A stretch of 58,353 nucleotides of DNA from a virus (lineage: Duplodnaviria > Caudoviricetes): the IMG/VR virus record IMGVR_UViG_3300047300_000852, positions 1 to 58,353 of that record; one strand, 5' to 3'. The position numbers were made by a program, and so were the translations under genes. Each line of letters starts with the position of its first letter. Positions within the stretch are counted from its first letter, which is position 1. Positions 1 through 58,353 of this stretch are shown piece after piece. The notes beneath the pieces were generated by a model. That model did no database searches. It saw only the letters and a list, made by a program, of their open reading frames with translations, and had not been told where the DNA came from.

Positions 1-300
1 AACCTCAGATTAGGTGAGTGGCACGCAGGCATGTTGACCTACGCAGGCTTGATCTTAACACTAGCGGAGCGTGTCCAAGGACCAAGTTGTCATAGTGGGA
101 CAGAGCTTGGATTTTTTGTGAGTTACCGCTAGGACCGATCAATATAGGGAGTTGAACCCCGTTCCTTGTCGCTGGATCGTCACTCCAACTTGCACCGCCT
201 AACGGCGGGCTACCTGCCTGCGGAATGGTCCGCAGTTGCTTGCTCCGAAAGACTCAACACCACGCGCACCCGCTGACAGCACTACCAAGATTTTCATCCG
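1..300 (-). ncRNA. Highly structured non-coding region, probably continuous with 58305-58353 across a circular junction
   Basis: No ORF. Nested stems: 49-54/137-142, 61-67/126-132, 82-86/106-110, 195-199/204-208, 218-224/229-235. 71-80 is the perfect reverse complement of 58327-58336. Strand inferred from genome polarity. Confidence 0.55.
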
Positions 301-326
301 AGATTTGTCCCGTTCTAGCTTGTGGC

Positions 327-355
327 TTGATTTTCAATCGAAGCATCGCTAAAAT
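327..355 (+). promoter_or_regulatory. Sigma70-type promoter for a small antisense RNA
   Basis: TTGATT (327-332), 17-nt spacer, TAAAAT (350-355). Confidence 0.7.
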
Positions 356-361
356 CTCGGC

Positions 362-430
362 AACTGATTAACGGGGGAGTCCGCGAATCAAATAGCCTCG
401 CAGGGGTTAAACCTTGCGGGGTTTTTTTGT
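362..430 (+). ncRNA. ~70-nt antisense sRNA
   Basis: Bounded by the promoter at 327-355 and an intrinsic terminator at 395-430; no ORF; opposite to genome polarity. Confidence 0.6.
395..430 (+). terminator. Rho-independent terminator
   Basis: GCCTCGCAGGG-GTTAAA-CCTTGCGGGGT hairpin followed by a T run. Confidence 0.8.
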
Positions 431-562
431 TTCATGGCCCGTAAACCAATCACCTGAGGTCCGAGGAGTTCCAATCCTCGAAGTACGGTATCATAACGCC
501 ACCGGCCCGGAAGTTTCCACCCCCGAGCCGGTAATTTCTTAAAATCGCTTTGCAGCCCCAAT

Positions 563-1555
563 TCAGGCCATTAGCCGCGAGTATTCTGCATCAATGGGCT
601 CCAAGCCTTGCACGCCCACCAATGCGTAGGAATCGCGTTCCTTGAGCCATAATCGAAGCGAGCTTTCTGGGATGCGAACCACCGAACCAGAAAACATCTT
701 GTCGATTCGGTGGTCAGGCCGACAGAATCCACCGCGATAGTAGTACCACCACGAATTAACCATGTCGAACCACCAGTTCGAACCGTCGAAAAACTGCCCT
801 ATGATTGCCGTCGAATGCCCGCCTCCATTGCTGATCGACTTTGCCACGCCGCGTGAATCTAGGTCTTTTGACGGGTGGACCATGCCGCAGATATTTATCG
901 GGGTCAGGTTCGTCAGTGCTGCTTTCACTTCCTCTACCGTTTGAATCAACGGAGTACTCTGGATCGGTCGCAACCTTGCAACGTCCTCCATCTTCCCCGG
1001 CACTCCGTCGCGCGATGCAGTCCAGGCCATCGCATTCTTTTCGTCAGCTTTCATCGTCTTGAGCCACGTGTCCCCGTCTTTCGGATTGTCATCGTGTCCA
1101 AGTTCCCGGTACGTCACGCAGCCGTACTGGGTCATCCATTGAGCCGCCCAGCTTCCGACCGATCCTTCCCACGTTCCGGGCCGCTTGCCAATCTCAACGC
1201 GTGATCCAGCATAGATCGGAGCAACAGCCACCCGACCGGGAAACCGTAGGCCAGACAGCAACGAACTGATCCCGAGTACCACGGTCGCAATAAACGCGTG
1301 CGACTGACCTACGCAGGTGCCCCACTCTTGGTACTGCGGATAAAACTTGTAGTTCGCCCCATAGAGTGACTGCATCCCCATCACAGCGTACCGCCCAAGA
1401 AATACGTTCTTCGAGGGTTCGCGGTCCATCACGTTAGGCGCAGCCACAGCGTAAACCGGTGCACTGGATCCCGCCGCTAACTGCTTCGCATGTGCTCGAT
1501 CGTGAAACGCCCCGTTCAAATCTTCCTTAAGGTATTTATCCCAAATCGGCATCAC
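563..1555 (-). CDS. Papain-like (C1 family) cysteine peptidase
   Basis: Q..GTCVGQS, GGHS and NSW match the Gln/Cys/His/Asn papain motifs. Confidence 0.85.
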   Translation of the reverse strand: MMPIWDKYLKEDLNGAFHDRAHAKQLAAGSSAPVYAVAAPNVMDREPSKNVFLGRYAVMGMQSLYGANYKFYPQYQEWGTCVGQSHAFIATVVLGISSLLSGLRFPGRVAVAPIYAGSRVEIGKRPGTWEGSVGSWAAQWMTQYGCVTYRELGHDDNPKDGDTWLKTMKADEKNAMAWTASRDGVPGKMEDVARLRPIQSTPLIQTVEEVKAALTNLTPINICGMVHPSKDLDSRGVAKSISNGGGHSTAIIGQFFDGSNWWFDMVNSWWYYYRGGFCRPDHRIDKMFSGSVVRIPESSLRLWLKERDSYALVGVQGLEPIDAEYSRLMA

Positions 1556-2145
1556 GCACCTACCTTTTCCAAAGAGTCAGCTATAGCATTGAGAAACGCT
1601 TGGTGAGACTTCACCGATCCATCAATCTTCCCGGCATCGCGTAGGCGTCGAATCTCACGCATCAGTTCGATGTTGAATAGCCCCCAGTTCGCCCAGCCAA
1701 GACGCCCTATACGCTGTTCAACCTCACCCCGCAGAACGTCGTCAATCTTCGCTACGTCGGTGATCTCAGCCTTGGCTGTTTCCCTCAGTGCCTCAACGTA
1801 TTTTGGCTTGTCTGCACCTACATCATCCGAGGCAACCAGGGTCAGCCAAGTGGAAACGTTTCCAGTTTGGTCGTCCACCAGCACCGCATCAGGCTTGGTG
1901 TTTTCGCGGTCTTTGAGCAACGGCGCCAAGTAGGGCAAGATCGTAAACAGCGCGAGAATTCCAATACCCACAGCGTACCAATCCACCGCCCAGCCGTTCA
2001 TTTCCGCAACGTTGCTTTTTTTGCGTCGTCGCTTCTTCGGTGGAGTCGGTTCGGGTTCAGGCTTCGGTCGAGGTCGCTTCGGTCGCTTCGGTTTTACTTC
2101 CGGCTTGGTATCCGGTGCCGGTGCCGGTTCAGTTTCATCAGCCAT
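1552..2145 (-). CDS. Single-pass membrane protein with Pro/Lys-rich N-terminus
   Basis: Hydrophobic segment YAVGIGILALFTILPYLAPLL; ATGA overlap with the next gene. Confidence 0.7.
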   Translation of the reverse strand: MADETEPAPAPDTKPEVKPKRPKRPRPKPEPEPTPPKKRRRKKSNVAEMNGWAVDWYAVGIGILALFTILPYLAPLLKDRENTKPDAVLVDDQTGNVSTWLTLVASDDVGADKPKYVEALRETAKAEITDVAKIDDVLRGEVEQRIGRLGWANWGLFNIELMREIRRLRDAGKIDGSVKSHQAFLNAIADSLEKVGA

Positions 2146-2176
2146 AGTTCACCAATTTTCGTAACGTTACTTTTTT

Positions 2177-2419
2177 CTACTCATCGCCGTAGGTCTGATC
2201 GACGAGCTTACCCTTGAGCCAAGCGATTAACTGCTTAATTGCCCAACTCAGCAAGATGGAAAACAAAATGCTCGCAGGGTCAAAACGCATGACCATACGA
2301 GCATTCAATTCTTTAATCGCTTCGTCCTCAGTCAAACCCATCTCAACGATGGATCGAACTTCTTGCATCACTCGCCGCCGTTGCCTTAGCGGAAAACCTA
2401 GCCGCTGACGCCTTGCCAT
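2177..2419 (-). CDS. Small membrane-associated protein
   Basis: GAGG RBS; C-terminal hydrophobic/amphipathic helix. Confidence 0.65.
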   Translation of the reverse strand: MARRQRLGFPLRQRRRVMQEVRSIVEMGLTEDEAIKELNARMVMRFDPASILFSILLSWAIKQLIAWLKGKLVDQTYGDE

Positions 2420-2663
2420 ACTCTACCTCAGTTAGCCATAAGGCCACCACTAACACGAGCGCGAGCACCCCGCCAACGACAGGATAAAACAGGCCCGCAC
2501 ACGCTACCGCACCGGATATCCATCCTAGCACACTTTTAACCGATTGCTTCAAGTGCGAACACTGCTTGCCGCACTCGCACAACTTCGTCACCGCAACGTA
2601 GCAAAGTAAGATCACGGCCAACCGGCCAACCAACTGAACGATGAGCCAAGTGGATTCAGCCAT
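2343..2663 (-). CDS. Multi-pass membrane protein (lysis block)
   Basis: 2-3 hydrophobic segments; start moved to the ATG at 2663. Confidence 0.5.
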   Translation of the reverse strand: MAESTWLIVQLVGRLAVILLCYVAVTKLCECGKQCSHLKQSVKSVLGWISGAVACAGLFYPVVGGVLALVLVVALWLTEVEYGKASAARFSAKATAASDARSSIHR

Positions 2664-2979
2664 TTTCCTGTGCAAACCTTGCCGCACGCCGATTGATAAA
2701 CTTAATCAGCCGCCAGCCAACTAAGCCGGTCACGAAGGCCGATATCATTTCCGCATCCGCGCGATTGATGCGGTCTAATACTTTATCCGACAGCAGGAAA
2801 GCTTCGGCAAGTGAAATTGCCAACGGTGCACAAAACACCGCAGCCACCCAACCACAGAACAACCGCTTCGTCACGGAAGCAGTTGGGTCAGGTTCAGACG
2901 TTAAGACAGAGACCAACGATCCAGCGGCCCCAGCCTGTAAACGTGTGACAATTTCAGCCGACAAAAAAAGCAGGTCCAT
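2656..2979 (-). CDS. Putative holin
   Basis: 107 aa, about three TM segments, basic C-terminus, AGGAG RBS, late promoter upstream. Confidence 0.6.
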   Translation of the reverse strand: MDLLFLSAEIVTRLQAGAAGSLVSVLTSEPDPTASVTKRLFCGWVAAVFCAPLAISLAEAFLLSDKVLDRINRADAEMISAFVTGLVGWRLIKFINRRAARFAQENG

Positions 2980-2997
2980 TCTTGCGCTCCTGCGAGA

Positions 2998-3021
2998 ATG
3001 ATACTCAACCTTCGCCCACTA
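2998..3021 (-). promoter_or_regulatory. Late-class promoter (TAGTGGGCRA-N8-TAnnnT)
   Basis: TAGTGGGCGA-AGGTTGAG-TATCAT upstream of the holin. Confidence 0.7.
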
Positions 3022-3987
3022 TATTCCCCACTTAGTGAGCACCTGCCTCGCATGGGACAGCTTGTCTTTCGAGGTCGCAAGGTGAGCTATCTTTGCCTCA
3101 CCGAGCTTTTGCCAGAATCCTGGGAAGTAGAATTGCCAGTTGTATCGAGAATCCAATAGTTCGTAGTCCATCTTCAAAACGGCTTGCTCTGCGTAGACCT
3201 GCTCTGCGGTTTGCGTGATCGGAAGCGTTCTCGGCGGATCATCCCATACCGCAGCCGCATCGCTTCGAGTGTACACCACGCCCGTATTAAAACAGGTCGG
3301 CGGGTCAATCATTTCGATACTCAAGGCTTTGCCGATTCTGTTGCGCTCCTGCGATATCCATTCGGTCCGATACAGGTAGCTAAAATCATCATGGATCGCA
3401 ACTGACTTAGACCTACCGAATAGGCTTTCGCAATCCGGATGAACCAAGCAATCAGCATCCAAGAAAAGCACCTCATCATATTGCCCGATGAAATGCCGCG
3501 TTCGAAACTTTTCGAATCCCCACCACGGTTCGGTAATGTTGTTCAAAACGATGAAGTCAGCTTCGCACTTGTCCGCGTACGATTGCAATAGAGGCCCGGT
3601 AATCGACAGCAAGTCAGCAAAGGTCTTACCAGTCGCAATCGTAACGACGCAACGTGTACGGCTTGTTTGCGGCCTCAGATGACGCCACAGTGTCAAGGCT
3701 TCTTCAATGGAAACGTTTCCACTTCCAATCTTGTCATTCACCCGGTTATGCAACTCAACACCTGATGCAAAAAACGCTTCTGGACTCGAGTAGTCCCAGT
3801 CGAAGGTTTTAAGGATTTCATCGTACCCAGCACGGCATTGGCACCCAGCCGACGGAATGTACTTTTCCCATGATGCAATGAACTCAGGCGTATTAATTTC
3901 GCTCAGGTGAAGTCTTGACCACACAGGCAACGGAATAAGTCCACGACCTTGAGTCTCTACCTTGCGTCCATTCACTTTAATAATCAA
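3019..3987 (-). CDS. Erv1/Alr-like sulfhydryl oxidase domain fused to a GT-A (GT8-like) glycosyltransferase
   Basis: N-term W..LH...IPSAGCQCR..Y...VELHNRVNDKIG...SIEEA..LW; C-term FLDAD, FNTGV, EQ, YNW, IAH motifs. Confidence 0.75.
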   Translation of the reverse strand: MIIKVNGRKVETQGRGLIPLPVWSRLHLSEINTPEFIASWEKYIPSAGCQCRAGYDEILKTFDWDYSSPEAFFASGVELHNRVNDKIGSGNVSIEEALTLWRHLRPQTSRTRCVVTIATGKTFADLLSITGPLLQSYADKCEADFIVLNNITEPWWGFEKFRTRHFIGQYDEVLFLDADCLVHPDCESLFGRSKSVAIHDDFSYLYRTEWISQERNRIGKALSIEMIDPPTCFNTGVVYTRSDAAAVWDDPPRTLPITQTAEQVYAEQAVLKMDYELLDSRYNWQFYFPGFWQKLGEAKIAHLATSKDKLSHARQVLTKWGI

Positions 3988-5090
3988 GTTGGATAGTACT
4001 CCCAGACTTCACCAAGATCGATCGGAAACGTAGCCTTCGTAGAAACGCACGTTGCCGTAGTGTATGGGCTTCCAAGTCCAATGCAATCGAACGGGTCATT
4101 ATCATCAGGGCATAGCAACTCGACTTCGATATCATCAACATCAGGGTCAGCGGTACACTTGAAGTACGAATCCATCCACACCGGACCAGCGGCACCATCT
4201 ACAACCTTATTGCTGACTGGCACATCCCAATACGTACAGCACTCAGGCATATTTTTAGGTGCTGACAATCGAAAGAAAATATCCTCGCTGCCCGGTGTCG
4301 TTTTTAGCGTGTACTCGACTAGGCTTCTAGCAACTTGGTATTCTTGGACCGCCGAATAGCTTGTGGCCCACGGTGACGGACTTGCACCAGAATTGAACGT
4401 GTACACTTCATCCACGGTCGGAAGCGTAATCGAACTACAAGGGACTCCATCAGGGAACGTGAATGTCGGCGCACCGGTATACGTCGCAGTCTCAACCACG
4501 AACACGAACTTCATCCTGGCGGTGATCAAGTAAGCGCACGTATCGATCTGCCCGTATGGTGGATCATAGGTGCACGCCTCGTTGTCCTTGCGGCATCGCA
4601 TGACGTTGAGCACCATTTCACAGGGCACCGCACGAATACGCGCGAACTCTCGTATCTTCTTGCAAATCGGCAAGCCGCTGAACGTGCCTGAACAAACGCT
4701 ATCACGAATGATCTTCCAGGGGCTTACAACGGCAGCATCAGACATTGGACCACTCAAGCAGTTGTAGCCCTCGTACGGGTAGCCTTCGTAGTGATAGCCG
4801 TAGTCATAGCCGTAATCAAACCCGCGCTCGGATCGGTATTCCAGCAAGCAAATCCGGTCCGTATGAGCAGCGTCAACATCGGGCGGATTCTGAAACGGAA
4901 CTAGGTACGGGACACGCTCAAGATAAAACTTCAAACCAGCAAAAAAACCGGTCGGAAACTCCCAAGTTATACGAGCCTTCGGTGATCGGTCTGGATCGAT
5001 GATATCCTCAAAGTATCCAGGCATCTCGCGAAGTTCTTTTGAGCCACAGCAACAGCACCGAGCGCAGTTATCCTTGCATGTCACTGGCAA
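3984..5090 (-). CDS. Cys-rich distal tail / receptor-binding protein candidate
   Basis: About 21 Cys including CCCC; at the end of the tail module. Confidence 0.55.
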   Translation of the reverse strand: MPVTCKDNCARCCCCGSKELREMPGYFEDIIDPDRSPKARITWEFPTGFFAGLKFYLERVPYLVPFQNPPDVDAAHTDRICLLEYRSERGFDYGYDYGYHYEGYPYEGYNCLSGPMSDAAVVSPWKIIRDSVCSGTFSGLPICKKIREFARIRAVPCEMVLNVMRCRKDNEACTYDPPYGQIDTCAYLITARMKFVFVVETATYTGAPTFTFPDGVPCSSITLPTVDEVYTFNSGASPSPWATSYSAVQEYQVARSLVEYTLKTTPGSEDIFFRLSAPKNMPECCTYWDVPVSNKVVDGAAGPVWMDSYFKCTADPDVDDIEVELLCPDDNDPFDCIGLGSPYTTATCVSTKATFPIDLGEVWEYYPT

Positions 5091-5740
5091 ATCTCCTCAG
5101 CAAGCCACTTGTTGCCAATCCTAGTAAGCTCGACCCATGTATCAGTCTGGATCGGATCGATCGACATATTACCAGCCTGAACAGTACCCATCCCCTCCGA
5201 ATCGCTCCAGTCAACCAGTTGATCGTTCGTATTTACGTTGTATACCTCAACTTCACGGAACGATAGCTGCAACCCAACACGCCCTGGAATCGGTGCGAGT
5301 GTTTTACCGATTCGAACATCCGCTTTGCCGTGATACGGTTCGACGATGTAGATTCCATGATTCGCTTCAACGTGTGGGTTCGTAGGGTCTTTACATAGGA
5401 TGCGAAAACACGAACCTAACTCACCGAGCCTCAGATTTCCAAGCGGTCCAACAATCGTTCCCGACGGCAAGTCAGTAGAAGGTTGATATACGCGAGCCTG
5501 ACACGGCATGTCCCTCGTTCCGGTCCCGTACTCTTGATCGGCCACAGGCAAGATTGAATTGAACAACCACGCGCCAGGTTCTTGAATATCAACATCGATC
5601 TGACTTCCGATATCGATTGAGTAAATCATTTCATTGAGTTGGACCGTAGCACCAGTGATCTTCACTGGAGCAAACGGAGGTATTTCCACGCCCGTATCGT
5701 TAAAAAACGAAACGTATTTTATTTTGTCAATAAACACCAT
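5081..5740 (-). CDS. Tail protein (hypothetical)
   Basis: Position in the tail operon; coupled to neighbours. Confidence 0.6.
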   Translation of the reverse strand: MVFIDKIKYVSFFNDTGVEIPPFAPVKITGATVQLNEMIYSIDIGSQIDVDIQEPGAWLFNSILPVADQEYGTGTRDMPCQARVYQPSTDLPSGTIVGPLGNLRLGELGSCFRILCKDPTNPHVEANHGIYIVEPYHGKADVRIGKTLAPIPGRVGLQLSFREVEVYNVNTNDQLVDWSDSEGMGTVQAGNMSIDPIQTDTWVELTRIGNKWLAEEICQ

Positions 5741-5741
5741 A

Positions 5742-7568
5742 TCACGGCCCCCCGCTTACCTTACGTTGCTTGCTTGCTCGGATCGCAGCCGCGTTGCTTA
5801 TCAACTTCGTTCGATGAGCCATACCGGCCATAATCGCCTTACCAGTCTGCAAAACGTATGCGGGTGAGAACAATGGATTTTCCTTTTGCCACTGTACTGA
5901 AGTCGTGCACCGTCCATCCTCATCACGCCGGAATGTAACTGACGAAATGCGTCCATCCGTGTTGATATCGAAGCAGAAGCCCATCATCGGAATAGTTGCT
6001 GATTCAATCATTCGCTTGCCTGACAAATAACGCGCCGTGTATGCAGTCGTGTACTCAGCGTACTTTTGAAAATCAGGCTTGAACGCTTGATCTCTCCAAA
6101 CGCTGATATCCATATCCGTCACGCGTACCTTCTCACTTACCCCAGGCGCAGCGTATGGGCTATTGATCGCAACGGGCATCACGTACCGCAAGTACTCGCG
6201 ATTCGATTTCTTCCGAAGGTAGTTGAACGCTCGCATCACAAGCTTACCAGGGTAGTACGTGTTTTTCTGTACAGCGCCTGCTTGATTGCGATTGATAAAC
6301 ACCAAGGCATCACGCGTCTTGATGATTTCATTTCTTGGGTCAAAATCAACCTCTCCATCGTACGCAAAATTCACATTCAATGGATTCAGGCCGCGTGCCT
6401 GTTGATCAGTGAACGCGTGAAACTCCGTCCCGTCCATCTGATGCGTTATCGGTTGAACGTTGTAATTGTTAACCCTGCCAATCGTCAAATTTGCGAAGTA
6501 TCCATAGATGTTTGCACCGTAGGTAGAGTGAAACTCGACTTGCTCATCCAGTGGATCGATGAAGTCATCAGCAACGAATGGTACTCCTCCAATATCACGG
6601 AATGCAAGTTTCACCGGGTCTTTCAGTGGGTACTTAACCCTCCACGTTTTGAAGATAGTACGCCTTGCTAATTCCCGATGCTGCTTGTTAGGGATCCTGT
6701 TAAACATCGGAGGGTCAGCAAGAGTCCAGTCAATCGCTCCGTTTGCATCAAGTGGTCCGTAGCTTAGCTGTCGCAACGGTATAAGCTCTGAGCTTGGGCC
6801 ATTTGCGTACCACTGATACCCTACAGCCTCTAGCACGAAGTCATTGCAGAAATGTACCGGAAACTCGAAAAGCAACTGCGAAGGCACTACAGGCGGTGTT
6901 TTCGAAACCGTGTAATCCATCACCCTCGCATCGGTCGGACGTTCTCGCCCGTATCCAGGCCCCCACAAACGCACCTTGTCATCCCATCCGATGTGCAATT
7001 GCATCTGAGACGCAGCTAACGACTCCTCGATGCACTGCGCCGAGTCTCGACCGTCAAAATGAAACTCCATCGACTCCACTGGATAAACGTTGATCAAGTC
7101 TCCGTTCTGGTCGTACTGTGGAGTTACGAACGCATCCATCGGCATGGCACCAGCTAGACCATCACCCGCCGATGCAAGCAAGTCACGAATGACTTCGTAA
7201 TAACTGGTATTAAGCTTCAAGCGGTAAATATTGTTACTGTACTTTGCATGGCCGGGATTGCCCCAGGCGTACTTATACTTCCACAACCACCGCCGATCTT
7301 CAAACTGAACCGTTCGAAATCTTCCACCAGTTCCGCCCGTTATGTCCTCACGAACAACCCTACAGTTCGGCAACCGAATGAAGTTGTCACCGTACCAAAC
7401 CTCAATATCCCCGTACTGCGGAAACGTTGCGCCTAGAACGAAGTCAGCACGAATGATATCTGGCTGCGTCGATCCCGATCGCGTAACCTCGAATGCTCCA
7501 TCAGCCCATACACCGGCATAACGCAGCTTGCCCTGAGGGTACTTGCCGATCGGGTAGTAATTAACCAT
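5742..7568 (-). CDS. Tail tip / baseplate hub-like protein
   Basis: 608 aa, downstream of the tape measure gene. Confidence 0.6.
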   Translation of the reverse strand: MVNYYPIGKYPQGKLRYAGVWADGAFEVTRSGSTQPDIIRADFVLGATFPQYGDIEVWYGDNFIRLPNCRVVREDITGGTGGRFRTVQFEDRRWLWKYKYAWGNPGHAKYSNNIYRLKLNTSYYEVIRDLLASAGDGLAGAMPMDAFVTPQYDQNGDLINVYPVESMEFHFDGRDSAQCIEESLAASQMQLHIGWDDKVRLWGPGYGRERPTDARVMDYTVSKTPPVVPSQLLFEFPVHFCNDFVLEAVGYQWYANGPSSELIPLRQLSYGPLDANGAIDWTLADPPMFNRIPNKQHRELARRTIFKTWRVKYPLKDPVKLAFRDIGGVPFVADDFIDPLDEQVEFHSTYGANIYGYFANLTIGRVNNYNVQPITHQMDGTEFHAFTDQQARGLNPLNVNFAYDGEVDFDPRNEIIKTRDALVFINRNQAGAVQKNTYYPGKLVMRAFNYLRKKSNREYLRYVMPVAINSPYAAPGVSEKVRVTDMDISVWRDQAFKPDFQKYAEYTTAYTARYLSGKRMIESATIPMMGFCFDINTDGRISSVTFRRDEDGRCTTSVQWQKENPLFSPAYVLQTGKAIMAGMAHRTKLISNAAAIRASKQRKVSGGP

Positions 7569-8799
7569 TGATCGTCACTCCAACGCCTAGATCAAGCTCA
7601 ACATCCGCAAGCCGACAAGCCTGCAACACAACGCCCGCTGTGAATGTTACCTTGTCCAATGGATCAAGCAACGTTCCGCCTGCGTAGAGGTCACAAGCTG
7701 CTACCGTTTTCGTGGTGCCAACTCGCCCGAAGTTGATCGAACCGCCTTGCTCAACGTGTAGCTTCGTCGTGATGCCTGCCGAGGAATCCCAGTCAACCCC
7801 CGACTGCGAAGATACTTTGACCGTAGCAATCTGCGATGCCTTCGCCACCGTGACGCGTGAAGCATTGCGAGCAATCAACGTTGTGGCGTTGCCCTCAAGT
7901 AGCAGCACTCCACCGTAGATCGTAGCAGTTGTCACCGTGATATTCGATTCACTTTTCACCGATGGACCACCGGCAAAATTATCCCGCTGAATTACATCGA
8001 GGGTGGAAACGTTTCCACTTGATGCCGCCGTAATCACCAGCCCACCAGCATACGAACGCACCGTCGAACCAGCACCAGGATTGCGAAGTTCGTAGGGGTA
8101 TTGCACCCCTGAGTTCTGCCCGGAATTGATCAGGGAGTACGTTACGTTCGATCCAACCACATCGAGCCGAATGCGCCCTGAGAATGTACCCGGACCATAC
8201 CCAAGCGTTACCGTGATCGCTGAGCCACTTCCCAGGGTTAAATGATTCGTGCGGTACTCTGAGTACCCGAGGCTGTTCGTATCCGCTAACCCGATCTCCC
8301 CGGTGAACGATGCGTCAACCGTCAAGCTAGCGTAGTTGTTCGTATCGGTCAGCCCATACAGGATCGAAACGCTGGTATCCGCCACGATCAAGTCATCTGC
8401 CGCGCTCGGCAATGTCGCTGCGTCCCAGTTTGCCGCGACGTTCCAAAAGTTCGGACCACTAGCTGAGGTAGGCTGACTCACTGTAGCAGTTCCGGTCGTA
8501 GCCGTTGCCGTTACGGTGATCGGCACACCTGCTACCGCTGCGGTAAGTTGCAAGCCCGATAGCGTCGGATCCTCTCGCCTGGCTGCAACCATTTCCCGGT
8601 GCTCTGGTTCTGCTGATGAGTTCCACGCGTTGACCAGCGAATCGATCAGGTCACCGAGCGAAGTCGTAGCCGCTGTAATGCTGACCGTCTTACCATTGAT
8701 CGCTACCGAGTATGTATTCGTGGCAACGATCGAAGAAAAAACAACCTTCGTAATTTGTGCGACCGATGCCGCTTTGCCAACCCATCGCTTAGTTGCCAT
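7561..8799 (-). CDS. Minor tail protein, beta-rich
   Basis: Thr/Gly/Ala-rich beta-helix-like sequence; SGPNFWNVAANW motif; position. Confidence 0.6.
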   Translation of the reverse strand: MATKRWVGKAASVAQITKVVFSSIVATNTYSVAINGKTVSITAATTSLGDLIDSLVNAWNSSAEPEHREMVAARREDPTLSGLQLTAAVAGVPITVTATATTGTATVSQPTSASGPNFWNVAANWDAATLPSAADDLIVADTSVSILYGLTDTNNYASLTVDASFTGEIGLADTNSLGYSEYRTNHLTLGSGSAITVTLGYGPGTFSGRIRLDVVGSNVTYSLINSGQNSGVQYPYELRNPGAGSTVRSYAGGLVITAASSGNVSTLDVIQRDNFAGGPSVKSESNITVTTATIYGGVLLLEGNATTLIARNASRVTVAKASQIATVKVSSQSGVDWDSSAGITTKLHVEQGGSINFGRVGTTKTVAACDLYAGGTLLDPLDKVTFTAGVVLQACRLADVELDLGVGVTING

Positions 8800-9533
8800 T
8801 ATCGCCTCACGTTGCTTCTGTTAGGTAAACCGAATAGGGGTGCATGATACTCGAACCGATACTCCCACGAGATGCGGTAATGCGTATCCGCTCGCTCTGA
8901 CTTGTACTGAGGGCCGTTTAGCGTCACGTTCGGGGCACTCATCAGTGCGAAAGGCCAGATAGGTTCAGGGGCGTCTGGGTGGGCAAGCAAGCCGACCGCA
9001 AAGCCGGATTGAACATACTTCCACACCTTGTTCTGAAACGCTATCTGACGCTCTGGAAGATTCACCGCACCGCCAACGTAAACGTGATGCAATCCCCCTG
9101 GATCGCGGGTGATCTCCTCCTCGAACTCAAGTAGGTCGGACCCTTTGCCAACACGTTGAACCGCCTCGAACACAGCACGATAGGCAACGCCTGTTGCGTA
9201 CACTTCCTTCTCATTTGCCGGGAATGAATAGTCGATCAAAAATGGTCCCTGTAACAATGCTCCAGGGTTCAGTTCAAACGCTGTCGGCGTGTTGGTCGTA
9301 TCCTCGAGTAATGCCAAGTACGGCTCGTTCGAAGTGAAAGCTTGTTCGAGGGTTCGTATCTCGGCGGTAGTCAGTCCCTGCGTTGCGATAGGGTAGTTCA
9401 CCACTCGACCCGTAACGTCCCAACGTATTTTCATCGCCTCTACTCGTCGCGTATAGTTGTAGACCGGCGAATAACTAGGTACGACCACCGCTTCATTATT
9501 TGGCCTGATTACTGATCCTACTCGGAGTCTCAT
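8799..9533 (-). CDS. Distal tail (Dit-like) protein
   Basis: Immediately after the tape measure gene; size. Confidence 0.55.
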   Translation of the reverse strand: MRLRVGSVIRPNNEAVVVPSYSPVYNYTRRVEAMKIRWDVTGRVVNYPIATQGLTTAEIRTLEQAFTSNEPYLALLEDTTNTPTAFELNPGALLQGPFLIDYSFPANEKEVYATGVAYRAVFEAVQRVGKGSDLLEFEEEITRDPGGLHHVYVGGAVNLPERQIAFQNKVWKYVQSGFAVGLLAHPDAPEPIWPFALMSAPNVTLNGPQYKSERADTHYRISWEYRFEYHAPLFGLPNRSNVRR

Positions 9534-9551
9534 TGCTACCTCACTGATCCC

Positions 9552-11831
9552 TTAGAGTTTCGCAAATCGCTGGAGCATAGCCGCTTCGAGCTTCTCAACG
9601 TCCAAAGCCGTCTTGCCGATCTTCTCAGCCATTGATTGCATGATGACTTTGAACTGTGCGTTGATCTGTTGGTTAATCTGGTCAGCAACCTGCCTTGAGT
9701 CCACTTCGAGCTTCGCAATTACCGTAGCATCTGCTTTGATGTTGGCTTCGATCGTAGCTCGTTCTCGCTCTAGCCCCTGCAATCGCTGAACGTCTTGAGC
9801 TTGCACTTGACCAAACCCTGCCGCCTGTGCTCTCCTTCGTGCTTCCGCTGCAATCTGCTCATCCATCGCGCCGGAGAACCCGCGAATCTTTCGGAGTTCT
9901 TCCGCGTCTACGTTTCCAGCACCTTGGCGGAATCGCTGCGTGATATCGAGTACTCCTTGCTGTTCTTCACCAGTCATCAACCCGAATCGCTCTTGAGCGC
10001 TGAGCATCGAGTTTCGTTCCGCTTCGATACGTTGGTTAACGTCAGCGAGCTTGCGTTGATCTTCGCGTTCCGCGTCCTGTGCGGCCTGTAGTTGGGTGCG
10101 GTGAATCTCTTGTTCAGCCTGCAATCGTTGCCGCGATAGGTCAATGATCTCCCGTCCGCGCTCCTCGGCCGACAATGCTGCATTGGTTTGCAGCACCACT
10201 ATTTGCTTGACCAGTTCCGCGCGTCGCTCCTCTGGAGTAAGTGCGGCCATGCGTGCGGATTCCATTTCCTTCTCAATCGCTGCTTGTTGGTTCGCTATCG
10301 AGGCTTGCTCCGCTTTCATGCGGGTAATCTCTGCCTCGTCTCGCTTCTGTAGTTCGAGGTTCAGCTTCCGTTGTTCTTGGGCCAGCTTGAGTTTTTTCTC
10401 TGCAGCTTCCGCGTCTGCGTACGCTTGCCCGGTATCGCTCTTTTTTCCGTTCTCTTCATCGAGCATCATCAACTGGAAAAACGGATTGAATCGGCTCGTT
10501 CCGATCGACTCAACAATTCCGCCCTTCGTTGCTCCTTCGCCCGCTCCAAACTTCAGCGCCTCCCTTGCCGTCAATGCAGCCGAAGTCAAGCCTGCAACGG
10601 CACCAACAGCCGCTCCGATAGCCGCTGCGAATACTCCTAGAGCACTAGCGCCAGCTTCTAAACCAATAGCAGACCCAGCACCAACAATCGACCCACCAGC
10701 CGCAGTTCCACCCATCGCTAATCGCGTCATCAATGACGCACTAGCACCACCAGCCACACCGCCGGCAATGTCACCAGCTACCCCGCTTCCGGTTCTCGCA
10801 ACTGATCCAGCCGCCGCACCTGCCGCGCCTTGAACCACTGCCCCGGCCGCCGTTGCCGCATTGAGTGCCGCCTGTGCTTCGGCCGTCAACAAGATCATCT
10901 TGCGGTATGCTTCATACCCCTCAGAAACTTGCTTGATTGACCGAACCAAGCCTGTGAAAATCTCAGTTGATCCCTGAATCCAAAGCAACGAATCTTGGAG
11001 TTTTTGAAGGTCAGTTTCCCCAACTAACCCAAGATGGGCAAAGCCACGAGCCAACCGCATAACCGCTTCGCTACCTTCAGAGATTGCGGAAACGATTCGC
11101 CCAGCCGAAGTCGAAATCTGTTCGTTCCGTCTCTGAATTTCCGCAGCGCTTCGCTCATGGGCATCATTCTCACGCTCGATACCGTCGATTGCTTCATTGA
11201 CCGATCGCGTACGCTCCCTCGCTGTCGCAGTGCGAAACTTTGCATCAGCTTTTTCGCGTGATTCGACAGAATCGATTGCGGCTTTCTCGAGTTCCGCTAC
11301 CGCTATGATCTCCTCATCAGTGATCGATTCAGCATCCGCTAAAGCTCGTTGCCTTAGCTCCTCGATAGCCGCGAAGTATGCTTCCATAGCAAGCCGCTCT
11401 TCTTCGAGGGCTTTGTTATGGGCTTCCTTCTCTCGCTCATATCCGGCGCGTGAAATAGCCTCACGTTCTGCCATCAACTCTTCAAGGCTCATAGCTTCGA
11501 GATTACGAGCTTCTTCCTGAGCTTGGGCCTGTTGTGCCCTACGTTGGGCCGACTGTTCGAAGTACGCTTGCTCGGCTTGCTGGGTAGTTGCAAGAAACTG
11601 TTGCACCGCGTCCTGACTCACGCCCGAATACGTCTGAACTTGCGTAGATGCCGCCGATGCATTCTGAGCCACAGCCGCCGCAGCAGCCGCTGCCGAAGCA
11701 GTGATCGAAGAATCTACTGCAGCTTGCTTGGCTTGAACCTCAGCCGCGAACTGATCTAGCATCGCACGAGCCGACGGGTCAATCTGCGTCCGCAGGACGA
11801 AAACTACTCCCCGTTCTGCATTTTCTGCCAT
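9552..11831 (-). CDS. Tail tape measure protein
   Basis: 759 aa helical Ala/Gln/Glu-rich protein with a central Gly/Ala hydrophobic block; follows the chaperone pair. Confidence 0.85.
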   Translation of the reverse strand: MAENAERGVVFVLRTQIDPSARAMLDQFAAEVQAKQAAVDSSITASAAAAAAAVAQNASAASTQVQTYSGVSQDAVQQFLATTQQAEQAYFEQSAQRRAQQAQAQEEARNLEAMSLEELMAEREAISRAGYEREKEAHNKALEEERLAMEAYFAAIEELRQRALADAESITDEEIIAVAELEKAAIDSVESREKADAKFRTATARERTRSVNEAIDGIERENDAHERSAAEIQRRNEQISTSAGRIVSAISEGSEAVMRLARGFAHLGLVGETDLQKLQDSLLWIQGSTEIFTGLVRSIKQVSEGYEAYRKMILLTAEAQAALNAATAAGAVVQGAAGAAAGSVARTGSGVAGDIAGGVAGGASASLMTRLAMGGTAAGGSIVGAGSAIGLEAGASALGVFAAAIGAAVGAVAGLTSAALTAREALKFGAGEGATKGGIVESIGTSRFNPFFQLMMLDEENGKKSDTGQAYADAEAAEKKLKLAQEQRKLNLELQKRDEAEITRMKAEQASIANQQAAIEKEMESARMAALTPEERRAELVKQIVVLQTNAALSAEERGREIIDLSRQRLQAEQEIHRTQLQAAQDAEREDQRKLADVNQRIEAERNSMLSAQERFGLMTGEEQQGVLDITQRFRQGAGNVDAEELRKIRGFSGAMDEQIAAEARRRAQAAGFGQVQAQDVQRLQGLERERATIEANIKADATVIAKLEVDSRQVADQINQQINAQFKVIMQSMAEKIGKTALDVEKLEAAMLQRFAKL

Positions 11832-12220
11832 GCCGCACCTAGCCCGATCATTTCCAATTGTTGATACCGAATACGCTCATCGACTTCTCGCAGCTTTCCA
11901 AAGGCTTGCATCAGCCACCAGTCGCTACGCTCTGCCTCGTTGAGCATTGAGCCACCGCAAGCAACTGAGGCCGCGTATAGCTCGATTACGGCTTCCTGAG
12001 CCTCGTTCAAGTCCGGTTTTTGATTGTAGTGCCCCTTTGCACACCCAACCGAAGATTCACAGGGCACCTTACCCGTTCGGGGTTCGTAGCCCTTCCCGTC
12101 GCGAGTCTGCTTCGGTTGACCAGTTTCTTCGTCGAAGTAGTACCGCCTGCATAGATCGCATGACCTACCCGCTAAGCCTGGATTCGTTTGCCTTAGCAGG
12201 TAGGCGCCTAGGATTTTTTT
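11804..12220 (-). CDS. Tail assembly chaperone frameshift extension (gpT-like part of a G-T fusion)
   Basis: The -1 frame from the A7 run reads ILGAYLLRQTNPGLAGRSCDLCRRYYFDEETG...KVPCESSVGC with no stop and joins ORF 11804..12067. Confidence 0.85.
   Translation of the reverse strand, partial: KKILGAYLLRQTNPGLAGRSCDLCRRYYFDEETGQPKQTRDGKGYEPRTGKVPCESSVGCAKGHYNQKPDLNEAQEAVIELYAASVACGGSMLNEAERSDWWLMQAFGKLREVDERIRYQQLEMIGLGAAWQKMQNGE
12164..12220 (-). promoter_or_regulatory. Programmed -1 ribosomal frameshift signal
   Basis: Slippery A AAA AAA (12214-12220), 9-nt spacer, 13-bp stem CCTACCTGCTAAG/CTTAGCGGGTAGG. Confidence 0.85.
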
Positions 12221-12600
12221 AGTTCACCCTCAGCCGATCCAGTCTCACCCGCTTCTAGGTACTCAGCCGGGATTTCATCCGTCGGGTTCGCTTGCATGAT
12301 GACGAAGTATAGCTTCGAAAGTACTGGGTGATTCAGCATCCGAATCGTTTCCGCGCTGAGTGGTTCCGAGAACGCCCACGAGGTCAAGTAACGCTCGATG
12401 AACCGTTGCATCAAGTCGATGAACTTTTCCGGGTCCGTTTCCTTTCGCATTTCCGCGTGCTGCTTCTCAACCGCCTTCGGATCGGGCTTGCGGTATCGAA
12501 AGAAAATATCAGGGTATACACCCTCCTTCGCCTTGCAGAATCCTGGCACATCAACACCAGCACGAACGAACGGATCTTTCCAACTCATACACCACCTCAA
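12208..12600 (-). CDS. Tail assembly chaperone (gpG-like)
   Basis: Between tail tube and tape measure; ends GELKKS at a slippery site. Confidence 0.85.
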   Translation of the reverse strand: MRWCMSWKDPFVRAGVDVPGFCKAKEGVYPDIFFRYRKPDPKAVEKQHAEMRKETDPEKFIDLMQRFIERYLTSWAFSEPLSAETIRMLNHPVLSKLYFVIMQANPTDEIPAEYLEAGETGSAEGELKKS

Positions 12601-12601
12601 T

Positions 12602-12628
12602 AAAAAAAGGGAACCAAATTGGCTCCCT
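12602..12628 (-). terminator. Intrinsic terminator after the tail tube gene
   Basis: GGGAGCC-AATTT-GGTTCCC followed by T7. Confidence 0.75.
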
Positions 12629-12666
12629 CATTGTATCGAGTTGCAAAAAAACGCAACGTTCCGTTT

Positions 12667-13554
12667 TTAGACTACCGCCTTCGTAATTCGGAATTGATTA
12701 TCCGCTTCGTTCGTGGTCACGTTTGTTTTGCGGAACGCTTCAAAGCTTAGCGGCATGTTGATACGTCCCCGCGCTGGAATCGTTGGTGCCCCACTCATGT
12801 ACTTCAAGTTACCGAAGTGGAACGTGTAAGTCGTAGTTCCATCCGACACTGCAAGCGATGCTTCCGCCCCAGCCAATGCCGCGTCATAGAGGGCAATCGT
12901 ATCGGATCGCAGGGCACAAGTAGCCTGCAATTGAACGATTAAGTCCTGTGACTCAAACCGCGTAGGCGTCAGGCTGTTTTCGTACTGGTTCTCATCGATC
13001 GCGTTATCCACCGATAGCCGGAACGATTGCATCGGGTAGGCCACCGAGTTGTAAGTCAAAACACAATCGGAAAACAGGAATGCCGTACCGCAATCAGGAA
13101 CAGGACTCGTCGGCCATGTTGAACCGTAGGTGGTTTCAAGCTCTCCGACCGTCACAAAATTCCAATTCAAATACTGCGTTTCCTGTCCAGACACTTCGAA
13201 CGAACGAATTCGCAGCTTGTTGTACTGGTAGATCGCTGCAACCTTATCCACCCATGCGTACCACTCAGCGATAGTTTCCCCAGGTATCCAGGGTGCACTT
13301 CCTGTATCGCCGATCGCCCGAGGCAAGAACCAATCGATTTCAGCCACCGAGAGATTCCCGGAAATGTTTCCACCGCTCTTATCGGTCGTAGTGCGTGCTC
13401 GGCAAGATGCCCGCTGACGCGAACCACGATGCCCCATGTGCACGCCAACAGTACGCTGACCAGCAAGTGAGCATTCGTTGAACGCAATCGCTGTACCGCT
13501 GCCTATGGTGGTTGTATCGCCGACAATCAAACGCGCCGCAGTTGCTTGGCTCAT
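12667..13554 (-). CDS. Major tail (tube) protein
   Basis: 295 aa beta-rich; strong GAGGAG RBS; own promoter and terminator; precedes the chaperones. Confidence 0.8.
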   Translation of the reverse strand: MSQATAARLIVGDTTTIGSGTAIAFNECSLAGQRTVGVHMGHRGSRQRASCRARTTTDKSGGNISGNLSVAEIDWFLPRAIGDTGSAPWIPGETIAEWYAWVDKVAAIYQYNKLRIRSFEVSGQETQYLNWNFVTVGELETTYGSTWPTSPVPDCGTAFLFSDCVLTYNSVAYPMQSFRLSVDNAIDENQYENSLTPTRFESQDLIVQLQATCALRSDTIALYDAALAGAEASLAVSDGTTTYTFHFGNLKYMSGAPTIPARGRINMPLSFEAFRKTNVTTNEADNQFRITKAVV

Positions 13555-13575
13555 ATCTCAGTTCTCCTCATTGCG

Positions 13576-13599
13576 ATTGTAAACACCTCTTGCCCACTA
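13576..13599 (-). promoter_or_regulatory. Late-class promoter
   Basis: TAGTGGGCAA-GAGGTGTT-TACAAT. Confidence 0.75.
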
Positions 13600-13914
13600 G
13601 CTAGCCGACGGAACGCCGTACATCGGCCCCACTTCATCGCGGTATAGGTAGCTTTCACCCTTCACCGCTGGAGCATTCGCGGGGATGACTTCACGAGGTG
13701 CAAACCGAAAACAAGCCTCAAACAATGCTCGTGCTTCTTCTTCCGTTTCCGCCTTGGCTAGCCTTGCATCAGCTATCCACCAGCCATCTACGATTCCCTT
13801 CGTTTCTGCACGTTTTTCGCTCTCAGCGCTGGAAACGTTTCCACCTTCGCCAAAATTCGCAATGTTGCTTTTTTCCGAATTTACTGGAAACGTTTCCACT
13901 TTTTGCTTCGCCAT
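13597..13914 (-). CDS. Hypothetical protein whose gene carries two class A sites and one class B site
   Basis: AAGGAG RBS; TAATG coupling. Confidence 0.65.
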   Translation of the reverse strand: MAKQKVETFPVNSEKSNIANFGEGGNVSSAESEKRAETKGIVDGWWIADARLAKAETEEEARALFEACFRFAPREVIPANAPAVKGESYLYRDEVGPMYGVPSAS

Positions 13915-14435
13915 TAGAGGCTCCTTGAGTCATATCTAGCCACTGTACAACGTACCGAAATTACCACCGATGAAGCATCGTATCCGCCCTCAAACGCTCC
14001 CTCAATAAACGGGGTAGCAAACTCCACATCCGTGCCCTGAATCGTCGTCACGCTGAACTTGCCCGCACTGCTTGCAGTCGTCAACGCTGCCTGACCAGTA
14101 GTCCGCAAGCTCGCAGGCATGTAGCCGTGTGACTTATTCTCGAAGATGTTTTCAATCCTCTCAATCGCTCCGAGGTGCGATTCCATCCCCGTTACCAAGT
14201 CTCCGTCAGTCGGATCAGATACCACCACCAGGAATCGATACACCCTTTCATCGATCGCGTTTTCGTGAACGCTTCGCTGAGTCTGCAATGGTACAACGTG
14301 ACCACCTGCCTGCCATGATCGCCCCCGGTTGTACGGTTTTTTGCGAATCGCAAAGGCTCGGCCCGTCAGGTCAGCATCGGCATTGAGCGTTGCGACAATC
14401 GCATCACCGAGTATTTTTATTCTTGATCCGAGCAT
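13914..14435 (-). CDS. Tail terminator-like protein
   Basis: Size and position before the tail tube gene. Confidence 0.55.
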   Translation of the reverse strand: MLGSRIKILGDAIVATLNADADLTGRAFAIRKKPYNRGRSWQAGGHVVPLQTQRSVHENAIDERVYRFLVVVSDPTDGDLVTGMESHLGAIERIENIFENKSHGYMPASLRTTGQAALTTASSAGKFSVTTIQGTDVEFATPFIEGAFEGGYDASSVVISVRCTVARYDSRSL

Positions 14436-14599
14436 TCTTCGATCCTTGTCAGGGGCCTATCTTCCTTGTGCCAAAGTTGCTGGTCCAACGCAACGCGCAT
14501 CCTCAGCACTTCGATCTTTTCTTTCGAGCCCGGAAGGTAATCCGTTGGGCTTGGTTCTCTCGTTGGCTCGGTAGTTCCATCCGAATCATCATCTTGCAT
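14417..14599 (-). CDS. Small conserved protein (PT..PGS.EKIEVLR.R...LWH.ED)
   Basis: Motif I recall from small Planctomycete proteins; needs a search to confirm. Confidence 0.6.
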   Translation of the reverse strand: MQDDDSDGTTEPTREPSPTDYLPGSKEKIEVLRMRVALDQQLWHKEDRPLTRIEECSDQE

Positions 14600-14600
14600 T

Positions 14601-15044
14601 TTACCCGCTCAATCGTTCGAGGACTCCATCCGCGAACAGTTCCGTGATTACCTCAACATCCGATCCGATCATCCACACGAACGGCCTTGCCGGTATTCTA
14701 CTCGTTCCGTACTGTTGCCAAGGCGCATAAAACAAATCGGTTCCTATCGTCAACGATGACGAAGTGAGCTGTTCTATCCTGTTCGCTCCGCTGCGACTTT
14801 CAAGGGATAAAATCATCGCCCCCGTCCACATCAACAGAGGATGCGGGCCCATCCGCCGAATCGTGTACGCTGCGTGCTCTCTCCAGGGTGTACCATCAGG
14901 GCCAGTCCTTCGATCAAAGTTGCTTCCGAAAGATTCGTTAACCGGTTCGATCAACGAATTAAACACAGGCGCAAAGTCCATGCCGAAAAGCTCATCAGCA
15001 AATTCGCGGAACCCCTGAGACGCCTCTGATGCAAGGAAATCCAT
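14601..15044 (-). CDS. Virion morphogenesis / tail completion protein (P2 gpS-like)
   Basis: PDGTPW, LMWTG, IGT..FYAPWQQYGT..IPARPF; start set at the TAATG overlap. Confidence 0.85.
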   Translation of the reverse strand: MDFLASEASQGFREFADELFGMDFAPVFNSLIEPVNESFGSNFDRRTGPDGTPWREHAAYTIRRMGPHPLLMWTGAMILSLESRSGANRIEQLTSSSLTIGTDLFYAPWQQYGTSRIPARPFVWMIGSDVEVITELFADGVLERLSG

Positions 15045-15490
15045 TACTGTACCTTGGTACTCTTTCGACACACGCAACGCCACTGAGACAAGTCCTCAGT
15101 GCGTCGGTATGACTTGATGATCCAGTCGAAGTCGAACGCGTCGAACTTATCACCAATCGCAGGTTCGATGATTACGTTCAGGGTATCTACTAGCGTTTCC
15201 GCCCACACAACGAACGTGATATCCGTAGGCTCATAACCAAACGTCGATGCAGCAATCGCAATCTCGCGGTCCGTCAATGCCGATCGCTTGGCCTTGCATA
15301 CGTTCGCCGATGCCGTTTGCGTTGTGACGCGCTGAGGCCCGAACGCGAAGTTCAGATTCTCGATGCCCTCAAGGTACTGCCAATCGTCCTGGTAATCGAC
15401 AGACAGCAAGTTCGGGACGGTCCCACTTCCCGGAGTAGAGGAACCACCCGAGCAACCGAAGAACGCACAAAACGTTGTCACTACTGCCAT
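15044..15490 (-). CDS. Head-closure-like protein
   Basis: Position and a C-terminal W.C.C beta strand; start moved to ATG 15490. Confidence 0.5.
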   Translation of the reverse strand: MAVVTTFCAFFGCSGGSSTPGSGTVPNLLSVDYQDDWQYLEGIENLNFAFGPQRVTTQTASANVCKAKRSALTDREIAIAASTFGYEPTDITFVVWAETLVDTLNVIIEPAIGDKFDAFDFDWIIKSYRRTEDLSQWRCVCRKSTKVQ

Positions 15491-15492
15491 GA

Positions 15493-16872
15493 TTATACCT
15501 TCGTCACCGTCACGTTGATCTGGTTCGCCGGTGAAGTCCAAACCTGGGTGTCACCGTACTTGAACAGGTTCTGAGTCTGAGTACTGATCGCAAACAATGC
15601 ACCTGACGAAAGGCTGATAATGTTACCGGAAGCATCGAATCCGAGGATCGATCGGATCGCGGTCTTTTCGTTTGCAGTCCAGTCACTCGCACCACCTCCA
15701 CCGGAAGGGGCGTTGACTAGTGAAGCAGCGGTTAATTCCCATCCGCTCGCACCGTCGCTCTCAATCATCGAAAACAGTTGCCGAAGAACATACCCCACGT
15801 CGCCCGCGTCGTAGGTTGATGTAGACGTTGCTCTACCGAGCGTTGCATCAGCAATAGCTGCCAATGCCGTTGCGTCAAAGTCACCCGCGACGATAACACC
15901 AGGTTGTAGTTCGTGGATATCCGCCGCGATATGACCAGCACCAGCCCCGACCACCTTAACAGAGCGGTTGTTATCGTCGCTTATCAATACATGCTTACCA
16001 AAGCTGTTTGTGGGCCATGTAGTAGTCGTCAGTTGTGACCACACAAGTATTGCGATTGCCTCATCTAAAGCATTCGCAGTGAGTGCCTGACTACCAAGCT
16101 CATCGACCGTACCGACTCTTGTGATCTCGCCAGTTGGTTGTACTCCAAGATTCCCGAAGTTCGCTGGAAACGTTACGCCTGAAATTGATCCAACATTACC
16201 TACTACGTTTCCGCCGACATTACCAACCACGGAACCCACTGAGCCGGTTACGTTGCCGGCAACGCTGCCAGCAACTGAGCCAACCGAACCGTTTACGTTT
16301 CCTCCCATGTTTCCGATCACTGACCCGACCGAACCCACCACGTTGCCCGATACGCTTGCTACTTGCTGCCCGACGCTGATCGTCGTGTTAGTAAGGGCTA
16401 GCGTTGCCGTTGGATTGTCAACGTTTGCTAGGTCGATCCCCGCGTTGCCGTTTGCTGTCACATCTAGCGTGCGACCTGATGCCGTTGGCTTCAATGCACC
16501 GAACGCATCGACTTGGTAATCGACAGCGTCAAGCTCGATCTCAATATCGACCGGGTGCATATTCGCTGCACCTCGCAAGCATACTTCGACGAATCGCACA
16601 CCAGCCGCAACCGCAGCATCCGGAATATCGATCTCATATCGACCTGCCCTAGCACCATTGGCCACAATGCCGCCGCTAGTGTAAGTGCCAAGCGTCTTTG
16701 ATACCGGAGTAACCGAAGTCCACGTCGATTGACCCGCTCGGCGATACTCAAAAATCAGTCCGCTGCTAGTGTGCGTAATGCCGCTCAAGCCAGTTCCATT
16801 GGTCGAGGTATTGTCATACACGATTACAGACAGGGAAAACGATGTTGTGCCTGCTTTGATTTTGCGTTTCAC
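15493..16872 (-). CDS. Virion fibre-like protein with GSVxGNV repeats
   Basis: Tandem G-[S/N]-V-x repeats at about 16190-16360; start moved to GTG 16872. Confidence 0.65.
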   Translation of the reverse strand: MKRKIKAGTTSFSLSVIVYDNTSTNGTGLSGITHTSSGLIFEYRRAGQSTWTSVTPVSKTLGTYTSGGIVANGARAGRYEIDIPDAAVAAGVRFVEVCLRGAANMHPVDIEIELDAVDYQVDAFGALKPTASGRTLDVTANGNAGIDLANVDNPTATLALTNTTISVGQQVASVSGNVVGSVGSVIGNMGGNVNGSVGSVAGSVAGNVTGSVGSVVGNVGGNVVGNVGSISGVTFPANFGNLGVQPTGEITRVGTVDELGSQALTANALDEAIAILVWSQLTTTTWPTNSFGKHVLISDDNNRSVKVVGAGAGHIAADIHELQPGVIVAGDFDATALAAIADATLGRATSTSTYDAGDVGYVLRQLFSMIESDGASGWELTAASLVNAPSGGGGASDWTANEKTAIRSILGFDASGNIISLSSGALFAISTQTQNLFKYGDTQVWTSPANQINVTVTKV

Positions 16873-17534
16873 TAATCCATTCCCCCATTCATGCCAGGCC
16901 GAAAAAACATCGCACCGCCACCGCTGAAGCCGTATCCCGTTTGCTCTGTTAGGCAAAGCATCACCGTACGAAACAAAACCGAAGTTGCCATCGTCAATGT
17001 AGTGTTAGCCCAAACTGTCGCTCGAGCTAGTTGATACTTTGCACATACTTGATAGTTCGTTCCGTCGCCCTGTTCAAATAAGTTCGTCAACGCTCCAAGC
17101 GTCTGCCCAAGGTTGTTTGTCGATGAGCGGTTGTGACCGTAGGCAAGCAAAACATTGTCTTCGCTGTCAGTTCTGAAGGTACCAGCCGTTTGTGCCGTCC
17201 AGTTCATGTTCGTCGAAGTACCCGTACTCGTGGAGAGAAACCAAGGCCAAACGATTGTATTCGCCGACCCGCTCCACACAGTGACGCTAACGTGATCCGC
17301 GTTAGTCCAAGTGCCAAAAGTTTCAGCGTTACTTTGAGCGTACTTGTAGTAGACCGCAATCGCCGAAGTGGTTGCACCCGCTGACCAAAGCGAAGTCCAT
17401 CCAGCAGGTTTCGTCGGGACGGTTGCCGCGTTATCATTCGTTGCAATGCCAACGAGCAGATTTCCCGTCGAATGAGTAGGCATCGTCAGGGTATCACTCA
17501 ACGCTTGAGCGTTCGAAACTAGGCTGATACTCAC
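16872..17534 (-). CDS. Virion structural/adhesion-like protein
   Basis: Thr-rich beta protein with a P.GWT motif; GTGA coupling. Confidence 0.6.
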   Translation of the reverse strand: MSISLVSNAQALSDTLTMPTHSTGNLLVGIATNDNAATVPTKPAGWTSLWSAGATTSAIAVYYKYAQSNAETFGTWTNADHVSVTVWSGSANTIVWPWFLSTSTGTSTNMNWTAQTAGTFRTDSEDNVLLAYGHNRSSTNNLGQTLGALTNLFEQGDGTNYQVCAKYQLARATVWANTTLTMATSVLFRTVMLCLTEQTGYGFSGGGAMFFRPGMNGGMD

Positions 17535-18031
17535 AGTTGAGGTTCCGGTGTAGGAGGTCCAGGCCAATTGTCCCAGTCATTCATGTTATCGTTAAACCGC
17601 TTCCGGCTTACAGCTTTTCCAGCATCACGCAAGATTTCAACGCGCATGATTTCAGCCGTAGCAATGATCGCTGCTGAATCTTCTTGCACTCCAAAATTCT
17701 GGCACAAACTCTTATTGTACCTCGTCGCTTTGGCAAGCTTGATCATGTCTGGATCACCTGATGCGAGCATCATGCTGTTCACCGCCAAGTCACCAAAAGG
17801 TGCTTTACTGCCGGTGATCGCATCAGCAACCCATGCAAAGTTAGTCAGCCTGATTCGCTCTAGTAGTGGAGTAACGTTTTCCGCACCGATCACCGATGCA
17901 ACGCCAAACGATGACCACCACTCAGGGTCAGCGTACGGAATCGTTTTCGCCGTAGCTTCTGCGACGATCTCCGCGTCCGTCTTTCCCTGCCAATCTTCGA
18001 TCGAACTGATCACCGAACGATATCCGCTCAT
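17531..18031 (-). CDS. Hypothetical protein
   Basis: ATGA coupling with the desaturase gene. Confidence 0.65.
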   Translation of the reverse strand: MSGYRSVISSIEDWQGKTDAEIVAEATAKTIPYADPEWWSSFGVASVIGAENVTPLLERIRLTNFAWVADAITGSKAPFGDLAVNSMMLASGDPDMIKLAKATRYNKSLCQNFGVQEDSAAIIATAEIMRVEILRDAGKAVSRKRFNDNMNDWDNWPGPPTPEPQL

Positions 18032-18546
18032 ACCTTTGGCCTCACACCTAAAAAGCTTGCAACGAGCCATTCCAGGGCGTACCAAAATCTTGCTCTATCC
18101 AACCACGGATTGAGTACGTCAGACATCACACAGTACCGACAATCGAAGGGCGCTTTATGGTGCTGAGCATGGCTCCGAGGGGATTGAAGCAAACCAGTTT
18201 CCTGCATCGCCTCGATGAACCAATTCAAACGGCCCTTCTGATGCCCCCAGCCGTGTACCTCGTTCGCTTGGCTCAGGAACGCGAACGTCAACCAAGCCGA
18301 CGAACCATACCACAAGCACAAGCAGCAGACAGCCATCGAAGGAATGATCGTCGTTGAGTTGCGTTGCCAGTAACTACCTTCGAGAAACGCAAGCGGTCGA
18401 GAGTGATGCAACTTGTTCGGACCACCGACCAAAGCGCCGATGAATGGCGTATGCTCATCCGTGTACCTATCTTCCCACCAGTGCACAAAACCGGCGATGA
18501 AGTCAGCAGCAAGCCAAGATAAAAGAACCCAGCCAATCCAATCCAT
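18028..18546 (-). CDS. CarF/TMEM189 (PEDS1)-family lipid desaturase
   Basis: ADF..G.VHW.ED, HH, NEVH.W.H, Q..H..HH..PF...YC...LNP.LD histidine boxes. Confidence 0.85.
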   Translation of the reverse strand: MDWIGWVLLSWLAADFIAGFVHWWEDRYTDEHTPFIGALVGGPNKLHHSRPLAFLEGSYWQRNSTTIIPSMAVCCLCLWYGSSAWLTFAFLSQANEVHGWGHQKGRLNWFIEAMQETGLLQSPRSHAQHHKAPFDCRYCVMSDVLNPWLDRARFWYALEWLVASFLGVRPKV

Positions 18547-18558
18547 GATGCCCCCGTT

Positions 18559-19044
18559 TCACCGCAGAACCTCTGCAAGACGCTCCACGGACATATAACC
18601 CGATACCTCAACGCTCCGGGCGCAGTCGGTGACAAGGAAGTGAGGCACTCGACTGTACCGATACTCGGTATCCTCACTCAACGCGATTCTCCATCCCAAG
18701 CGACGAAACCTTTCAGCTTCTTGCCCGAGCCATCGCTTACATTGCACACAATCCGACCGCGTGAACATGATGATTTCAGGCACCACATCAGACGCAGCGG
18801 AACCGGGATTGTTGCCGTTCTTCTTTCGCTCCGCGAGCATCTCTTCGTAGGCTTGACGCATCGCATCAATCAAGCGTTCCATATCGTCAGGGCTGGACGC
18901 TTTCCCTGCGTTTTCATTGGTTGCGCCACTCATCCACCTGGAAACGTTTCCACCTTGCGTACCGAGTCCATAGCCCAAAGCTACGCAAAGTAGCAAGGCA
19001 ATCAGGCCACCGACAGCAAAAAAAGGAACGTTGTGTTTTTCCAT
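18559..19044 (-). CDS. Membrane-anchored thioredoxin/glutaredoxin-like protein
   Basis: N-terminal TM segment; MFTRSDCVQC, VPHF and SGY motifs. Confidence 0.75.
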   Translation of the reverse strand: MEKHNVPFFAVGGLIALLLCVALGYGLGTQGGNVSRWMSGATNENAGKASSPDDMERLIDAMRQAYEEMLAERKKNGNNPGSAASDVVPEIIMFTRSDCVQCKRWLGQEAERFRRLGWRIALSEDTEYRYSRVPHFLVTDCARSVEVSGYMSVERLAEVLR

Positions 19045-19391
19045 TATCGTACTTCGCGGAAATGAAGGAATAGCGGCATCGCTTGGGATTGAGCGCTTGC
19101 GGTCTTAACGCGAATCAATGCCGTATATCCTCGATGCGATGCAAGGAAGATTGCACTGTTCACAGGAACGAATCGAGCCGTTGAACTCATGTTAGTTGCA
19201 TGGGCCGTTGTCGAATCAACTCCGAACACGGTTAGCCACGTCAGGCCGGCATCGTAGGACACTTCGTACCCTGCGCTAGCACCGGTGAATCCAGCGCCGC
19301 AGCTTATCGCACAAAGCACCTCACCCTCAGGGATCGGGATTGAATTACTGGTATCTACGCCGATCGGTACCGTTACTTGCACGCGGTTCAT
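19044..19391 (-). CDS. Hypothetical virion protein
   Basis: Coupled ORF in the head-tail region. Confidence 0.6.
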   Translation of the reverse strand: MNRVQVTVPIGVDTSNSIPIPEGEVLCAISCGAGFTGASAGYEVSYDAGLTWLTVFGVDSTTAHATNMSSTARFVPVNSAIFLASHRGYTALIRVKTASAQSQAMPLFLHFREVR

Positions 19392-19648
19392 GTGTACACC
19401 TGTGATTCAATCTCCCAGCTACCATCTTCGTCATTCAACGCTGCTTCGACTTCAGCTTCACGTATGATCGCCTCATCGAGCATCTTGAGTTCTTCCAAAA
19501 GTGACTTTCGGAACCCTACGTGATCAACAGACGTTCCACCGTCGGCCGTCATCGCGTTAGGCTTTCCCCCAACCGAAGTCAGCGTCATCGCGGCCAATTG
19601 TGCCGCAACTGTTGCTCGTCTTGTCCTCAAGTCACTCAATACGCTCAT
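19388..19648 (-). CDS. Head-tail adaptor (gpW-like)
   Basis: 86 aa helix-hairpin-helix pattern (..GGTSVDH...L..L...I); position. Confidence 0.6.
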   Translation of the reverse strand: MSVLSDLRTRRATVAAQLAAMTLTSVGGKPNAMTADGGTSVDHVGFRKSLLEELKMLDEAIIREAEVEAALNDEDGSWEIESQVYT

Positions 19649-19658
19649 GATGCCCCAT

Positions 19659-19682
19659 ACTCTATCGGGTACTTGCCCACTA
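19659..19682 (-). promoter_or_regulatory. Late-class promoter
   Basis: TAGTGGGCAA-GTACCCGA-TAGAGT. Confidence 0.65.
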
Positions 19683-20168
19683 CAAACCGAGGCGTGCTAA
19701 ATCGGCCTGATGGAGCATCTCTTGCTCCTCGTTGGTCAAGTCGCCTCCACGTTCTGCCTTAGCACGCAGTGACGCGAGCAGCAAAGCGTTTCGCTGCCTG
19801 TCTAGTCGCTTCGGATCGGTGCACTTTGCCACCAGTTCATGCTTCACCGGATCGACCTGCTTTGCAGGGTTCTCAGGACTCGCAGTCGTGGCAACGTACC
19901 ACCGCAACGCCTCGGACTCATCACACGCTCGAACCTTCTTCGTGGGCAACGATGATCCATCCTTCTTCGGGCTGACGGTAAACTCAGAACCATCACCGAC
20001 ACAAACCGCCTCAGACGGTCGAACCGGTCGCGTAGCCCCGGAATCCTTCTGTGCTTCGAGGGACGCTTCACGCTCCGACAGCTTAGCCTCACGCTCCTTC
20101 AACTGAGCCTCAGCCTGCTCTAGTCGTGCCAACCGTTCGTCAATGCTTGCTTGCTGATCCTTCGCCAT
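19680..20168 (-). CDS. Hypothetical protein with N-terminal coiled coil
   Basis: GGAG RBS; follows the capsid gene. Confidence 0.65.
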   Translation of the reverse strand: MAKDQQASIDERLARLEQAEAQLKEREAKLSEREASLEAQKDSGATRPVRPSEAVCVGDGSEFTVSPKKDGSSLPTKKVRACDESEALRWYVATTASPENPAKQVDPVKHELVAKCTDPKRLDRQRNALLLASLRAKAERGGDLTNEEQEMLHQADLARLGL

Positions 20169-20246
20169 ATCCAACTCCGAAAAAGGGAAACGTAAAAAAG
20201 TAACGTTGCGAATTTATAGCCTATCGCGAAGGCCAAATATAGCAAC

Positions 20247-20277
20247 AAAAAACCACCGGAGTCACCCCCAGTGGTTT
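20247..20277 (-). terminator. Intrinsic terminator after the major capsid gene
   Basis: AACCACTGG..CCGGTGGTT hairpin followed by a T run. Confidence 0.8.
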
Positions 20278-20311
20278 CTTGCTTCCCTTCCACTCCGACA
20301 AGTGGTTCAGA

Positions 20312-21469
20312 CTATGTGCACTTAGCCGCGTAAAGCCGCTCGCGAACACCAGCCGCACCACGCTCGGACGCCTTCAAGCGTAGGACGATATCACGAGTGA
20401 ATCCGACTTCGCTGTTCTCATCAGACTGGGTGACGGTCAAAGGCCAGTTCTGCATGTAAACGAACGCCTTTTTGAAGTCACCAGCAAACCAAGTCGAATC
20501 GCTCGAAGTACGTTGGCGAACATACTGCCCGGTGATGACTTGCTTGTTTCCGGACACGCTTGAACCGTTCACGTAGGTCTGGTTGTTGCCGGTGTTCGTG
20601 CCCTGACGTGTCATCGTAGCGCTGATGATTCGGTTCGCCAACGTTTCCAGCGCCTTGGGTACAAGGATCTGAGTAACGTCGATCGCAATCGGTTCGCCGG
20701 TGACTGGATCAGTCATCACGTTGAACTTTTGCTGTACCGAATCAATCGAGGTCCAGTCAGCAAGGGTATTGCTCAACTGGTTGACCGAATCGTAAGTGGC
20801 CACAGCCGCAGCACCGTTTCGGCGGAAGATCGTCGAAATACCGGTTACAACGTCGAGAATACGCTTTTCACGGTTCACTGCGACGCGTTCCCCAACCTTG
20901 TTGGCCTCGCTCAACAGTACTCCGGTGCGGTCGAAGTAGATCGCTTCCCGAGTAATGTTGAGGATCAATCCGCGCTTGATCGTCTCAGGGGTGTCAACGT
21001 ACTCCTCACCCATGACCGCGTTGGGGTATGGCTGACCTTCGTTTACAACGTCGAGGTCATCACCGACGCGACCAACCCCAGGAATCCGCTCACCGCTGAA
21101 CTGGGTCTGAATCGTTTCCACCAACTGATCACCGACAAGGCCCGGCATGTTAAAGCCGTTGAGCGTTGCCGTGTAGACCACTTGCCCGATGATGTTGGCG
21201 AACTGCGAAGTATCAACCAACTCAGCCGATTCCTGAATCTGGTAGCCACCACCGGACGAAGGCCGAAGCATGTTCACTGCTTCGCGTCCATCCGGTACGA
21301 ATTGCTCGAACAACTGGCGGACCGAATAACGGTCCCCAAGCTGTGCCGCGTCCTCTTGAAGCTGGGTCTGGAAGTCCGCACAAAATTGTGCGTAAGCGTT
21401 CCCGCGTACCGCTGCTTCGTACAACCGCCGCAGTTCTTGGTGACGACGGGTTTTTGCGTCTACTCGCAT
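20312..21469 (-). CDS. Major capsid protein
   Basis: 385 aa; V.EG..Y, K.G....ITREAI..D and W..GD motifs of Mu gpT-like capsids; followed by a terminator. Confidence 0.9.
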   Translation of the reverse strand: MRVDAKTRRHQELRRLYEAAVRGNAYAQFCADFQTQLQEDAAQLGDRYSVRQLFEQFVPDGREAVNMLRPSSGGGYQIQESAELVDTSQFANIIGQVVYTATLNGFNMPGLVGDQLVETIQTQFSGERIPGVGRVGDDLDVVNEGQPYPNAVMGEEYVDTPETIKRGLILNITREAIYFDRTGVLLSEANKVGERVAVNREKRILDVVTGISTIFRRNGAAAVATYDSVNQLSNTLADWTSIDSVQQKFNVMTDPVTGEPIAIDVTQILVPKALETLANRIISATMTRQGTNTGNNQTYVNGSSVSGNKQVITGQYVRQRTSSDSTWFAGDFKKAFVYMQNWPLTVTQSDENSEVGFTRDIVLRLKASERGAAGVRERLYAAKCT

Positions 21470-21542
21470 CGTAAAACCTATTTCCTTAACGTGACAAACA
21501 ACAAACCGTCATCACCGCACCAAGCGATGATCACACGAAAAC

Positions 21543-22259
21543 TTACTCGGACTGATGAGCCGCAACAGCATCGCACTTAATCGCTTGCTGTGCTGCGGTA
21601 CCGTTCTTCACCCCAACCATCGCGGATGTTTCCGTTGCGTTGGCGTAGGTGCGGTCAAGCATCTTGTACACGGTCGAACCGTTGATCTTGAACACTACGT
21701 CACACAGTGCCGAGGTCTTGGGCACAATGTCGATTTCAAGCAACTGAAACGCAGCACTCGCGGCAACGTTTGCTTGCTTGTTGAGGCTGTTCGTAGCGCT
21801 CAATTCTGCAATCGTCTGGGTCGCTCCGTCGGAGTAGATCACGCTCCACAACGTGCTTCCATCCTTCGCGAAGAACCCGGCACCGGAGAAGCTTGCCTTC
21901 GGCCCTGCCCCGTTATCCTGCAACGCATTTGCACCGACCGCATCCATCAAGCCGAAGTAAACGTTAGCCGCATTGGTAGCAGCTTGCGAGAACTGAACCA
22001 AGCCGCCAACATTCAACGCCTTGCCTGCGGCAATCTTGAAGATTTCCTTCGTCGAAATGTACGCCTCATCGTTGTCAGCAACGGTACCATCAGACGGCGA
22101 CAACGTGACCACACCGCCGACTTCATCACCGACAGCCGCAGTTCCGCTATCGGTTAGGGTCGAAGTCCATCGAGCCGAATTCAGGCCGTCGAAGTGTTCG
22201 ACAAATCCGAATGTTCGTGAATAGAGCGTTGCCGCCTCAGGTAGTACTAATCCCTTCAT
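21543..22259 (-). CDS. Capsid decoration/cement protein
   Basis: Between protease/scaffold and capsid genes; beta-rich. Confidence 0.55.
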   Translation of the reverse strand: MKGLVLPEAATLYSRTFGFVEHFDGLNSARWTSTLTDSGTAAVGDEVGGVVTLSPSDGTVADNDEAYISTKEIFKIAAGKALNVGGLVQFSQAATNAANVYFGLMDAVGANALQDNGAGPKASFSGAGFFAKDGSTLWSVIYSDGATQTIAELSATNSLNKQANVAASAAFQLLEIDIVPKTSALCDVVFKINGSTVYKMLDRTYANATETSAMVGVKNGTAAQQAIKCDAVAAHQSE

Positions 22260-22311
22260 CGTATCCTCTTCTTAGGTTGAGTAACCGTAAAACAAACCCA
22301 CCGCCGAGCGA

Positions 22312-23415
22312 CTAGCCCAACAGCCTTTTGAACTCTTTGTGATCCTTCGGGTACTCGGTCAGTTGCTCAGATTCTTTGAGCACCGAACCGCTACGCTCTG
22401 GACGCTGACCGCGCTTGTCCGAGAAGGTTTTTGCCAACTCTGGACGCTCCGATTCGGTCAAGGCCAACAATGCCTTGAGGCGAACTTCGGTAATCTCTGC
22501 TTGCGATTCGACCAGCAAGGCCCGGCAACGTTCACGATCCAAATCGCCCTTCGCCTTGGTCAAGTCCTCACTGAGACGCTTGACCGATTCTTCCATCTTG
22601 GCGTTCTCAGCCTTCATCGAATCGTTCTCAGCCTTCATCGACTCAGTAGCCGATTTCATGGCTTCCATCGCCTTATCTTTCGCTTGCATGATCGCTTTGA
22701 GCTTGGCAAGCTTTCCAGCGGTATCCATCGATTCGTCATCGAGGACTTTCATCATTGCGACCTTGAACGCCGAGCCGATACCATCTTCTTCAGATGCGTC
22801 ATCGGATAGTTCAATTTCCGAGTCACCCATTTCAGGGTACTCGCTCATCGCTTCCTTCATGCACTCTTGCAGGTCGGTAGCCTTGATGCTTTCAACGATC
22901 GATCGGAACTTCTTTTTCATTGCCTTGCCCCTTTGGTGACTTTCAAACAAACCGTCATTCGTGGCCGGGTCAGCAACAACATCAACCGACCGTACGTCGT
23001 ACACTTCGACTACTCGACGCTCACCGTTCACAACACGCTCATCACCCGCTGCATCGTGTGATAGGCCGAATGTATCTGGAAACCTTTCAGCCGCTTCGAT
23101 GAGTTGTTCCGTCATCGGATGCGACTTGATGTAGTGAAGGTCAGCATACACCGAGCCTTCGAAGTATCGGACGTTCTTCAAGACTCCCCACCGATCCTGA
23201 ATCGGTCGATCTTGCACCGGTTCACCCGGCTTGAATCGTTGGTGGTTGAGGTTGACTACCGCGCCTTCGTACATCGGTACAGCCTTGCGGATGGCTTCAT
23301 CGTCGTAGATGCGACCATTGCGAGACTTAGGACCGAGCACCTTAACCGCGTGAATCACACCGGACTCACGGTCAACTCGCTCAAAACCTTTTTGGGACTC
23401 TCGAAGATATTTCAT
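22312..23415 (-). CDS. Prohead protease-scaffold
   Basis: S.NGR.Y, NH, GLSH, SVDVVADPAT motifs; acidic coiled-coil C-terminus. Confidence 0.85.
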   Translation of the reverse strand: MKYLRESQKGFERVDRESGVIHAVKVLGPKSRNGRIYDDEAIRKAVPMYEGAVVNLNHQRFKPGEPVQDRPIQDRWGVLKNVRYFEGSVYADLHYIKSHPMTEQLIEAAERFPDTFGLSHDAAGDERVVNGERRVVEVYDVRSVDVVADPATNDGLFESHQRGKAMKKKFRSIVESIKATDLQECMKEAMSEYPEMGDSEIELSDDASEEDGIGSAFKVAMMKVLDDESMDTAGKLAKLKAIMQAKDKAMEAMKSATESMKAENDSMKAENAKMEESVKRLSEDLTKAKGDLDRERCRALLVESQAEITEVRLKALLALTESERPELAKTFSDKRGQRPERSGSVLKESEQLTEYPKDHKEFKRLLG

Positions 23416-23421
23416 GCCGAA

Positions 23422-23445
23422 ATCTTAAACGCCGTTTGCCCACTA
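23422..23445 (-). promoter_or_regulatory. Late-class promoter, probably giving a leaderless mRNA
   Basis: TAGTGGGCAA-ACGGCGTT-TAAGAT, then 6 nt to ATG with no SD. Confidence 0.7.
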
Positions 23446-24105
23446 CAGCGAATAGAGCAAAAAGCACCGGCAACGAGGGTGCGCAGGCGGTCCCTGCTTG
23501 AAGTCCTGAAACCACGCAGACGGGCCAGTACCATGCAGCGGACCGCATACTGGGCAAACCCGCTCATCTAGTTTGGTGTACCACTTCACTTTGACGCCGA
23601 CGCCTAGCTCCTTCATTTCATCGATCACCGTACGTTCGGCAATCGTTACCGCTGAGGTAGTCTCCGTGATGGAAACGTTTTCTGCCCTGGAGTCAGGGAA
23701 CAATCGATCGACCGCGAACGTTTCCGGGTCTTGATCCTTTTCGCGCTCTGCCCACCATGCCGAGTTCGTGTCCGTCATCTGATCGCCTAAGCGGTCAACC
23801 TGCCTACGTGATCGCCTGCGAGCTTGACGCTGCAACGTGTCCCATATCGGGCCTTCCTGCTTCGGAGCATCGCCGAGCACCTTCGCGCCTTTGTCATCAT
23901 CCCCGAATAGAATCAGCATCAGGATAATCACCCTGCGGTGAACCTCCTCAATGATCGGACCGACGTATTTTCGCAATGCTCTTTTTATTGCTCGGTTCAT
24001 CGAATCGATGCCCTCAGCAGCAACCTTCACCGCCTCGCGGAATACTTCCTTCATGGCTTCCGTAATGCGTTCTTCGTACCCTTGACGCTCTTTGAGTTCA
24101 GGCAT
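23443..24105 (-). CDS. MuF-like minor head morphogenesis protein
   Basis: RA....TET, W.T..DERVCP.C..LHG, PPAHPRCRC. Confidence 0.9.
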   Translation of the reverse strand: MPELKERQGYEERITEAMKEVFREAVKVAAEGIDSMNRAIKRALRKYVGPIIEEVHRRVIILMLILFGDDDKGAKVLGDAPKQEGPIWDTLQRQARRRSRRQVDRLGDQMTDTNSAWWAEREKDQDPETFAVDRLFPDSRAENVSITETTSAVTIAERTVIDEMKELGVGVKVKWYTKLDERVCPVCGPLHGTGPSAWFQDFKQGPPAHPRCRCFLLYSL

Positions 24106-26270
24106 TAGGGGTAATCCTTCCAGCGTTCGAGCATCGCACGTTGACGGCCTGTGAGTGATTCAGACTCCTTGATGCGGGTCACGTTCGCAAGGTCAGGATT
24201 TACCTTGAGCAACCAAGCCTCACGAACAAACGTCTTACCATCCCAAGGAAACAAATCACCGACCGATTCCTTCAGCAGTTTGGATACGCTCGGACGCGAC
24301 CAGAAACGGCATGACCAGTATCGGGCCTTCCACCTTGGGCCGGGATCGTCGCAGTTGTGGCGTGCCCTGAATCCTTTGCGGCGGCCCGGCTTGTCACGCT
24401 GAATCCGCATGTTCGGATCCCCGAAGTTTACCTTCACCGTATTGCCTTTGTCGTTCTTCACGTAAACTGCGAACTTCTTCGGTCCTCCAGGCGTGCGGAA
24501 TGGCCTTCCGAGGGTCTTGCGTTCTGCCTCAGTCAGTGGGCTTGGTTCAGCCTGAATTGGAGCTTCGTCATCTAGCAAACCGTCGATATCCTGCGATGCC
24601 AACCCGATTGACTTGAGCAGCACCGACGCTACTTGCCGGGTCACTTTCCCGCTGAGGTAATCAGTCAAAACATCGGTGACTGCCTTTCGATTCCTCTGCC
24701 ACTGCAAACGCGAAATTCCCTGCCATTTCGATGATTCCTCCTCGATCTGCCTGGAAACGTTTCCACTTTCAGCATCGTCGGCGCTAGAAACGTTTCCACT
24801 TTGATCAGGCGTCCCAGGCCGCTGTTCAGCCGCTTTCACCACTAGCCCGTTCGCAGTCTCAACGTCGATATCCCGACCGAGTTCGTTGATTGCGGTCTTA
24901 TCTGACACCCAGCCGTTCGCCTTTTGTAGCTGCAGCGCTTGAGTCATCTCAAGTACGTTACGCGGTAGGATTCTCGCCAGTATCACTTCGACCGTCATCT
25001 GATCCTTGAGCATATCGAAACTGTCGATGCCATGATGCCGGAATCGCCCCTTCTCAGCCCCTACGCGAATGATCTTGAGAAGCATTTCCCGCATTCGCTC
25101 AGCCCGTTGAACTTGCTCAGCTTGTCGGCCTTGCATGAACGGACCTTCAGCCACCAAAGCCGATGCAAGGTTTGCGTTCTCATAGCTTCCGGTAAGCATT
25201 CCTTCCGGGAATCCGTGTACCGTTCCGGCAAGTCTCAAGGCCGCTTCCATCACCTGAACGTAAATGTCTGAGTTGTTCGAGCCAAGTAAACCTGCCTTGT
25301 ACTGTTGGCCCACTGGTACGTCTAAACGCGTGCCTGGAAGCATTCTCCGCCGACGCTGTGCCAATCCCGTCAGGGGATCAATCTTGCCCGTCAGTGGAGC
25401 AAATCGCGTGACGATGTTGTTCGCCTGACGCTGCGTTCCCTCTTTGTGCTCAACGATGTACGCGATAGCCGCCTGAGTTGCTGCCCCTTCCGCCGTATTG
25501 GTGAGCACCCTATCGGCCCGGAGCAGATACAAGTGCGGCTTGTAAAAGTCACTGAAACCGCGCTTGGCTCGTCCGCGAACGTTGCGCTTCCAGAATATTA
25601 CGTTTCGTTCGGGCACGTAATCCCAGTCCGTACCGTCCAGTGATCGCACCATGTGGTAGCCGATATGCCGCTCCGGTAGGTTCTTTTTCGTCAGTACTCC
25701 GAAGCTCCAGGAAGGGACGTACGAATCAATTCCTAGCCAATCCTCTAGCGCTCGCTTGTCCGATGGTTCGGTCAATTCATCCGGCTCGCGGGCTACCATC
25801 AAGCACTGCCCGTCATCATAGACCAACTCACCGAGGAACTCACCGTCAGCGATTTCCCGAACGTACGTTTCACGCTCCAGTTCCGAGGACCACTTCGAGA
25901 GGTCAAGGGCTTCGCGTACGTAGTTCTGGATCGCTTTCGTCAGTCGGTCATTGTCGGTCTTGATCGTCCAATCGAACCCAGTGCCTATCGTGTAGTCAAG
26001 CAGGCGGTTCACCCATGCCTGAGCCATTGGCACCTTCTCAACCAGCAACCAACTCATCGCGCGAATCAACTTCAAATCAGACTCGTTTTGATACACTGGG
26101 CGGAAGCGTCCGTCGGCCCGGTCGTAAATCTGCGTGAATGCTCCGAGGCCGTTCGTATTGAAGAACCCCGCCGAGTCAGTCATAAATTCTGTGATATCGA
26201 CCGGCTCGCCCCATGATTCCTGGAGTCGGTCATCTTCTGCAATTGTTCGCAAAGTCTCTACAATGTTCAT
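24105..26270 (-). CDS. Portal protein with long C-terminal extension
   Basis: DGE, RGFSD, G.PE.MLTG...NANLAS motifs of lambda-type portals; first gene of the head operon. Confidence 0.85.
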   Translation of the reverse strand: MNIVETLRTIAEDDRLQESWGEPVDITEFMTDSAGFFNTNGLGAFTQIYDRADGRFRPVYQNESDLKLIRAMSWLLVEKVPMAQAWVNRLLDYTIGTGFDWTIKTDNDRLTKAIQNYVREALDLSKWSSELERETYVREIADGEFLGELVYDDGQCLMVAREPDELTEPSDKRALEDWLGIDSYVPSWSFGVLTKKNLPERHIGYHMVRSLDGTDWDYVPERNVIFWKRNVRGRAKRGFSDFYKPHLYLLRADRVLTNTAEGAATQAAIAYIVEHKEGTQRQANNIVTRFAPLTGKIDPLTGLAQRRRRMLPGTRLDVPVGQQYKAGLLGSNNSDIYVQVMEAALRLAGTVHGFPEGMLTGSYENANLASALVAEGPFMQGRQAEQVQRAERMREMLLKIIRVGAEKGRFRHHGIDSFDMLKDQMTVEVILARILPRNVLEMTQALQLQKANGWVSDKTAINELGRDIDVETANGLVVKAAEQRPGTPDQSGNVSSADDAESGNVSRQIEEESSKWQGISRLQWQRNRKAVTDVLTDYLSGKVTRQVASVLLKSIGLASQDIDGLLDDEAPIQAEPSPLTEAERKTLGRPFRTPGGPKKFAVYVKNDKGNTVKVNFGDPNMRIQRDKPGRRKGFRARHNCDDPGPRWKARYWSCRFWSRPSVSKLLKESVGDLFPWDGKTFVREAWLLKVNPDLANVTRIKESESLTGRQRAMLERWKDYP

Positions 26271-26291
26271 AACGTTTCCCCTTCGCTTCTC

Positions 26292-26315
26292 ATCCTACGT
26301 AGGACTTGCACACCT
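26292..26315 (-). promoter_or_regulatory. Late-class promoter variant for the portal operon
   Basis: AGGTGTGCAA-GTCCTACG-TAGGAT, same N8 spacing. Confidence 0.6.
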
Positions 26316-26887
26316 TGCCACGCGTTGACCCTTCGACAATTTACCAGATTTTCTGGCTGTCCCACACCGGAATGCGGAAAAACGAAATAGCCCTACGGCT
26401 CAGCCTGACGCGTGATACCGTCACGAGCCACCTTTCGGGAAGACTATCCCACCGGTATAGCGCGTCGCTTAGACGACGAATCAGCACCCTCAGCAAGCCT
26501 GTTATCCGGGAACGCAAGGTACCCGAAGGCTATATCACAATCGCTGAGGCTTCCTACTTCTTCCAGGCCCGGCCAACCGTCAAAACAATCCTGCAAGTCT
26601 ACCCGATGCGGCGGGAAATCATCGACCGCGCCAACTACACCCGCCGCGAATGGGTCAGGGAATTTGTAGCCTCGAAGAACTCCCCAGGCGTCGAGGGAAT
26701 CCTGATGACTCCACAGGCTGCGAAGTACCTCTACGGGATCCGATGCAAGGGAAAGTTCGTACGCCTCGCAGACGTTGACGCATCAGACGAACCGGCAAGC
26801 CTCATTCACTTCGCACTATCAATGATGGACTGGACACAAATGCCGTTCGTGACCCTTGACCTACAAGACGTGATGCAATTCACGTAA
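26306..26887 (+). CDS. HTH DNA-binding regulator (only plus-strand gene)
   Basis: GMRKNEIALRLSLTRDTVTSHL HTH plus a second YITIAEAS excisionase-like HTH; fills the gap between minus-strand operons; start uncertain. Confidence 0.75.
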   Translation: MHTLPRVDPSTIYQIFWLSHTGMRKNEIALRLSLTRDTVTSHLSGRLSHRYSASLRRRISTLSKPVIRERKVPEGYITIAEASYFFQARPTVKTILQVYPMRREIIDRANYTRREWVREFVASKNSPGVEGILMTPQAAKYLYGIRCKGKFVRLADVDASDEPASLIHFALSMMDWTQMPFVTLDLQDVMQFT

Positions 26888-26891
26888 CACC

Positions 26892-27281
26892 CTACCGGGG
26901 AAGCACGCGGCCTATCTGCCTGCGTGTCATCGGTACACCATCTACGAACTCAACTATCGACACCTCAGCCACGCGGCAAGCCTGAGCCAACTGTAGCCGC
27001 TTCGATAGTTCTTCACTCAGTCGCTCAACCGTACCAAGTGACAGCTTCTCCGCTAGCTTTACCGCGTCAGCCTCACGCGCGAACATCTTTACAGGGGTGA
27101 GGCTCAGGTAGTCATTGAGCGTCACCAAATAGCTCTTAGTTGGCGCTCTGCTTGCTAATCGCTTGCAAGTACTCCGGGGACGGGCTTCGCGGTCTTTCGG
27201 CTTGCTCGGCTTTGCAGCAGGCTTCCCTGATCCTTTGGCAATCTTCCTTGCAACGCCGCATTTCTTCTTGATCGACTTCAT
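26892..27281 (-). CDS. Basic hypothetical protein
   Basis: ORF with Lys-rich N-terminus. Confidence 0.6.
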   Translation of the reverse strand: MKSIKKKCGVARKIAKGSGKPAAKPSKPKDREARPRSTCKRLASRAPTKSYLVTLNDYLSLTPVKMFAREADAVKLAEKLSLGTVERLSEELSKRLQLAQACRVAEVSIVEFVDGVPMTRRQIGRVLPR

Positions 27282-27414
27282 CCGGAATCACCCTAACAAT
27301 GCCTTTCCAAATCATCGCCGTAATCGCGACAAACGCCACGATTGCACAGATGCCAACATACCAGCCAACCGACAAAAAAGCGAACATCGAAAAACCTTTC
27401 GAAAAAACGTAACG

Positions 27415-27696
27415 TTACTTTTTTACGCAACCGTCCTCAGTCCATCGCAGCCCACTGGTTTTCAGCGAAGCACGAGCTTCACACAGCAGGCAAGTTTTCG
27501 TAGTGATCGCAGCGCCACAATCCGGGCACCTTCCTTGAATGGTCCGATAGTGCACCGCCGCCTCACCTCGATGCCTTATCTGATTGACTACCTTTTGAGA
27601 TAGTCCAGTTCGCAGCGCTATCGTCCTGGTATCCTCCTTCGTATCGAGGATAGTTCGAATCTGATCTTTCGTTGGGTGCTTTCCCTTGCTTTTCAT
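27415..27696 (-). CDS. HTH plus zinc-ribbon protein
   Basis: TRTIALRTGLSQKVVNQIR; CPDCG..CLLC. Confidence 0.7.
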   Translation of the reverse strand: MKSKGKHPTKDQIRTILDTKEDTRTIALRTGLSQKVVNQIRHRGEAAVHYRTIQGRCPDCGAAITTKTCLLCEARASLKTSGLRWTEDGCVKK

Positions 27697-27732
27697 TGGT
27701 CCATGCTCCTTTGCAGGTGGAAACGTTTCCAG

Positions 27733-28194
27733 TTAGTACCGCCGTCCTTCGCGGTATTGTTCGCAGTGACTTCTCACCAGCGGATTCGACTTTGACCAGT
27801 TTGGATTCCCTGGCTTCCATGGCCCATCAGGATCATGCCCGATCTCGAAATGATGCCGACGGCATAGCGTTATCAAGTTCCATTCGTCCAACTCCAATTC
27901 AGGCCGAAGGTGGAACGGCTCAATATGGTGCACGTTCAACGCCTTGATCGAACCACATGCAGCGCAGAACGGATGCCGCTTCACGAAGTCATTCCGCACA
28001 GCTTGCCACTCAGAGGAACGCTCACCCTCGTACACGTCAGCATCGACAGATTCGATCCACTGGTGATCTGGTTCGTTCGGTATCGGCTTCTGTCGCTCAA
28101 AGGTCAGCAACAGGATTCCCACCATGCAACCGACGATGCCGAGCACTCGAAGCAGAAATCCTAGCCGTTCTAGCCAAATCGTTACGCGGTCCAT
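27733..28194 (-). CDS. HNH endonuclease with N-terminal TM segment
   Basis: CAACG...VHH..P...NLITLCRRHH...GH. Confidence 0.85.
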   Translation of the reverse strand: MDRVTIWLERLGFLLRVLGIVGCMVGILLLTFERQKPIPNEPDHQWIESVDADVYEGERSSEWQAVRNDFVKRHPFCAACGSIKALNVHHIEPFHLRPELELDEWNLITLCRRHHFEIGHDPDGPWKPGNPNWSKSNPLVRSHCEQYREGRRY

Positions 28195-28421
28195 CAGTCC
28201 ACCCTCGCAATAAAACCAGCAAACGCCCAATCATTCCAGGGGGCATACGGCACAGCCTGGACGCGAAACCGACCACGAACACCGATCAACCTCAACGCGG
28301 TCTTGCCCAACTCAACAGCTTGCGATTCAGTCGCGGCTCGTACGTAGCTCCTACCAAGCATCACGTCACGGTTCTTGCCTGCGTAGGCGATTACCTGCCA
28401 CTGTTTCGAAGGCTCACTCAC
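28194..28421 (-). CDS. Hypothetical protein
   Basis: Coupled small ORF. Confidence 0.6.
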   Translation of the reverse strand: MSEPSKQWQVIAYAGKNRDVMLGRSYVRAATESQAVELGKTALRLIGVRGRFRVQAVPYAPWNDWAFAGFIARVD

Positions 28422-28665
28422 TTGCCTGCTCCTTCGCCTGTAGTTTTTTCACTCGATCGGAATGAATCACGAGTAGCTTTGTGGCTGACTTCTCAATCGC
28501 GTTGTACAACTCCGAGTCGTTCCCATGTAGGGCATTGCAGATTGCAGCCATGAAGTACGGGTCGAAGTCTCCAGCAGCTTTCAGCCGCAAGTCACCCACC
28601 CAGTACGATAGGCACCGCGTATCATTCTCAAGCGGCTTACCGCGAATCTCAGCGGTTATTTTCAT
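28414..28665 (-). CDS. Hypothetical protein
   Basis: ATGA coupling, GAGG RBS. Confidence 0.6.
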   Translation of the reverse strand: MKITAEIRGKPLENDTRCLSYWVGDLRLKAAGDFDPYFMAAICNALHGNDSELYNAIEKSATKLLVIHSDRVKKLQAKEQASE

Positions 28666-29129
28666 GCTACCACCTCATTCGAATAGTACGCCAACTGTTC
28701 ACCGATCCCCATCCCCTTGACCGGTAGAATCACCTCGACGCCCACCAGCTTGAGAATCGACGCCAACGGCTCACAGTACCCCTTGCCTGCATGGATCTCG
28801 ACCGAAACCGTTCGCAGGTCTCGAATATCCCAGTCATAGTACAGTTCATTGATCAACTGACTTGCAGCGCCAACGTGCCATGCGGACACGTCGATCTGTT
28901 CTTTGTCCAGCATCGTGTGATCGTAGACCCTCAGCGGAGTTCTCGGATTGATGCAGCCGCTTTTCGCTGAGATGATAAACCAGGGAAGTTTCCTCGACTC
29001 AACGTGATTCACTCGCTTATGGAACAGGTCAGAACAGTACAGTTCACGGGCCGCAATCATCGGCTCGAATTGGTTTGTCGTGTTCTTCTTCTTGGAGCAC
29101 CCGATGAGTGCGAATAGCTTACGGCTCAC
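28662..29129 (-). CDS. DUF6884/YaaA-like protein
   Basis: LIGCSKKK, A.ELY.S.LF, W.IISAK.G, YD, HAG..Y, GMGIGEQL. Confidence 0.7.
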   Translation of the reverse strand: MSRKLFALIGCSKKKNTTNQFEPMIAARELYCSDLFHKRVNHVESRKLPWFIISAKSGCINPRTPLRVYDHTMLDKEQIDVSAWHVGAASQLINELYYDWDIRDLRTVSVEIHAGKGYCEPLASILKLVGVEVILPVKGMGIGEQLAYYSNEVVA

Positions 29130-29389
29130 GCGTCACCGCCTTTCTGCTTTCCCCTTGCGGCAATCATCGCATCAGCCCTTGCGTAGCAGTACTCCGCATC
29201 CTCTGCATCACACTTTGCACGCCATTCTTCGAGCGTCATGCCGCATCCCTCACGCCATCGACGATGATCGTCAGACGACGCCAATCCCTCTGCGATTTGC
29301 CCCGCGAACCAGTCGCGTAGGCTCATGCCGTCAACTGGTGCATCGCGTTGCACTGGAAACGCTGGCCCTCCGTCGTCAATTTTACTCAC
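29126..29389 (-). CDS. Conserved small phage protein (GGPAFP..GMSLRDWFA..ADAMIAAR)
   Basis: Recognisable widespread phage motif. Confidence 0.8.
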   Translation of the reverse strand: MSKIDDGGPAFPVQRDAPVDGMSLRDWFAGQIAEGLASSDDHRRWREGCGMTLEEWRAKCDAEDAEYCYARADAMIAARGKQKGGDA

Positions 29390-29604
29390 GCTTCACCGCC
29401 TTTCTTTGCTTTGATATGCTCCAATATCACCACCACGCATTGAGCGGCTAAAACCGCATTGCTTAAGGTCAAAAGCGGTCTTGTCTCTCCACTTGCGACC
29501 ATGCGAAAATGCGTCTCGAATGATTCGCTATGGCTGACAAAATCGGGGTCGTTCAGAATCATTCGAAATCTTTCGAAAAGCTCCTCTAGTGTTGGGGTTG
29601 TCAC
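29386..29604 (-). CDS. Hypothetical protein
   Basis: Cassette-coupled ORF. Confidence 0.65.
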   Translation of the reverse strand: MTTPTLEELFERFRMILNDPDFVSHSESFETHFRMVASGETRPLLTLSNAVLAAQCVVVILEHIKAKKGGEA

Positions 29605-29798
29605 GCTTCACCGCCTTTCTTCAATCGCTTGACTTCTGCCTTGAGCATGTCTCGTTCGTCTCGCAACTCGTCGATTATGTCGTCACGCTTGCGAATCTCT
29701 TCCGCATCCTTCGCAGCTTGACTCTGGAGCGTGTCCAGTTCGTCAGCCGACTTCCGAAGCAACTCAATCAACTCAATCAATGACCAGTTCGAACTCAT
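29601..29798 (-). CDS. Small coiled-coil protein
   Basis: GAGG RBS; heptad pattern. Confidence 0.65.
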   Translation of the reverse strand: MSSNWSLIELIELLRKSADELDTLQSQAAKDAEEIRKRDDIIDELRDERDMLKAEVKRLKKGGEA

Positions 29799-29899
29799 GT
29801 TTGAACCTCAAAAAAAGTAACGTTGCAAATTTACCGCCACCCTATCAACGCCACCGGGCCAGTTAAGTACACCAGCCCGGAAACATTTTCGCCAGAAAC

Positions 29900-30982
29900 T
29901 TACTGGCGGCTCATTGGCATGATCACGTACCGGCATGATCCATCGACAAACAACGCCGGTTCTGTCGCACTCTTGGCGTGCAGTTCGAACATCGCTTCCG
30001 GGTCACAAGCTTTGAGGAAGTCTTGCAAGAATCGGTAGTCCATCACCAGATTCAGCTTGCCCTCAAACGCCACCGGCAAATCCACCTTCGCCGCCCCCAC
30101 CTCAGCCGTCCTGGAAGTGATCGACAAATTCCCATCGCTGAACACCAACTCGATGCCCGAACTATCCGCCGTAGCCGTGATCGCAGCTTGACGAACCGCC
30201 GAGTATACGTGACCGGCATTGAGTACAACCGGACTGCCCGACGCCTCTGGAAGCACCATCCGCCAATTCGGGTACCGTCCCTCAATCAATCGCGTCTGAA
30301 AGGTCATCTGATCATTCTCGACGATCAAATCATTCTTGACGATCTCGACGCTACACCGCTTCGACTCACCAAACGCTCGTATGATCGCTCCAACTGACTT
30401 GGCGGGAACAATGCAGCTTCCATGCTTCACCTCGTCAGGAACGGTGATAGAGCACGTTGACAGCCTCCTGCCGTCAGTAGCCACGAAGGAAACCTCACGC
30501 CCTCCGAACTCAACGAACACGCCACCGAGTTGATACCTGGTAGACTCCGTGTCACAGGCATGGGCACACCGTCGCAACGCATCGCAGAACTGCTTAGCTT
30601 CGAAGTCTACAGGATCCGTCACCTTGGCCTTGCATCGCGGAAACGCGTCAGGATTGGACGAAGGAATCGAAAACTTCGAATACTTGCTTTCCACCTTCAC
30701 CGCTGAACCGTCCGTGTAGATCGTCGCGGATTCTTCCTTCGACTCTCGAAGCATCGCAATCACCTTCTGCGGATTGATCAACACCGAGCCAGCATTGAGA
30801 ATGTCGTGATCCTTCGAGGCCACAACCACCGACTGCTCACCGTCAGTCGCTTGCAGCTTTACTTCATCGCCTACAGCATCTAAGCAAACATAGTGCAACT
30901 CACTCTTCGAGTGCCTTCCGCATAGGGGACTGACGATATCGATCGCCTTCAAGAACTTCACACGGTCAACGCTTATTTTCAC
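29900..30982 (-). CDS. dnaN: DNA polymerase III beta sliding clamp
   Basis: ATD.E, ATDGRRL, RLIEGRYPNW, YVIMPM; about 360 aa. Confidence 0.95.
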   Translation of the reverse strand: MKISVDRVKFLKAIDIVSPLCGRHSKSELHYVCLDAVGDEVKLQATDGEQSVVVASKDHDILNAGSVLINPQKVIAMLRESKEESATIYTDGSAVKVESKYSKFSIPSSNPDAFPRCKAKVTDPVDFEAKQFCDALRRCAHACDTESTRYQLGGVFVEFGGREVSFVATDGRRLSTCSITVPDEVKHGSCIVPAKSVGAIIRAFGESKRCSVEIVKNDLIVENDQMTFQTRLIEGRYPNWRMVLPEASGSPVVLNAGHVYSAVRQAAITATADSSGIELVFSDGNLSITSRTAEVGAAKVDLPVAFEGKLNLVMDYRFLQDFLKACDPEAMFELHAKSATEPALFVDGSCRYVIMPMSRQ

Positions 30983-31028
30983 TGGTAAAACCTTCAAAAA
31001 AGGGAATTCGAACTGGAAACGTTTCCAG

Positions 31029-31102
31029 TGGGACGGGCAGGATTCGAACCTGCGTCTTTGGCACTCGAAGCGCCATAGCTTTCACCAATTAGCTACCGTC
31101 CC
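31029..31102 (-). tRNA. tRNA-Arg(UCG)-like, non-canonical
   Basis: Acceptor GGGACGG/CCGTCCC, D arm with TGG, anticodon arm TGGCG-CTTCGAG-TGCCA, T arm GCAGG-TTCGAAT-CCTGC; one extra nt between D and anticodon arms; no encoded CCA. Confidence 0.6.
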
Positions 31103-31108
31103 AGCAAC

Positions 31109-31366
31109 CTACTGTTCAACCTTCACGAACGTTCCGTTCACCTCAAAACGCTTGCCGTCCTTAGTCTTGAAAACTGCCTGCGTTTTGTAGCTGTAAACGA
31201 ACGTCAGGTTTTCGTACTTAACGCCGTTGACATCCACCGTGTACAGCCGTTTATCTTGAGAATCTGGCAGCACAATCATCAGGGACACAATAGTCACGCA
31301 AGCCGCAAGTACCGCCATAGTCAGCCACGTAATGAAACGCATCAAATCATCGACGGGATCGCTCAC
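31109..31366 (-). CDS. Small membrane-anchored protein
   Basis: N-terminal TM segment; GTGA coupling. Confidence 0.6.
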   Translation of the reverse strand: MSDPVDDLMRFITWLTMAVLAACVTIVSLMIVLPDSQDKRLYTVDVNGVKYENLTFVYSYKTQAVFKTKDGKRFEVNGTFVKVEQ

Positions 31367-31752
31367 TCAGCCACCTTAACGCCGAACGGGGTTCCGTCGC
31401 GAAACTTTAGTTCAACTAGAGCATCTTTGTAAAATTGAGACTCATGGTCGTCTAAAAACCACACTCCTTCGGAATCACAATGCTGCACCTTGCCAAATTC
31501 TCCTGCTCCGAAGTCGATGAAATCACCGCTTAGAGGATGAGCAAGGAACTCCGCCGCATTCGCAAACGCTCGATACCGCGCGGGCTTTTCGATCTTGCGA
31601 ATGATGACGTAGTTTTTGTTCATCCTGAAAGCTTTTTCTCTGTCGTGTTGCTCAATCGATCCGTCGCCTGTAATGAAAAACTCTCCGTTCTCAACCTTGC
31701 CAACTCTCACCAACTCCCAACCATCTGGGATTCCTTCGATTTTGACACTCAT
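31363..31752 (-). CDS. Hypothetical modular protein
   Basis: IPDGWE..IIRKIE..DGTPFG motifs. Confidence 0.65.
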   Translation of the reverse strand: MSVKIEGIPDGWELVRVGKVENGEFFITGDGSIEQHDREKAFRMNKNYVIIRKIEKPARYRAFANAAEFLAHPLSGDFIDFGAGEFGKVQHCDSEGVWFLDDHESQFYKDALVELKFRDGTPFGVKVAE

Positions 31753-31794
31753 TTTCACCTCATAAAACTGGAAACGTTTCCACCTAAACCACCA

Positions 31795-32250
31795 CTAAGA
31801 CAACGCCTCTAAAAGCGATTTGTCCACCACAAAACGGAACTCTACCCCGTCCTGCTTATCCTCGAACATGCCGCGCTTAAACTCGGTAGCCCTGAACCTG
31901 CACGCCCTCAGGAACTCACAAGCCGCGATATTTTCAGCCTCCACTACCACGCAAATCATCCACCGCTTCAAGGTCAGTTTACCCTTGAGGTAGTCCACCA
32001 ACTCCCGGCCGATCCCGCGCCACTGGTACACCGGATCAACCCGCAGTTGCCAAATCGCGTACCCGTCCGTGCACCGCTGGTAGATCAAGTACGCCACAAC
32101 CTTCCCGTCAACCACGGCAACCACCGAGGACGTAGATTGATTGCCTGCCCATTGCCGAATCAATTTCTTGTCCGACGCTGGGTACCCAATATCGCAAGAG
32201 ATTTCACAGCATCGCGGCAAGTCTCTTGCGGTCATCTTCCGAAGGTCCAT
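31795..32250 (-). CDS. GNAT acetyltransferase (RimI-like)
   Basis: VDP.YQWRGIG..L and N..A..F....F motifs. Confidence 0.85.
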   Translation of the reverse strand: MDLRKMTARDLPRCCEISCDIGYPASDKKLIRQWAGNQSTSSVVAVVDGKVVAYLIYQRCTDGYAIWQLRVDPVYQWRGIGRELVDYLKGKLTLKRWMICVVVEAENIAACEFLRACRFRATEFKRGMFEDKQDGVEFRFVVDKSLLEALS

Positions 32251-32277
32251 AGTGCACCAAAAAAAGTAACGTTGCAA

Positions 32278-33261
32278 TTATTCCGACAGCGCACCCATGT
32301 GCACAACGAACGCGGGCATCGACGCCTCAAACGCAGTCTTAAGCGCGTTGACCGATCGCAGCGCCTCATCGATCAACTCACCGTAGATCAGGGTCGTGCC
32401 CTCATCAGCGAATTGCGTCAAGGATTGTACAGCAGACTCCAGGTCATTCATGTACTTCGGCTTGCGTGCCCGAACTCCATCGAGGACTGCTTGGAACTCT
32501 GCTTCCATTTCCCGCAGTCGCTCGACTTCCTTGCGTTGCTCTTCCAGCTTCTCCAATCGTTCCTGCTCAGCTTCGATCTTCGCTTTCTCTTCCGCAGCCC
32601 TACGTTCTGCTTCCAGTTTCTCGGCTCGCAGTGCCTCCAGTTCTGCTCGTTCCTTCTCAGCCTGTGCACGTAACGCTTGAGCTTCCGCCCTCGCAGCTTG
32701 CAACTCTGCTTCGATCTTCTCACGGGACGCACGTTCTGCCTCAGCTTTAGCGGCTTCCTCTGCCTTGCGTGCTTCCAGCTTCTCACCACCGACGCGCAGT
32801 GCCTCAGCCCACTCAAACGCCGACGCATTCTCAGCCACTTCCACAGAGCAAGCCTCACCACAGATTGCAAGGTGCTCTGCCAATCGACCGTTCACAAACG
32901 CCAACTGCTTTTCTTCCAGTTCCTTCCGCTTGCGTTCTGCCTCAGCATCGACCTCAGCCTTCATCGCGACCAGTGGTGCTTCGATCTTCTCGACCTCACC
33001 AGTCAGCCGCTTAGCTTCCGCATTCACCGTACGTTGCCACTTCAACGCTTCCTCATTCAGAGACTTCCTAGCCGCATCAATTCCTGTTCGGGCCTTCACG
33101 CAAACCCGGATTGCCTTGCGGACTTCCTCGTACCCTTCACTGGTATCAGCGGTCAATTGGGCGAAGTCCTCCCGCATCTTCGCAAGCACCTCGTTCGATA
33201 CCACCCCCGACAATGCAGCCACTCCACCGACCTTCACTTCTGCCTTAACTTCTGTACTCAC
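32278..33261 (-). CDS. Long coiled-coil protein
   Basis: Glu/Ala/Arg heptads; GAGG RBS. Confidence 0.75.
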   Translation of the reverse strand: MSTEVKAEVKVGGVAALSGVVSNEVLAKMREDFAQLTADTSEGYEEVRKAIRVCVKARTGIDAARKSLNEEALKWQRTVNAEAKRLTGEVEKIEAPLVAMKAEVDAEAERKRKELEEKQLAFVNGRLAEHLAICGEACSVEVAENASAFEWAEALRVGGEKLEARKAEEAAKAEAERASREKIEAELQAARAEAQALRAQAEKERAELEALRAEKLEAERRAAEEKAKIEAEQERLEKLEEQRKEVERLREMEAEFQAVLDGVRARKPKYMNDLESAVQSLTQFADEGTTLIYGELIDEALRSVNALKTAFEASMPAFVVHMGALSE

Positions 33262-33301
33262 TTCAAACCTCTAAGGGAAACAAACAAAAAACGGAACGTT
33301 A

Positions 33302-33565
33302 CTATTTTCCGAAGCGTGCCTCGTAAGCACTTGCTTCGATGAACTCACGCTGTCTGACGATCTCATTCAAACGCTCTTGCTCAGCCTCAGCAGCATTGCA
33401 AGCCGCGATAGCCTCATCCTTCGTGGCACACTCTCGCACATACTCCACGCTCAGCCGAGGCCCATCGATCGACCAGTAGCGGCCCTGGTCAACAATCATC
33501 CAATCGCAACCGTACGAACTTGACGCTACAACGTTCTCATCTTCAAGCACTTCGAATTTAAGCAT
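33302..33565 (-). CDS. Hypothetical protein
   Basis: GGAGGG RBS; middle promoter upstream. Confidence 0.7.
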   Translation of the reverse strand: MLKFEVLEDENVVASSSYGCDWMIVDQGRYWSIDGPRLSVEYVRECATKDEAIAACNAAEAEQERLNEIVRQREFIEASAYEARFGK

Positions 33566-33802
33566 CTTTCAGCCCTCCAACAGAACAATGCCACCGAGCG
33601 ACAGAAGTACACCAACAACATGGAACAAACTGGAAACGTTCCCACTTCCAGCCATATTTAACACACCCCCACTACAGGGGGTAGGCGCTGGAAACGTTTC
33701 CAGCTACTTTCGGAGAAACAACGAAAAACCCTGCGAATCTCAGCGTTTTCATTTTGAGACTATTGCAAGTTATTGACGGCAAAACTTCGGATATACGCAA
33801 CG

Positions 33803-34060
33803 TTACTTTTTTCTGACGATCTTCGTGCGGCCCACCTTGAGAAGTTCCCGCAGATAGTACCTCCGCGTCATCTGTCCTAGCTTGTACACTCGCTCCTCCA
33901 ACGTATTCGCCTGCAGCATCTCGAAGGCCCAACCCGGCATCGGCATGTTGTATCCGTCGTCGAAGATCGCTTGCAATCTGTCCAACTGCGCCCGCGTCAG
34001 TTCGCACCCGTCAAGCAGTGCCAAGTCTGCAATCTTTTCCCGCACCGTTGCTGAGTCCAT
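33803..34060 (-). CDS. Hypothetical protein
   Basis: AAGGGG RBS and ATG. Confidence 0.6.
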   Translation of the reverse strand: MDSATVREKIADLALLDGCELTRAQLDRLQAIFDDGYNMPMPGWAFEMLQANTLEERVYKLGQMTRRYYLRELLKVGRTKIVRKK

Positions 34061-34138
34061 GCTATGCCCCTTGCCGTAAATGTTGAGTGATTCCGCCGCA
34101 CTCCATCATATCAAATCGACGCAACTAAACCGAAAACG

Positions 34139-36529
34139 TCAAGCATCCGATTCCGTCACCTCGTGCATACCATGCAAGGCATCCACTGATCGGCATAGCA
34201 GGCCCATACACGCTTCCAGGGAGTCCGGCCCGTCATCGTACTTGCCGTAGGGAAACTCTTTCATCTGGGCCAGTAGCAACTCATTCGAGGCTGACCTACG
34301 GAAACGAAGTAGCCTTCCGTCCAGCCACTTCCCGAGGCGCTCAATCCGCACGTTCTTGTTCACCGTCTGATTTACTAGGATAGGCGGGTCTGCGTTGTAT
34401 CCGATCTCATCGCATACCTGCCAGTAATCATCGGCCAACAAGTCCTGCCATGCGTTCGCCTCAAGTCCCACAAATGCCGTTTTCCGTTCGCGGTTCCACT
34501 GGACGTAATCCCGCACCATCTTCTGTACAGGCTTGCGGTCAATGTCCGAATCGACCCAGAACAACCCGTTCTTGTATCCGATCCAGGTCACTGCTTGATA
34601 GTCACCCTTCCGACTGTTCTTGCCCTTCGACGGGTCAAGCCATGCCGCAGAAATCAAGCAGTCTTTCGGATCAGGGAACTCATCGTCTTGCGCCCAAATG
34701 TTCGCGAAGTATTCTTCCGGCCATTCCGACATACTCGAACCCTTCGGACTACCCTGGTAGATCGAGTGCCACCAGTGTCCGGCCTGCCGCTTCCTTCTCT
34801 CCATCACTTCCGCAGGCCAGCGTTCCGGCCACAACGCTTCACCTTCTTGCCGCTGTAGCGGATCCTTCACCCCGTTCTCTTCTCGCAGGGCTTGAAGGGT
34901 GATCGACCGCACCCGGATATCCAGTTCCGCAGCTTTCGACTCTATCCGGCCTATGAGGTCATCCGAATGCCACTGGGTATTATGGGTCACCATGCCGTTT
35001 GCGATAAAGCTACCAGTATTCTCGACTTCGATATCGTAAACATCTTCATTACCAGCAGGCTCAATAAATACTATTCGTTCACTCGTGAACTCTGAGGTAT
35101 TCAACGAGTCGAGCGGCGGAGGCACTGGTTTCAATATATCCTGCCGCGATATTGCACTGTGTACATAATAATCCCCTGATCTTTCCGGTTTTATGACAGT
35201 GATCGACGCAGAAATTCTTTCGCTTGTGGCAATTCTCATCAGTCCGTTCTTCGAGGCAAACTGCGCATCTTCCTCCCTGAAATTCGAACATTCGCTTGTA
35301 GTCCTCTGCTCTAATTCGATACCTGTGCCACAAATGCGCGTTTCTGAATGTTTCTGGCGTGTGGCTAGGAGGTCTATGCCCGTCAATGGAACGCTTCTTT
35401 GTGTAGTGATTGTTGCAGTATCCCCTACATTTCGCTGGTTTATCGCATCCATCCCATTGGCAATTTTTTCCCTTCCACTTTCCGTGATACTCTGACTTGA
35501 CGTGCCTTCCTTCTCGGCGGTCTTTGTGATAGTGATACCGGCACTTTCCGAGGCAATACCCCTCTCGATCGCATCCCTCGACACCGCAAGATTTTGTTCT
35601 TTGCGGTATGTCACCATTTTCATTTCCGTACTTAAGTTTTTCAGCCTGACCCATTTCAATTCTCCGTTCGTCTCTACCAAAAACGGATGACGGGAATTAC
35701 CAACAATCGACTTGCCGGATTCAAGCATCACCCTAAAAACATCATCGCGCCCTACATTGGCATGATTAACGATACTAGAGTTTACGCACTTTCCGTTGTC
35801 AAACGATTTAACACCCTCACCCGGAGATAGGTCTTTTATTTGCTTAGTTGTTCCATCGGCCATAGAAACCATTGAGCTACCGGCTAGGCAACACAACAAA
35901 ACCAGCTTCCCGCCCGGCTCCAATCGCGTTGATGACGTGGAAACGAACCAATCCCACTGGTCATCGCGGACCTTTTGAGAGTACGCCGACTTCGCGTCCT
36001 TAAGGTAGTCGTCGATCACAAGAAGGTTTGCACCGAATCCCACGATCGACGTAGCCACACCAGCCGCGAGACACTCACCGCTTCGGTGCTCGAATCCCCA
36101 GTTCCTAACCGCTGACTTCTTCTGATCAACTCCATCGAGTCCCATCATCGGCGAAAGCTCGTGCACCTTATCCCGTACCCATCTTGAGTGACTGTTCGCT
36201 AGGGTCGATGTATTCGAGCAAATCATCACCCGTTTGTTCGGGTTTCTCAGCATGTACCAAGCCGGTGCCCATCGTGCCAAGTACTCCGATTTTCCATGGC
36301 GTACAGGGCACTTGATTATCAAGCAATCTAGGTTCGGATTCTCAAGTAGATTCCTGAACTCGAAATCGATTACCGCTAGGTGCTTCGCCCGTTTCCACTC
36401 GCCTTTGCTGAATCGCTCAGCCATCAGTAGCGGGGATCGCATCGCCATTGAATCGAAGTAGACTTGCTCGGCATCCTTGCGGCTCACCCAGTAGGGCCTG
36501 ATCTGATCCATCGCATCAAGCGTAGTCAT
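34139..36529 (-). CDS. Terminase large subunit (intein-containing)
   Basis: P.RHGKS Walker A, LLVIDD Walker B, TQWH.DDL coupling motif, DPS and DDGPD nuclease motifs. Confidence 0.95.
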   Translation of the reverse strand: MTTLDAMDQIRPYWVSRKDAEQVYFDSMAMRSPLLMAERFSKGEWKRAKHLAVIDFEFRNLLENPNLDCLIIKCPVRHGKSEYLARWAPAWYMLRNPNKRVMICSNTSTLANSHSRWVRDKVHELSPMMGLDGVDQKKSAVRNWGFEHRSGECLAAGVATSIVGFGANLLVIDDYLKDAKSAYSQKVRDDQWDWFVSTSSTRLEPGGKLVLLCCLAGSSMVSMADGTTKQIKDLSPGEGVKSFDNGKCVNSSIVNHANVGRDDVFRVMLESGKSIVGNSRHPFLVETNGELKWVRLKNLSTEMKMVTYRKEQNLAVSRDAIERGIASESAGITITKTAEKEGTSSQSITESGREKIANGMDAINQRNVGDTATITTQRSVPLTGIDLLATRQKHSETRICGTGIELEQRTTSECSNFREEDAQFASKNGLMRIATSERISASITVIKPERSGDYYVHSAISRQDILKPVPPPLDSLNTSEFTSERIVFIEPAGNEDVYDIEVENTGSFIANGMVTHNTQWHSDDLIGRIESKAAELDIRVRSITLQALREENGVKDPLQRQEGEALWPERWPAEVMERRKRQAGHWWHSIYQGSPKGSSMSEWPEEYFANIWAQDDEFPDPKDCLISAAWLDPSKGKNSRKGDYQAVTWIGYKNGLFWVDSDIDRKPVQKMVRDYVQWNRERKTAFVGLEANAWQDLLADDYWQVCDEIGYNADPPILVNQTVNKNVRIERLGKWLDGRLLRFRRSASNELLLAQMKEFPYGKYDDGPDSLEACMGLLCRSVDALHGMHEVTESDA
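34979..35890 (-). mobile_element. Intein (304 aa) in TerL
   Basis: Starts CLAGSSMVSMADG, block B N.RHPF, ends VYDIEV...FIANGMVTHN/T; splicing restores LVLLC-TQWHSDDL. Confidence 0.95.
35079..35654 (-). CDS. Endonuclease VII-type HNH homing endonuclease overprinted inside the intein
   Basis: Y..M...QGGRCAVC...VDHCHKTGKIRGLLCTQCN; two N-terminal C...GC....C..HY modules; different frame from TerL. Confidence 0.9.
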   Translation of the reverse strand: MGQAEKLKYGNENGDIPQRTKSCGVEGCDREGYCLGKCRYHYHKDRREGRHVKSEYHGKWKGKNCQWDGCDKPAKCRGYCNNHYTKKRSIDGHRPPSHTPETFRNAHLWHRYRIRAEDYKRMFEFQGGRCAVCLEERTDENCHKRKNFCVDHCHKTGKIRGLLCTQCNIAAGYIETSASAARLVEYLRVHE

Positions 36530-37028
36530 TTTCGCCCCCTGGTATCACCTTAAACTCTCGCAAGTCCAAGTCATCACCGGAAACGTTTCCACCTGATTCG
36601 ATCAACTGGAGTACCTGAGTCACCGAGATGTGCTGATTCCCGACTATCTGGTTCGGTAGGTCTTTCTTCGTGTTCGCCTGATCCATCGCTAGCAGGATGC
36701 GGCTTGCAAGCAGCTTCTGCTTTGGTTCTGCCTTTGGGTCAATTACGATTCGGGCATTCTCGAACACCATTCGCTCACGTAGGGCTTGCGGTACAGGCCA
36801 GCGTTCATTGATTGCCCGTATCTCTAGCCTGGCATCTTGGAAACGTTTGTACGCTTCTCCTTGGCCTACGGCTATCGCTTCGGCTCTACGCTTATCAGTA
36901 AGCTCCGGCCAGAAAAACGAATCTGGTTCGGAAGCTTCTTTGCCTGTCGCTTTCGGTGCAAGTGATCGGGATGGTTTTCCCCTCGTTGGCTTGCCCGGTG
37001 ACTTCTTTTTTCCGGCACGCTTCGTCAT
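36516..37028 (-). CDS. Terminase small subunit (putative)
   Basis: Directly upstream of and overlapping TerL; size. Confidence 0.6.
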   Translation of the reverse strand: MTKRAGKKKSPGKPTRGKPSRSLAPKATGKEASEPDSFFWPELTDKRRAEAIAVGQGEAYKRFQDARLEIRAINERWPVPQALRERMVFENARIVIDPKAEPKQKLLASRILLAMDQANTKKDLPNQIVGNQHISVTQVLQLIESGGNVSGDDLDLREFKVIPGGENDYA

Positions 37029-37140
37029 GGTCTTTTGTGGTTCTCAAAACAAAGAACGTTGTTTTTTTCTGCGCTCAGTGCGTAGATTCGTTTTGATTGT
37101 AGCGTGACTTAGCTAGAGTGCTAAAAGTCGTTCAGATTTT

Positions 37141-38304
37141 CTAAGCCTTGACTGCTTTTCGCCCAGTCAGTTTTTCCCATCGAGCGATGATTACGTCACA
37201 GTATTTCGCATCGATCTCCATGCCGTAGCAACGCCTGTTGAGTTGTTCCGCTGCAATCAATGTTGTTCCTGATCCTAAAAATGGATCGTAAACCATTTCG
37301 CTTTGCATTCGTTCGAGACACCATACGAAAAGCTCAACAGGCTTTTTTGTTGGATGCTCAACATCTCGTGTCTTGCCTCGCTCTGACTGTTGATTGATAG
37401 ACTTGATGTAGCATCCTCTTCCGCCTTTTTGCCAAGCTAATTCGGCATCGGCAAGGAAACTCGTTCCGTCAGCGCTTCTCTTGTCCCATATCAACCACGA
37501 TCCAACAGGCAATGAAGATCCGTAGAGGTTCGCCCCCCACAAAATGACATTCTCAGCGAATAAAAGAGTACTCGCATCAAACTGTTGATTATCGCCCCTG
37601 ATTTCCGCGTACTGGCTACTGCAAGTTTTCACAGCCTTTTTAGTAAACCGCGTGTAATCACCGTTCCATTTTATTCCGTATGGTGGATCGGTCAGAACGC
37701 AATCAATTGTTGCCCCTGCAAGTAGCCGATCAACCTGTGACTGATCGCTTGAGTCACCACATAGTAACCTATGCTCTCCAAGTATCCACAAGTCACCAAC
37801 CTTGCAAACAGGCTCTGCGTCCTCAGGTACGCTGTCCAAGTCTGAATCACCGTCCGACTCCGGTTCCGGGTCGAAAATCTTCGCCGCTTCGCCTAACTCG
37901 GTGAACCAGTCTGCTAGCTCTTGGCTCGAAGTGTTGACCGTTCGCAGCAACTCTTCCAAGTCGCAAGCATCCACCTCAGCAAGCTCACTCGACGCATCAA
38001 GGATCAACAGCAGCTTGCGTTCGTCCTCCTCTGATAGATCGACGTACTCAACATCAACCAGCGTTTCATCACCAGCGCCGAGGGCTTGCATCACGCGTTC
38101 GTGACCGTCAACGATGTAGCCGGTTCGCTGGTTGACTATCACCGACTTGCAGAACCCTAGCTCCTCAATCGAGGCCGCTACCACTTCCCGCTGCTTCTGC
38201 GGGTGCCTTCGGTGGTTTCTTGGGTTCGCCAACAGTTGATCGGCTCGAACCTTATCGTGCCCGACGATACGGCTCTGCCACTTGTTCGGCTTATTCTTCG
38301 CCAT
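37141..38304 (-). CDS. ParB-N domain fused to an amino-DNA methyltransferase
   Basis: NPRN.R.H, IVDGHER; TDPPY, HPT.KP, DPFLGSGTT. Confidence 0.9.
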   Translation of the reverse strand: MAKNKPNKWQSRIVGHDKVRADQLLANPRNHRRHPQKQREVVAASIEELGFCKSVIVNQRTGYIVDGHERVMQALGAGDETLVDVEYVDLSEEDERKLLLILDASSELAEVDACDLEELLRTVNTSSQELADWFTELGEAAKIFDPEPESDGDSDLDSVPEDAEPVCKVGDLWILGEHRLLCGDSSDQSQVDRLLAGATIDCVLTDPPYGIKWNGDYTRFTKKAVKTCSSQYAEIRGDNQQFDASTLLFAENVILWGANLYGSSLPVGSWLIWDKRSADGTSFLADAELAWQKGGRGCYIKSINQQSERGKTRDVEHPTKKPVELFVWCLERMQSEMVYDPFLGSGTTLIAAEQLNRRCYGMEIDAKYCDVIIARWEKLTGRKAVKA

Positions 38305-38381
38305 TGCTGCGCCTTTTGAGTGTTCGGAAGTGGAAACGTTTCCAGTATACCCACCTGCGAACGCATTGCAAAACGTAGCTC

Positions 38382-38570
38382 CTAGGCTCTTGGATCAATG
38401 CCCACTGACTTCAAGTCCTTGACGATCAACCACGGCAACCCGTTCTTACCCTTCAGGCGTTCCCGAACTTGCGCCCATGCTACCGGTATCGACTCCTCTT
38501 CCGTCAGGCCACCGTCTACCGTACAGATCGCCTTGCGTTCTAGGTACTCTTCTAGCTCTTGGCTCATCAC
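38382..38570 (-). CDS. Small hypothetical protein (EER.AI...DGGL...E-like motif)
   Basis: Coupled ORF. Confidence 0.55.
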   Translation of the reverse strand: MMSQELEEYLERKAICTVDGGLTEEESIPVAWAQVRERLKGKNGLPWLIVKDLKSVGIDPRA

Positions 38571-38797
38571 TTTGGGCGCTCCATGTCTCCAGGCTCAAAA
38601 CAATCCCAGTCCTGCAAGTCCCACTTCGCTGAATGCTCCTCGCACTCTGGGTGCATCGCGTCCGATGTTGGGCCATCATCCACGTAGCCGAAACGCCTCA
38701 CGTACTGATCGCCCTTGCCGATCGACTCACCACACAGGAAGCACGTGTACTCTCGCCTCGCCGCCTGTGTGGTGTCTCTAACGTGACGCCATGCCAT
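38567..38797 (-). CDS. Small zinc-finger protein
   Basis: ARR...C..C...I.KG..Y...H.EC. Confidence 0.7.
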   Translation of the reverse strand: MAWRHVRDTTQAARREYTCFLCGESIGKGDQYVRRFGYVDDGPTSDAMHPECEEHSAKWDLQDWDCFEPGDMERPK

Positions 38798-39771
38798 TAC
38801 TCAGCATCCCATTGTAGCGGGAGTTCAGCCACCTTCGGGGCTTCGATCACCTCACCGATGCGAGCAAGGTTTCGTACTGCCTGCCTGAAGTAGCTCGGCT
38901 TCAACTCAACACCGATACCGCGACGCCCCAAGCTCACCGCGCCGAACACTTCCGAACCCACACCGAGGAACGGAGTCAGGACGATCTCGCCTGGATTGCT
39001 CCACATCTCAACTGCCCGTTCGATCACATCAAGCTGCAACGGGTGAACGTGTGCCTCATCTTCCAGATCGCGAGACTCGGCGAAGTCCAACACTCTATCG
39101 ATTCGAATATCCATCCACACCGAGGAAGCGTACTGACGCCAAATCCACTGGGAGTAACTGTTTTTCTTCTGGTCCCCAACCATGCCGCGAAGATGCATGA
39201 ACTCAGTAGGCATTTTGTTTTCGCCTGCGTACTCGAGTATTCCGTTCTCCTTCGCCACCGGCACCGCGTTATCCCCCTTCCGGCGAAACATCAACAGATA
39301 GTCAGCGTTCGCTATGCTGCATCGCGTTGTGTCCTCGCAGAACGTTTTGTGGTGGAGTGACTTCATCATAGTGCGGTTTCGAACCATCAAAGGCTCCTTC
39401 CAAATGACTCGCCGCCCACCATAGACGAACCCGCGTTTTTCATGCTCAATGATGATCCGTCCGGGCAGGTCGTACATCGCGTCGCACCCGCTATTGCTTA
39501 ACGGAATATCCATGCAATGCACCGCCGAGATTCTGCCCGGCTTGGTCAGGCGTTCGATCTCATCAATGCAAAATCCGTAGTGCTCAAAGAACTCATCCTT
39601 GTCGATCGCGTTTGACATATCCCGCGCGTCGCTTGAGTACTGGTACAGCCCTGCGAATGGAGGGGAATAGACCGTCAAATCAACTGAGGCGTCCGGTAAT
39701 GTTTTCATCACCTCAACGCAATCCCCGTTGTAAATCGCAAACTGATCCGTAATTACTTGATCGTTAACCAT
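38797..39771 (-). CDS. N4/N6 DNA methyltransferase
   Basis: GDC, YSPPF, HVHPLQ, PFLGVGSE. Confidence 0.9.
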   Translation of the reverse strand: MVNDQVITDQFAIYNGDCVEVMKTLPDASVDLTVYSPPFAGLYQYSSDARDMSNAIDKDEFFEHYGFCIDEIERLTKPGRISAVHCMDIPLSNSGCDAMYDLPGRIIIEHEKRGFVYGGRRVIWKEPLMVRNRTMMKSLHHKTFCEDTTRCSIANADYLLMFRRKGDNAVPVAKENGILEYAGENKMPTEFMHLRGMVGDQKKNSYSQWIWRQYASSVWMDIRIDRVLDFAESRDLEDEAHVHPLQLDVIERAVEMWSNPGEIVLTPFLGVGSEVFGAVSLGRRGIGVELKPSYFRQAVRNLARIGEVIEAPKVAELPLQWDAE

Positions 39772-41198
39772 GAGGGTACTTCTGCTTTCTTCGTGTAAAT
39801 GTTTTCCCGTTCGACTCGCACCGCGCGAGCCATTTCTTTCACCAACTTTTCGAACATCTTCTCAGCCTGGTCAGCCTTGCGCTTGACGTTGCCGATCACC
39901 GACTCCTCACCTTCCGTCGCTACCAAATCAAACGTAACCGGCCTCGTTTGACCGAACCGATAGCACCGGCGGACGCTTTGGTACATCTGCTCGTAGCTAT
40001 GACTAGCAAACGAAACAACGTGATTGCAATGCTGCCAATTCAAGCCCCATGCACCTATCTTGGGCTTAAGGACAAGTACACGCAGCGAACCGTTTGCAAA
40101 GTCCTCATAGGTTTGGATCTTTTGTTCTTCCGGAGTACGTCCAGCCACCTGACGCGCACCGGGAATGATCTTTTCGAGTAGGTCGGCTTCCGGGTTAGCG
40201 TGACACCACACCACCGCAGGCCGATCATGGTTGACCAAATCGGCAACGTATCCGCATCGCTTTTCGATGTTGCGGGAACGCTCTAGCCTTTCCGCTTGCA
40301 TGCCCTTTGCCGGCACGTTTAACAGGTATCCAGGCGGAGGGCTATCTGGCGTGATTACGTGGTCATTCTGGATCAACTCAGGAAGGATGAACTTCCCATC
40401 ATCGAACCCTAGATCACTTGGCATCCGGCACGCACGCGCCCAACTCGCCACCCATCGCCAAAAGTCATCGACCGCGTGATTCTTCAGTCTCCATTGTCCG
40501 ATTGTCTGAGTCACTCGGAACGCGAGCTTGCCGAAGTATTTCGGGTCTTGCTCGATCAATCGTTCCGCCTCTTGCTGCTGTTTGTGTGCTTTCTTCTGCC
40601 CCTTGTCATCAAGTTGACGGAAGAACCTTCGCAGCATGTCCGAGTGCGATAGTTCGCCCAATGCCTCTGAGGAAGTACCCAGCTCAACGTAATCGTTTGG
40701 GGCCGCTGTCGCTGTGCACAACAGCCGGAACGGAGTCTTGAGCGTGAACCGCGTGATTGCTTGCCTAGTCTCCCCGGAAACGTTTTTGAGAATCGAGGAC
40801 TCATCACACACGAACCCAGCGAAGTCAAGCGGATTGAAGTGGTGCAAGCGGTCGTAGTTTGTCACTATGATCTTTGCATTCAGTTCACCCGCTACGCTTC
40901 GGGCAGCTTCGATGCCGAACTTCTCAGCCTCTCGAACCGTCTGCTGTGCGACTGCTAACGGGGTCAGGATCAACACCCGACCATTAGTTCGCTCTACCAC
41001 ATTCTGCGCCCACACCAACTGCATCAGAGTCTTACCTAGTCCACAGTCGGCGAAGATCGCAGCACGCCCGCGACGCAAAGCCCACCGAACTAGATGCCGC
41101 TGAAAGTCGAACATGCACGAGGGCAAGTCCTCAACATCGAATCCGCAATCTGCCGTGAACTGCGACTTCGAGTCAATGAACGAATCGTATTTCATCAT
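39753..41198 (-). CDS. SNF2-like helicase/ATPase
   Basis: DCGLGKT, DESS, TAT, GLNWQ, Q..RR..RFGQ. Confidence 0.9.
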   Translation of the reverse strand: MMKYDSFIDSKSQFTADCGFDVEDLPSCMFDFQRHLVRWALRRGRAAIFADCGLGKTLMQLVWAQNVVERTNGRVLILTPLAVAQQTVREAEKFGIEAARSVAGELNAKIIVTNYDRLHHFNPLDFAGFVCDESSILKNVSGETRQAITRFTLKTPFRLLCTATAAPNDYVELGTSSEALGELSHSDMLRRFFRQLDDKGQKKAHKQQQEAERLIEQDPKYFGKLAFRVTQTIGQWRLKNHAVDDFWRWVASWARACRMPSDLGFDDGKFILPELIQNDHVITPDSPPPGYLLNVPAKGMQAERLERSRNIEKRCGYVADLVNHDRPAVVWCHANPEADLLEKIIPGARQVAGRTPEEQKIQTYEDFANGSLRVLVLKPKIGAWGLNWQHCNHVVSFASHSYEQMYQSVRRCYRFGQTRPVTFDLVATEGEESVIGNVKRKADQAEKMFEKLVKEMARAVRVERENIYTKKAEVPSWLTIK

Positions 41199-41617
41199 TT
41201 CCCTAACTCACACATAACGCACTTACGATCGGTGCAACACGCGCCGCACCGCACACAACGCCAACCCCGGAAGGCTAGCTCACCATACTCGTTCCGCCTG
41301 ATCACCTTGTGCATTGAGGCACGCAGTGATGCAATTTCTTTCACCGGGTGCGGCTCAGCAGCCGTGACCAGTTCTCTGCCTTTACGCTTCTGCTTGCGGC
41401 ACCTGTTGCAAGTCCGTCGCGTCCGACTGTAGAACGTGTTTCCGCAGGCACACATTCGTTCTGCGTCAGTCCCTGCGTACCGCTGCTTCCACTTCTCCTG
41501 CTGGTAGGCCGCACAAGCTTCGATCATGCCCGGTACCGAACACGGTTGACACATCCGCGATGATGCCTGCTTAGGTGCACCGCACTTGCAAAAATCTCGC
41601 TTGTTCTTGTTGCCCAC
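41195..41617 (-). CDS. Cys-rich zinc-binding protein
   Basis: Multiple CxxC/CxC; GGAGG RBS before GTG. Confidence 0.6.
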   Translation of the reverse strand: MGNKNKRDFCKCGAPKQASSRMCQPCSVPGMIEACAAYQQEKWKQRYAGTDAERMCACGNTFYSRTRRTCNRCRKQKRKGRELVTAAEPHPVKEIASLRASMHKVIRRNEYGELAFRGWRCVRCGACCTDRKCVMCELGK

Positions 41618-41699
41618 TGAATCACCTCCTACCAACACAACGCCACCGACTCATCAAAGTACACTAGTCAGCAGCTCAAAAAGTGGAAACGTTTCCAGG

Positions 41700-41951
41700 T
41701 CAATTACCTAGTTCAAATGGCAACCAGTAATGAAAACTCAACATTTTCCCGTCCCTATCGCTGCGTTCGAACCATCGGCAACTCATGTCAACGCTGACCC
41801 GTTGCCTGACAATCCCGATAGTAAAATCCCTCCATCCAGGGCCACGATACAGGCATGGAGTCCACGCGAGATAGAACACCCAGTGACCTACCGTATCACG
41901 CGGATGACTCACCCGCTTCCAGTTCCTCAAGTATCTGCAAATCAACATGAT
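41700..41951 (-). CDS. Hypothetical protein
   Basis: GGAGG RBS; TGATG-type proximity to the upstream stop. Confidence 0.5.
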   Translation of the reverse strand: MMLICRYLRNWKRVSHPRDTVGHWVFYLAWTPCLYRGPGWRDFTIGIVRQRVSVDMSCRWFERSDRDGKMLSFHYWLPFELGN

Positions 41952-42175
41952 CAATCCTCCGGTTCGTAAGCCCACCCACAAGCACAAATGAATGCGTTGT
42001 TATTCACTTCAGGGTCAATCGTGAAGTACGTAGAATCGATTGGATTATTACGATTGATCGCTATAGCTACCATCGCATTACCGCTGATCTCGTAGTCACC
42101 GACGATGCGGAAATGCGTTTTCCGTTTACGCTCTGCACGATTCGAAACACCAAGCAAACGCAACAACCACATCAT
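41951..42175 (-). CDS. Hypothetical protein
   Basis: GAGG RBS. Confidence 0.6.
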   Translation of the reverse strand: MMWLLRLLGVSNRAERKRKTHFRIVGDYEISGNAMVAIAINRNNPIDSTYFTIDPEVNNNAFICACGWAYEPED

Positions 42176-42207
42176 CTAGCCTCACCAAAAAAAAGTAACG
42201 TTGCGAA

Positions 42208-42246
42208 AATAAAACTCGACTGGGCCACCGAAGCAACCCAGCCGAG
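42208..42246 (-). terminator. Intrinsic terminator
   Basis: CTCGGCTGGG-TTGCTTCGGTGG-CCCAGTCGAG followed by TTTTATT. Confidence 0.8.
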
Positions 42247-42372
42247 TACAGGTCGGCAAGTGTTCATCTCACTTGGTCCTGCTGCGACGATTGGGGCCAT
42301 GAAACCCCGGCTCAATCGCGTACCAGTCTTTCGCGGGTCAAGTCTCGGAAACCCCGCGCAGGGACCACCTGC
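42247..42372 (-). ncRNA. Multi-stem structured RNA candidate
   Basis: Nested stems GCAGGT/ACCTGT, GGTCC.TGC/GCAGGACC, GCGGG/CCCGC, CGATTG/CAATCG, AAGTG/CACTT. Confidence 0.5.
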
Positions 42373-43791
42373 TCAGCACGCCTTGATTCTTGCAAACCGC
42401 CAACCGCAACGATTTCCATGATCGTCCTCAGCACAAAAACGAAAATCACCAGGAGGCAAAATAACAACAAAAATAAGATCGTTCCATTCAGCTTTTTCGC
42501 TATCCCTGACCTCTACCCTCTTGCCAATATCATCGTTGGTCGGCTCGCGGTACTGCGGCTCCTTCACCGGTTCGACCTTGCGACCATCGAACGGTTCACG
42601 CTCGTCAACCCATACGCCTTCAACATCGTCAAAGTATCCAGGCTTAGCAGTCGAACTATTCGGAGTTTCCGAAGGGTTCGCAGGTTCGATCTTGCGAATG
42701 ATCCTCCGCGAGTAGTACCTAGATTCGACATTGCAATCGCTTAGTAGATCAATCCACTGCCCGTCAATGTCAACATCGTCGCCAGTCTTTGGCACCTCAT
42801 CCGGCTCCAACTCCCTCCATCCTTCCGGTATCGCAAGCGGTTCACTGCTTGAACTATTCGGAGTTACCGAAGGGTTGGCGGTTTTCGTGGCGTCGGCATT
42901 ATGGTCGGTGGGATCTTCTGCGGGTTCAATAAGTTCGAGTTGTTCGGCCCTTAGGTTGAACGAAGTAAGGTTTTCTCGATCAAGCCGAACCGCGTATTCC
43001 CCAGCGTCGCCTTTAACGCATTCGACAATAACACCAACCTTACCATCAGCTATCCTGCCCAGTTTGTTCACCACTACCTTATCTCCAACGCTCGGCGTCC
43101 ACGGCTTAAGAGCGCCAAGTGTGTACATTATGTTCGTGCCATGAAATCCGTATAAGACTGTACCATTGACGATCTTGACGCATTTTACTTTTGCAACTTT
43201 ACCTTCCGGAAGTCGCACCCATCCATCAATCTTTGGCTCCCATTCTGAATACTTTTCCGGCTCAACGCGTGAATCCTCGAAGCAACCTTCCTTAGCGTTC
43301 CATTCGCTGCGCAGCACTAGCCCGTCTCTATCCGGTGCACCGATCGCGGCTCCTGCATCAATCCCAGCTTGATAGCCGTCGATCATTTCTTTCAGTTCCG
43401 ACTCGTACTCAGGCCACTTACCAACAGCGAACGAATCATCGAGCACAGCCGAACTCATTCGCACCAATCGACCGTCAGCCACTTTCGCCAATTCCGTAGC
43501 GTAGATCCCTACTTCATGCAACTCCAGCTTACCGTTGACGTAGATAGCTTCATCGCCTTCGCCATCCGTATACACGCTCAAGTACGTCGTCACACCGGCA
43601 CCGAAATCACTGGAAACGTTTCCACCTGATAACGGCTTTAACACGCTCGATTCATCGATCACCCCAGCGCCGTAAACACTTGCAACGCTGTAAACACTGC
43701 CCGATACCGGCTTGACCGCTACCGGCTTCACTTCCACCGTGAACCCATCGCCGATGATCTCAGCGATGAGCTTTTGTATCTTATCTTTCAT
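42373..43791 (-). CDS. Mosaic multi-module protein (KOW/SH3-like units)
   Basis: VGDKVVV..G.I motif; internal repeat ANPS.TPNSS; shares a module with 31363..31752. Confidence 0.7.
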   Translation of the reverse strand: MKDKIQKLIAEIIGDGFTVEVKPVAVKPVSGSVYSVASVYGAGVIDESSVLKPLSGGNVSSDFGAGVTTYLSVYTDGEGDEAIYVNGKLELHEVGIYATELAKVADGRLVRMSSAVLDDSFAVGKWPEYESELKEMIDGYQAGIDAGAAIGAPDRDGLVLRSEWNAKEGCFEDSRVEPEKYSEWEPKIDGWVRLPEGKVAKVKCVKIVNGTVLYGFHGTNIMYTLGALKPWTPSVGDKVVVNKLGRIADGKVGVIVECVKGDAGEYAVRLDRENLTSFNLRAEQLELIEPAEDPTDHNADATKTANPSVTPNSSSSEPLAIPEGWRELEPDEVPKTGDDVDIDGQWIDLLSDCNVESRYYSRRIIRKIEPANPSETPNSSTAKPGYFDDVEGVWVDEREPFDGRKVEPVKEPQYREPTNDDIGKRVEVRDSEKAEWNDLIFVVILPPGDFRFCAEDDHGNRCGWRFARIKAC

Positions 43792-43818
43792 GACTCATCC
43801 TAAAAAAAAGGAACGTTA

Positions 43819-44277
43819 CTATTTTCCAAACACTTCCCGAAGTTGCTCCAACGCTCGACTAACCACGTTCGCCGCACCTTGCTTCGTCAATCCGATCGAC
43901 TCGCCGACTTCCTCCAAAGTCATCCCCTCAAAGTATCGCAATCGGATCACCTCACGCTGTCTTGCGTCCAGGCACGCTAACGCGTCGTGCAACTGGTCAA
44001 CTTCCTCACAGTGGATCAACGCCGCCAGCGGGTTCGAGTAAACCACGTTCGGAGTTTTTTCGAAGTATTTCTGGTCGCGTTTCTTGGATCGGAACGCAGC
44101 ACGCGCCGCACTCTTCGCAGTCCAGACAGCCTTCTTCCTTGGTGCCTTGGCGTAGCTTTGCAGGATAGCAATTGCCGCATCTTGGAGTACGTCGTCGATA
44201 TCCACCCGATCACGTACGGGGAGTAAAACGTTTCCGATGATTCCTTCGATGCCCTTGAGAGATTCCAAAGCGTTCAT
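43819..44277 (-). CDS. ECF-type RNA polymerase sigma factor
   Basis: DDVLQD region 2; L..RQREVIRLRYFEGMTLEEVG..IGLT...SRAL..LR region 4. Confidence 0.85.
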   Translation of the reverse strand: MNALESLKGIEGIIGNVLLPVRDRVDIDDVLQDAAIAILQSYAKAPRKKAVWTAKSAARAAFRSKKRDQKYFEKTPNVVYSNPLAALIHCEEVDQLHDALACLDARQREVIRLRYFEGMTLEEVGESIGLTKQGAANVVSRALEQLREVFGK

Positions 44278-44347
44278 GATTTCAAGCCTTTCCAGAGGCT
44301 AAGAGACAACACAAAACAACCGGGCCGCAGCCCGTCACAGTTCACCC

Positions 44348-44386
44348 ATTATACTTCAAGGCGTGTTTTCGTTCCACCCTAGGCGC
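44348..44386 (-). promoter_or_regulatory. Early-class promoter upstream of the sigma gene
   Basis: GCGCCTAG-N16-GCCTTGAAGTATAAT. Confidence 0.7.
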
Positions 44387-44389
44387 GAC

Positions 44390-44773
44390 TTAGGAAGATT
44401 TTCGGAAAAAAGTCAGACGCACCCCCGGATTTCCCTTCCGAATCGTGGTTTTTACCGTCCCCGTAGACAGCACCTGCCAGTGGTCCCCGGCAATGATTCC
44501 GGCGTCAACGCAACCGTCAATCAGCGGCTTGCACTGGTAGATCAGATTCCCCTCGTCACGCCGCCCACGGTCAGGCACGAAAAACTCATACTGGACGATT
44601 GCCCGTTCAAAGTTCGGTCGGCGGCTCTCGGTCGCTTCTAAGGCTATCATCTTGGCCTGGAATCGCAGATCCGCTATCGGCTTAGCCTTGTTCCTCCAGC
44701 TTCCCCGGTTCTGGGCACTCAGGGCACCTGGAAACGGTAGATCGATCACCACGGAATGCACTTGGTCCATCAC
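44390..44773 (-). CDS. RusA-like Holliday junction resolvase
   Basis: RRD..N....K..IDG.VDAGII..D. Confidence 0.8.
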   Translation of the reverse strand: MMDQVHSVVIDLPFPGALSAQNRGSWRNKAKPIADLRFQAKMIALEATESRRPNFERAIVQYEFFVPDRGRRDEGNLIYQCKPLIDGCVDAGIIAGDHWQVLSTGTVKTTIRKGNPGVRLTFFRKSS

Positions 44774-45231
44774 TTGCCCCTTCGATAAAACGGATCAACT
44801 TCCACCGCCTCAATCACTCTGACCGAATGCCGGTTGATGAACTCCAAGTCAAACCACAACGGATCCCGCAGCCACTTGAGCGCGACCAACATTCCATCGG
44901 TTAACCGTGGACGAATGAACCCTGCTATGCGTTCGCCATGACTCGCCTTGTGGCATATCGTGCAAAGCATCACTACCAACCGACGATCCTCCCTGCGCGG
45001 CTTGTTTGCAATATGGGCACGCTCAATCAGCCACGGCCCGAAGTAGTCAAACGGTTTCGAGTTCGCCCCACAGGCCCAGCAATCGAAGAACAGCGAACGC
45101 ATGGTCGCATACTCCATCGCCGGGTTATAGTCCCCTGCGAGCCACGGCACCAAGCCTTCGCAGTATCGATTCCCATCGCGTACCAATCCATTCCGCAGCG
45201 AGTCTTTCGGTGAGTGCTTCTTGCCCTTCAT
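44770..45231 (-). CDS. HNH-like nuclease
   Basis: CWACG..AH...LCTICH..H. Confidence 0.65.
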   Translation of the reverse strand: MKGKKHSPKDSLRNGLVRDGNRYCEGLVPWLAGDYNPAMEYATMRSLFFDCWACGANSKPFDYFGPWLIERAHIANKPRREDRRLVVMLCTICHKASHGERIAGFIRPRLTDGMLVALKWLRDPLWFDLEFINRHSVRVIEAVEVDPFYRRGK

Positions 45232-45764
45232 GCTCCACGATCTCCATTCCCGCTATTACCAGTTCTATGTTCGCCCCTGCTTCCAGCTTTCGCAGTAGCG
45301 ACTCTGTTGAATCTCTGACTGATGTCGATTCGTGCAATCCTACCTGCTTCGTCATTCGGCGTCCTCCCGTCGTAAAAATCAGTTGCGGCAACCTTGCCTT
45401 GATATGTTTCCAACGCCCTATGAGGGCAGTTCAATTCGGCCAACTCTTCATCGAGTATCTCCGCCTCTGGTCCGTCTACCTTGAGGCGGTGAATCACAAC
45501 TACATCGATCCCCTCACCGTAGACTTTCATATACCCATCAGCAAAGCGTTCGACCACTACTTTCTTCGTCTGCTTCAAGTCGGCCTCGACGATGCGGTAA
45601 ACGTAGTCATAAAACGCCCTGCCAGCTTCGGTGCCCATCAGTTTCTTCCAATGCTTGCGAATCAGCCAAGATACCCAGCGCAAACCCCCATCTGTATTGA
45701 GCGCCCACCATCCCATCTGCCGATACGAAGCAAACGTTTTCCAGTCCTTATCTTCGGTGCTCAT
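45228..45764 (-). CDS. Hypothetical protein
   Basis: ATGA coupling on both sides. Confidence 0.65.
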   Translation of the reverse strand: MSTEDKDWKTFASYRQMGWWALNTDGGLRWVSWLIRKHWKKLMGTEAGRAFYDYVYRIVEADLKQTKKVVVERFADGYMKVYGEGIDVVVIHRLKVDGPEAEILDEELAELNCPHRALETYQGKVAATDFYDGRTPNDEAGRIARIDISQRFNRVATAKAGSRGEHRTGNSGNGDRGA

Positions 45765-47365
45765 GTCTTAATCCTCCCGGTCCATGGGTACACATCAGAA
45801 ACGAGCTTGTGCCATTCCATCGAGTGACGTTCCGGAGGCTTGAATCGCAGTTGCTTCTCGTCCGGATACAACCCCTCAGCCCTGCATCTTGCCGCCCACA
45901 TCGCAACCGCACTGCTAACCGGCTTGCCGCTTCGAGCACAAGCGTAAAGCACCGAAATCCAAATCTGCGGTACCGTCTTGCTCTTGCCCTTCTTCTTGAT
46001 CTTCGTGACCAACCCCCGCATCAACTTCAGGTCACCCGATACCATCATCACCTTACGCGCTGACTGCTGGTGCGAATGACCACAACCAGGGCACCGAGGC
46101 CCGTACTGCCTCCACACCGAGCACTTCGGGCAACATATGCCCTCAACGTCCTGCGGTTGCTCGGCTCGTGCAATCTTTCGTGCTCGCCCCTCTGCAATGC
46201 TCTTGTTCGTGCAACCTAGTTCCCATTCCCTATCCGCGTTCGGGCTTCCGTGTCGGTGAAAACTTCCGCCGTGATCTTGTAGCACCTTGAACTGATAGTC
46301 AGGGCAGAATCGCTGGATACGCCCTACCGATTGCAAAAACGTTGCGATACCACCAAACACCGTAGCCGCGATGCCATGATACAGCCACGGCATATCAATC
46401 GCTTCACGCAATACGAATCGATTCATCACAACCTTAATCTCACCAGTTCGGCTCATGTCCATGATCGCCGCTCGAGTCTCTTCGTTCGTCTCGTACGTCT
46501 CGAGCTTCACGGATCCAGCCGTACCGCGTGAAGGTAGCAAGCACGTTTCACCGTCGATATGCGCGACCGGGACGCCCATCTTCGCCCACTCCTCAGCAAA
46601 CCAACGTGAGGCCGGGACGGATGGAGCAAACAGAATAGCCGGCAAGCTATCTGGATTCAGCTTTCGCCAGTTAAGGTACGCATCGCCGAATATCTTGTAC
46701 GCTCTTGGCTCCAACGCCTTCGAACTGTACTCGTTATCTGAGTCTCGATTCAGCCCAGTACAATCAATCTCGCTCGGAGAGTACACACGAACCGGCAAGT
46801 GGGCTTTTACCTTCCGCATCTCTGAGTACGTTCCGAAGTCGATCAACTCTTTGTAGATCGATCCACAGTTTACCGGGGTCGCCGACATTCCGAGCACGAA
46901 TGCACCTCGCTCGATATGCCCAGCCATCCTCAGCCCGTTATCGTTCGTCGATCCATTTACGATCGAAATCGCCTTGTTCTTCGTCTGCAAGTGGGCTTCG
47001 TCGAACATCACCAGCGAAGGCTCCTGCAAGTCCCATTTACTTTTGAGCACTGCCCGGGAATAGACCGAATCCGTCATGCAAATCTGAATCGGCTTGCTCT
47101 CGTCGTACTCGCATCCTGCTGCCATCACTCCGTGATCCAATCCCGCCGCCGTAAAGGTCTTCGATAGCTGCTCACGCAACATCGTTCGGTGCAGGTAGAT
47201 TCTCACCGTACCGCCTGCCTGCACTTCCTCAGCGGCCAATTGCTGCATCACGCGGGACTTCCCGGCCCCGCATGGCGCAGCCGCTACAACGGCCTGCACC
47301 CCTCGCAACCTTGCGTTTCGGATCGCTTCTTTCGCTCGATCTTGGTGAGGCCAGTTTCCACTCAT
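45761..47365 (-). CDS. SF2 DEAH-box helicase with C-terminal zinc ribbon
   Basis: GAGKS, DEAH, SATP, Q.VGR..R, CPKC..CPGC. Confidence 0.9.
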   Translation of the reverse strand: MSGNWPHQDRAKEAIRNARLRGVQAVVAAAPCGAGKSRVMQQLAAEEVQAGGTVRIYLHRTMLREQLSKTFTAAGLDHGVMAAGCEYDESKPIQICMTDSVYSRAVLKSKWDLQEPSLVMFDEAHLQTKNKAISIVNGSTNDNGLRMAGHIERGAFVLGMSATPVNCGSIYKELIDFGTYSEMRKVKAHLPVRVYSPSEIDCTGLNRDSDNEYSSKALEPRAYKIFGDAYLNWRKLNPDSLPAILFAPSVPASRWFAEEWAKMGVPVAHIDGETCLLPSRGTAGSVKLETYETNEETRAAIMDMSRTGEIKVVMNRFVLREAIDMPWLYHGIAATVFGGIATFLQSVGRIQRFCPDYQFKVLQDHGGSFHRHGSPNADREWELGCTNKSIAEGRARKIARAEQPQDVEGICCPKCSVWRQYGPRCPGCGHSHQQSARKVMMVSGDLKLMRGLVTKIKKKGKSKTVPQIWISVLYACARSGKPVSSAVAMWAARCRAEGLYPDEKQLRFKPPERHSMEWHKLVSDVYPWTGRIKT

Positions 47366-48210
47366 GTTAGTCCCTGCAACTTTCTCGTTATGGCTTCGAT
47401 CTCAGTACGCAACACATGGGAGCATTTCGCCGCATCGCAAGCCCGGATAAACTGCCCCCAAACCTGATGCACTTTCGGCATCTTGTTCGGGTCCGGGTCT
47501 GGAAACGTTTCCACCTGCACCGGCTCGGAAGTACGGGTATTCGCAGGGTTCTTGATCTGCGGAGGCTCGATCACATCATCGACCGGACACAAGCAAACCC
47601 TGCAAACATTACCCCCATCGCTTAGCCGTTGTTCGGTAGCTCCACACTCCACACAACGCCACCCAGGGGGAGAAGTAAACTCAGTTTCTTCCTCGCTCTG
47701 AATATTCGAAACGTTGCTTTTTTCTGCGCGTTGCACTGGTTCGACTTGCTCCTCAGCGATCGCATGGTCCTTCGGTTCGTCAGCCCTGCGCATCGATTGA
47801 ACGTACGCATGACTAACGCCGCAAATCTCTGCTATCTCCCTCGAACTCAGGTCAGGGAAGTTAGTAATCGCAATCGTCGCGGCTCGCTTTTTGTCCGCGT
47901 TCGAACGGCGCAAACCATGCTGAGCATTCGCACCGCAAGCCGCCTTGAGTGCATCATGGAATGAGCCAGCGTGCACCTCACACGGGATGCGAGACTTCCC
48001 GACGCTCGTTGCCGCCATCACGCGACAGAACCCATCCACTACCAGGAACTCATCATCGACTTGATAAACCTGCACAGGTGGAAACTTCGCTTGGTTTTTC
48101 CACCCTTCGCGGTACTCATCGATGATCGCTTGCGGTACCTCGGTTCGGCATTGCAGCCGAGAGTCCAGCACTAGTAGTTCCGTCGCTAAATTTCTTTTCT
48201 TTGCCGCCAC
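47362..48210 (-). CDS. ParB-family protein (ParB-N/CTPase-like domain plus HTH)
   Basis: FPPV.V..VVDGFCRVMAA (GxxRxxA), N..HGL, SSREIAEICGVSHAYV HTH. Confidence 0.85.
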   Translation of the reverse strand: MAAKKRNLATELLVLDSRLQCRTEVPQAIIDEYREGWKNQAKFPPVQVYQVDDEFLVVDGFCRVMAATSVGKSRIPCEVHAGSFHDALKAACGANAQHGLRRSNADKKRAATIAITNFPDLSSREIAEICGVSHAYVQSMRRADEPKDHAIAEEQVEPVQRAEKSNVSNIQSEEETEFTSPPGWRCVECGATEQRLSDGGNVCRVCLCPVDDVIEPPQIKNPANTRTSEPVQVETFPDPDPNKMPKVHQVWGQFIRACDAAKCSHVLRTEIEAITRKLQGLT

Positions 48211-48375
48211 TCTTTCGCCTCTTTAATTCAAGTTGTGATTCCAGCGCAATGTCTACGGCCTGCCTCGCAATGTCTTGCGAAGTCCACTCACCGTTCGGAT
48301 CGATCGAAATCAATCCGGTTATCGCCGCTGAAGTGAAACGTACCAACACCTCAAAATCCGACATTACCCGTTCGC

Positions 48376-49215
48376 TCATGTTCCCTCTGGTTTCTGTGCG
48401 TTCAAACGATTCGTCATCAATCCCGTCAAGTAGTCTTGCTGTTCGGGCTCAAGCAATCCTTTAGACCGGTAGCCCACAATCTTATTCGAGATTACGCCGA
48501 AGTCTTTGACCGGCGAAACCTCGATCCATCGATTCAGTAAGAACCCTGCGAGATAGCCCCAGTCGGCCTTCTCAAGTGCGCCCGATACACCGTACTGACT
48601 CAGGGCTTGTTCCATCTTTGGAAGCTGTCCAATCTCAGCCGTGAGAATCTTCGACTGTATGTCGGAAATCCTATCCTCCGTCAGCTTCTCGACCTTCTTC
48701 GGTTCGCTCGATTCCTTCTTGTCGAAGGCATCCGGAGGAACTACCTCAGTCGGCCTGTACGTAGGGTTCGCCTTGTCCTGTGCGTCTCGCTGACTCCTAG
48801 CCCCGTCATCATCCTCGTCGATGCACAGGCTAAGCAATGCGGCCAGTGCGTACCGTCGCTGATACGTCAGCGCTGATCCGTACGCCTGCGGGGTGATCGC
48901 TCGCACATCCTCCGACGCTGTTGATCCCCGGCGAACTACTGCATCCTGAGGACGCAATACGCTCACCGACTTGAAGAACTGCCCCGACGAATGCAACAGC
49001 ATCGTGACCAGTTGCAACTCACCAGCCGGGAACTGCAACACCGACAGCCCATGCTTCGCCAATACCGGATTGATCTCTCGCAAGATCGTACCAAGGTCAG
49101 CGTACTTCGATCGCAACTGCGAGTTGATCGAATCTTTAAGCACCACCGGACAATCAGCGTGAAACTTTGCCAACGCTACAGCCAACTCACCAAACTGTTC
49201 TGAACTCTCAATCAT
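48376..49215 (-). CDS. ERF-family ssDNA annealing protein
   Basis: KYADL, PQAYGSALTYQRRYAL, DDDG. Confidence 0.9.
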   Translation of the reverse strand: MIESSEQFGELAVALAKFHADCPVVLKDSINSQLRSKYADLGTILREINPVLAKHGLSVLQFPAGELQLVTMLLHSSGQFFKSVSVLRPQDAVVRRGSTASEDVRAITPQAYGSALTYQRRYALAALLSLCIDEDDDGARSQRDAQDKANPTYRPTEVVPPDAFDKKESSEPKKVEKLTEDRISDIQSKILTAEIGQLPKMEQALSQYGVSGALEKADWGYLAGFLLNRWIEVSPVKDFGVISNKIVGYRSKGLLEPEQQDYLTGLMTNRLNAQKPEGT

Positions 49216-49300
49216 GGCAACCTCCTATCGTAAAACGTGCCACCAAAACAACGCCGCCGATGCGACTCAGTACACAAACAAAAAACCAAAATTCGCAACG

Positions 49301-49501
49301 CTACTTTTTTTCAAGCTCGCACTGCAAACACTGCTTGAGCGTGATCATGTTCCCGCACGTCTTACACCTGTGCGGACTCGTGATCCCGAACTTATTCTTT
49401 GCTCGCTCCATCTTGCCACGGCACATGTCACAAATCGCACAGTTGATGTTCTTCTCTTTGTGACAGGACCGGCAAATCCTCAAAGTTCTCGCACCAGCCA
49501 T
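49301..49501 (-). CDS. Small zinc-finger protein
   Basis: Four CxxC pairs; GGAGG RBS. Confidence 0.65.
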   Translation of the reverse strand: MAGARTLRICRSCHKEKNINCAICDMCRGKMERAKNKFGITSPHRCKTCGNMITLKQCLQCELEKK

Positions 49502-49517
49502 GACGCTACCTCCAAAG

Positions 49518-49585
49518 TGAACCGCTGGGAGTCGAACCCATTCCGTCCGTCAGGACGTGCCAATGCTCCACTAGGCGAACGGCTC
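49518..49585 (-). ncRNA. Degenerate tRNA-like RNA
   Basis: Acceptor GAGCCGT/GCGGTTC, D arm GCC..TAGTGG..GGC, arm CGTCC-TGAC-GGACG with 4-nt loop, T arm TGGG-TTCGACT-CCCA. Confidence 0.6.
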
Positions 49586-49593
49586 AACCAACC

Positions 49594-50274
49594 CTACTCA
49601 ATCGATCCATTAAGCAACGTGTACTGCTTGCGAATCTTCACCGGCTCGTTTGCGTTCGCAATCACCGTGTCAATTAAATCCACCTTATCGCCGTTGCTCT
49701 TGTAGTCACCGATGGCAACACCTACCGCGTTCTTGATAATCTCCGGGTTACATCCGTCGAGATAGCACCCCTGCAACACTCCAACAGAACCACTATTGAC
49801 CGCAAGACAAACGCGACTGGTAGCAGTTGTTGAGGCTCGATTCGTGATCGTACTATCGCTGATTACGAAGTCGGTAGCCTGCAAGAAAAAACAGTTGGCG
49901 TTCAGCGTTGAGGTCCAATCAAGATAGCTCACCAACAACTGAGGACGCGGACCGGACACCCACGGACAAAACAACGAACCGCAGTTCTTCCCTGGAGCAG
50001 ACACAACTCGAACCGGCTCCGCAGCCGTTCCGTTGATCTCCAACGTACCACGGTTGTAAAACACAATTCCAGGACCGTCTACAGTAATGTTCGATCCTCC
50101 CTCAATCACCAGCTTTCCGCCCGGTTGAATGGTGCACTGAACCGTCAACAAGTAGTCACCCTTCGGGACCGTCACCGTCTGACCAACAAGCACGTTCCTC
50201 ACGGGGAACGGTGTCTGAGCCATGACCGGGACACAAGCAAACAACGCCAACACTAACGCACAAAACGATCTCAT
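49594..50274 (-). CDS. Secreted beta-helix protein
   Basis: Signal peptide MRSFCALVLALFACVPVMA; G.L.I.GT..EPV motif. Confidence 0.7.
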   Translation of the reverse strand: MRSFCALVLALFACVPVMAQTPFPVRNVLVGQTVTVPKGDYLLTVQCTIQPGGKLVIEGGSNITVDGPGIVFYNRGTLEINGTAAEPVRVVSAPGKNCGSLFCPWVSGPRPQLLVSYLDWTSTLNANCFFLQATDFVISDSTITNRASTTATSRVCLAVNSGSVGVLQGCYLDGCNPEIIKNAVGVAIGDYKSNGDKVDLIDTVIANANEPVKIRKQYTLLNGSIE

Positions 50275-50339
50275 TCGAAATCCCTTCAAACAAACAAACA
50301 AACGAAACGCAGTCATCAAGTACACCTTGATAACTCAAA

Positions 50340-50422
50340 AGGATCGGGCAGGAATCGAACCTGCTAGTGGCATTGCCGTTCGCTAACGCCGCTTTGCGTG
50401 TACTCACCACGCCGCCGATCCT
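50340..50422 (-). ncRNA. tRNA-like RNA A
   Basis: AGGATCGG/CCGATCCT stem; GCGTG-GTGAGTA-CACGC arm; long middle arm; GCAGG-TTCGATT-CCTGC T arm. Confidence 0.7.
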
Positions 50423-50506
50423 CGCAACTTTGCATCAGTTGCCGATGGAGCGTACTTTTTTTGAGTCCTTAAACGCCTTTGACTCTTGTAGCGGATCGCT
50501 CCGCAA

Positions 50507-50603
50507 AGGATCGGGCAGGATTTTCACCTGCTCGTGCATGAGCGCTCGGTCGCATAAAGAATACCAAGCACCCTGAATCGTTACCGCGATTCCCGCCGAT
50601 CCT
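50507..50603 (-). ncRNA. tRNA-like RNA B
   Basis: Same AGGATCGG/CCGATCCT and GCAGG/CCTGC stems; arms GAATCG/CGATTC and GGGTGCTTGGT/ACCGAGCGCTC; T loop TGAAAAT. Confidence 0.7.
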
Positions 50604-50667
50604 CGCCGGTTACGTCTCCGGCGTCAAATGAATGACCGTGCACCTAGACTGCAATCAGTCAAGTGAA

Positions 50668-51120
50668 TCAGTTATAGATCACTGTTGCGTACCAACCGAA
50701 TCGACCACGCGCCACGCCGATCTCACGCACCGGCCTGCGTCCCCAGTAGCAACACGCTCTGATGGCGGCATCCGGTGAACTCGTGGAGTATCCAACGCCC
50801 TCGTACGATCCACCGCCGAACCCGCCGCCAACGTGACGCATTCGCCCTTCCGCAGCTTGTCGCTCTGCTTTCCACTGAGCCAACCCGTTCGCACAAACGA
50901 TCGACCGTATAGGCTGGGACTCACATACCACATGCTCAACCACGCGTACCGGTACTTCGACCGCCGCAACCACCACATCGGCAACGCGTGACACCACTCG
51001 GTCCGAGGGACTTTTCGCACACTGACCGGTCACGCATTCCTGACCGAAAGCTGGAAACGTTTCCAGCGCGAACAACGCAACCACCAACAAAACCATTGTT
51101 TTCATCTTCGAAAACTTCAT
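50668..51120 (-). CDS. Secreted protein with CAP/SCP-like C-terminus
   Basis: Signal peptide; H.GG...EGVG...CCYW...GVA.G..GWYA motif. Confidence 0.7.
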   Translation of the reverse strand: MKFSKMKTMVLLVVALFALETFPAFGQECVTGQCAKSPSDRVVSRVADVVVAAVEVPVRVVEHVVCESQPIRSIVCANGLAQWKAERQAAEGRMRHVGGGFGGGSYEGVGYSTSSPDAAIRACCYWGRRPVREIGVARGRFGWYATVIYN

Positions 51121-51188
51121 TCAACCATCCTCCATAAATCGGGAAACAAACCTACCACAACCTAACAACGCCACCGAGCTGAGCCTGT

Positions 51189-51506
51189 CTACTCAGTTGC
51201 CAAAAATTTATCGTACGCGATTCCGATCGCCGCCAATGCTGCCTGCTTAATCAGGGCATGGAACACGGTGTCATACTCACCTGGAAGATCGATCTTCGAA
51301 ATGTACTCGTCGTACACCTTCGCCACGATCCCCAGCACCGTCACCTTGTCCAGGTCTTTCAGTTGCTCAGCGCCAATCTGCTTGACCACCCGCAGAACGA
51401 TATCGAAGAACTTTGAGCCCGCAGCCATCGGACGCTTCCGCGTTGATGCTGCAATATCCTCAACCGCTGCTTCGACTTCTTCGCGTAGCTTCTTTTCAAA
51501 ACTCAA
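51189..51506 (-). CDS. Hypothetical protein
   Basis: AGGAGG RBS; start uncertain. Confidence 0.6.
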   Translation of the reverse strand: MSFEKKLREEVEAAVEDIAASTRKRPMAAGSKFFDIVLRVVKQIGAEQLKDLDKVTVLGIVAKVYDEYISKIDLPGEYDTVFHALIKQAALAAIGIAYDKFLATE

Positions 51507-51519
51507 CACAGCACACCTC

Positions 51520-52329
51520 CTAAAAATGGAATGGTTCCGGCCAATTCTCACGGTGCCAATTACCTGAACGCGTACGTTCTACAATCTCCTCGATTGCGTC
51601 TTGGAGCAACATCGCAGCGCCCGCAAGCGTATCCGGCATTGGTCTTAGTACCTCGACTCGATACGGAATCGAGGTTTCCACAGCGATGAAGTATACCGGC
51701 AATAAGTCTCCACCGCGAACGGCATTGACCAATAGCTGATACATCACCGCCTGAACGTGCCAGTTATGATCGAACGGCCTGTACTGCCTCGTTCGGTCAT
51801 CTAGGCTCGATATGGTTTTCAGGTCCACAATGCAATCTGGTAGCAACAGGTCCAGCCGCCCGCGTACCTTTTGCAGCGTTCCGTCCTCAAGGGGAGCGTC
51901 AGCCGTGATCGATATTTCCGACAGTCCCTCAGCCTTACGCCCTAGCAACTCAGCCGCGACGGGGTTCTGACGCATTCGCTCGGAGATAATTTTCATCTTC
52001 CCTAGCTGGTCAGGCTTCAAAAGTACCCTGCCTTCGTTTTCACGCTCGAACGCCTTCCACGCATTACCGCGCTTGCTTCCCCTAGAATCGAGGACGCTTT
52101 CCGGAATCTCAACCCAGGACTGTTCCCACAGCCCCATTAGTTGCTCCTCGTGGATCGCAGTACCGAAGTCCATCGCCGAGCTAGCTTCCTTGCGATTGCC
52201 GAGGACGTGCAACCACTCAAATTCCTCCGGGCTATTAAGCAGTGACTTAATCATTGACGCGGAAATCTCACGCCTACCATGATAGTACTCGTGACTTTCC
52301 AAATGCACCTGACCGTTCTGAAATCCCAT
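51520..52329 (-). CDS. RecE/exonuclease VIII-like PD-(D/E)XK nuclease
   Basis: YH....S.S..K, AM.FGTAIH, GRLD..IVDLKT, Q...YQ. Confidence 0.9.
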   Translation of the reverse strand: MGFQNGQVHLESHEYYHGRREISASMIKSLLNSPEEFEWLHVLGNRKEASSAMDFGTAIHEEQLMGLWEQSWVEIPESVLDSRGSKRGNAWKAFERENEGRVLLKPDQLGKMKIISERMRQNPVAAELLGRKAEGLSEISITADAPLEDGTLQKVRGRLDLLLPDCIVDLKTISSLDDRTRQYRPFDHNWHVQAVMYQLLVNAVRGGDLLPVYFIAVETSIPYRVEVLRPMPDTLAGAAMLLQDAIEEIVERTRSGNWHRENWPEPFHF

Positions 52330-52571
52330 TACAGCCCTCGATTCGCTTTGAGCCAAGCAACTTCCGCAGCAATCGCCTCTGATCGCAGCTTGCACGTTGC
52401 CAACACTGGACCGCCTACCGGTCCCATATCCGCCGCCCAACCACCTTCGACCGGCTCAACGTGTGACGCCCGACGGATGGAAACGTTTCCAATCTCATCG
52501 AGCACATCAGCCGCATCATCATCATAGATCAACTCGACCGATCTACCGATTACCAGCGTTATTTCTTGCAT
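52329..52571 (-). CDS. Conserved small protein (I.RASHVEP..W.AD..PVGGP.L...RSEA.AAEV.WL)
   Basis: Motif I recall accompanying DUF1257/DUF2997 clusters; needs a search to confirm. Confidence 0.7.
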   Translation of the reverse strand: MQEITLVIGRSVELIYDDDAADVLDEIGNVSIRRASHVEPVEGGWAADMGPVGGPVLATCKLRSEAIAAEVAWLKANRGL

Positions 52572-52749
52572 TCTTTGCGTGCTCCACTCGTTGCAACTTG
52601 ATATCCTGCGGCGCATCAACAGCGATGCGAACCGTACAGTGTTCTCGGTCAATCCTTGCTACTGCGACCACAATCTCTACTGGATTCCCCTTCGAATCCC
52701 AAGCGCTGATTGCCACCTGCTCGCGTGCCCTACGTTCAGCCACCCACAT
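52543..52749 (-). CDS. CsrA-like RNA-binding protein
   Basis: RR..E.V.I...I.V.V..I....VRIAVDAP.DI...R.E. Confidence 0.75.
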   Translation of the reverse strand: MWVAERRAREQVAISAWDSKGNPVEIVVAVARIDREHCTVRIAVDAPQDIKLQRVEHAKNARNNAGNR

Positions 52750-52751
52750 AA

Positions 52752-52991
52752 CTACGCCTCCGAAGCATCGAGGAACCACCCACCGTCAAGAAATTCCCCA
52801 AAGTTTTCTCGATCTCTCAGGAATTCTAACTCGGTCAAATCGTCGATCTGAATAACCTTGAACCCTACGTAGAACATCCGAACCGAACGATTGATCATTA
52901 CCCTAGACGGACCATCACAAGCGATGACTGACCGCATTACGCTTCCAGTCGAGCGCCTTTGGATTGTCACGCGGTAAAACTTAGGACTCAT
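52752..52991 (-). CDS. Hypothetical protein
   Basis: ATGA coupling. Confidence 0.55.
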   Translation of the reverse strand: MSPKFYRVTIQRRSTGSVMRSVIACDGPSRVMINRSVRMFYVGFKVIQIDDLTELEFLRDRENFGEFLDGGWFLDASEA

Positions 52992-53167
52992 CTCCGCGCC
53001 TGTGCTTGGGCCTGCTTGTGGTAATCCTGCTTGTGGTCATCCGCTGTAGTCGTACCGATCGCCTTTTCAATTGCCTCAGTCAACGCCTTGCACCCCTTGC
53101 CGGTCACTCCCTGAGCCTCGACCTGTACCTTACCAGCCTTGTCAATTACGATCTCGATCGATTCCAT
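52988..53167 (-). CDS. DUF2997-family protein (not in the ORF track)
   Basis: Hand translation MESIEIVIDKAGKVQVEAQGVTGKGCKALTEAIEKAIG..., 59 aa, GAGG RBS. Confidence 0.85.
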   Translation of the reverse strand: MESIEIVIDKAGKVQVEAQGVTGKGCKALTEAIEKAIGTTTADDHKQDYHKQAQAQARR

Positions 53168-53170
53168 TAT

Positions 53171-53575
53171 CTACCTCGCCAACGTTAACTTGATACGTCC
53201 ATCCGCTTGCAACTGCTCGCGAACACTGAATCCCTGTTTCTTCGCCTGCTTACGTGCCACCTCAACCGCGTACGCTTGCTGAAGCTTTCCGAGGCCCTTG
53301 ATATCATCCTCGAATGCAACTTGATTCTGCATTCCCATACCCCGGCACCACGGATCGTACGATAGGCGAATCTTACCGCCTTCGAGGTGAACACCGATCT
53401 CGTACGCCTTGCTGTTTCCTGGTACAGCAATCGCCGCGTCACAGTCGCTGACCCTGCGACCGTACCACGTGAACTGCTTCTGGTCCCTGCGTAGCTCTAC
53501 CCCGCACTTCGTGCACGCTTTCGCAAGGCAGTCCAGGTCCTTGAACTCAATCTCTACCGTAGCAATATGGCTCAC
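53171..53575 (-). CDS. DUF1257 (Ycf35-like) protein
   Basis: MSH......KD...L..A, YEIG, L.QAYA.E......GF.V.E....G.I.L. Confidence 0.85.
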   Translation of the reverse strand: MSHIATVEIEFKDLDCLAKACTKCGVELRRDQKQFTWYGRRVSDCDAAIAVPGNSKAYEIGVHLEGGKIRLSYDPWCRGMGMQNQVAFEDDIKGLGKLQQAYAVEVARKQAKKQGFSVREQLQADGRIKLTLAR

Positions 53576-53656
53576 TTTGCACCTCGTTTTAGACTCTCAA
53601 AAGTGGAAACGTTTCCACCTACTTAACGCCGCCAACCAATAAAAGTAACGTTGTTT

Positions 53657-54565
53657 TTATTCGAGTTCGAAGGTTCTTTCAGCCGCGAACGTGATCTGCT
53701 TTTCGATCGCACCCCGCAACGCTCCGAAGGACTCGCGAATTGTAGCACGCGACGCAGCATCCTTTTTGATCGCCTTCGTATCGAGCCCCAACGCTAGCTG
53801 CTCTGCTTGCTCTACTAGCGCCTCCATCCCACTACCACCGAGTGACAAGGCCCGGAAGCGGTTCGCAAACTCCACCACGTTATCAACGGCTCGCTGCTGG
53901 AGAACTCGCTTCTTGCCGTCCTCGCTTTCCCCTTCCTCAAGTCGCTCGGCAATCCCCTGGATCATTTCCGCGAACTCCTTTTGCAAGGCTTGCTCTGCGT
54001 CCTGTGCTGCCTCCTCGAAGCGTACGCGGAACTTTGCCAACTCCGATTCGAACAGTTCCTTCGATAGCTGTTGCAACTTAGGATCGGGACCTATCGCGGG
54101 ATAGCTGATCGTGATCCAAAGTACTTGCCGCACATCGAACGCATAATCACCGGGAACGTACAAATCAGCCAACCGTTTTTGTGCATCATTCTTGACCACT
54201 TCCCAGGCATCGAACAACGCCTGTTTCGCTTGCCTCAGTTCCTCTTGTAGCTCGCCGATCTTGCCGTTCATCCACTCGATGCGGTCCGACCGAATCAGCC
54301 TCACGCCGTCCTCGTACTTCACCGTGAAGTTCGACCACAGGCCACGAGCTTCCCTGATGATGCCGTAAACGTTTCGCACCTCAGGCAGTTTCTTGTTCAG
54401 GATTTCCCTACCACCGCTCACCGATCGAATGTCGGCGTTGAAGAACTCAGCCATCCGAGCACGTTGCCCATCGGTCATCTTCTTGCGGCTCGAAAATGCG
54501 GTCACTTCCAACTTGCACCCGGTCGTCATCTCTTGGAGTCTCTGCCCCATGTCCACTGCGTTCAT
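53657..54565 (-). CDS. DUF3150-like helical protein
   Basis: Position after the AAA ATPase; GVRLI and LY...DY motifs. Confidence 0.55.
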   Translation of the reverse strand: MNAVDMGQRLQEMTTGCKLEVTAFSSRKKMTDGQRARMAEFFNADIRSVSGGREILNKKLPEVRNVYGIIREARGLWSNFTVKYEDGVRLIRSDRIEWMNGKIGELQEELRQAKQALFDAWEVVKNDAQKRLADLYVPGDYAFDVRQVLWITISYPAIGPDPKLQQLSKELFESELAKFRVRFEEAAQDAEQALQKEFAEMIQGIAERLEEGESEDGKKRVLQQRAVDNVVEFANRFRALSLGGSGMEALVEQAEQLALGLDTKAIKKDAASRATIRESFGALRGAIEKQITFAAERTFELE

Positions 54566-54629
54566 CGTTCAACCTTTCGAAAAAAAGTAATGTTCCTTTT
54601 TTTAACGCCACCCAGTCGGAAAAGTAAAC

Positions 54630-56090
54630 CTATTCGAACGAACGATTTCCGGTTTGCTTGGTCCGCGTGTACGGTCCGGGAACGCTTGCCGATAGGAACC
54701 TGCCCTCAGCCCCTTGGCGTAGCTTCGTGATTGCTTCCGGTGCTTGCTTGGCTACTGGGACGATATAGGCCGAAGCCTCATCCAAGGTGATCCCGAGTGA
54801 ATCCGCGGTCTCGCAGCATGATTCGATTTCCGCACCGGTCCATTCCAGTTGAGCCAATCGATCGATCGCGGCTTGGTCCGTGTGTCCGAACCTCCTCGAG
54901 TAGATAGCCCAGATAGCTTGACGCTCTGCTAGGTCCGGCAAGTCGAAGAACCACGTGCCGAGCTTAAAACGTCGCTTCAGTTCCGGTGGTAATTCCGTCA
55001 GACTGTTGCACGTTGCAATCCAAAGGGTTTCACCTTCACTGATCGCGTCGATCACCTTGAGCGCCTCGCGAATCTGTTGTTCGCTCTGACCGACCAGCGA
55101 ACCCTTCATCCCGCCGAGGTCGAACTGAATCGTCGGTATTCCACCTTCGCTACCAGCCGCCTTTGCTACGGCTGACTTCGCAGCCCCCGGAGGCCCCACC
55201 AAGATAGTACCGGTCGCGCGTCGATCCTGCATCCACGATAGCAACTGACCCAACTGGTCCTGACTCACCCCGCTGGTATCCGATCCCGCAGCACCTAGGC
55301 ACTTCTCAATCTCGTCCACGAACACGATTGCACGCGGTTTGTGCTTGCCGTTCAGAACGCGACGCATGAATCCCTTGTACTGATCGCACCCACCGATCGC
55401 ATCGAACCCGCCCTGCTGCGTCACCACTCGCAGGCCCGGAGTCTGATCGATCTTGCGGCGCTTCGATTCCCACAGCCGATCAACCTCAAGCCCATTCGTT
55501 TTGTCGATCGCCATGCACGCTAGATTCTCCGCGCAAAAAGCAGTCACACCGATCGCCGCATTAGCCCCTTGTTGCACCTTTGCCGGATCTCTTTCGAATC
55601 CTGCCCACTCGCACACGTTGCCCATGATCGTTTGCAGGGTTTCCACTTGTGGCAATGGGTCATCGAATTGCACTACGTCGTGGATCAACTCAGGCGGAAG
55701 AACAGCCACGCCCAAGAGTACCAATACCTTCTTGTTCGCCTTAAAGTCGTCACGCAGATTCCAAATCGCCTGCACTGCGCGAGGATCGTCCATGAACAGG
55801 TGAGCGTTCAGGATCACTACTACGTTCCGCTTCGACAGCTTGTCCAGGTCAGCTAAGAAAGCGACCATCGAACCGGAATAGTCTTGCTCTGGTAGTCCAC
55901 TGAGGGCACTCGTTGCGACCGCATCATTCGGTTTGCACTTCGCACCTCTCATGCAGTCCCAAGCGATGATGCCAACCGCATCGGAGAAGCCCTCGAATTG
56001 ATCTTCGATCTCTCGCAACGTCGCAGCCGGATCACCAGTTGTAACGGCAATCAAAGGCACACCGGTTCTAAATGCTCTAGCAATGTCCAT
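54630..56090 (-). CDS. Ycf46-like AAA+ ATPase
   Basis: GPPGAAKS, VGQSE, VDEIEK, ATCN...LPPEL.RR, FFDLP, TGAEIE; start moved to ATG 56090 after GGAGG. Confidence 0.85.
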   Translation of the reverse strand: MDIARAFRTGVPLIAVTTGDPAATLREIEDQFEGFSDAVGIIAWDCMRGAKCKPNDAVATSALSGLPEQDYSGSMVAFLADLDKLSKRNVVVILNAHLFMDDPRAVQAIWNLRDDFKANKKVLVLLGVAVLPPELIHDVVQFDDPLPQVETLQTIMGNVCEWAGFERDPAKVQQGANAAIGVTAFCAENLACMAIDKTNGLEVDRLWESKRRKIDQTPGLRVVTQQGGFDAIGGCDQYKGFMRRVLNGKHKPRAIVFVDEIEKCLGAAGSDTSGVSQDQLGQLLSWMQDRRATGTILVGPPGAAKSAVAKAAGSEGGIPTIQFDLGGMKGSLVGQSEQQIREALKVIDAISEGETLWIATCNSLTELPPELKRRFKLGTWFFDLPDLAERQAIWAIYSRRFGHTDQAAIDRLAQLEWTGAEIESCCETADSLGITLDEASAYIVPVAKQAPEAITKLRQGAEGRFLSASVPGPYTRTKQTGNRSFE

Positions 56091-56253
56091 CGTCAAAACC
56101 TCCATCATGGAAAAAAGAATCTTACCCACCAGAACAACGCCACCGAGCAAAAAAAGTAAACTTGCTTTTTTCTGAAACGCAAACAGGCCGAACACGGCCC
56201 GCCTGCAAAATCACTGGTGACTCACTAATTCAGCCTGGAAACGTTTCCAGCGT

Positions 56254-56427
56254 CTACCGCTTTTTTGCCTCCTTGATCTTCGCCGTTTCTCGCACCACCG
56301 GTATCGATTTATCCGCCTCGATGTACACCCGGATTCGTGCTCCGTCAATCTTGCACTGTACCGCTACCTCCCCGATGAAAATACGTTCTCCATCCTTGAT
56401 CTTCAACGCCAACCGTCCCTTGTTCAC
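56254..56427 (-). CDS. Second CsrA-like protein (not in the ORF track)
   Basis: Hand translation MNKGRLALKIKDGERIFIGEVAVQCKIDGARIRVYIEADKSIPVVRETAKIKEAKKR; GGAGGG RBS. Confidence 0.7.
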   Translation of the reverse strand: MNKGRLALKIKDGERIFIGEVAVQCKIDGARIRVYIEADKSIPVVRETAKIKEAKKR

Positions 56428-56464
56428 TGCCTAATAGACCCTCCACGAAAAACCTTGAAACTCA

Positions 56465-56514
56465 AACCCAGACCGCCGAAGCGGTTTCGATCTTCCGATC
56501 ATCGTCAGTGGGTT
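56465..56514 (-). ncRNA. Type I hammerhead ribozyme (one extra U in the core)
   Basis: AACCCA CUGACGA U GAUC-GGAA-GAUC GAAA CCGC-UUCG-GCGG UC UGGGUU. Confidence 0.85.
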
Positions 56515-56938
56515 AATTCATCGGGGTGAAGCAACAGTTCTCCACCACGGCCAACACGCAATCGGAATCCCATCCACCGTCATCGATCATGTCATCATTC
56601 AGCAATCCAGCCGCCTTGCGTGCGACTAGTTCCGTTACAGTGCCTTCCTTGCTTCCGGATAGCTGCAGCGCGTTGCAAACTGCCTGAGCCACTTCCGATC
56701 CATACTTCGGAATCCGGCCCATGAACTCATACGTGAACACGGTCAGCCCCTCCGACGCCTTGTCCAGCGATTCCCACTCATCCGCAGTTACCCAGCGAAA
56801 ACCCTCTGGCAAGTCATCTGGATCGATCGGGCCAGTATGCCCATCTGGACCAGCTACCGCACACAAATCAGCAAGTTCGGGTGCAAGGTCATAAACAGTG
56901 AGTCCGTCAGCAGTCGTGTACTTTGTCTTGGTAATCAT
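56513..56938 (-). CDS. Early hypothetical protein
   Basis: AAGGA RBS; early promoter upstream. Confidence 0.7.
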   Translation of the reverse strand: MITKTKYTTADGLTVYDLAPELADLCAVAGPDGHTGPIDPDDLPEGFRWVTADEWESLDKASEGLTVFTYEFMGRIPKYGSEVAQAVCNALQLSGSKEGTVTELVARKAAGLLNDDMIDDGGWDSDCVLAVVENCCFTPMN

Positions 56939-56986
56939 GTTTCCGATTTCCTTGGTTCAAAAAATTCGGGGAACCCTCCCCTGGTA

Positions 56987-57021
56987 CATACCTAGGCCAG
57001 ATACAGTTCTGACCTAGGCGC
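56987..57021 (-). promoter_or_regulatory. Early-class promoter
   Basis: GCGCCTAG-N16-GCCTAGGTATG. Confidence 0.75.
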
Positions 57022-57041
57022 GATAAAACATATTTTTCTGA

Positions 57042-57251
57042 CTACGCCATCGCCTCAATGGTTTTCACCGCTTGATCGATCTGCTCTTGGCTAGCCCAAC
57101 TTCCCGAACTAACCAACCACAACGTGCAATCGACAAAATCGATTGATACGGGCTGATTGTAGATTTCTGCGAACCAGTTCGTGACTTCCTCAGTGCTCGC
57201 ATTGCAAAGGCAGTTGTTCAACCAATCTTGACAAATTACGCCAGTTTCCAT
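57042..57251 (-). CDS. Early hypothetical protein
   Basis: AAAGGA RBS; start moved to ATG 57251. Confidence 0.65.
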   Translation of the reverse strand: METGVICQDWLNNCLCNASTEEVTNWFAEIYNQPVSIDFVDCTLWLVSSGSWASQEQIDQAVKTIEAMA

Positions 57252-57305
57252 GATTCCAATCCTTTTCTGAGACTTCCAACACAACGGGGATCATTTCCCC
57301 TCACA

Positions 57306-57340
57306 TATACCTAGGCTTACTTTCGAATCCCACTAGGCGC
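57306..57340 (-). promoter_or_regulatory. Early-class promoter
   Basis: GCGCCTAG-N16-GCCTAGGTATA. Confidence 0.75.
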
Positions 57341-57363
57341 AGAATCCAAAAACTTTTCTTGGT

Positions 57364-57415
57364 ACCCATACGCCCGAAGGCGTTTCGCTGGAATTTCACC
57401 AGCTCATCAGTGGGC
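57364..57415 (-). ncRNA. Type I hammerhead ribozyme
   Basis: GCCCA CUGAUGA GCUGG-UGAAAUU-CCAGC GAAA CGCC-UUCG-GGCG UA UGGGU; canonical core. Confidence 0.92.
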
Positions 57416-57690
57416 TAGCAGTACCAAACTTGCACTTCGGTGTAGTTGGCTTTGGCGTAGGCCAGGGTGCTTTCGAACGTCGCGTTGGTGTCCTTGTTGA
57501 CAGCCTTGACCACGCTACCCGATCCGTCAACGACCTGAATCAACTCACCGCCGTTTCCGGTCATTTGCCAAATCTCCACAGTTTTTCCGGCTTTGTTACG
57601 GCAGGTGAAGTGCCGCCAGCCGTTTTTGCGAGTGTGATCGTTAGCCTTACTTGCTGGGGAGATACCGCGATTTGTTGCTACGTTATCCAT
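57415..57690 (-). CDS. Early hypothetical protein
   Basis: AAAGG RBS; start moved to ATG 57690. Confidence 0.7.
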   Translation of the reverse strand: MDNVATNRGISPASKANDHTRKNGWRHFTCRNKAGKTVEIWQMTGNGGELIQVVDGSGSVVKAVNKDTNATFESTLAYAKANYTEVQVWYC

Positions 57691-57741
57691 GATTTCTACC
57701 TTTTCAGAGTTACAACACACGGGCAACGTTTTGCCCTCATA

Positions 57742-57776
57742 CATACCTAGGCAGATTACGCCGACGAACTAGGCGC
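57742..57776 (-). promoter_or_regulatory. Early-class promoter
   Basis: GCGCCTAG-N16-GCCTAGGTATG. Confidence 0.75.
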
Positions 57777-57906
57777 GGACAGGTAATTTTATTTCCAAAA
57801 AGTGGAAACGTTTCCAGCGCCTAGATCATTTTCCCAATGTTTTCATTGGTCGGACGTTTTCAGACTCGCAGAAAAAAAGAACGTTACTTTTTTCTTGATT
57901 GACCGC

Positions 57907-58311
57907 CTAGCTACCCGTTTGGGGGGGGGTGATGAACGCCTTAACGACTTGCTCAACATCTTTTGCGAGCGGCATCCAAAATTCGCCTTTTCGGTCGAAT
58001 CCAGAAAACCTCATCCCTTCCAAAGTCGCAGCGTTCTGAAACCAAAACCGAAAGCTTTGTTCGGACCACCTACCCCTCAAGTCTTGCATCACCAGGGAGC
58101 AAACGAGTTTTTTGCCGAGATCCCATCGTGGCCGAACCCCTTCGCAATCTCGCTTGATCCTATCGAGAACAGCTATTTGCAAATGACTCAAACCGTAACC
58201 ACGCCATTCGCACTCACGTTCTGCCTGCCTGATTCTAGCCTCGATTGTTTTTTTGCTAGTGCCTTTTTTCGCCATCACTTCGCCTTGATTTTTCTTGAGT
58301 TCTGCGCGCAC
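57907..58311 (-). CDS. Hypothetical protein downstream of the structured RNA
   Basis: ORF; start either GTG 58311 or ATG 58275. Confidence 0.6.
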   Translation of the reverse strand: MRAELKKNQGEVMAKKGTSKKTIEARIRQAERECEWRGYGLSHLQIAVLDRIKRDCEGVRPRWDLGKKLVCSLVMQDLRGRWSEQSFRFWFQNAATLEGMRFSGFDRKGEFWMPLAKDVEQVVKAFITPPQTGS

Positions 58312-58353
58312 CCGTTTCTAATTGTTCCTTGGACACAAGTCTAAGGATTTCGG

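Follow-up and report, generated by a model that had tools for sequence, protein, structure and literature searches.

What is encoded where the two ends of this phage record meet, and how would an RNA made there act? The stretch analysed here (the window) is an entire IMG/VR virus record of 58,353 bp, classed as 'linear' (no end repeats), with a CheckV completeness of 97%. From its letters alone, the original prediction had placed a long structured minus-strand RNA across both record ends, opposed by a small antisense RNA, and had read the pair as an RNA-controlled origin or rep-translation switch in a circular phage-plasmid. The architecture stood up to comparison with relatives and the function did not: with slightly better than even confidence, we read the ends as cutting one large structured phage noncoding RNA (ncRNA) gene, whose product would be a folded RNA in its own right under cis-antisense control (Table 1).

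In related phages, the sequence runs continuously through the join. The 60-kb contig L010 carries a homologue of the last late gene, then a homologue of window positions 332→218, then homologues of the early genes (56.9–54.7 kb), and L012 likewise continues from the late gene through the element into the early genes. A third relative, L026, matches window positions 953→8 and then, after 12 nt, 58353→58289; the corresponding distance in the window is 7 nt, so that the spacing over the join agrees to ~5 nt. Moreover, in an alignment of 13 sequences, the final 54 bases of the window match what directly trails the position-1 homologue in every relative. From relatives that read through the join, it follows that the map is circular or permuted and that the record ends are an assembly cut, in agreement with the predicted adjacency and circularity. 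The apparent 'ends' are, judged from these alignments, a cut through one ncRNA gene. Close-strain contigs in three other runs (X2, X3 and X4) go 90, 160 and 469 nt past window position 1. In X1, the sole run that contains the window in full, the contig ends within 1 nt of position 1; because X1 may be the source run, this end is not independent evidence.

All long ORFs of the 58-kb genome lie on the minus strand. First in the order of transcription is the early and DNA-metabolism region, with genes for an AAA ATPase, a DUF3799 nuclease, ERF, a ParB-like protein, two SF2 helicases, RusA, an ECF-like sigma factor and two methylases; it is followed by an intein-bearing large terminase, a sliding clamp with tRNA-Arg, and the portal, capsid and tail genes. 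A scan of 52 ORFs, with ~25 late-region ORFs outside it, found no integrase, DNA polymerase, primase or Rep-type initiator, as had been noted originally, and no lysogeny genes among the ORFs scanned. The 472-aa ORF at 42373–43791 has no Pfam, PHROG or PDB sequence match. Searches for cultured relatives gave no match to window DNA 1–1600 or to the capsid protein; the portal matches cultured phages through its C-terminal domain only, and the AAA ATPase matches one distant phage at 35%. On these comparisons there appears to be no close cultured phage. A protein-based scan of genome contigs likewise found no host or prophage copies; five genome-contig matches to an 18-nt pattern share only 18–24 nt, which is at chance level, and were rejected as such copies.

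Table 1. Features at the join and elsewhere in the window, with strand and supporting observations.
Feature	Position	Strand	Observation
Phage-type promoter	490–520	minus	−35-like GTGGAAAC then invariant GGTGGCGTTA (503→494); predicted start ~488
Leader hairpin H0	462–480	minus	conserved UUGGAA-type loop; stem covaries between clades (by eye); in computed fold
Sigma70-type promoter	327–355	plus	TTGATT-17-TAAAAT; same place in 13/13 sequences
Predicted cis-antisense RNA, ~69 nt	362–430	plus	two hairpins; complementary to ~+58..+126 of minus-strand leader
Intrinsic terminator, hairpin T + U run	394–430 (hairpin 394–423)	plus	12-pair stem then TTTTTGTTT
Structured RNA, ~387 nt	333→1 then 58353→58300	minus	covariation over join
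Structured RNA, first 333 nt	1–333	minus	helices P1 to P10 and pseudoknot arm X; RNAalifold, helix lists
Structured RNA, last 54 nt	58300–58353	minus	arm X′, arm Y, A-rich linker, closing-helix 3′ strand; alignment with relatives
Putative closing helix, 5′ strand	261–270	minus	partner 58312→58303; 8/10 pairs form in window
Most conserved core	79–114	minus	AAAUCC, P8 (110–106 with 86–82), P9 (102–99 with 91–88), ACAAC..GGUCC
Pseudoknot arm X	71–81	minus	inside P7-closed loop; 11 bp with Y
Pseudoknot arm Y	58326–58336	minus	pairs X, or X′ (58346→58339) as weaker local hairpin
First early ORF, 122 aa	57907–58275	minus	directly 3′ of RNA; without phage-family promoter of its own
Early and DNA-metabolism region	58 to 37 kb	minus	first in transcription order
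ECF-like sigma factor gene	43819–44277	minus	
Last late gene	563–1555	minus	end of transcription order

The ~300 nt of nested minus-strand hairpins noted originally belong to a covarying fold. For 11 sequences, RNAalifold gave −163 on the minus strand versus −135 on the plus strand. The structure comprises about 12–14 helices with 89 pairs, and 90.6% of cells are paired, compared with 38–43% in slid controls, percentages that are inflated because the tested structures came from the same sequences. Compensatory (both-side) changes occur in 48 of 89 pairs (0/500 shuffles as high), and the covariation score is 0.40 versus 0.07–0.10 in slid controls (0/500 shuffles reach 0.40), both on the tool-made alignment A3, in which the window row is without its last 54 nt. 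Helix by helix, the picture is nonetheless clear: double changes affect 8 of 14 pairs in P1 and 10 of 12 in P7, and P8 and P9 are 100% paired; among 20 distinct sequences, the figures for the latter two, which lie in the most conserved core, are 100% and 98.8%. The helices of the long RNA contain 118 G–U cells versus 18 A–C cells, and the folded strand is therefore the minus strand; GNRA-type tetraloops are also present. Whole sub-domains vary by clade, as is usual for real RNAs: L013 and L014 have a single hairpin in place of P4–P5, and L020, elsewhere 87% identical to the window, has a different 3′ domain from window position ~217 onward. Compensatory changes thus keep the helices specifically on one strand, and covariation, RNAalifold and alignment across the join together uphold the claim of a long structured RNA spanning the window ends; folding the joined ends and comparing homologues, as had been suggested, returned stems that covary. 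Read from sequence comparison, these results demonstrate a conserved, strand-specific, pseudoknotted fold.

The pseudoknot joins the two record ends. GTGTCCAAGG at 71–80 is the exact reverse complement of 58327–58336, an inverted repeat that had been picked out as pseudoknot-like; with X placed within the P7-closed loop and Y outside P3, the X:Y helix is indeed a pseudoknot. X:Y is kept with compensatory changes in 11 of 11 family members, with a cognate mean duplex energy of −22.3 kcal/mol versus −13.8 for non-cognate pairs. Over 23 sequences that include distant clades, the means are −17.3 and −11.3 kcal/mol, respectively; at L034, L047 and L042, the automatic choice of X:Y differed from the site read by eye. 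Y is able to pair with either X or X′ in all 11 sequences. The X′:Y energies range from −9.5 to −16.5 kcal/mol, and X:Y is the stronger of the two in every case (−21.6 versus −9.5 kcal/mol in the window). A second pair of matching segments, CGCGCACCCG at 263–272 and 58305–58314, had been described as a direct repeat: both copies are present, but they are not conserved as a repeat and are probably, from the aligned sequences, the two strands of a closing helix. This GC-rich helix would close the whole body; 93.8% of its cells are paired, with both-side changes in only 3 of 10 pairs (weak covariation).

Upstream of the RNA, TGGCGTTA is invariant in all 13 aligned sequences. Allowing up to one mismatch, the promoter motif occurs at 11 sites in the window versus 3.3 expected, and all 11 are on the minus strand. 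The consensus of this promoter family is GTTTACTT-N11-GGTGGCGTTR, most copies standing ahead of early genes; the copy at 490–520 has a degenerate −35 (GTGGA versus GTTAC or TTTAC in relatives). We take the spacing and the CGTT element of the family to be reminiscent of ECF-type promoters, and the phage's own ECF-like sigma factor may read it. In most relatives, a second promoter of the same family stands between the RNA and the early genes, and because of this the 3′ end of the RNA is undefined in this lineage.

Opposite the leader, the predicted plus-strand promoter and terminator are both retained in relatives. The promoter reads TTGATT, TTGAAC or TTGTTT, then 16–17 nt of varying spacer sequence, then TAAAAT or TACAAT, in 13 of 13 sequences. 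A hairpin stands at the position of T in all clades, with differing sequences; a U run follows on the plus strand in most clades, and none directly adjoins hairpin T on the minus strand. Of 16 sequences checked, 11 have a run of at least four U residues 52–63 nt past the predicted start; L015, L025, L032 and L041 yielded none, and the match in L016 is spurious. Within 1600 nt, three promoter-like sites were found versus 0.9 expected by chance, and one terminator versus 1.6 expected; neither signal is above chance alone, and both carry weight because they are conserved. The RNA of ~70 nt proposed to be antisense to the main transcript is matched by a predicted 69-nt species (fold −29.8 kcal/mol, z = −5.0), for which modelled counterparts in relatives measure 58–69 nt and end in a terminal hairpin in 11 of 11.

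The antisense body itself evolves fast. In four of five close pairs, its 5′ part is the least conserved segment (40–76%, versus 85–100% for the adjacent promoter and 5′ domain): antisense-body identity is 40% between L015 and L016 (structured RNA 96–98%), 45% between L013 and L014 (85–99%) and 76% between L017 and L023 (95–98%). Between L017 and L018, the body (81%) is again below the RNA (89–90%), with the upstream promoter lower still (55%); between the window and L020, body identity reaches 88%, and it is the mosaic 3′ domain that scores lowest (50%). Among the matches listed, the differences between close strains and the window fall mainly at 370–386 and 406–408. Such a body could be a mere unconstrained spacer. 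Conserved promoter and terminator around a free-running body nonetheless have the look of a cis-antisense RNA, as the target changes along with the RNA and no conserved seed is needed. A search for trans targets in the genome found no complementary site above chance (shared 9–12-mers). The overlapping predicted transcript is fully complementary, and the RNA's own promoter and terminator are conserved in place.

The RNA recurs well beyond the relatives of this phage. A gapped pattern for the P8–P9 core retrieved 27 stretches in IMG/VR viral contigs, against a rough expectation of well under one: 6 are contigs found already, 4 are close relatives and 17 have flanks without other similarity. The core is thus present in at least nine further phage lineages (at least ten in total), uncultured and mostly freshwater. 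In the 17 distant stretches, the bases after the core find a complement 50–220 nt downstream, followed by an A-rich stretch and a G run. A covariance model of P7–P10, built from 11 family members, matches 22 of 22 sources at E ≤ 0.01 (full length in 10 of 22), with the qualification that distant loci match over the core by construction, having been fetched with the core pattern; in the alignment fitted to this model, both sides of the P7 pairs change wherever these pairs occur. The core of the class would comprise the P8–P9 hairpin, the adjoining X:Y pseudoknot, and an A-rich stretch with a G run after it.

Genomic settings differ among these lineages. At L034 and L047, where the 5′ domain is shared as well as the core, a dedicated sigma70 promoter (extended −10) and a 5′ hairpin precede the RNA, which is flanked by the portal gene and an opposite-strand neighbour. 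At L035 the RNA stands ahead of a same-strand terminase gene, and at L051 it lies beside a serine recombinase; in the L036 group, ~200 nt separate the core from a strong sense promoter upstream of it. A hairpin and U run come straight after the G run in L038 and L052, where an antisense promoter–terminator pair also lies just upstream, clear in L052 and weaker by eye in L038. No protein family is common to the neighbourhoods of different clades.

Searches with Rfam 15 (4227 models, including GOLLD, ROOL, HEARO, RNase P, tmRNA and group I introns) placed no family over the element. At the gathering score, the window matched tRNA-Arg only; at E ≤ 1, nothing was found on the element in the window ends and L010, nor at the core of six distant loci; and at E ≤ 10, the only matches were weak, terminator-driven small RNA hits on 363–430. 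The flanks of P8 may resemble the P4 region of RNase P, a reading dropped because no model supports the likeness. No description of this RNA was found in the literature, with survey supplements outside the scope of the search. The motifs of an IMG/VR-wide survey of viral structured RNAs measure only 29–151 nt, for which reason an RNA of ~387 nt is not expected there as one unit, although its supplements may list fragments of it (PMC10690425). A 2026 coevolutionary-mining preprint describes a different phage RNA array that is linked to a reverse transcriptase. Going by these searches, this is an undescribed RNA family in many uncultured phages.

How might the locus work? Transcription of the long RNA would start at the phage-type promoter at 490–520 and proceed through a leader of ~155 nt, containing H0 and the complement of hairpin T, into the structured RNA and, in this phage, the first early ORF. 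As its covariation shows, the RNA folds into a closed multi-helix body, tied to its 3′ tail by the X:Y pseudoknot (71–81 with 58326–58336). Host polymerase would make the ~69-nt antisense RNA from the convergent sigma70 promoter at 327–355 and stop at terminator T. Fully complementary to the leader, this RNA would lower both the yield of the long RNA and read-through into the early gene, either because the duplex forms and is then cleaved or because the converging polymerases collide. Because its body evolves fast, such control would be strain-specific. Most likely, the long RNA itself functions as a folded molecule, by binding a protein or ligand or by catalysis, and it is probably not a primer or a rep leader. 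A free-standing ncRNA is preferred to either because the same fold elsewhere has its own promoter or terminator, because it sits among genes of either orientation, and because most relatives have a separate promoter before the early genes.

The alternative that survives best, while still rather unlikely, is that the element would regulate the early operon in cis as an untranslated 5′ leader, in the manner of a riboswitch or of processive antitermination; the choice of Y between X and X′ would set early-gene expression, and the antisense RNA would tune entry. In the window and in L026, the first early ORF starts 25–35 nt after the RNA and has no promoter of its own, and the alternative pairing of Y, which all 11 sequences allow, is what such a switch would use. 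The same-strand terminase gene downstream of the RNA at L035 also suits a leader, as does a GTG at 58311 that lies inside the closing helix. The latter had been anticipated in the suggestion that the repeat covers a possible start of an ORF at 57907–58311; the GTG is indeed so placed, but the ATG at 58275 has the better Shine–Dalgarno sequence. Against a leader, the early genes of most relatives are set off from the RNA by a promoter of their own, the flanking genes at L034 and L047 are on the opposite strand, and L038 and L052 have a terminator-like hairpin 3′ of the RNA. Nor is there a U run after Y, or a start codon after its purine-rich stretch, and to our knowledge 387 nt far exceeds the known leaders of the riboswitch or antitermination kind. 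For this phage, the reading stays alive because the 122-aa ORF directly follows the RNA. That ORF is real, being 45% identical to its L026 homologue (E = 9e-28); a large protein search gave two further homologues, a viral-contig search gave none, and most relatives are without the ORF. It has no Pfam or PHROG match, and its structure model (pLDDT 80.7), a check originally suggested, has no PDB match at E ≤ 0.001.

Less probable again is an RNA-primed origin of the ColE1 type, in which the long RNA would be a pre-primer and the antisense RNA would set copy number or immunity. The layout invites the comparison: as with RNA II and RNA I, a long folded transcript is opposed over its 5′ part by a fully complementary antisense RNA (~70–100 nt in such systems, ~70 nt here), driven by a constitutive promoter that converges on it. 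In both, new specificities would arise from small changes in the antisense region, and the fast-evolving body resembles an incompatibility determinant. The phage encodes a sliding clamp, helicases, ERF and RusA, and, as the scan of 52 ORFs turned up neither a polymerase nor a primase nor an initiator, must use host polymerases; an A-rich tract lies 3′ of the RNA in all clades. GC skew, proposed as a test for an origin, keeps one sign throughout; its magnitude is greater over the early half (~−0.19) than over the late half (~−0.13), as it would be with two-way replication from the join. This weak signal could also come from gene content or, since all genes are on one strand, from transcription. 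Against an origin, the window contains 0 matches to DnaA boxes and the join no iterons; no origin has been located in the phage, and Rfam gives no match to RNAI or to other plasmid antisense RNAs. The antisense overlap, at ~+58..+126, falls short of the extreme 5′ end of the long transcript, and the antisense RNA has two predicted hairpins rather than three. Downstream of the overlap comes the structured part, which is also present in phages without the antisense unit; in other phages, the core is found between portal and terminase-like genes, by an integrase or ending at its own terminator, which would be odd for a primer.

A translational switch of a rep gene is unsupported as well. Inc RNA and the repZ pseudoknot of IncIα/IncB plasmids resemble the locus in combining an antisense RNA of ~70 nt with a sense RNA that precedes an ORF and forms a long-range pseudoknot. 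Here, however, there is no rep gene or leader peptide, the downstream 122-aa ORF being without Pfam, PHROG or PDB match, and the phage pseudoknot is a helix of 10–12 bp within a 387-nt fold rather than a loop-to-RBS contact. The antisense complement at 362–430 covers neither arm (71–81 and 58326–58336) and lies at least 280 nt from each, a distance that leaves IncB-type logic unsupported. Nor is a leader or primer tied to a rep gene supported: in unrelated phages, the same core is near genes for portal, terminase or integrase and brings a promoter or terminator of its own, which fits a free-standing ncRNA gene. With no Rep gene among the 52 ORFs, no DnaA boxes in the window and no iterons at the join, the predicted origin, rep-translation switch and phage-plasmid are unsupported, the ParB-like protein being the sole hint of the last.

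Very improbable is a conserved structure that acts as DNA, as a packaging site or single-strand origin, which would fit the module boundary, the nearness to portal or terminase genes in several other phages and, through a single-stranded DNA fold, the strand asymmetry, but which sits badly with promoters preceding the element in three different lineages, GNRA-type tetraloops, tolerance of 118 G–U cells, a terminator-like end in one clade and a distance of 34 kb from the terminase gene in this phage.

For the preferred reading, a free-standing folded RNA with a cis-antisense partner, phages offer partial precedents. Lambda OOP, P22 sar, P4 CI and P1/P7 c4 are also small phage RNAs with their own promoter and terminator that act on an overlapping or nearby transcript. 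The target here would instead be the leader of a large ncRNA, not a repressor or antirepressor mRNA, and no lysogeny genes were found among the scanned ORFs. The immunity RNAs P1 c4 and P4 CI are represented in Rfam, and the locus has no match to C4 or P4-type RNAs there.

More tentatively, and at well under even confidence, this RNA may be the first to be described from a widespread class of large, tertiary-structured RNAs that is specific to phages and of a standing like that of GOLLD and ROOL. It would be a folded machine working in trans, either as a catalyst or by binding or sequestering a signalling molecule or host protein, and in this lineage a fast-evolving cis-antisense RNA would gate its dosage strain-specifically. 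Few large, highly structured RNAs lack an assigned function, and such RNAs have repeatedly been a source of new biochemistry. In this one, covariation is strong, a long-range pseudoknot is present and a core of 35 nt is conserved in at least ten lineages, with no Rfam family, and its hypervariable cis-antisense partner is a testable handle on regulation. GOLLD and ROOL are larger, at ~580–800 nt compared with ~390 nt here. Both are described as large, richly structured, phage-borne RNAs with many covarying helices, known mostly from environmental sequence (PMC12286853), and in these respects, as in the absence of an assigned function, the present RNA is alike. It differs in having no match to their Rfam models and no tRNA-gene neighbour and, in this lineage, in being faced by an antisense partner.

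The closest relative of the window among the related viral contigs, L020, matches it at 87% identity over 3.3 kb, and the two diverge abruptly at ~217, within the structured minus-strand RNA that spans the window ends, with similarity returning only at 57926. Judging from this alignment, the first early gene and the RNA's 3' domain have been exchanged as one cassette. In four other related contigs (L015–L018), an A7-N8-10-T7 inverted repeat comes directly after the RNA and ahead of the next promoter; at this place the window has an A-rich stretch only, which codes for the Lys-rich beginning of the early ORF product.

The early region also contains a candidate hammerhead ribozyme, directly 3' of the stop codon of ORF 57415-57744. 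Both cores are present (CUGAUGAG and CGAAAC), stem II is a hairpin, UUCG closes stem III, and the predicted cleavage site is a GUA near 57369. The chance expectation for this core pattern is 0.04; Rfam assigns the candidate only 22 bits, with a model of the permuted type III. The candidate is also present in L020, where stems I and II show compensatory changes. The predicted ribozyme would cut the early transcript.

Features of the window and their coordinates
Feature	Position	Strand	Basis or remark
Type I hammerhead ribozyme candidate, complete-looking	57365-57450 (core 57382-57410)	minus	Core motifs and stems
Promoter-like family, example sites	494-503, 29846-29855, 41638-41647, 47654-47663		
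Promoter-like family, example sites (continued)	51166-51175, 53624-53633, 54603-54612, 56135-56144		
ECF-like sigma factor gene	43819-44277		
GTGGAAACGTTTCCAC palindrome, example copies	8003-8018, 53603-53618, 57802-57817		
Large terminase gene, intein-interrupted	34139-36529	minus	Intein_splicing and Hint domains
Portal protein ORF	24105-26270		C-terminal match region, residues about 560-690

Two short motifs recur across the window. The first, a phage promoter-like family with the consensus GTTTACTT-N11-GGTGGCGTTR, occurs on the coding strand only; the eight sites tabulated are a subset, as further sites exist in the window, and the same phage encodes an ECF-like sigma factor. The second is a 16-nt palindrome, GTGGAAACGTTTCCAC, present in 23 copies at ≤2 mismatches (0.01 expected) and found in relatives too. 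In many cases a T run comes after a copy, or the copy adjoins the promoter motif; possible roles of the palindrome are those of an operator, a processing hairpin or a weak terminator.

Among the structural and packaging genes, the two intein domains of the large terminase sit between its N-terminal part and the remainder. In the portal ORF, the ~100 residues at the C-terminus match stand-alone small proteins of other viruses, namely a Nitrosopumilaceae virus and phages of Pelagibacter, Roseobacter and Flavobacterium. Some of the matched proteins bear the HVA1 family annotation, and this region of the portal protein seems likely to be a fused accessory domain.

Follow-up and report, generated by a model that had tools for sequence, protein, structure and literature searches.

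The genome of an uncultured freshwater phage carries 20 exact copies of a 14-base palindrome, TGGAAACGTTTCCA, spread from position 1851 to position 57816 of the window, by which we mean the whole 58,353-nt stretch of DNA analysed, a near-complete viral record. The palindrome is selected as DNA; its sites are kept at orthologous places in related phages, and in a sister clade all of them have been re-specified together. Our preferred reading, of moderate confidence, is that a dimeric phage protein recognises the palindrome, likeliest a 282-aa ParB/KorB-like protein encoded in the same genome, which would act as a genome-wide regulator or coat.

The 14-mer did not occur in any of 100 dinucleotide-preserving shuffles of the window, and six additional copies with up to two mismatches (three with one, three with two) were found where 0.26 would be expected. 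The largest gap between copies is 5,826 bases; when 20 sites were placed at random 5,000 times on the circularised record for comparison, the observed spacing proved more even than random (P = 0.004 for the largest gap, P = 0.003 for the coefficient of variation), as it is in two related phages, G002 and G006 (P = 0.03-0.04). A G or C adjoins the 14-mer at -1 in 18 of the 20 copies and at +1 in 19 of them, without lengthening the palindrome. By our own crude gene calls, 10 copies lie in coding sequences, where seven encode GNVS and three encode ETFP, and 10 are non-coding. Amino-acid composition predicts about 1.8 occurrences of GNVS and 0.9 of ETFP, and across 12 related records the exact 14-mer encodes 47 of 49 GNVS and 31 of 31 ETFP peptides (78 of 80 together). 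Because these peptides are far above composition and nearly all derive from the exact 14-mer, we regard them as by-products of the DNA motif. The initial annotation had reported 20 perfect copies, gaps never above about 6 kb and about half of the copies inside genes as ETFP or GNVS, and had concluded that selection acts on the DNA; the count, the coordinates, the spacing and the conclusion are all confirmed by this analysis.

Eleven related IMG/VR records (the clade-A relatives) share this 14-mer, often at orthologous places and with at most 23 copies per record; G002 and G006, at 23 exact copies apiece, have zero one-mismatch copies. At orthologous sites the 60-nt flanks are 50-75% identical and the 14-mer is identical. 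A sister clade, clade B (G017-G019), has a variant palindrome, TGGCAACGTTGCCA (the B variant), and a 74-kb outgroup, G020, has a related 20-bp palindrome. The 20 copies in the window, and three genes of interest, are as follows.

1851..1864, in CDS 1552-2145(-), encoding GNVS; position common to six clade-A relatives
3708..3721, in CDS 3019-3987(-), encoding GNVS; absent from the aligned position in relatives
8004..8017, in CDS 7561-8799(-), encoding GNVS; common to G002 and G006
13830..13843, in the 105-aa CDS 13597-13914(-), encoding GNVS; common to G009 and G007, with G020 having its own 20-bp palindrome there
13885..13898, 16 nt into CDS 13597-13914(-), encoding ETFP; common to six clade-A relatives
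18939..18952, in CDS 18559-19044(-), encoding GNVS; common to G002, G006, G008 and G007
24752..24765, in the 721-aa ORF 24105-26270(-), encoding GNVS; one-mismatch copy at 24785; orthologues in clade A, and in G017 as the B variant
27718..27731, intergenic, 6 nt 5' of a Shine-Dalgarno sequence and ATG on the minus strand
31014..31027, non-coding, adjoining the 3' end of tRNA-Arg(TCG) 31028-31102(-) and upstream of a DnaN-like gene
31769..31782, intergenic, about 16 nt 5' of gene 31363-31752(-)
33689..33702, intergenic, 3' of the TerL block; one-mismatch copy at 33631; matched by a palindrome after the TerL block of G020
38331..38344, 26 nt 5' of the ParB_N-methyltransferase gene 37141-38304(-); A-type orthologue in G009, B-type orthologues in G017 and G019
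41684..41697, intergenic; on the coding strand a promoter-like GGTGGCGTT follows after about 50 nt
43611..43624, encoding GNVS in the 472-aa CDS 42373-43791(-), for which none of the relatives has a homologue
47500..47513, inside the ParB-like gene 47362-48210(-), encoding ETFP
51052..51065, encoding ETFP within the signal-peptide part of CDS 50668-51120(-); orthologues in G002 and G006, B variant in G018 and G019
52478..52491, in the 80-aa CDS 52329-52571(-), upstream of an exonuclease VIII-like gene, encoding GNVS; orthologues in seven clade-A records
53604..53617, 7 nt 3' of a promoter-like GGCGGCGTT and 28 nt 5' of the DUF1257 gene 53171-53575(-); same promoter/palindrome layout in every covering clade-A record and in clade B
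56236..56249, intergenic, 5' of the AAA ATPase gene 54630-56195(-); orthologues in clade A and G019
57803..57816, intergenic, where the early region begins
37141..38304, minus strand, ParB_N-DNA methyltransferase fusion, 387 aa (N6_N4_Mtase 4.3e-17; phrog_498 1e-77)
43819..44277, minus strand, ECF-like sigma factor, 152 aa (Sigma70_r4 3.6e-14; phrog_1740)
47362..48210, minus strand, ParB/KorB-like protein, 282 aa (phrog_1033, Foldseek, profile, AF2 and homodimer prediction)

In clade B, TGGCAACGTTGCCA stands at the same orthologous positions as the 14-mer of clade A, with 14 copies in 27.7 kb (G017), 4 in 9.9 kb (G018) and 17 in 27.6 kb (G019). The substitution alters encoded residues, turning VETFP into VATLP in the ParB-like gene and GNVS into GNVA in the 80-aa gene, and the variant is also found in the signal-peptide gene, 6-7 nt past the DUF1257 promoter, and 5' of both the AAA gene and the ParB_N-methyltransferase gene. 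All 11 clade-A relatives have the site internal to the ParB-like gene, that of G012 being a variant, and G017-G019 have the B variant there. Outgroup G020 has only three copies of its palindrome (AAGTGTAAA..TTTACACTT), one of them in its counterpart of the 105-aa gene, which has two copies in the window.

In the ParB/KorB-like protein, residues ~1-100 form a ParB/Srx-type N-domain (LQCR, DGFCRVMAA, GANxxHGLRR), followed by an HTH at residues ~104-144 (REIAEICGVSHAYVQSMR), a CxxC...CxxC zinc ribbon (186-208) and a C-terminal helical hairpin (236-281) that is the predicted dimer interface. It matches phrog_1033 (1.5e-16), and its AF2 model (pLDDT 86 overall, at least 95 over residues 1-145) has as its best Foldseek matches ParB, Noc and KorB chains including the HTH (E 3e-7 to 3e-5); a family profile matches sulfiredoxin (3.3e-7) and ParB (7e-6). 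Pfam ParB_N does not match the protein. Its phosphate motif, on which the CTP-clamp idea of the initial annotation depends, is incomplete: GFCRVM replaces the GERRxR of ParB, with loss of the Glu and two Arg and retention of Q-x-R, the second Arg and the Asn. Homodimer prediction gave a median of 0.43 (best control 0.00), a mark reached by 20 of the 30 solved pairs and by 1 of the 23 single chains, with contact agreement between runs of at least 32% and partner pLDDT of at least 62; the predicted dimer fits a palindromic site. The ParB-family assignment, the HTH and the site inside the gene, all described in the initial annotation, are supported, as is its remark that no ParA was seen: the ParA-type deviant Walker A (KGGxGK[ST]) is absent from all six frames of the window.

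Whether this protein reads the palindrome was the central proposal of that annotation, and here the outcome is mixed. In its favour, beyond fold and predicted dimer, all 15 motif-bearing relatives that cover the region have the ParB-like gene; against it, the 14-mer also occurs in unrelated phages with no homologue of the gene. The suggested co-variation of motif and HTH fared similarly. Motif and recognition helix both differ between clades (GVSHxY(V/I)(Q/G) in clade A, GVSHTYID or KLSHTFVA in clade B, KVSVPLVG in G020), but the residue-level match is unclean: one helix position is Q, G or V with the same clade-A motif, and the two clade-B lineages have no unique residue in common. We count the co-varying site set towards the ParB/KorB-like protein, as it would suit a single trans-acting reader with lineage-specific specificity; however, the host, or any gene that these phages carry, would follow the clades just as well. 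A further relative, G023, has a full-length ParB-like homologue and no high-copy palindrome in 40 kb, which, together with the three sites of G020, indicates that a dense array is not an obligate companion of the protein.

If the ParB/KorB-like protein is the reader, two HTH domains joined through the C-terminal helical hairpin would each read one TGGAAAC half-site, and some 20 evenly spaced sites could allow it to occupy the whole chromosome. A site directly past a phage promoter would serve as an operator, and an intragenic site as a roadblock, nucleation point or loading site. After loading, the protein may or may not spread or slide as a nucleotide-gated clamp in the manner of ParB and KorB.

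The occurrence of the same 14-mer in unrelated phages, and at an operator-like site in one bacterium, keeps a host factor or another phage factor in play. The stronger of these alternatives, although we think it improbable, is that a host transcription factor (for example of LacI/GalR type, or another dimeric HTH protein) binds the sites, with the phage coupling its expression or replication to the state of the host, or titrating the factor. The 14-mer has the form of a 14-bp operator centred on CG and resembles what we take to be the LacI/GalR consensus, and bacterial genome G306 has two exact copies, plus one near copy, directly 3' of -10 boxes between divergent genes for a GH16 hydrolase and a TonB-dependent receptor, an ordinary cellular operator layout at a sugar-utilisation pair. 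Moreover, phage G004, which has no protein in common with the window, has three intergenic copies, two in tandem, and a Mu-like pair that likewise has no shared protein (G005 and G015, from a group of eight loci) has two conserved sites; tblastn with the ParB-like proteins on these three found nothing at E <=0.1. The switch from the A to the B motif could also mirror a change of host. Conversely, 25 of 31 G004-like loci match due to one conserved M-ETFP peptide of a large family, an outcome to be expected when the exact word is the query. The scan of host chromosomes proposed in the initial annotation did not yield a bacterial genome with many copies: the 14-mer is present in 6 of 401 sampled Pseudomonadota genomes, as against 6 for the reversed control, and an 18-mer search reached five genomes with one copy each, its matches scattered over many phyla. 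LacI-family proteins are absent from the scanned phage ORFs, and the copy number, intragenic placement and even spacing are unlike those of regulon operators; nor do 20 strictly exact, even and coding-forced copies resemble the ways in which phages are known to use a host sugar regulator.

We consider it doubtful that another phage protein reads the sites (an unannotated small protein, the ParB_N-methyltransferase fusion or the sigma-like protein) and that the ParB-like protein targets something else. Many conserved early proteins have no family, and the family scan covered about 50 of the 86 ORFs called; among those scanned, no other recognisable dimeric HTH protein was found, nor an integrase or immunity repressor. 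The right half-site, GTTTCCA, resembles the -35-like GT(T/G)TAC of the phage promoters, and the ECF-like sigma factor is likely to read the strand-specific promoter-like motif beside some palindromes, but sigma region 4 acts as a monomer on asymmetric elements. The methyltransferase gene is conserved in all groups with a palindrome just upstream, and residues 17-216 of its product match ParB-like PHROGs, making it a possible partner or alternative player. However, its identity to relatives (69% in G019, 46% in G017, 38% in G016, and 46-79% within clade A) is out of step with the A/B split.

Lastly, the palindrome might have no dedicated binder and act instead as an RNA hairpin (a terminator, processing or translation signal), as a cruciform, or as short homology for module exchange by an Erf/exonuclease system. 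The genes are all on one strand, such that transcription covers every copy; intergenic DNA makes up 8.9% and holds 35% of the clade's sites, with many 16-28 nt ahead of a start codon; a T-run follows three window copies; five or six window copies lie within or beside genes absent from all relatives; and the A-to-B change (A4C/T11G) preserves base pairing. We nonetheless judge this very unlikely, since the hairpin is weak (-3.1 kcal/mol, 5-bp stem), the invariance of the ACGT loop and of all stem positions argues for sequence-specific reading rather than structure, G012 tolerates five asymmetric hybrid sites of the TGTAAACGTTTCCA type in which pairing is broken, and even spacing with sites deep in long genes is not that of a terminator or start-site signal.

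Read as sites for the ParB/KorB-like protein, the array is reminiscent of several known systems. Plasmid RK2 has 12 OB sites for KorB. As in KorB-OB, a ParB/Srx N-domain is followed by an HTH in a protein that is a dimer (here predicted), a short palindrome is repeated round one replicon with some copies at promoters and some distant, and regulation would not need ParA; KorB is also among the Foldseek matches (8qa9, 8qa8). One study indicates that the non-canonical phosphate motif of KorB, GARRYR, still supports CTPase activity (PMC11790492), and the key KorB residues named there, R117 and N146, align with R63 and N95 of the phage protein. The phage protein differs in that its motif is further reduced (GFCRVM), its binding and CTP use being putative, and in that its C-terminal part is a zinc ribbon and helical hairpin; its sites number 11-23 per ~60 kb, half in coding sequences, on a phage replicon in which no KorA or TrbA homologue was identified.

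With ParB-parS and Noc-NBS the array has in common the fold of the N-domain and HTH (the top Foldseek matches) and palindromes of 14-16 bp with a central CG or ACGT. Noc has many dispersed sites, and in Bacillus subtilis a parS site lies inside spo0J itself, as one palindrome lies inside the ParB-like gene. The differences are the lack of a ParA motif and of a Pfam ParB_N match, the other C-terminal domain, a replicon that is not a chromosome and, presumably, a half-site order unlike that of parS and NBS. In the phage-plasmid N15, the ParB-family protein SopB binds palindrome copies, some among late genes; N15 has four SopB sites, a SopA (ParA) partner and a plasmid prophage, whereas the phage described here, with 20 sites, lacks a ParA motif and shows nothing to suggest a plasmid lifestyle. 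The stoperators of cluster A mycobacteriophages are likewise short sites in more than 20 copies genome-wide with one phage protein as reader. According to published accounts, the L5 immunity repressor acts at stoperators on both initiation and elongation (PMC9283540), and stoperator and repressor specificities co-evolve (PMC9283540; PMC6550527). Stoperators are described as asymmetric 13-mers that a monomer binds, that share the direction of transcription and that sit in short intergenic gaps (PMC9283540), whereas here the site is a palindrome, half of the copies are intragenic, and the candidate binder is ParB-like.

The initial annotation had reported 20 exact copies of the 14-mer palindrome TGGAAACGTTTCCA (half-site TGGAAAC) in the window and proposed that the count be set against codon-shuffled genomes; all 20 were recovered at the positions it had listed, and none occurred in 100 dinucleotide-preserving shuffles. 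Its further statements that gaps stay within about 6 kb and that about half of the copies lie in genes also held: the gap maximum is 5,826 bases, a largest gap that is rarely so small for 20 random points on the circularised record (P = 0.004), and our own simple gene caller places 10 copies in coding and 10 in non-coding DNA, one of the latter adjoining tRNA-Arg. Tolerating up to two mismatches adds just six copies in the window, so the palindrome family is nearly all-or-none. Immediately outside the 14-mer, G or C is found at -1 in 18 of 20 copies and at +1 in 19 of 20; as these flanks are complementary in just 6 of 20 copies, they do not lengthen the palindrome.

The window spans an entire IMG/VR virus record, with an estimated completeness of 97%, and nearly all of its genes are carried on the - strand. 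No match was found when 20 kb of it was compared by megablast with 50,697 phage records, and tblastn searches for cultured relatives, using a 721-aa ORF (24105-26270, - strand) and the ParB-like protein (the 282-aa product of 47362-48210, - strand, which is the candidate reader of the palindrome), returned partial, distant matches only. The whole stretch is present in one freshwater metagenome run, which may be its source, and small shares of it are contained in 23 further runs; in all 24 the sequence is in contigs, and no RNA run is among them. Of the 86 ORFs called, about 50 went into family scans, which gave the following assignments.

Genes of the window assigned by family scan
54630-56195, AAA ATPase
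DUF1257 protein gene, whose promoter region carries the palindrome at 53604
Exonuclease VIII-like gene and Erf-like gene
Two helicases and a RusA-like resolvase
43819-44277, - strand, ECF-like sigma factor
Two N6/N4 methyltransferases, one fused to a ParB_N domain (37141-38304, - strand)
34139-36529, - strand, large terminase with intein (Intein_splicing 9e-13, residues 221-517)
DnaN-like clamp, HNH protein and GNAT
Head and tail genes

No integrase was found among the roughly 50 of 86 ORFs scanned. The initial annotation had seen no ParA, and our searches agree: there is no ParA family in the approximately 50 scanned ORFs and no ParA-type Walker A motif (KGGxGK[ST]) in six frames, such that the window shows no ParA-type ATPase partner of the kind that belongs to a type I partition system (ParABS).

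Scanning IMG/VR for the exact word and searching with the ParB-like protein yielded at least 11 related records, referred to here as clade A. Their ParB-like proteins share 46-57% identity with that of the window, and the 14-mer is present in every record, with 23, 23 and 11 copies in the complete genomes G002, G006 and G008, and 2 to 12 copies in fragments. One-mismatch copies are essentially absent, except in G012, a clade-A record with two exact copies and five of the TGTAAACGTTTCCA type. Across 12 records including the window, 44 of 125 sites (35%) are intergenic, as compared to 8.9% of the DNA, and coding sites are read as GNVS (47), ETFP (31) or WKRF (3). The initial annotation had argued that the motif forces ETFP and GNVS peptides into unrelated proteins, and hence that selection acts on the DNA. 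Indeed, 78 of the 80 such peptides in the clade proteomes come from the exact word, with one or two expected by composition. For 12 of the 20 window sites, one or more relatives carry a copy at the position that aligns. The 60-nt flanks of gap-free anchored orthologous sites are only 50-75% identical, so it is the DNA word itself that is under selection.

With a profile of more distant full-length ParB-like homologues we found four sister records (G016-G019, clade B), in which TGGCAACGTTGCCA (half-site TGGCAAC) takes the place of the A-type word; there are 17 copies in 27.6 kb of G019 and 14 copies in 27.7 kb of G017. Clade-B ParB-like proteins, that of G016 aside, are 48-50% identical to that of the window, which is within the closeness seen inside clade A. 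The B-type sites occupy positions orthologous to A-type sites.

Locations of B-type sites in clade B
Inside the ParB-like gene, VETFP becoming VATLP
In the 80-aa gene that precedes the exonuclease gene, GNVS becoming GNVA
In the signal-peptide gene
At the DUF1257 promoter, 6-7 nt past its -10-like element
Upstream of the AAA gene and of the ParB_N-methyltransferase gene
In the 721-aa ORF

The change from A to B is symmetric across the site set (A4C with T11G), amino-acid changes included. Because the whole set has changed in this way, the coordinated A4C/T11G switch is, judged from sequence comparison, the signature of a single trans-acting reader with altered specificity. A full-text literature search with either 14-mer as a string, supplementary files being outside the search, matched no paper.

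Two more distant relatives with the ParB-like gene suggest how the array may have arisen. G020, a complete 74-kb genome with about 45 genes in common with the window, is without either 14-mer and has three copies of AAGTGTAAA(AA/TT)TTTACACTT: one is in the orthologue of a 105-aa window gene with two 14-mer copies, one follows the terminase block, and one precedes the early region. G023 (67% complete) encodes a full-length ParB-like homologue and has no high-copy palindrome; three TGGGT-N8-ACCCA repeats in this genome were set aside as possibly due to chance. Since these two genomes have the gene together with few sites or none at high copy, the dense array looks like an expansion from few sites. 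The recovered parts of G021 and G022 (57-59% complete, reached via their helicase) have neither the ParB-like gene nor the word.

The ParB-like protein matches phrog_1033. It has no Pfam hit at E <=0.01, ParB_N (PF02195) included, and searching the entire record in six frames gave no ParB_N match either; PF02195 is matched by 12 of 53 family members, and precomputed hits to it exist for 11 of 44 homologues. An AF2 model built with 53 homologues has pLDDT >=95 over residues 1-145, and Foldseek aligned it to ParB (7bnk, 6sdk, 6t1f), Noc (7ng0, 7nfu) and KorB (8qa9) with E values of 3e-7 to 3e-5, with further matches to sulfiredoxins and PadC. A 53-sequence family profile compared with the PDB matched Srx (3.3e-7) and ParB (7.4e-6); a 4-sequence profile had no significant match there. 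The model, the Foldseek matches and the profile all indicate a ParB/Srx-type N-terminal domain fold, which is directly followed by an HTH (helices 104-117, 123-130 and 134-144 in the AF2 model). The Foldseek alignments, of 139-153 columns, extend over the DNA-binding domains of ParB, Noc and KorB, and HTH_23 is matched by 7 of 53 homologues. Thus, the initial assignment to the ParB family with an HTH is supported by the N-domain fold and the HTH, but not by Pfam ParB_N. Co-variation of motif and HTH among related phages, which the initial annotation had proposed as a check, gave an ambiguous picture at residue level: the A group, the B group and G020 have different recognition helices, yet the A/B change is not cleanly tracked by any one residue.

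In the profile alignment with M. xanthus and Thermus ParB, Q20-x-R22 falls on QPR, A94-N95 falls on E-N, and G60-F-C-R63-V-M falls on ParB GERRWR with only the Gly and the second Arg conserved. KorB is described as CTPase-active with GARRYR, R117 and N146 being critical residues (PMC11790492); both have counterparts in the ParB-like protein, and two other Arg and the Glu do not. Beyond the N-domain and HTH there is a disordered linker, then a CxxC...CxxC zinc ribbon, and then a helical hairpin. Homodimer prediction gave a median of 0.43, as compared to 0.00 for the best control, with the hairpin (residues 236-281) as the interface, contact agreement of at least 32% and partner pLDDT of at least 62; a mark of 0.43 is passed by 20 of 30 solved pairs, as opposed to 1 of 23 single chains. 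This prediction supports dimerisation of the ParB-like protein via its C-terminal hairpin.

We give an even chance to the reading that this candidate ParB/KorB-like dimer of the phage reads the palindrome. With its even spacing, the array would then let the protein regulate, block or coat the whole genome, and the site at the DUF1257 promoter would serve as a plain operator. The closest known systems are KorB with OB sites, ParB and Noc with parS and NBS, N15 SopB, and the stoperators of cluster A mycobacteriophages; the window differs from each of these by site symmetry, intragenic placement, reduced nucleotide motif or C-terminal architecture. Stoperators, for example, are described as asymmetric, oriented with transcription and located in short intergenic gaps (PMC9283540), whereas the 14-mer is a perfect palindrome, with 10 of 20 window copies and 81 of 125 clade copies in coding sequence. 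A further scenario, which we consider quite unlikely, is a lytic-type phage with a KorB-like nucleotide-gated clamp that would load at about 20 evenly spaced sites written into its own coding sequence and coat or silence the chromosome; the clamp may also recruit the ParB_N-methyltransferase by N-domain engagement, marking phage DNA only, and the sister clade, having changed each site by A4C along with the protein, would be a natural specificity-switch pair.

The word also occurs in unrelated phages. Among the matches listed from the exact-word IMG/VR scan, comprising 115 stretches, 15 are from the window's phage group, at least eight loci are from a Mu-like group (L035 in G015, L044 in G005, L024, L033, L041, L053, L072 and L094), and at least 31 loci have genes in common with G004. 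The Mu-like group keeps two copies, usually flanked GC...GC(G): the first precedes the tape-measure gene, and the second is inside a baseplate gene and is read there as AGNVSSV. G004 itself carries a tandem pair and one further copy, all three intergenic. In 25 of the 31 G004-like loci, the word is accounted for by a conserved M-ETFP peptide of one protein; these loci were discounted as independent evidence of a common factor because the exact-word search itself selects M-ETFP members of a large family. Neither the Mu-like nor the G004-like phages have a protein in common with the window or a detectable ParB-like homologue, which would be consistent with a host regulator as the reader. In the bacterial genome G306 (locus L295, 2590-2780), two exact copies and one near copy directly follow -10 boxes of sigma-70-like type in the interval that separates divergent GH16 hydrolase/deacetylase and TonB-dependent receptor genes. 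By its sequence context this is a typical sugar-regulon operator layout, suggesting that the word is usable by cellular regulators, and a host factor therefore stays a candidate. We nonetheless regard a host regulator as unlikely. The 14-mer is present in 6 of 401 sampled Pseudomonadota genomes, as compared to 6 for the reversed control, which is background level; the 18-mer GC-flanked form has single occurrences in 31 stretches, which come from many phyla, and five genomes found through it have one 14-mer each. No candidate host emerged from the 18-mer matches, from these five genomes or from the 401. For a LacI/GalR-type operator and repressor pair, G306 supplies an operator-like placement of the 14-mer; no LacI-type protein or LacI-family domain was found among the approximately 50 of 86 phage ORFs scanned.

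It seems improbable that a phage protein other than the ParB-like one reads the palindrome, and very improbable that the palindrome acts with no dedicated binder, for instance as an RNA hairpin or recombination boundary; an RNA hairpin or terminator was rejected as the main explanation on account of its weak fold (-3.1 kcal/mol).

If the ParB-like protein does read the sites, a phage would be organising or regulating its entire genome by a ParB/KorB-type protein without ParA, with site selection strong enough to dictate residues of unrelated proteins. TGGAAAC and TGGCAAC at the same genomic positions, together with the three-site outgroup, offer a system for specificity co-change between a protein and about 20 sites, and comparison of A, B and outgroup would show the growth of a few operators into a genome-wide array. 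The N-domain family has 16,482 cluster representatives at E <=0.001, almost none of them named, so a function established for it would carry over to the annotation of many phage genes and would be relevant to the ParB_N-methyltransferase fusions, which are widespread in phages and so far unexplained. Should a host factor be the reader instead, unrelated phages would be converging on the site of one host regulator.

Two other motifs recur in the window. A promoter-like motif, GT(T/G)TAC-N11-GGYGGCGTT, has 11 coding-strand occurrences versus 0 on the opposite strand (among them, on the - strand, 53625-53633, 56136-56144, 54604-54612, 51167-51175, 49250-49258, 41639-41647, 29847-29855 and 495-503), mostly 30-60 nt upstream of early-region gene starts. 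The same strand bias is seen in every clade-A record, and other consensus words replace the motif in clade B and G023. The ECF-like sigma factor (43819-44277) is probably its reader. We rejected a tie between the palindrome and this sigma-dependent motif: only the window copy at 53604 directly follows it, and the promoter consensus differs in clade B. The second motif is a palindrome, A-run-G(T/C)AACGTT(A/G)C-T-run, with about 14 intergenic occurrences in the window (AACGTT cores, read on the - strand, among them those at approximately 57879, 43811, 37054, 33798, 33294, 32267, 29818, 27410, 20201, 12654 and 2162); AACGTT occurs 67 times in the window versus about 14 expected from length. This palindrome could serve as a terminator or as another regulatory site, and its clade-B counterpart is A-run-GTAGCATTGC-T-run.

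Five or six window copies of the 14-mer lie in, or directly adjoin, genes absent from all relatives (42373-43791, 41195-41617, 33302-33565, 27415-27696 and 57415-57726 (-)); such palindromes may mark cassette-exchange boundaries, or new DNA may gain sites fast. Near several copies the word CAATGAAAAC-N3-GGGAAA(A/G) recurs (57750-57790, 27660-27700 and 18880-18930, - strand), as it does in relatives, and in places it starts small ORFs (MKTQGKRP, MKSKGKHP, MKTLGK-stop). The ParB_N-methyltransferase fusion, absent from the initial annotation, is conserved throughout the related groups, G020 among them, with a palindrome copy 26 nt upstream in the window. The G020 orthologue of the window's 329-aa ORF 563-1552 has, on inspection, an apparent inserted Hint/LAGLIDADG-like segment. 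Within the 721-aa ORF, the palindrome at 24752 is directly followed by a Shine-Dalgarno sequence and ATG, so an internal start is possible. The C-terminal ~100 residues of this ORF (within residues 560-686) have matches among small free-standing proteins from viruses of Roseobacter, Pelagibacter, Flavobacterium and Nitrosopumilus, annotated as 'HVA1 family' in two of the records.

Follow-up and report, generated by a model that had tools for sequence, protein, structure and literature searches.

A phage TerL intein carrying an endonuclease VII-type gene overprinted in the +2 frame

The terminase large-subunit gene (terL) of a near-complete, uncultivated phage genome is, in our reading, interrupted at the C-motif of the ATPase by a mobile element made of a class-1 intein and an endonuclease VII (EndoVII)-type gene lying at offset +2 within it, the nuclease being a probable homing endonuclease. 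We give this reading a probability of roughly 0.84. The whole stretch of DNA analysed, IMG/VR record IMGVR_UViG_3300047300_000852 (58,353 nt), is referred to here as the window. Sequence comparisons further indicate that the element is one of many related TerL C-motif inteins, a large and old family in which, among the members examined, the nuclease is either in the +2 frame or absent.

The terL precursor gene (34139..36529, minus strand) encodes 796 residues, namely an N-extein of 213, an intein of 304 and a C-extein of 279, followed by the stop codon. Its product was matched by the PHROG terminase large subunit family phrog_38 (E = 3.5e-65) and by Pfam Terminase_6N (E = 1.5e-6). The N-extein part (TerL residues 1-213; 35891..36529, minus strand) ends in ...GGKLVLLC, alignment with 26 intein-less relatives placing the junction after LLC, and the C-extein part (residues 518-796; 34142..34978, minus strand) starts with TQWHSDDL by the same alignment, with phrog_38 matching over residues 518-774. 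A seamless LLC/TQW junction (the slash marking the insertion point) was observed in 26 of the 27 relatives covering the site, giving the exact borders of the intein. The predicted spliced TerL of 492 residues has the length found in two intein-less relatives (L006 and L031). No match to the terL region was found by blastn among 50,697 phage records; the C-extein shared only 25-30% identity with TerL of cultured phages (Microcystis, Bacillus and Mu-like), and no actinophage was among the best cultured-phage matches to the exteins. The window stretch was present in runs labelled freshwater or riverine metagenomes, and no RNA run was among those listed.

The insertion itself (34979..35890, minus strand) is translated without a stop from Cys1 to His303-Asn304, and Pfam Intein_splicing matched its residues 8-304 (E = 6.7e-14; 52.4 bits for a cut-off of 35.8). 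The terminal His-Asn is followed by the Thr of TQW, as in inteins ending in His-Asn with Cys, Ser or Thr at +1, and the nucleophile Cys1 is invariant in 65 family sequences. The N-terminal splicing region (intein residues 1-98; 35597..35890, minus strand) contains blocks A and B, the RHPFL motif and Trp80. In addition to C1, the residues G4, H68, P69 and W80 are invariant in the 65 sequences, as is N65 of the block B motif N65-S-R67-H68-P69-F, in which R67 is near-invariant. Compared to L005, the closest relative, this region showed 74% amino acid identity and an omega of 0.16, and the C-terminal splicing region (residues 268-304; 34979..35089, minus strand; blocks F and G) showed 85% identity. 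The AF2 model predicted a confident mini-intein fold for the two regions together (pLDDT >95; 95-98 and 96-98, respectively), and Foldseek matched it to the Ssp DnaB (best), Mtu RecA and gp41-1 mini-inteins (E = 3e-8 to 2.5e-5, TM-target ~0.8-0.9). The two regions are joined by an open read-through linker (residues ~100-265; 35096..35593, minus strand), predicted to be disordered and without secondary structure (AF2 pLDDT 34-50), in which Ser, Thr and Ile make up 33% of residues (54/166) versus 21% in the splicing parts. When protein-level constraint on the linker was looked for in the comparison with L005, none was detected (intein-frame omega 0.89), and a search of the intein for an in-frame LAGLIDADG nuclease found no Pfam family at E <= 0.1 and nothing with a LAGLIDADG-like regular expression. 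Judged by its sequence, the window's element is a class-1 intein with all splicing blocks and without an in-frame nuclease. Self-splicing is predicted because TerL is essential, and by analogy with a family member, Chandler gp6, which in the available text of Kelley et al. 2016 (mBio, PMC5050341) spliced in a reporter. The record coordinates and identity of the Chandler match were the same as those of Phlyer, in which the +2 offset was confirmed.

The nested gene (35079..35654, minus strand) runs from ATG to TGA and encodes a 191-residue EndoVII-type (His-Me finger) protein, a putative homing endonuclease. It starts 875 nt past the TerL start, which corresponds to offset +2 (frame 3), and overlaps the intein over 576 nt, stop included. 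Pfam Endonuclease_7 (PF02945) matched residues 109-188 (E = 2e-18; 66.5 bits for a cut-off of 23.6), and PHROG phrog_2914, annotated as endonuclease VII, matched with E = 1.8e-26. Two Cys/His-rich repeats occupy the N-terminal half, the catalytic domain spanning residues ~109-188. Eight positions of this domain (C130, C133, D151, H152, H154, C164, C167 and N168) show no variation in 65 sequences and align with C23, C26, D40, H41, H43, C58, C61 and N62 of T4 endonuclease VII. We take the four Cys to be a zinc site, and the Asp-His pair, the following His and the Asn to be the active site. The nuclease profile matched T4 endonuclease VII (1e7d) with E = 1.4e-7, and titles of PDB entries for the T4 enzyme name N62D and H43N mutants. 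The AF2 model of the nuclease had a mean pLDDT of 85.6; when it was compared with known structures for the beta-beta-alpha-metal fold, its top Foldseek matches were T4 endonuclease VII (E = 0.019, probability 1.00, 90 columns) and Hpy99I, with none at E <= 0.001, and the family assignment therefore rests on the sequence profiles. No exact copy of the nested protein was found in a collection of 5.8 billion proteins, in which the best match had 53% identity. These comparisons confirm an intact EndoVII-type gene, predicted by its profiles and overprinted within the TerL intein at offset +2. A preliminary description of this DNA had proposed an open 304-residue TerL intein at 34979-35890 with a Ser/Thr/Ile-rich middle lacking LAGLIDADG, a complete endonuclease VII-type protein of 191 residues in a shifted frame with its own ATG and stop, about 575 dual-coding nucleotides and an expected spliced TerL of 492 residues; our profile searches of both frames, the measured overlap and the lengths of the intein-less relatives bear out each of these points.

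We then compared selection on the two frames. L005 has the same 304-residue intein and the same 191-residue ORF, with identical start and stop positions. Within the overlap, the window and L005 differ at 53, 35 and 96 sites at nuclease codon positions 1, 2 and 3 (pN 0.21, pS 0.76), while omega was 0.89 in the intein frame, which is almost neutral, and 1.39 in the third frame; outside the overlap the intein frame showed the usual pattern (18/15/56). An excess of differences at nuclease position 3 was found in 21 of 22 disjoint ungapped family pairs, with totals of 1002/789/1836. These patterns, from the kind of per-frame comparison across homologs that the preliminary description had suggested as a check, indicate that the nested nuclease is under purifying selection. 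The intein frame had no stop codon in the overlap in any of the 82 sequences tested, as opposed to 4-28 stops (median 15) in the third frame; the window has none and 15, respectively. When the window's nuclease ORF was recoded synonymously, the intein frame stayed free of stops in 73 of 20000 trials with uniform codons and in 555 of 20000 with the window's codon usage; overall, 0.04-2.8% of trials kept it open. Because recoding so rarely leaves this frame open, its openness over the nuclease ORF is more than chance. The nuclease is not maintained everywhere, since the differences in the L071-L099 pair (8/12/7) are not concentrated at third positions and the nested ORF of L111 is stopped at codon 14; it looks as if the gene is decaying in this one lineage.

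The start of the nested gene coincides with conserved intein codons. The ATG (35652..35654, minus strand) consists of the last base of the Lys79 codon and the TG of the invariant Trp80 codon, and a Shine-Dalgarno-like GGAG (35662..35665, minus strand), provided by the Gly76-Glu77 codons, lies 7 nt before it. All 86 family members have a start codon at the same Trp-overlapping position (ATG in 75, GTG in 11), and of 115 distinct family sequences, 97 carry an SD-like tetramer between -17 and -5. The base preceding TGG in these 115 sequences is A in 97, G in 18 and never C or T. A purine is partly forced here, as the preferred residues Lys, Glu and Gln have only purine-ending codons; for this reason the start-codon argument rests mainly on the 97:18 bias between A and G and on the family-box codons of Thr, Ser, Val and Arg (CGN) preceding Trp, which end in a purine in 10 of 10 cases, plus one Ile ATA. 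Four nuclease-less mini-inteins likewise have A before the conserved Trp codon, and the mini-intein comparison, tried as a test of whether the nuclease or the intein constrains this base, gave no separation, all four having A. An RNA structure sequestering the ribosome-binding site was also considered and rejected: folded together, 22 family sequences spanning the start gave a consensus of -0.24 kcal/mol without a covarying pair, and the window folded alone at the nested start (z-score 0.53) gave no support for structure. No sigma-70-like promoter was found in 34900..36700, and the family showed no conserved slippery heptamer as a frameshift signal.

The family comprises at least 115 distinct sequences, with 415 IMG/VR matches to the N-splicing domain. 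Two overlapping scans were performed, covering the best 80 of 294 confirmed IMG/VR matches and the best 80 of the 415. In the former, an EndoVII match was found in frame +2 only in all 80 loci, whose GC content ranged from 0.37 to 0.67 (tblastn E-values of 6e-56 to 3e-31). The latter served as a control, the N-splicing domain alone being used as query; 74 of its 80 loci had a +2 nuclease with an open intein, four were mini-inteins, two had a nuclease but were cut or broken, and none of the 80 had an in-frame nuclease. The +2 nuclease was also present in three of three actinophage genomes and in four prokaryote genome contigs, and element-carrying contigs were labelled as four bacterial phyla. 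The nested ORF is intact, at 151-214 residues, in 85 of 86 members. The splicing domain of the window shares 27-58% amino acid identity and the invariant positions with 64 members. Insertion is directly before the T-R/Q-W-x-x-D-L sequence of the TerL ATPase, LLC/TQWHSDDL in the window and TRW in the 80 IMG/VR members, the three actinophages and L034, the one exception being TWW in L065. A phmmer search of an intein-less relative against PDB sequences, done for structural mapping of the site, gave no match, and the C-motif label is that of Kelley et al. 2016, whose available text places TerL6-f inteins in the C-motif (PMC5050341).

The TerL intein element is distributed sporadically, against the extein tree. 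In the window's clade, 2 of 28 TerL alleles carry it, each falling in a supported clade of its own. The exteins of the window form a group with those of the intein-less L006, L007 and L008 (support 100/99), and the exteins of L005 are 98.4% identical to those of L013 and 97.1% identical to those of L016, both of which are without the TerL intein of L005. Moreover, intein-containing contigs and contigs joining across the intein co-occur in two freshwater metagenome runs other than the likely source; the joining contigs skip 921 letters with 9 between, the net 912 being the length of the intein.

In the model that we favour, the element would consist of two genes. The first is the intein in the terL frame, whose splicing regions (~98 and ~37 residues) would form a mini-intein fold joined by an unstructured read-through peptide of ~165 residues, for which the sole detectable requirement is the lack of a stop codon. 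After translation, the intein would excise itself and ligate the exteins into the 492-residue TerL. The second gene, the 191-residue nuclease, would be translated separately from GGAG-N7-ATG, a signal apparently built from the intein's conserved Gly-Glu...Lys-Trp codons. Its product would most likely act as a homing endonuclease, cutting the intein-less terL of co-infecting relatives at or near the LLC/TQW coding site, and repair of the cut allele would copy the whole element in.

Several other explanations were weighed. As the window is a metagenome assembly, its out-of-frame appearance might come from assembly or sequencing frameshift errors in an ordinary in-frame nuclease. This is scarcely credible, given that L005, an independent assembly at 70% nucleotide identity, has the same offset, start and stop, and that the layout recurs in all 80 further IMG/VR contigs, in three isolate phage genomes and in the four prokaryote genome contigs; two compensating errors would not explain an intein frame that is open across the overlap. 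A public-run contig also matched the window stretch without a difference, this run being possibly the source itself. It is highly improbable that the nested ORF is a defunct remnant, left by a nuclease gene that once stood alone and inserted into a mini-intein, and that splicing alone keeps the element in place. Mini-inteins of the same family do exist (4 of the best 80 of 415), and the lineage of L111 and L071-L099 bears signs of decay; what nevertheless argues against a relic is that the nuclease frame is under purifying selection between the window and L005 and in 21 of the 22 family pairs, that 85 of 86 ORFs are intact and that the eight metal-binding or catalytic positions are invariant.

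Production of the nuclease as a fusion, by programmed -1 ribosomal frameshifting from the TerL/intein frame, would agree with the offset, +2 being equal to -1, with a nested frame that in some members extends open for as many as 67 codons ahead of the proposed start, and with the presence of some X_XXY_YYZ heptamer near the start in 14 of 86 members. We consider it very unlikely, as these heptamers vary in sequence and position and neither the window nor L005 has one, in 20 of 86 members the nested frame is closed by a stop no more than one codon before the start, no conserved RNA structure was found around the start, and a start codon at one position in every member, mostly with an SD-like tetramer, points to separate initiation. 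Finally, the EndoVII-type protein could be a domesticated phage function, resolving junctions or debranching DNA for packaging, that is merely resident in the intein. Its catalytic core places it in the endonuclease VII family, its gene is located within that of the packaging ATPase, and the best-known member of the family, the structure-specific T4 resolvase gp49, is required for packaging and is not known to be a mobile-element enzyme. Since the whole element is missing, without replacement at the locus, from 26 of 27 close relatives, it is dispensable, which, with the sporadic distribution on the extein tree, makes such a function distinctly unlikely. That widely differing phages carry the nuclease together with the intein at a single TerL site is also the pattern of a site-specific mobile element, and the N-terminal Cys/His repeats are missing in T4 endonuclease VII (157 residues, of which only residues 10-71 are matched).

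The homing-element reading can be compared to known systems. In the fractured genes that Dassa et al. are said to have described in 2009, a free-standing nuclease gene lies between the halves of a split intein. As in the window, a separately translated nuclease gene is thus found between N- and C-terminal splicing halves; in the available account of fractured genes, however, the host gene is in two ORFs and splicing is in trans, while the window has a continuous frame and cis-splicing is expected. With T4 endonuclease VII (gp49; PDB 1e7d, 1en7, 2qnc) the window's nuclease shares the His-Me finger core and the eight Cys/Asp/His/Asn positions, and differs by ~108 extra N-terminal residues. In the insertion of ShiLan, in a phage DNA methylase, an out-of-frame nuclease (HNH) is likewise nested in an open insertion, but according to the accessible part of Arsenault et al. 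2025 (Genes, PMC11855218) there is no splicing domain and the loop stays in the host protein, whereas a complete intein would remove the loop in the window. A cyanobacterial DnaX intein, as far as the available text of Phillips, DeSimone & Gogarten goes (bioRxiv, 10.64898/2026.09.14.751524), resembles the window's in having a homing endonuclease overprinted in a +2 ORF, a low omega in the nuclease frame with a raised one in the intein frame, and intein-free, mini and full alleles coexisting in populations; it is unlike it in residing in dnaX of cellular genomes, in its LAGLIDADG nuclease and in being an unrelated intein.

The closest likeness is to the TerL inteins of actinophages, for which the out-of-frame layout was first described in a 2025 preprint whose available portion reports that the in-frame middle is unstructured there too. 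These are the inteins that Kelley et al. 2016 call 'TerL6-f'. Host protein and insertion before T-R/Q-W (C-motif) are shared with the window. The splicing domain of the window is homologous to those of AlanGrant, Phlyer and Angelicage (28-31% amino acid identity) and the nuclease to the actinophage ones (38-47%), with the same +2 offset and start position. The window differs in coming from an uncultivated freshwater virus, in its +1 motif (TQW instead of TRW) and in its long nuclease with two N-terminal Cys/His repeats. It is thus a real further case of the layout reported for actinophage TerL inteins, and not a new layout. The preliminary description had mentioned a few alternate-frame cases reported from phages and had called the arrangement rare rather than certainly new; its caution about novelty was justified by the preprint, but 'rare', which is also how the available main text of the preprint treats the layout, is too weak for the TerL C-motif family, as every nuclease-carrying member examined has it.

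We lean, if only slightly, towards the further view that a very large TerL intein family has carried its nuclease out of frame from its ancestor onwards, stably and in no other arrangement, the two genes being co-adapted, and that the layout is no rare transitional accident. If so, the ribosome-binding site and start of the nuclease would be built from the conserved Gly-Glu...Lys/Glu-Trp codons of the intein, and the ~165-residue disordered peptide inside the HINT fold would be a mere price of the overlap. More broadly, the family shows that a putative mobility enzyme can persist in an intein as an independent, overlapping gene over long spans of evolution and in many phage groups. This bears on how inteins acquire nucleases, by invasion of a mini-intein by a free-standing nuclease, and on the amount of unstructured sequence that a HINT domain can accommodate. 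For annotation, our analysis explains the window's 796-residue 'terminase' and reveals a 191-residue gene missed by gene callers; hundreds of such nested nuclease genes are probably unannotated. The TerL C-motif family is also a natural source of mini-inteins whose insertion site is large and permissive, and of putative site-specific His-Me finger nucleases with matched target sites. In base composition, the window's intein has a GC content of 0.461 versus 0.549 for the exteins, in a phage of 53% GC.

The terL gene, encoding the large terminase, lies in a 58,353-base virus record, about 97% complete by estimate, whose large ORFs are all on the minus strand. The terL ORF (34139..36529, minus strand) encodes 796 aa, both ends of which matched the terminase large subunit (PHROG phrog_38, E 3.5e-65; Pfam Terminase_6N, E 1.5e-6), with a Pfam Intein_splicing match in the middle (E 9e-13). 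Scanning IMG/VR with the window TerL returned 28 loci, of which 27 covered the insertion site. The ...LLC/TQW... junction was unbroken in 26 of these 27, and in the other one, L005, it was split by an insert of 304 aa. Since relatives show this uninterrupted junction, the intein is exactly 34979..35890 (minus strand), 304 residues with Cys first and His-Asn last, followed by Thr. The spliced TerL would be 492 residues long, the length of the intein-less L006 and L031. Upstream, a 170-aa ORF (36516..37028, minus strand), whose end shares 14 nt with the beginning of terL, sits at the expected place for the small terminase; it had no PHROG match at E <= 0.001. Past it is an ORF of 387 aa in which a ParB-like nuclease/partition domain is fused to a DNA methyltransferase (37141..38304, minus strand; phrog_498, E 1.1e-77).

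Within the intein DNA, at offset +2, an ORF running from ATG to TGA (35079..35654, minus strand) encodes 191 aa and matched Pfam Endonuclease_7 (E 2e-18; 66.5 bits, cut-off 23.6) and the PHROG family "endonuclease VII" (phrog_2914, E 1.8e-26). The preliminary description had proposed such a TerL intein with an endonuclease overprinted in another frame, and its coordinates, lengths and description of both elements were all borne out by ORF calls, translation and Pfam/PHROG matches. A profile of 65 nested proteins matched T4 endonuclease VII (1e7d, E 1.4e-7). The invariant residues of the nested proteins, C130, C133, D151, H152, H154, C164, C167 and N168, align with C23, C26, D40, H41, H43, C58, C61 and N62 of the T4 enzyme. 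In the T4 enzyme these positions are the zinc and active-site residues. Mutants N62D and H43N of T4 endonuclease VII are named in PDB titles. The predicted model of the nested protein had a mean pLDDT of 85.6, and its best fold matches in Foldseek were T4 endonuclease VII and Hpy99I, only at E about 0.02.

The intein frame was modelled using AlphaFold2 with a 65-sequence alignment. Residues 1-98 and 268-304 were predicted with pLDDT above 95, and residues 100-265 with pLDDT 34-50 and without secondary structure. The model matched the mini-inteins Ssp DnaB, Mtu RecA and gp41-1 with a TM-target of about 0.8-0.9 (Foldseek).

Selection on the two frames was assessed by comparing the window with L005, in which the nested ORF starts and stops at the same intein positions; the two inteins share 70% DNA identity. 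In the overlap, differences at codon positions 1/2/3 of the nuclease frame were 53/35/96 (pN 0.21, pS 0.76; 66% aa identity), while omega was 0.89 in the intein frame (45% aa identity) and 1.39 in the unused third frame. Outside the overlap, the intein frame had differences of 18/15/56, with an omega of 0.16 in its N-terminal part. Across the family of inteins at this TerL site with an out-of-frame nuclease, 21 of 22 disjoint ungapped pairs showed a third-position excess in the nuclease (totals 1002/789/1836), although 3 of these pairs include sequences that are nearly identical and so do not count as independent; the sole pair lacking it was L071-L099 (8/12/7). These codon-position and omega patterns, in the window-L005 comparison and the family pairs, indicate that selection protects the nuclease protein and not the residues in the middle of the intein frame.

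The intein frame is nevertheless kept open across the overlap, with 0 stops in the window versus 15 in the third frame. When the nuclease was recoded synonymously, the intein frame was open in 73/20000 versions (uniform codons) or 555/20000 (window codon usage) for the window, and in 8/20000 or 128/20000, respectively, for L005. Intein-frame stops never occurred in 82 family overlaps, the third frame having 4-28 (median 15). In L111 a premature stop was found at codon 14 of the nested ORF, which is intact in the near-identical L071-L077; from these sequences it looks as if the nuclease is decaying in one family lineage (L111; the L071/L099 pair). Another family member, L212, has a +2 nuclease match, yet an intein-frame stop near residue 283, which may reflect a disrupted terL, misassembly or a border missed by the crude end rule.

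How the nested gene is expressed was considered from its start region. The ATG takes its A from the end of the Lys79 codon and its TG from the codon of the invariant Trp80, with a GGAG 7 nt upstream formed by the Gly76-Glu77 codons. Among 86 family members this position holds ATG in 75 and GTG in 11, and the nested ORF is intact (151-214 aa) in all except L111 (85/86). In 115 distinct sequences the base preceding TGG was A in 97, G in 18 and never a pyrimidine; an SD-like tetramer was present in 97/115. The purine bias is partly imposed by the genetic code, in which all codons for Lys, Glu and Gln have a purine as their third base, and four mini-inteins of the family that lack the nuclease likewise show A at this position. 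A frameshift fusion as the source of the nuclease is disfavoured because the nested frame has a stop no more than one codon upstream of the start in 20/86 members and no conserved slippery heptamer was present among the 86. Neither a conserved RNA structure around the nested start nor a sigma-70-like promoter for the nested gene was found. The reading best in line with these observations is that the nested gene is probably initiated on its own from the terL mRNA.

Searching phage records with the nested protein (tblastn) placed the best matches inside Mycobacterium and Gordonia phage terminase genes; among the rows listed, 39 of 40 were at the terL position and one was a free-standing endonuclease VII gene. 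The match lay at offset +2 relative to the annotated terL in AlanGrant, Phlyer and Angelicage. An IMG/VR scan with the intein alignment, middle included, gave 294 confirmed matches. All of the best 80 of these (80/80; GC 0.37 to 0.67) sat at the same TerL site, kept the intein frame open and had the EndoVII match in no frame but +2. Because a query including the middle could favour look-alikes, we repeated the scan using the N-terminal splicing region alone. Among the best 80 of 415 confirmed matches, a set overlapping the first, 74 had the +2 nuclease and an open intein frame, 4 were nuclease-less mini-inteins (140-149 aa), 2 had the nuclease with a contig-end cut or an intein-frame stop, and none had an in-frame nuclease. 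The mini-inteins (L198, L202, L266 and L267) occupy the same TerL site and lack the nuclease in every frame. Their retention of an A in front of the conserved TGG (Trp) would be consistent with an origin by deletion.

The prokaryote genome collection contained 4 contigs with the same TerL intein and +2 nuclease, titled Anaerolineae MAG, Microbacteriaceae MAG, Gallionellaceae MAG and Oribacterium isolate; EndoVII was absent in any frame from 16 other full-length intein matches there, in other host proteins. Locus GC was 0.64 in L119 (Oribacterium sp. title) and 0.51 in L117 (Microbacteriaceae MAG title), which looks unusual for those taxa; a prophage, contaminating phage DNA or misbinning may account for it.

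The dual-coding element is real, the outline of its mechanism is well supported, and a precedent is published. A 2025 preprint on actinophage TerL inteins calls the out-of-frame layout unreported before and proposes that a free-standing nuclease gene invaded an intein; given this precedent for the same layout, the window element is not the first of its kind. TerL6-f is the name given by Kelley et al. 2016 (PMC5050341) to the inteins that mycobacteriophages carry here; they assigned the site to the ATPase C-motif and showed that Chandler gp6 splices in a reporter, and their text makes no mention of endonuclease VII. Related out-of-frame cases are a cyanobacterial DnaX intein (10.64898/2026.09.14.751524) and the ShiLan insertion (PMC11855218). 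A literature search found no other papers on EndoVII in an intein. The main texts of the related papers, the scope of this comparison, do not contain the family's size or breadth beyond actinophages, the invariant frame and start position, or the frame-specific selection signature.

In the extein tree, the window grouped with intein-less L006, L007 and L008 (support 100/99), and L005 fell beside L013 and L016, whose exteins are 98.4% and 97.1% identical to its own, respectively, and which are both without this intein. The intein is AT-richer than the exteins (GC 0.461 vs 0.549). In one contig of the metagenome run X4, labelled freshwater, positions 34979 and 35901 are separated by 9 other letters, so that 912 bases net are missing, equal to the intein length; another contig of this run comes from within the intein. 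Run X2 has intein contigs and a contig whose loose end reads over the intein-less junction. The intein-less and intein-bearing terL contigs in the same runs, which belong to another study than the likely source, are about 88-99% like the window. As the contigs come from mixed populations, they show that both terL allele types coexist among close relatives, not homing itself.

A second, unrelated intein was observed at the P-loop of close TerL relatives, after ...PVRHGK and before S-E/Q-YLA, a site without insert in the window. In L013 (2965-5466) and L015 (2986-5466) it is about 335 aa, with a Leu start (not Cys), a LAGLIDADG-like middle and a His-Asn end, and L023 (2986-4890) has at the same site a version reduced by deletion to about 143 aa.
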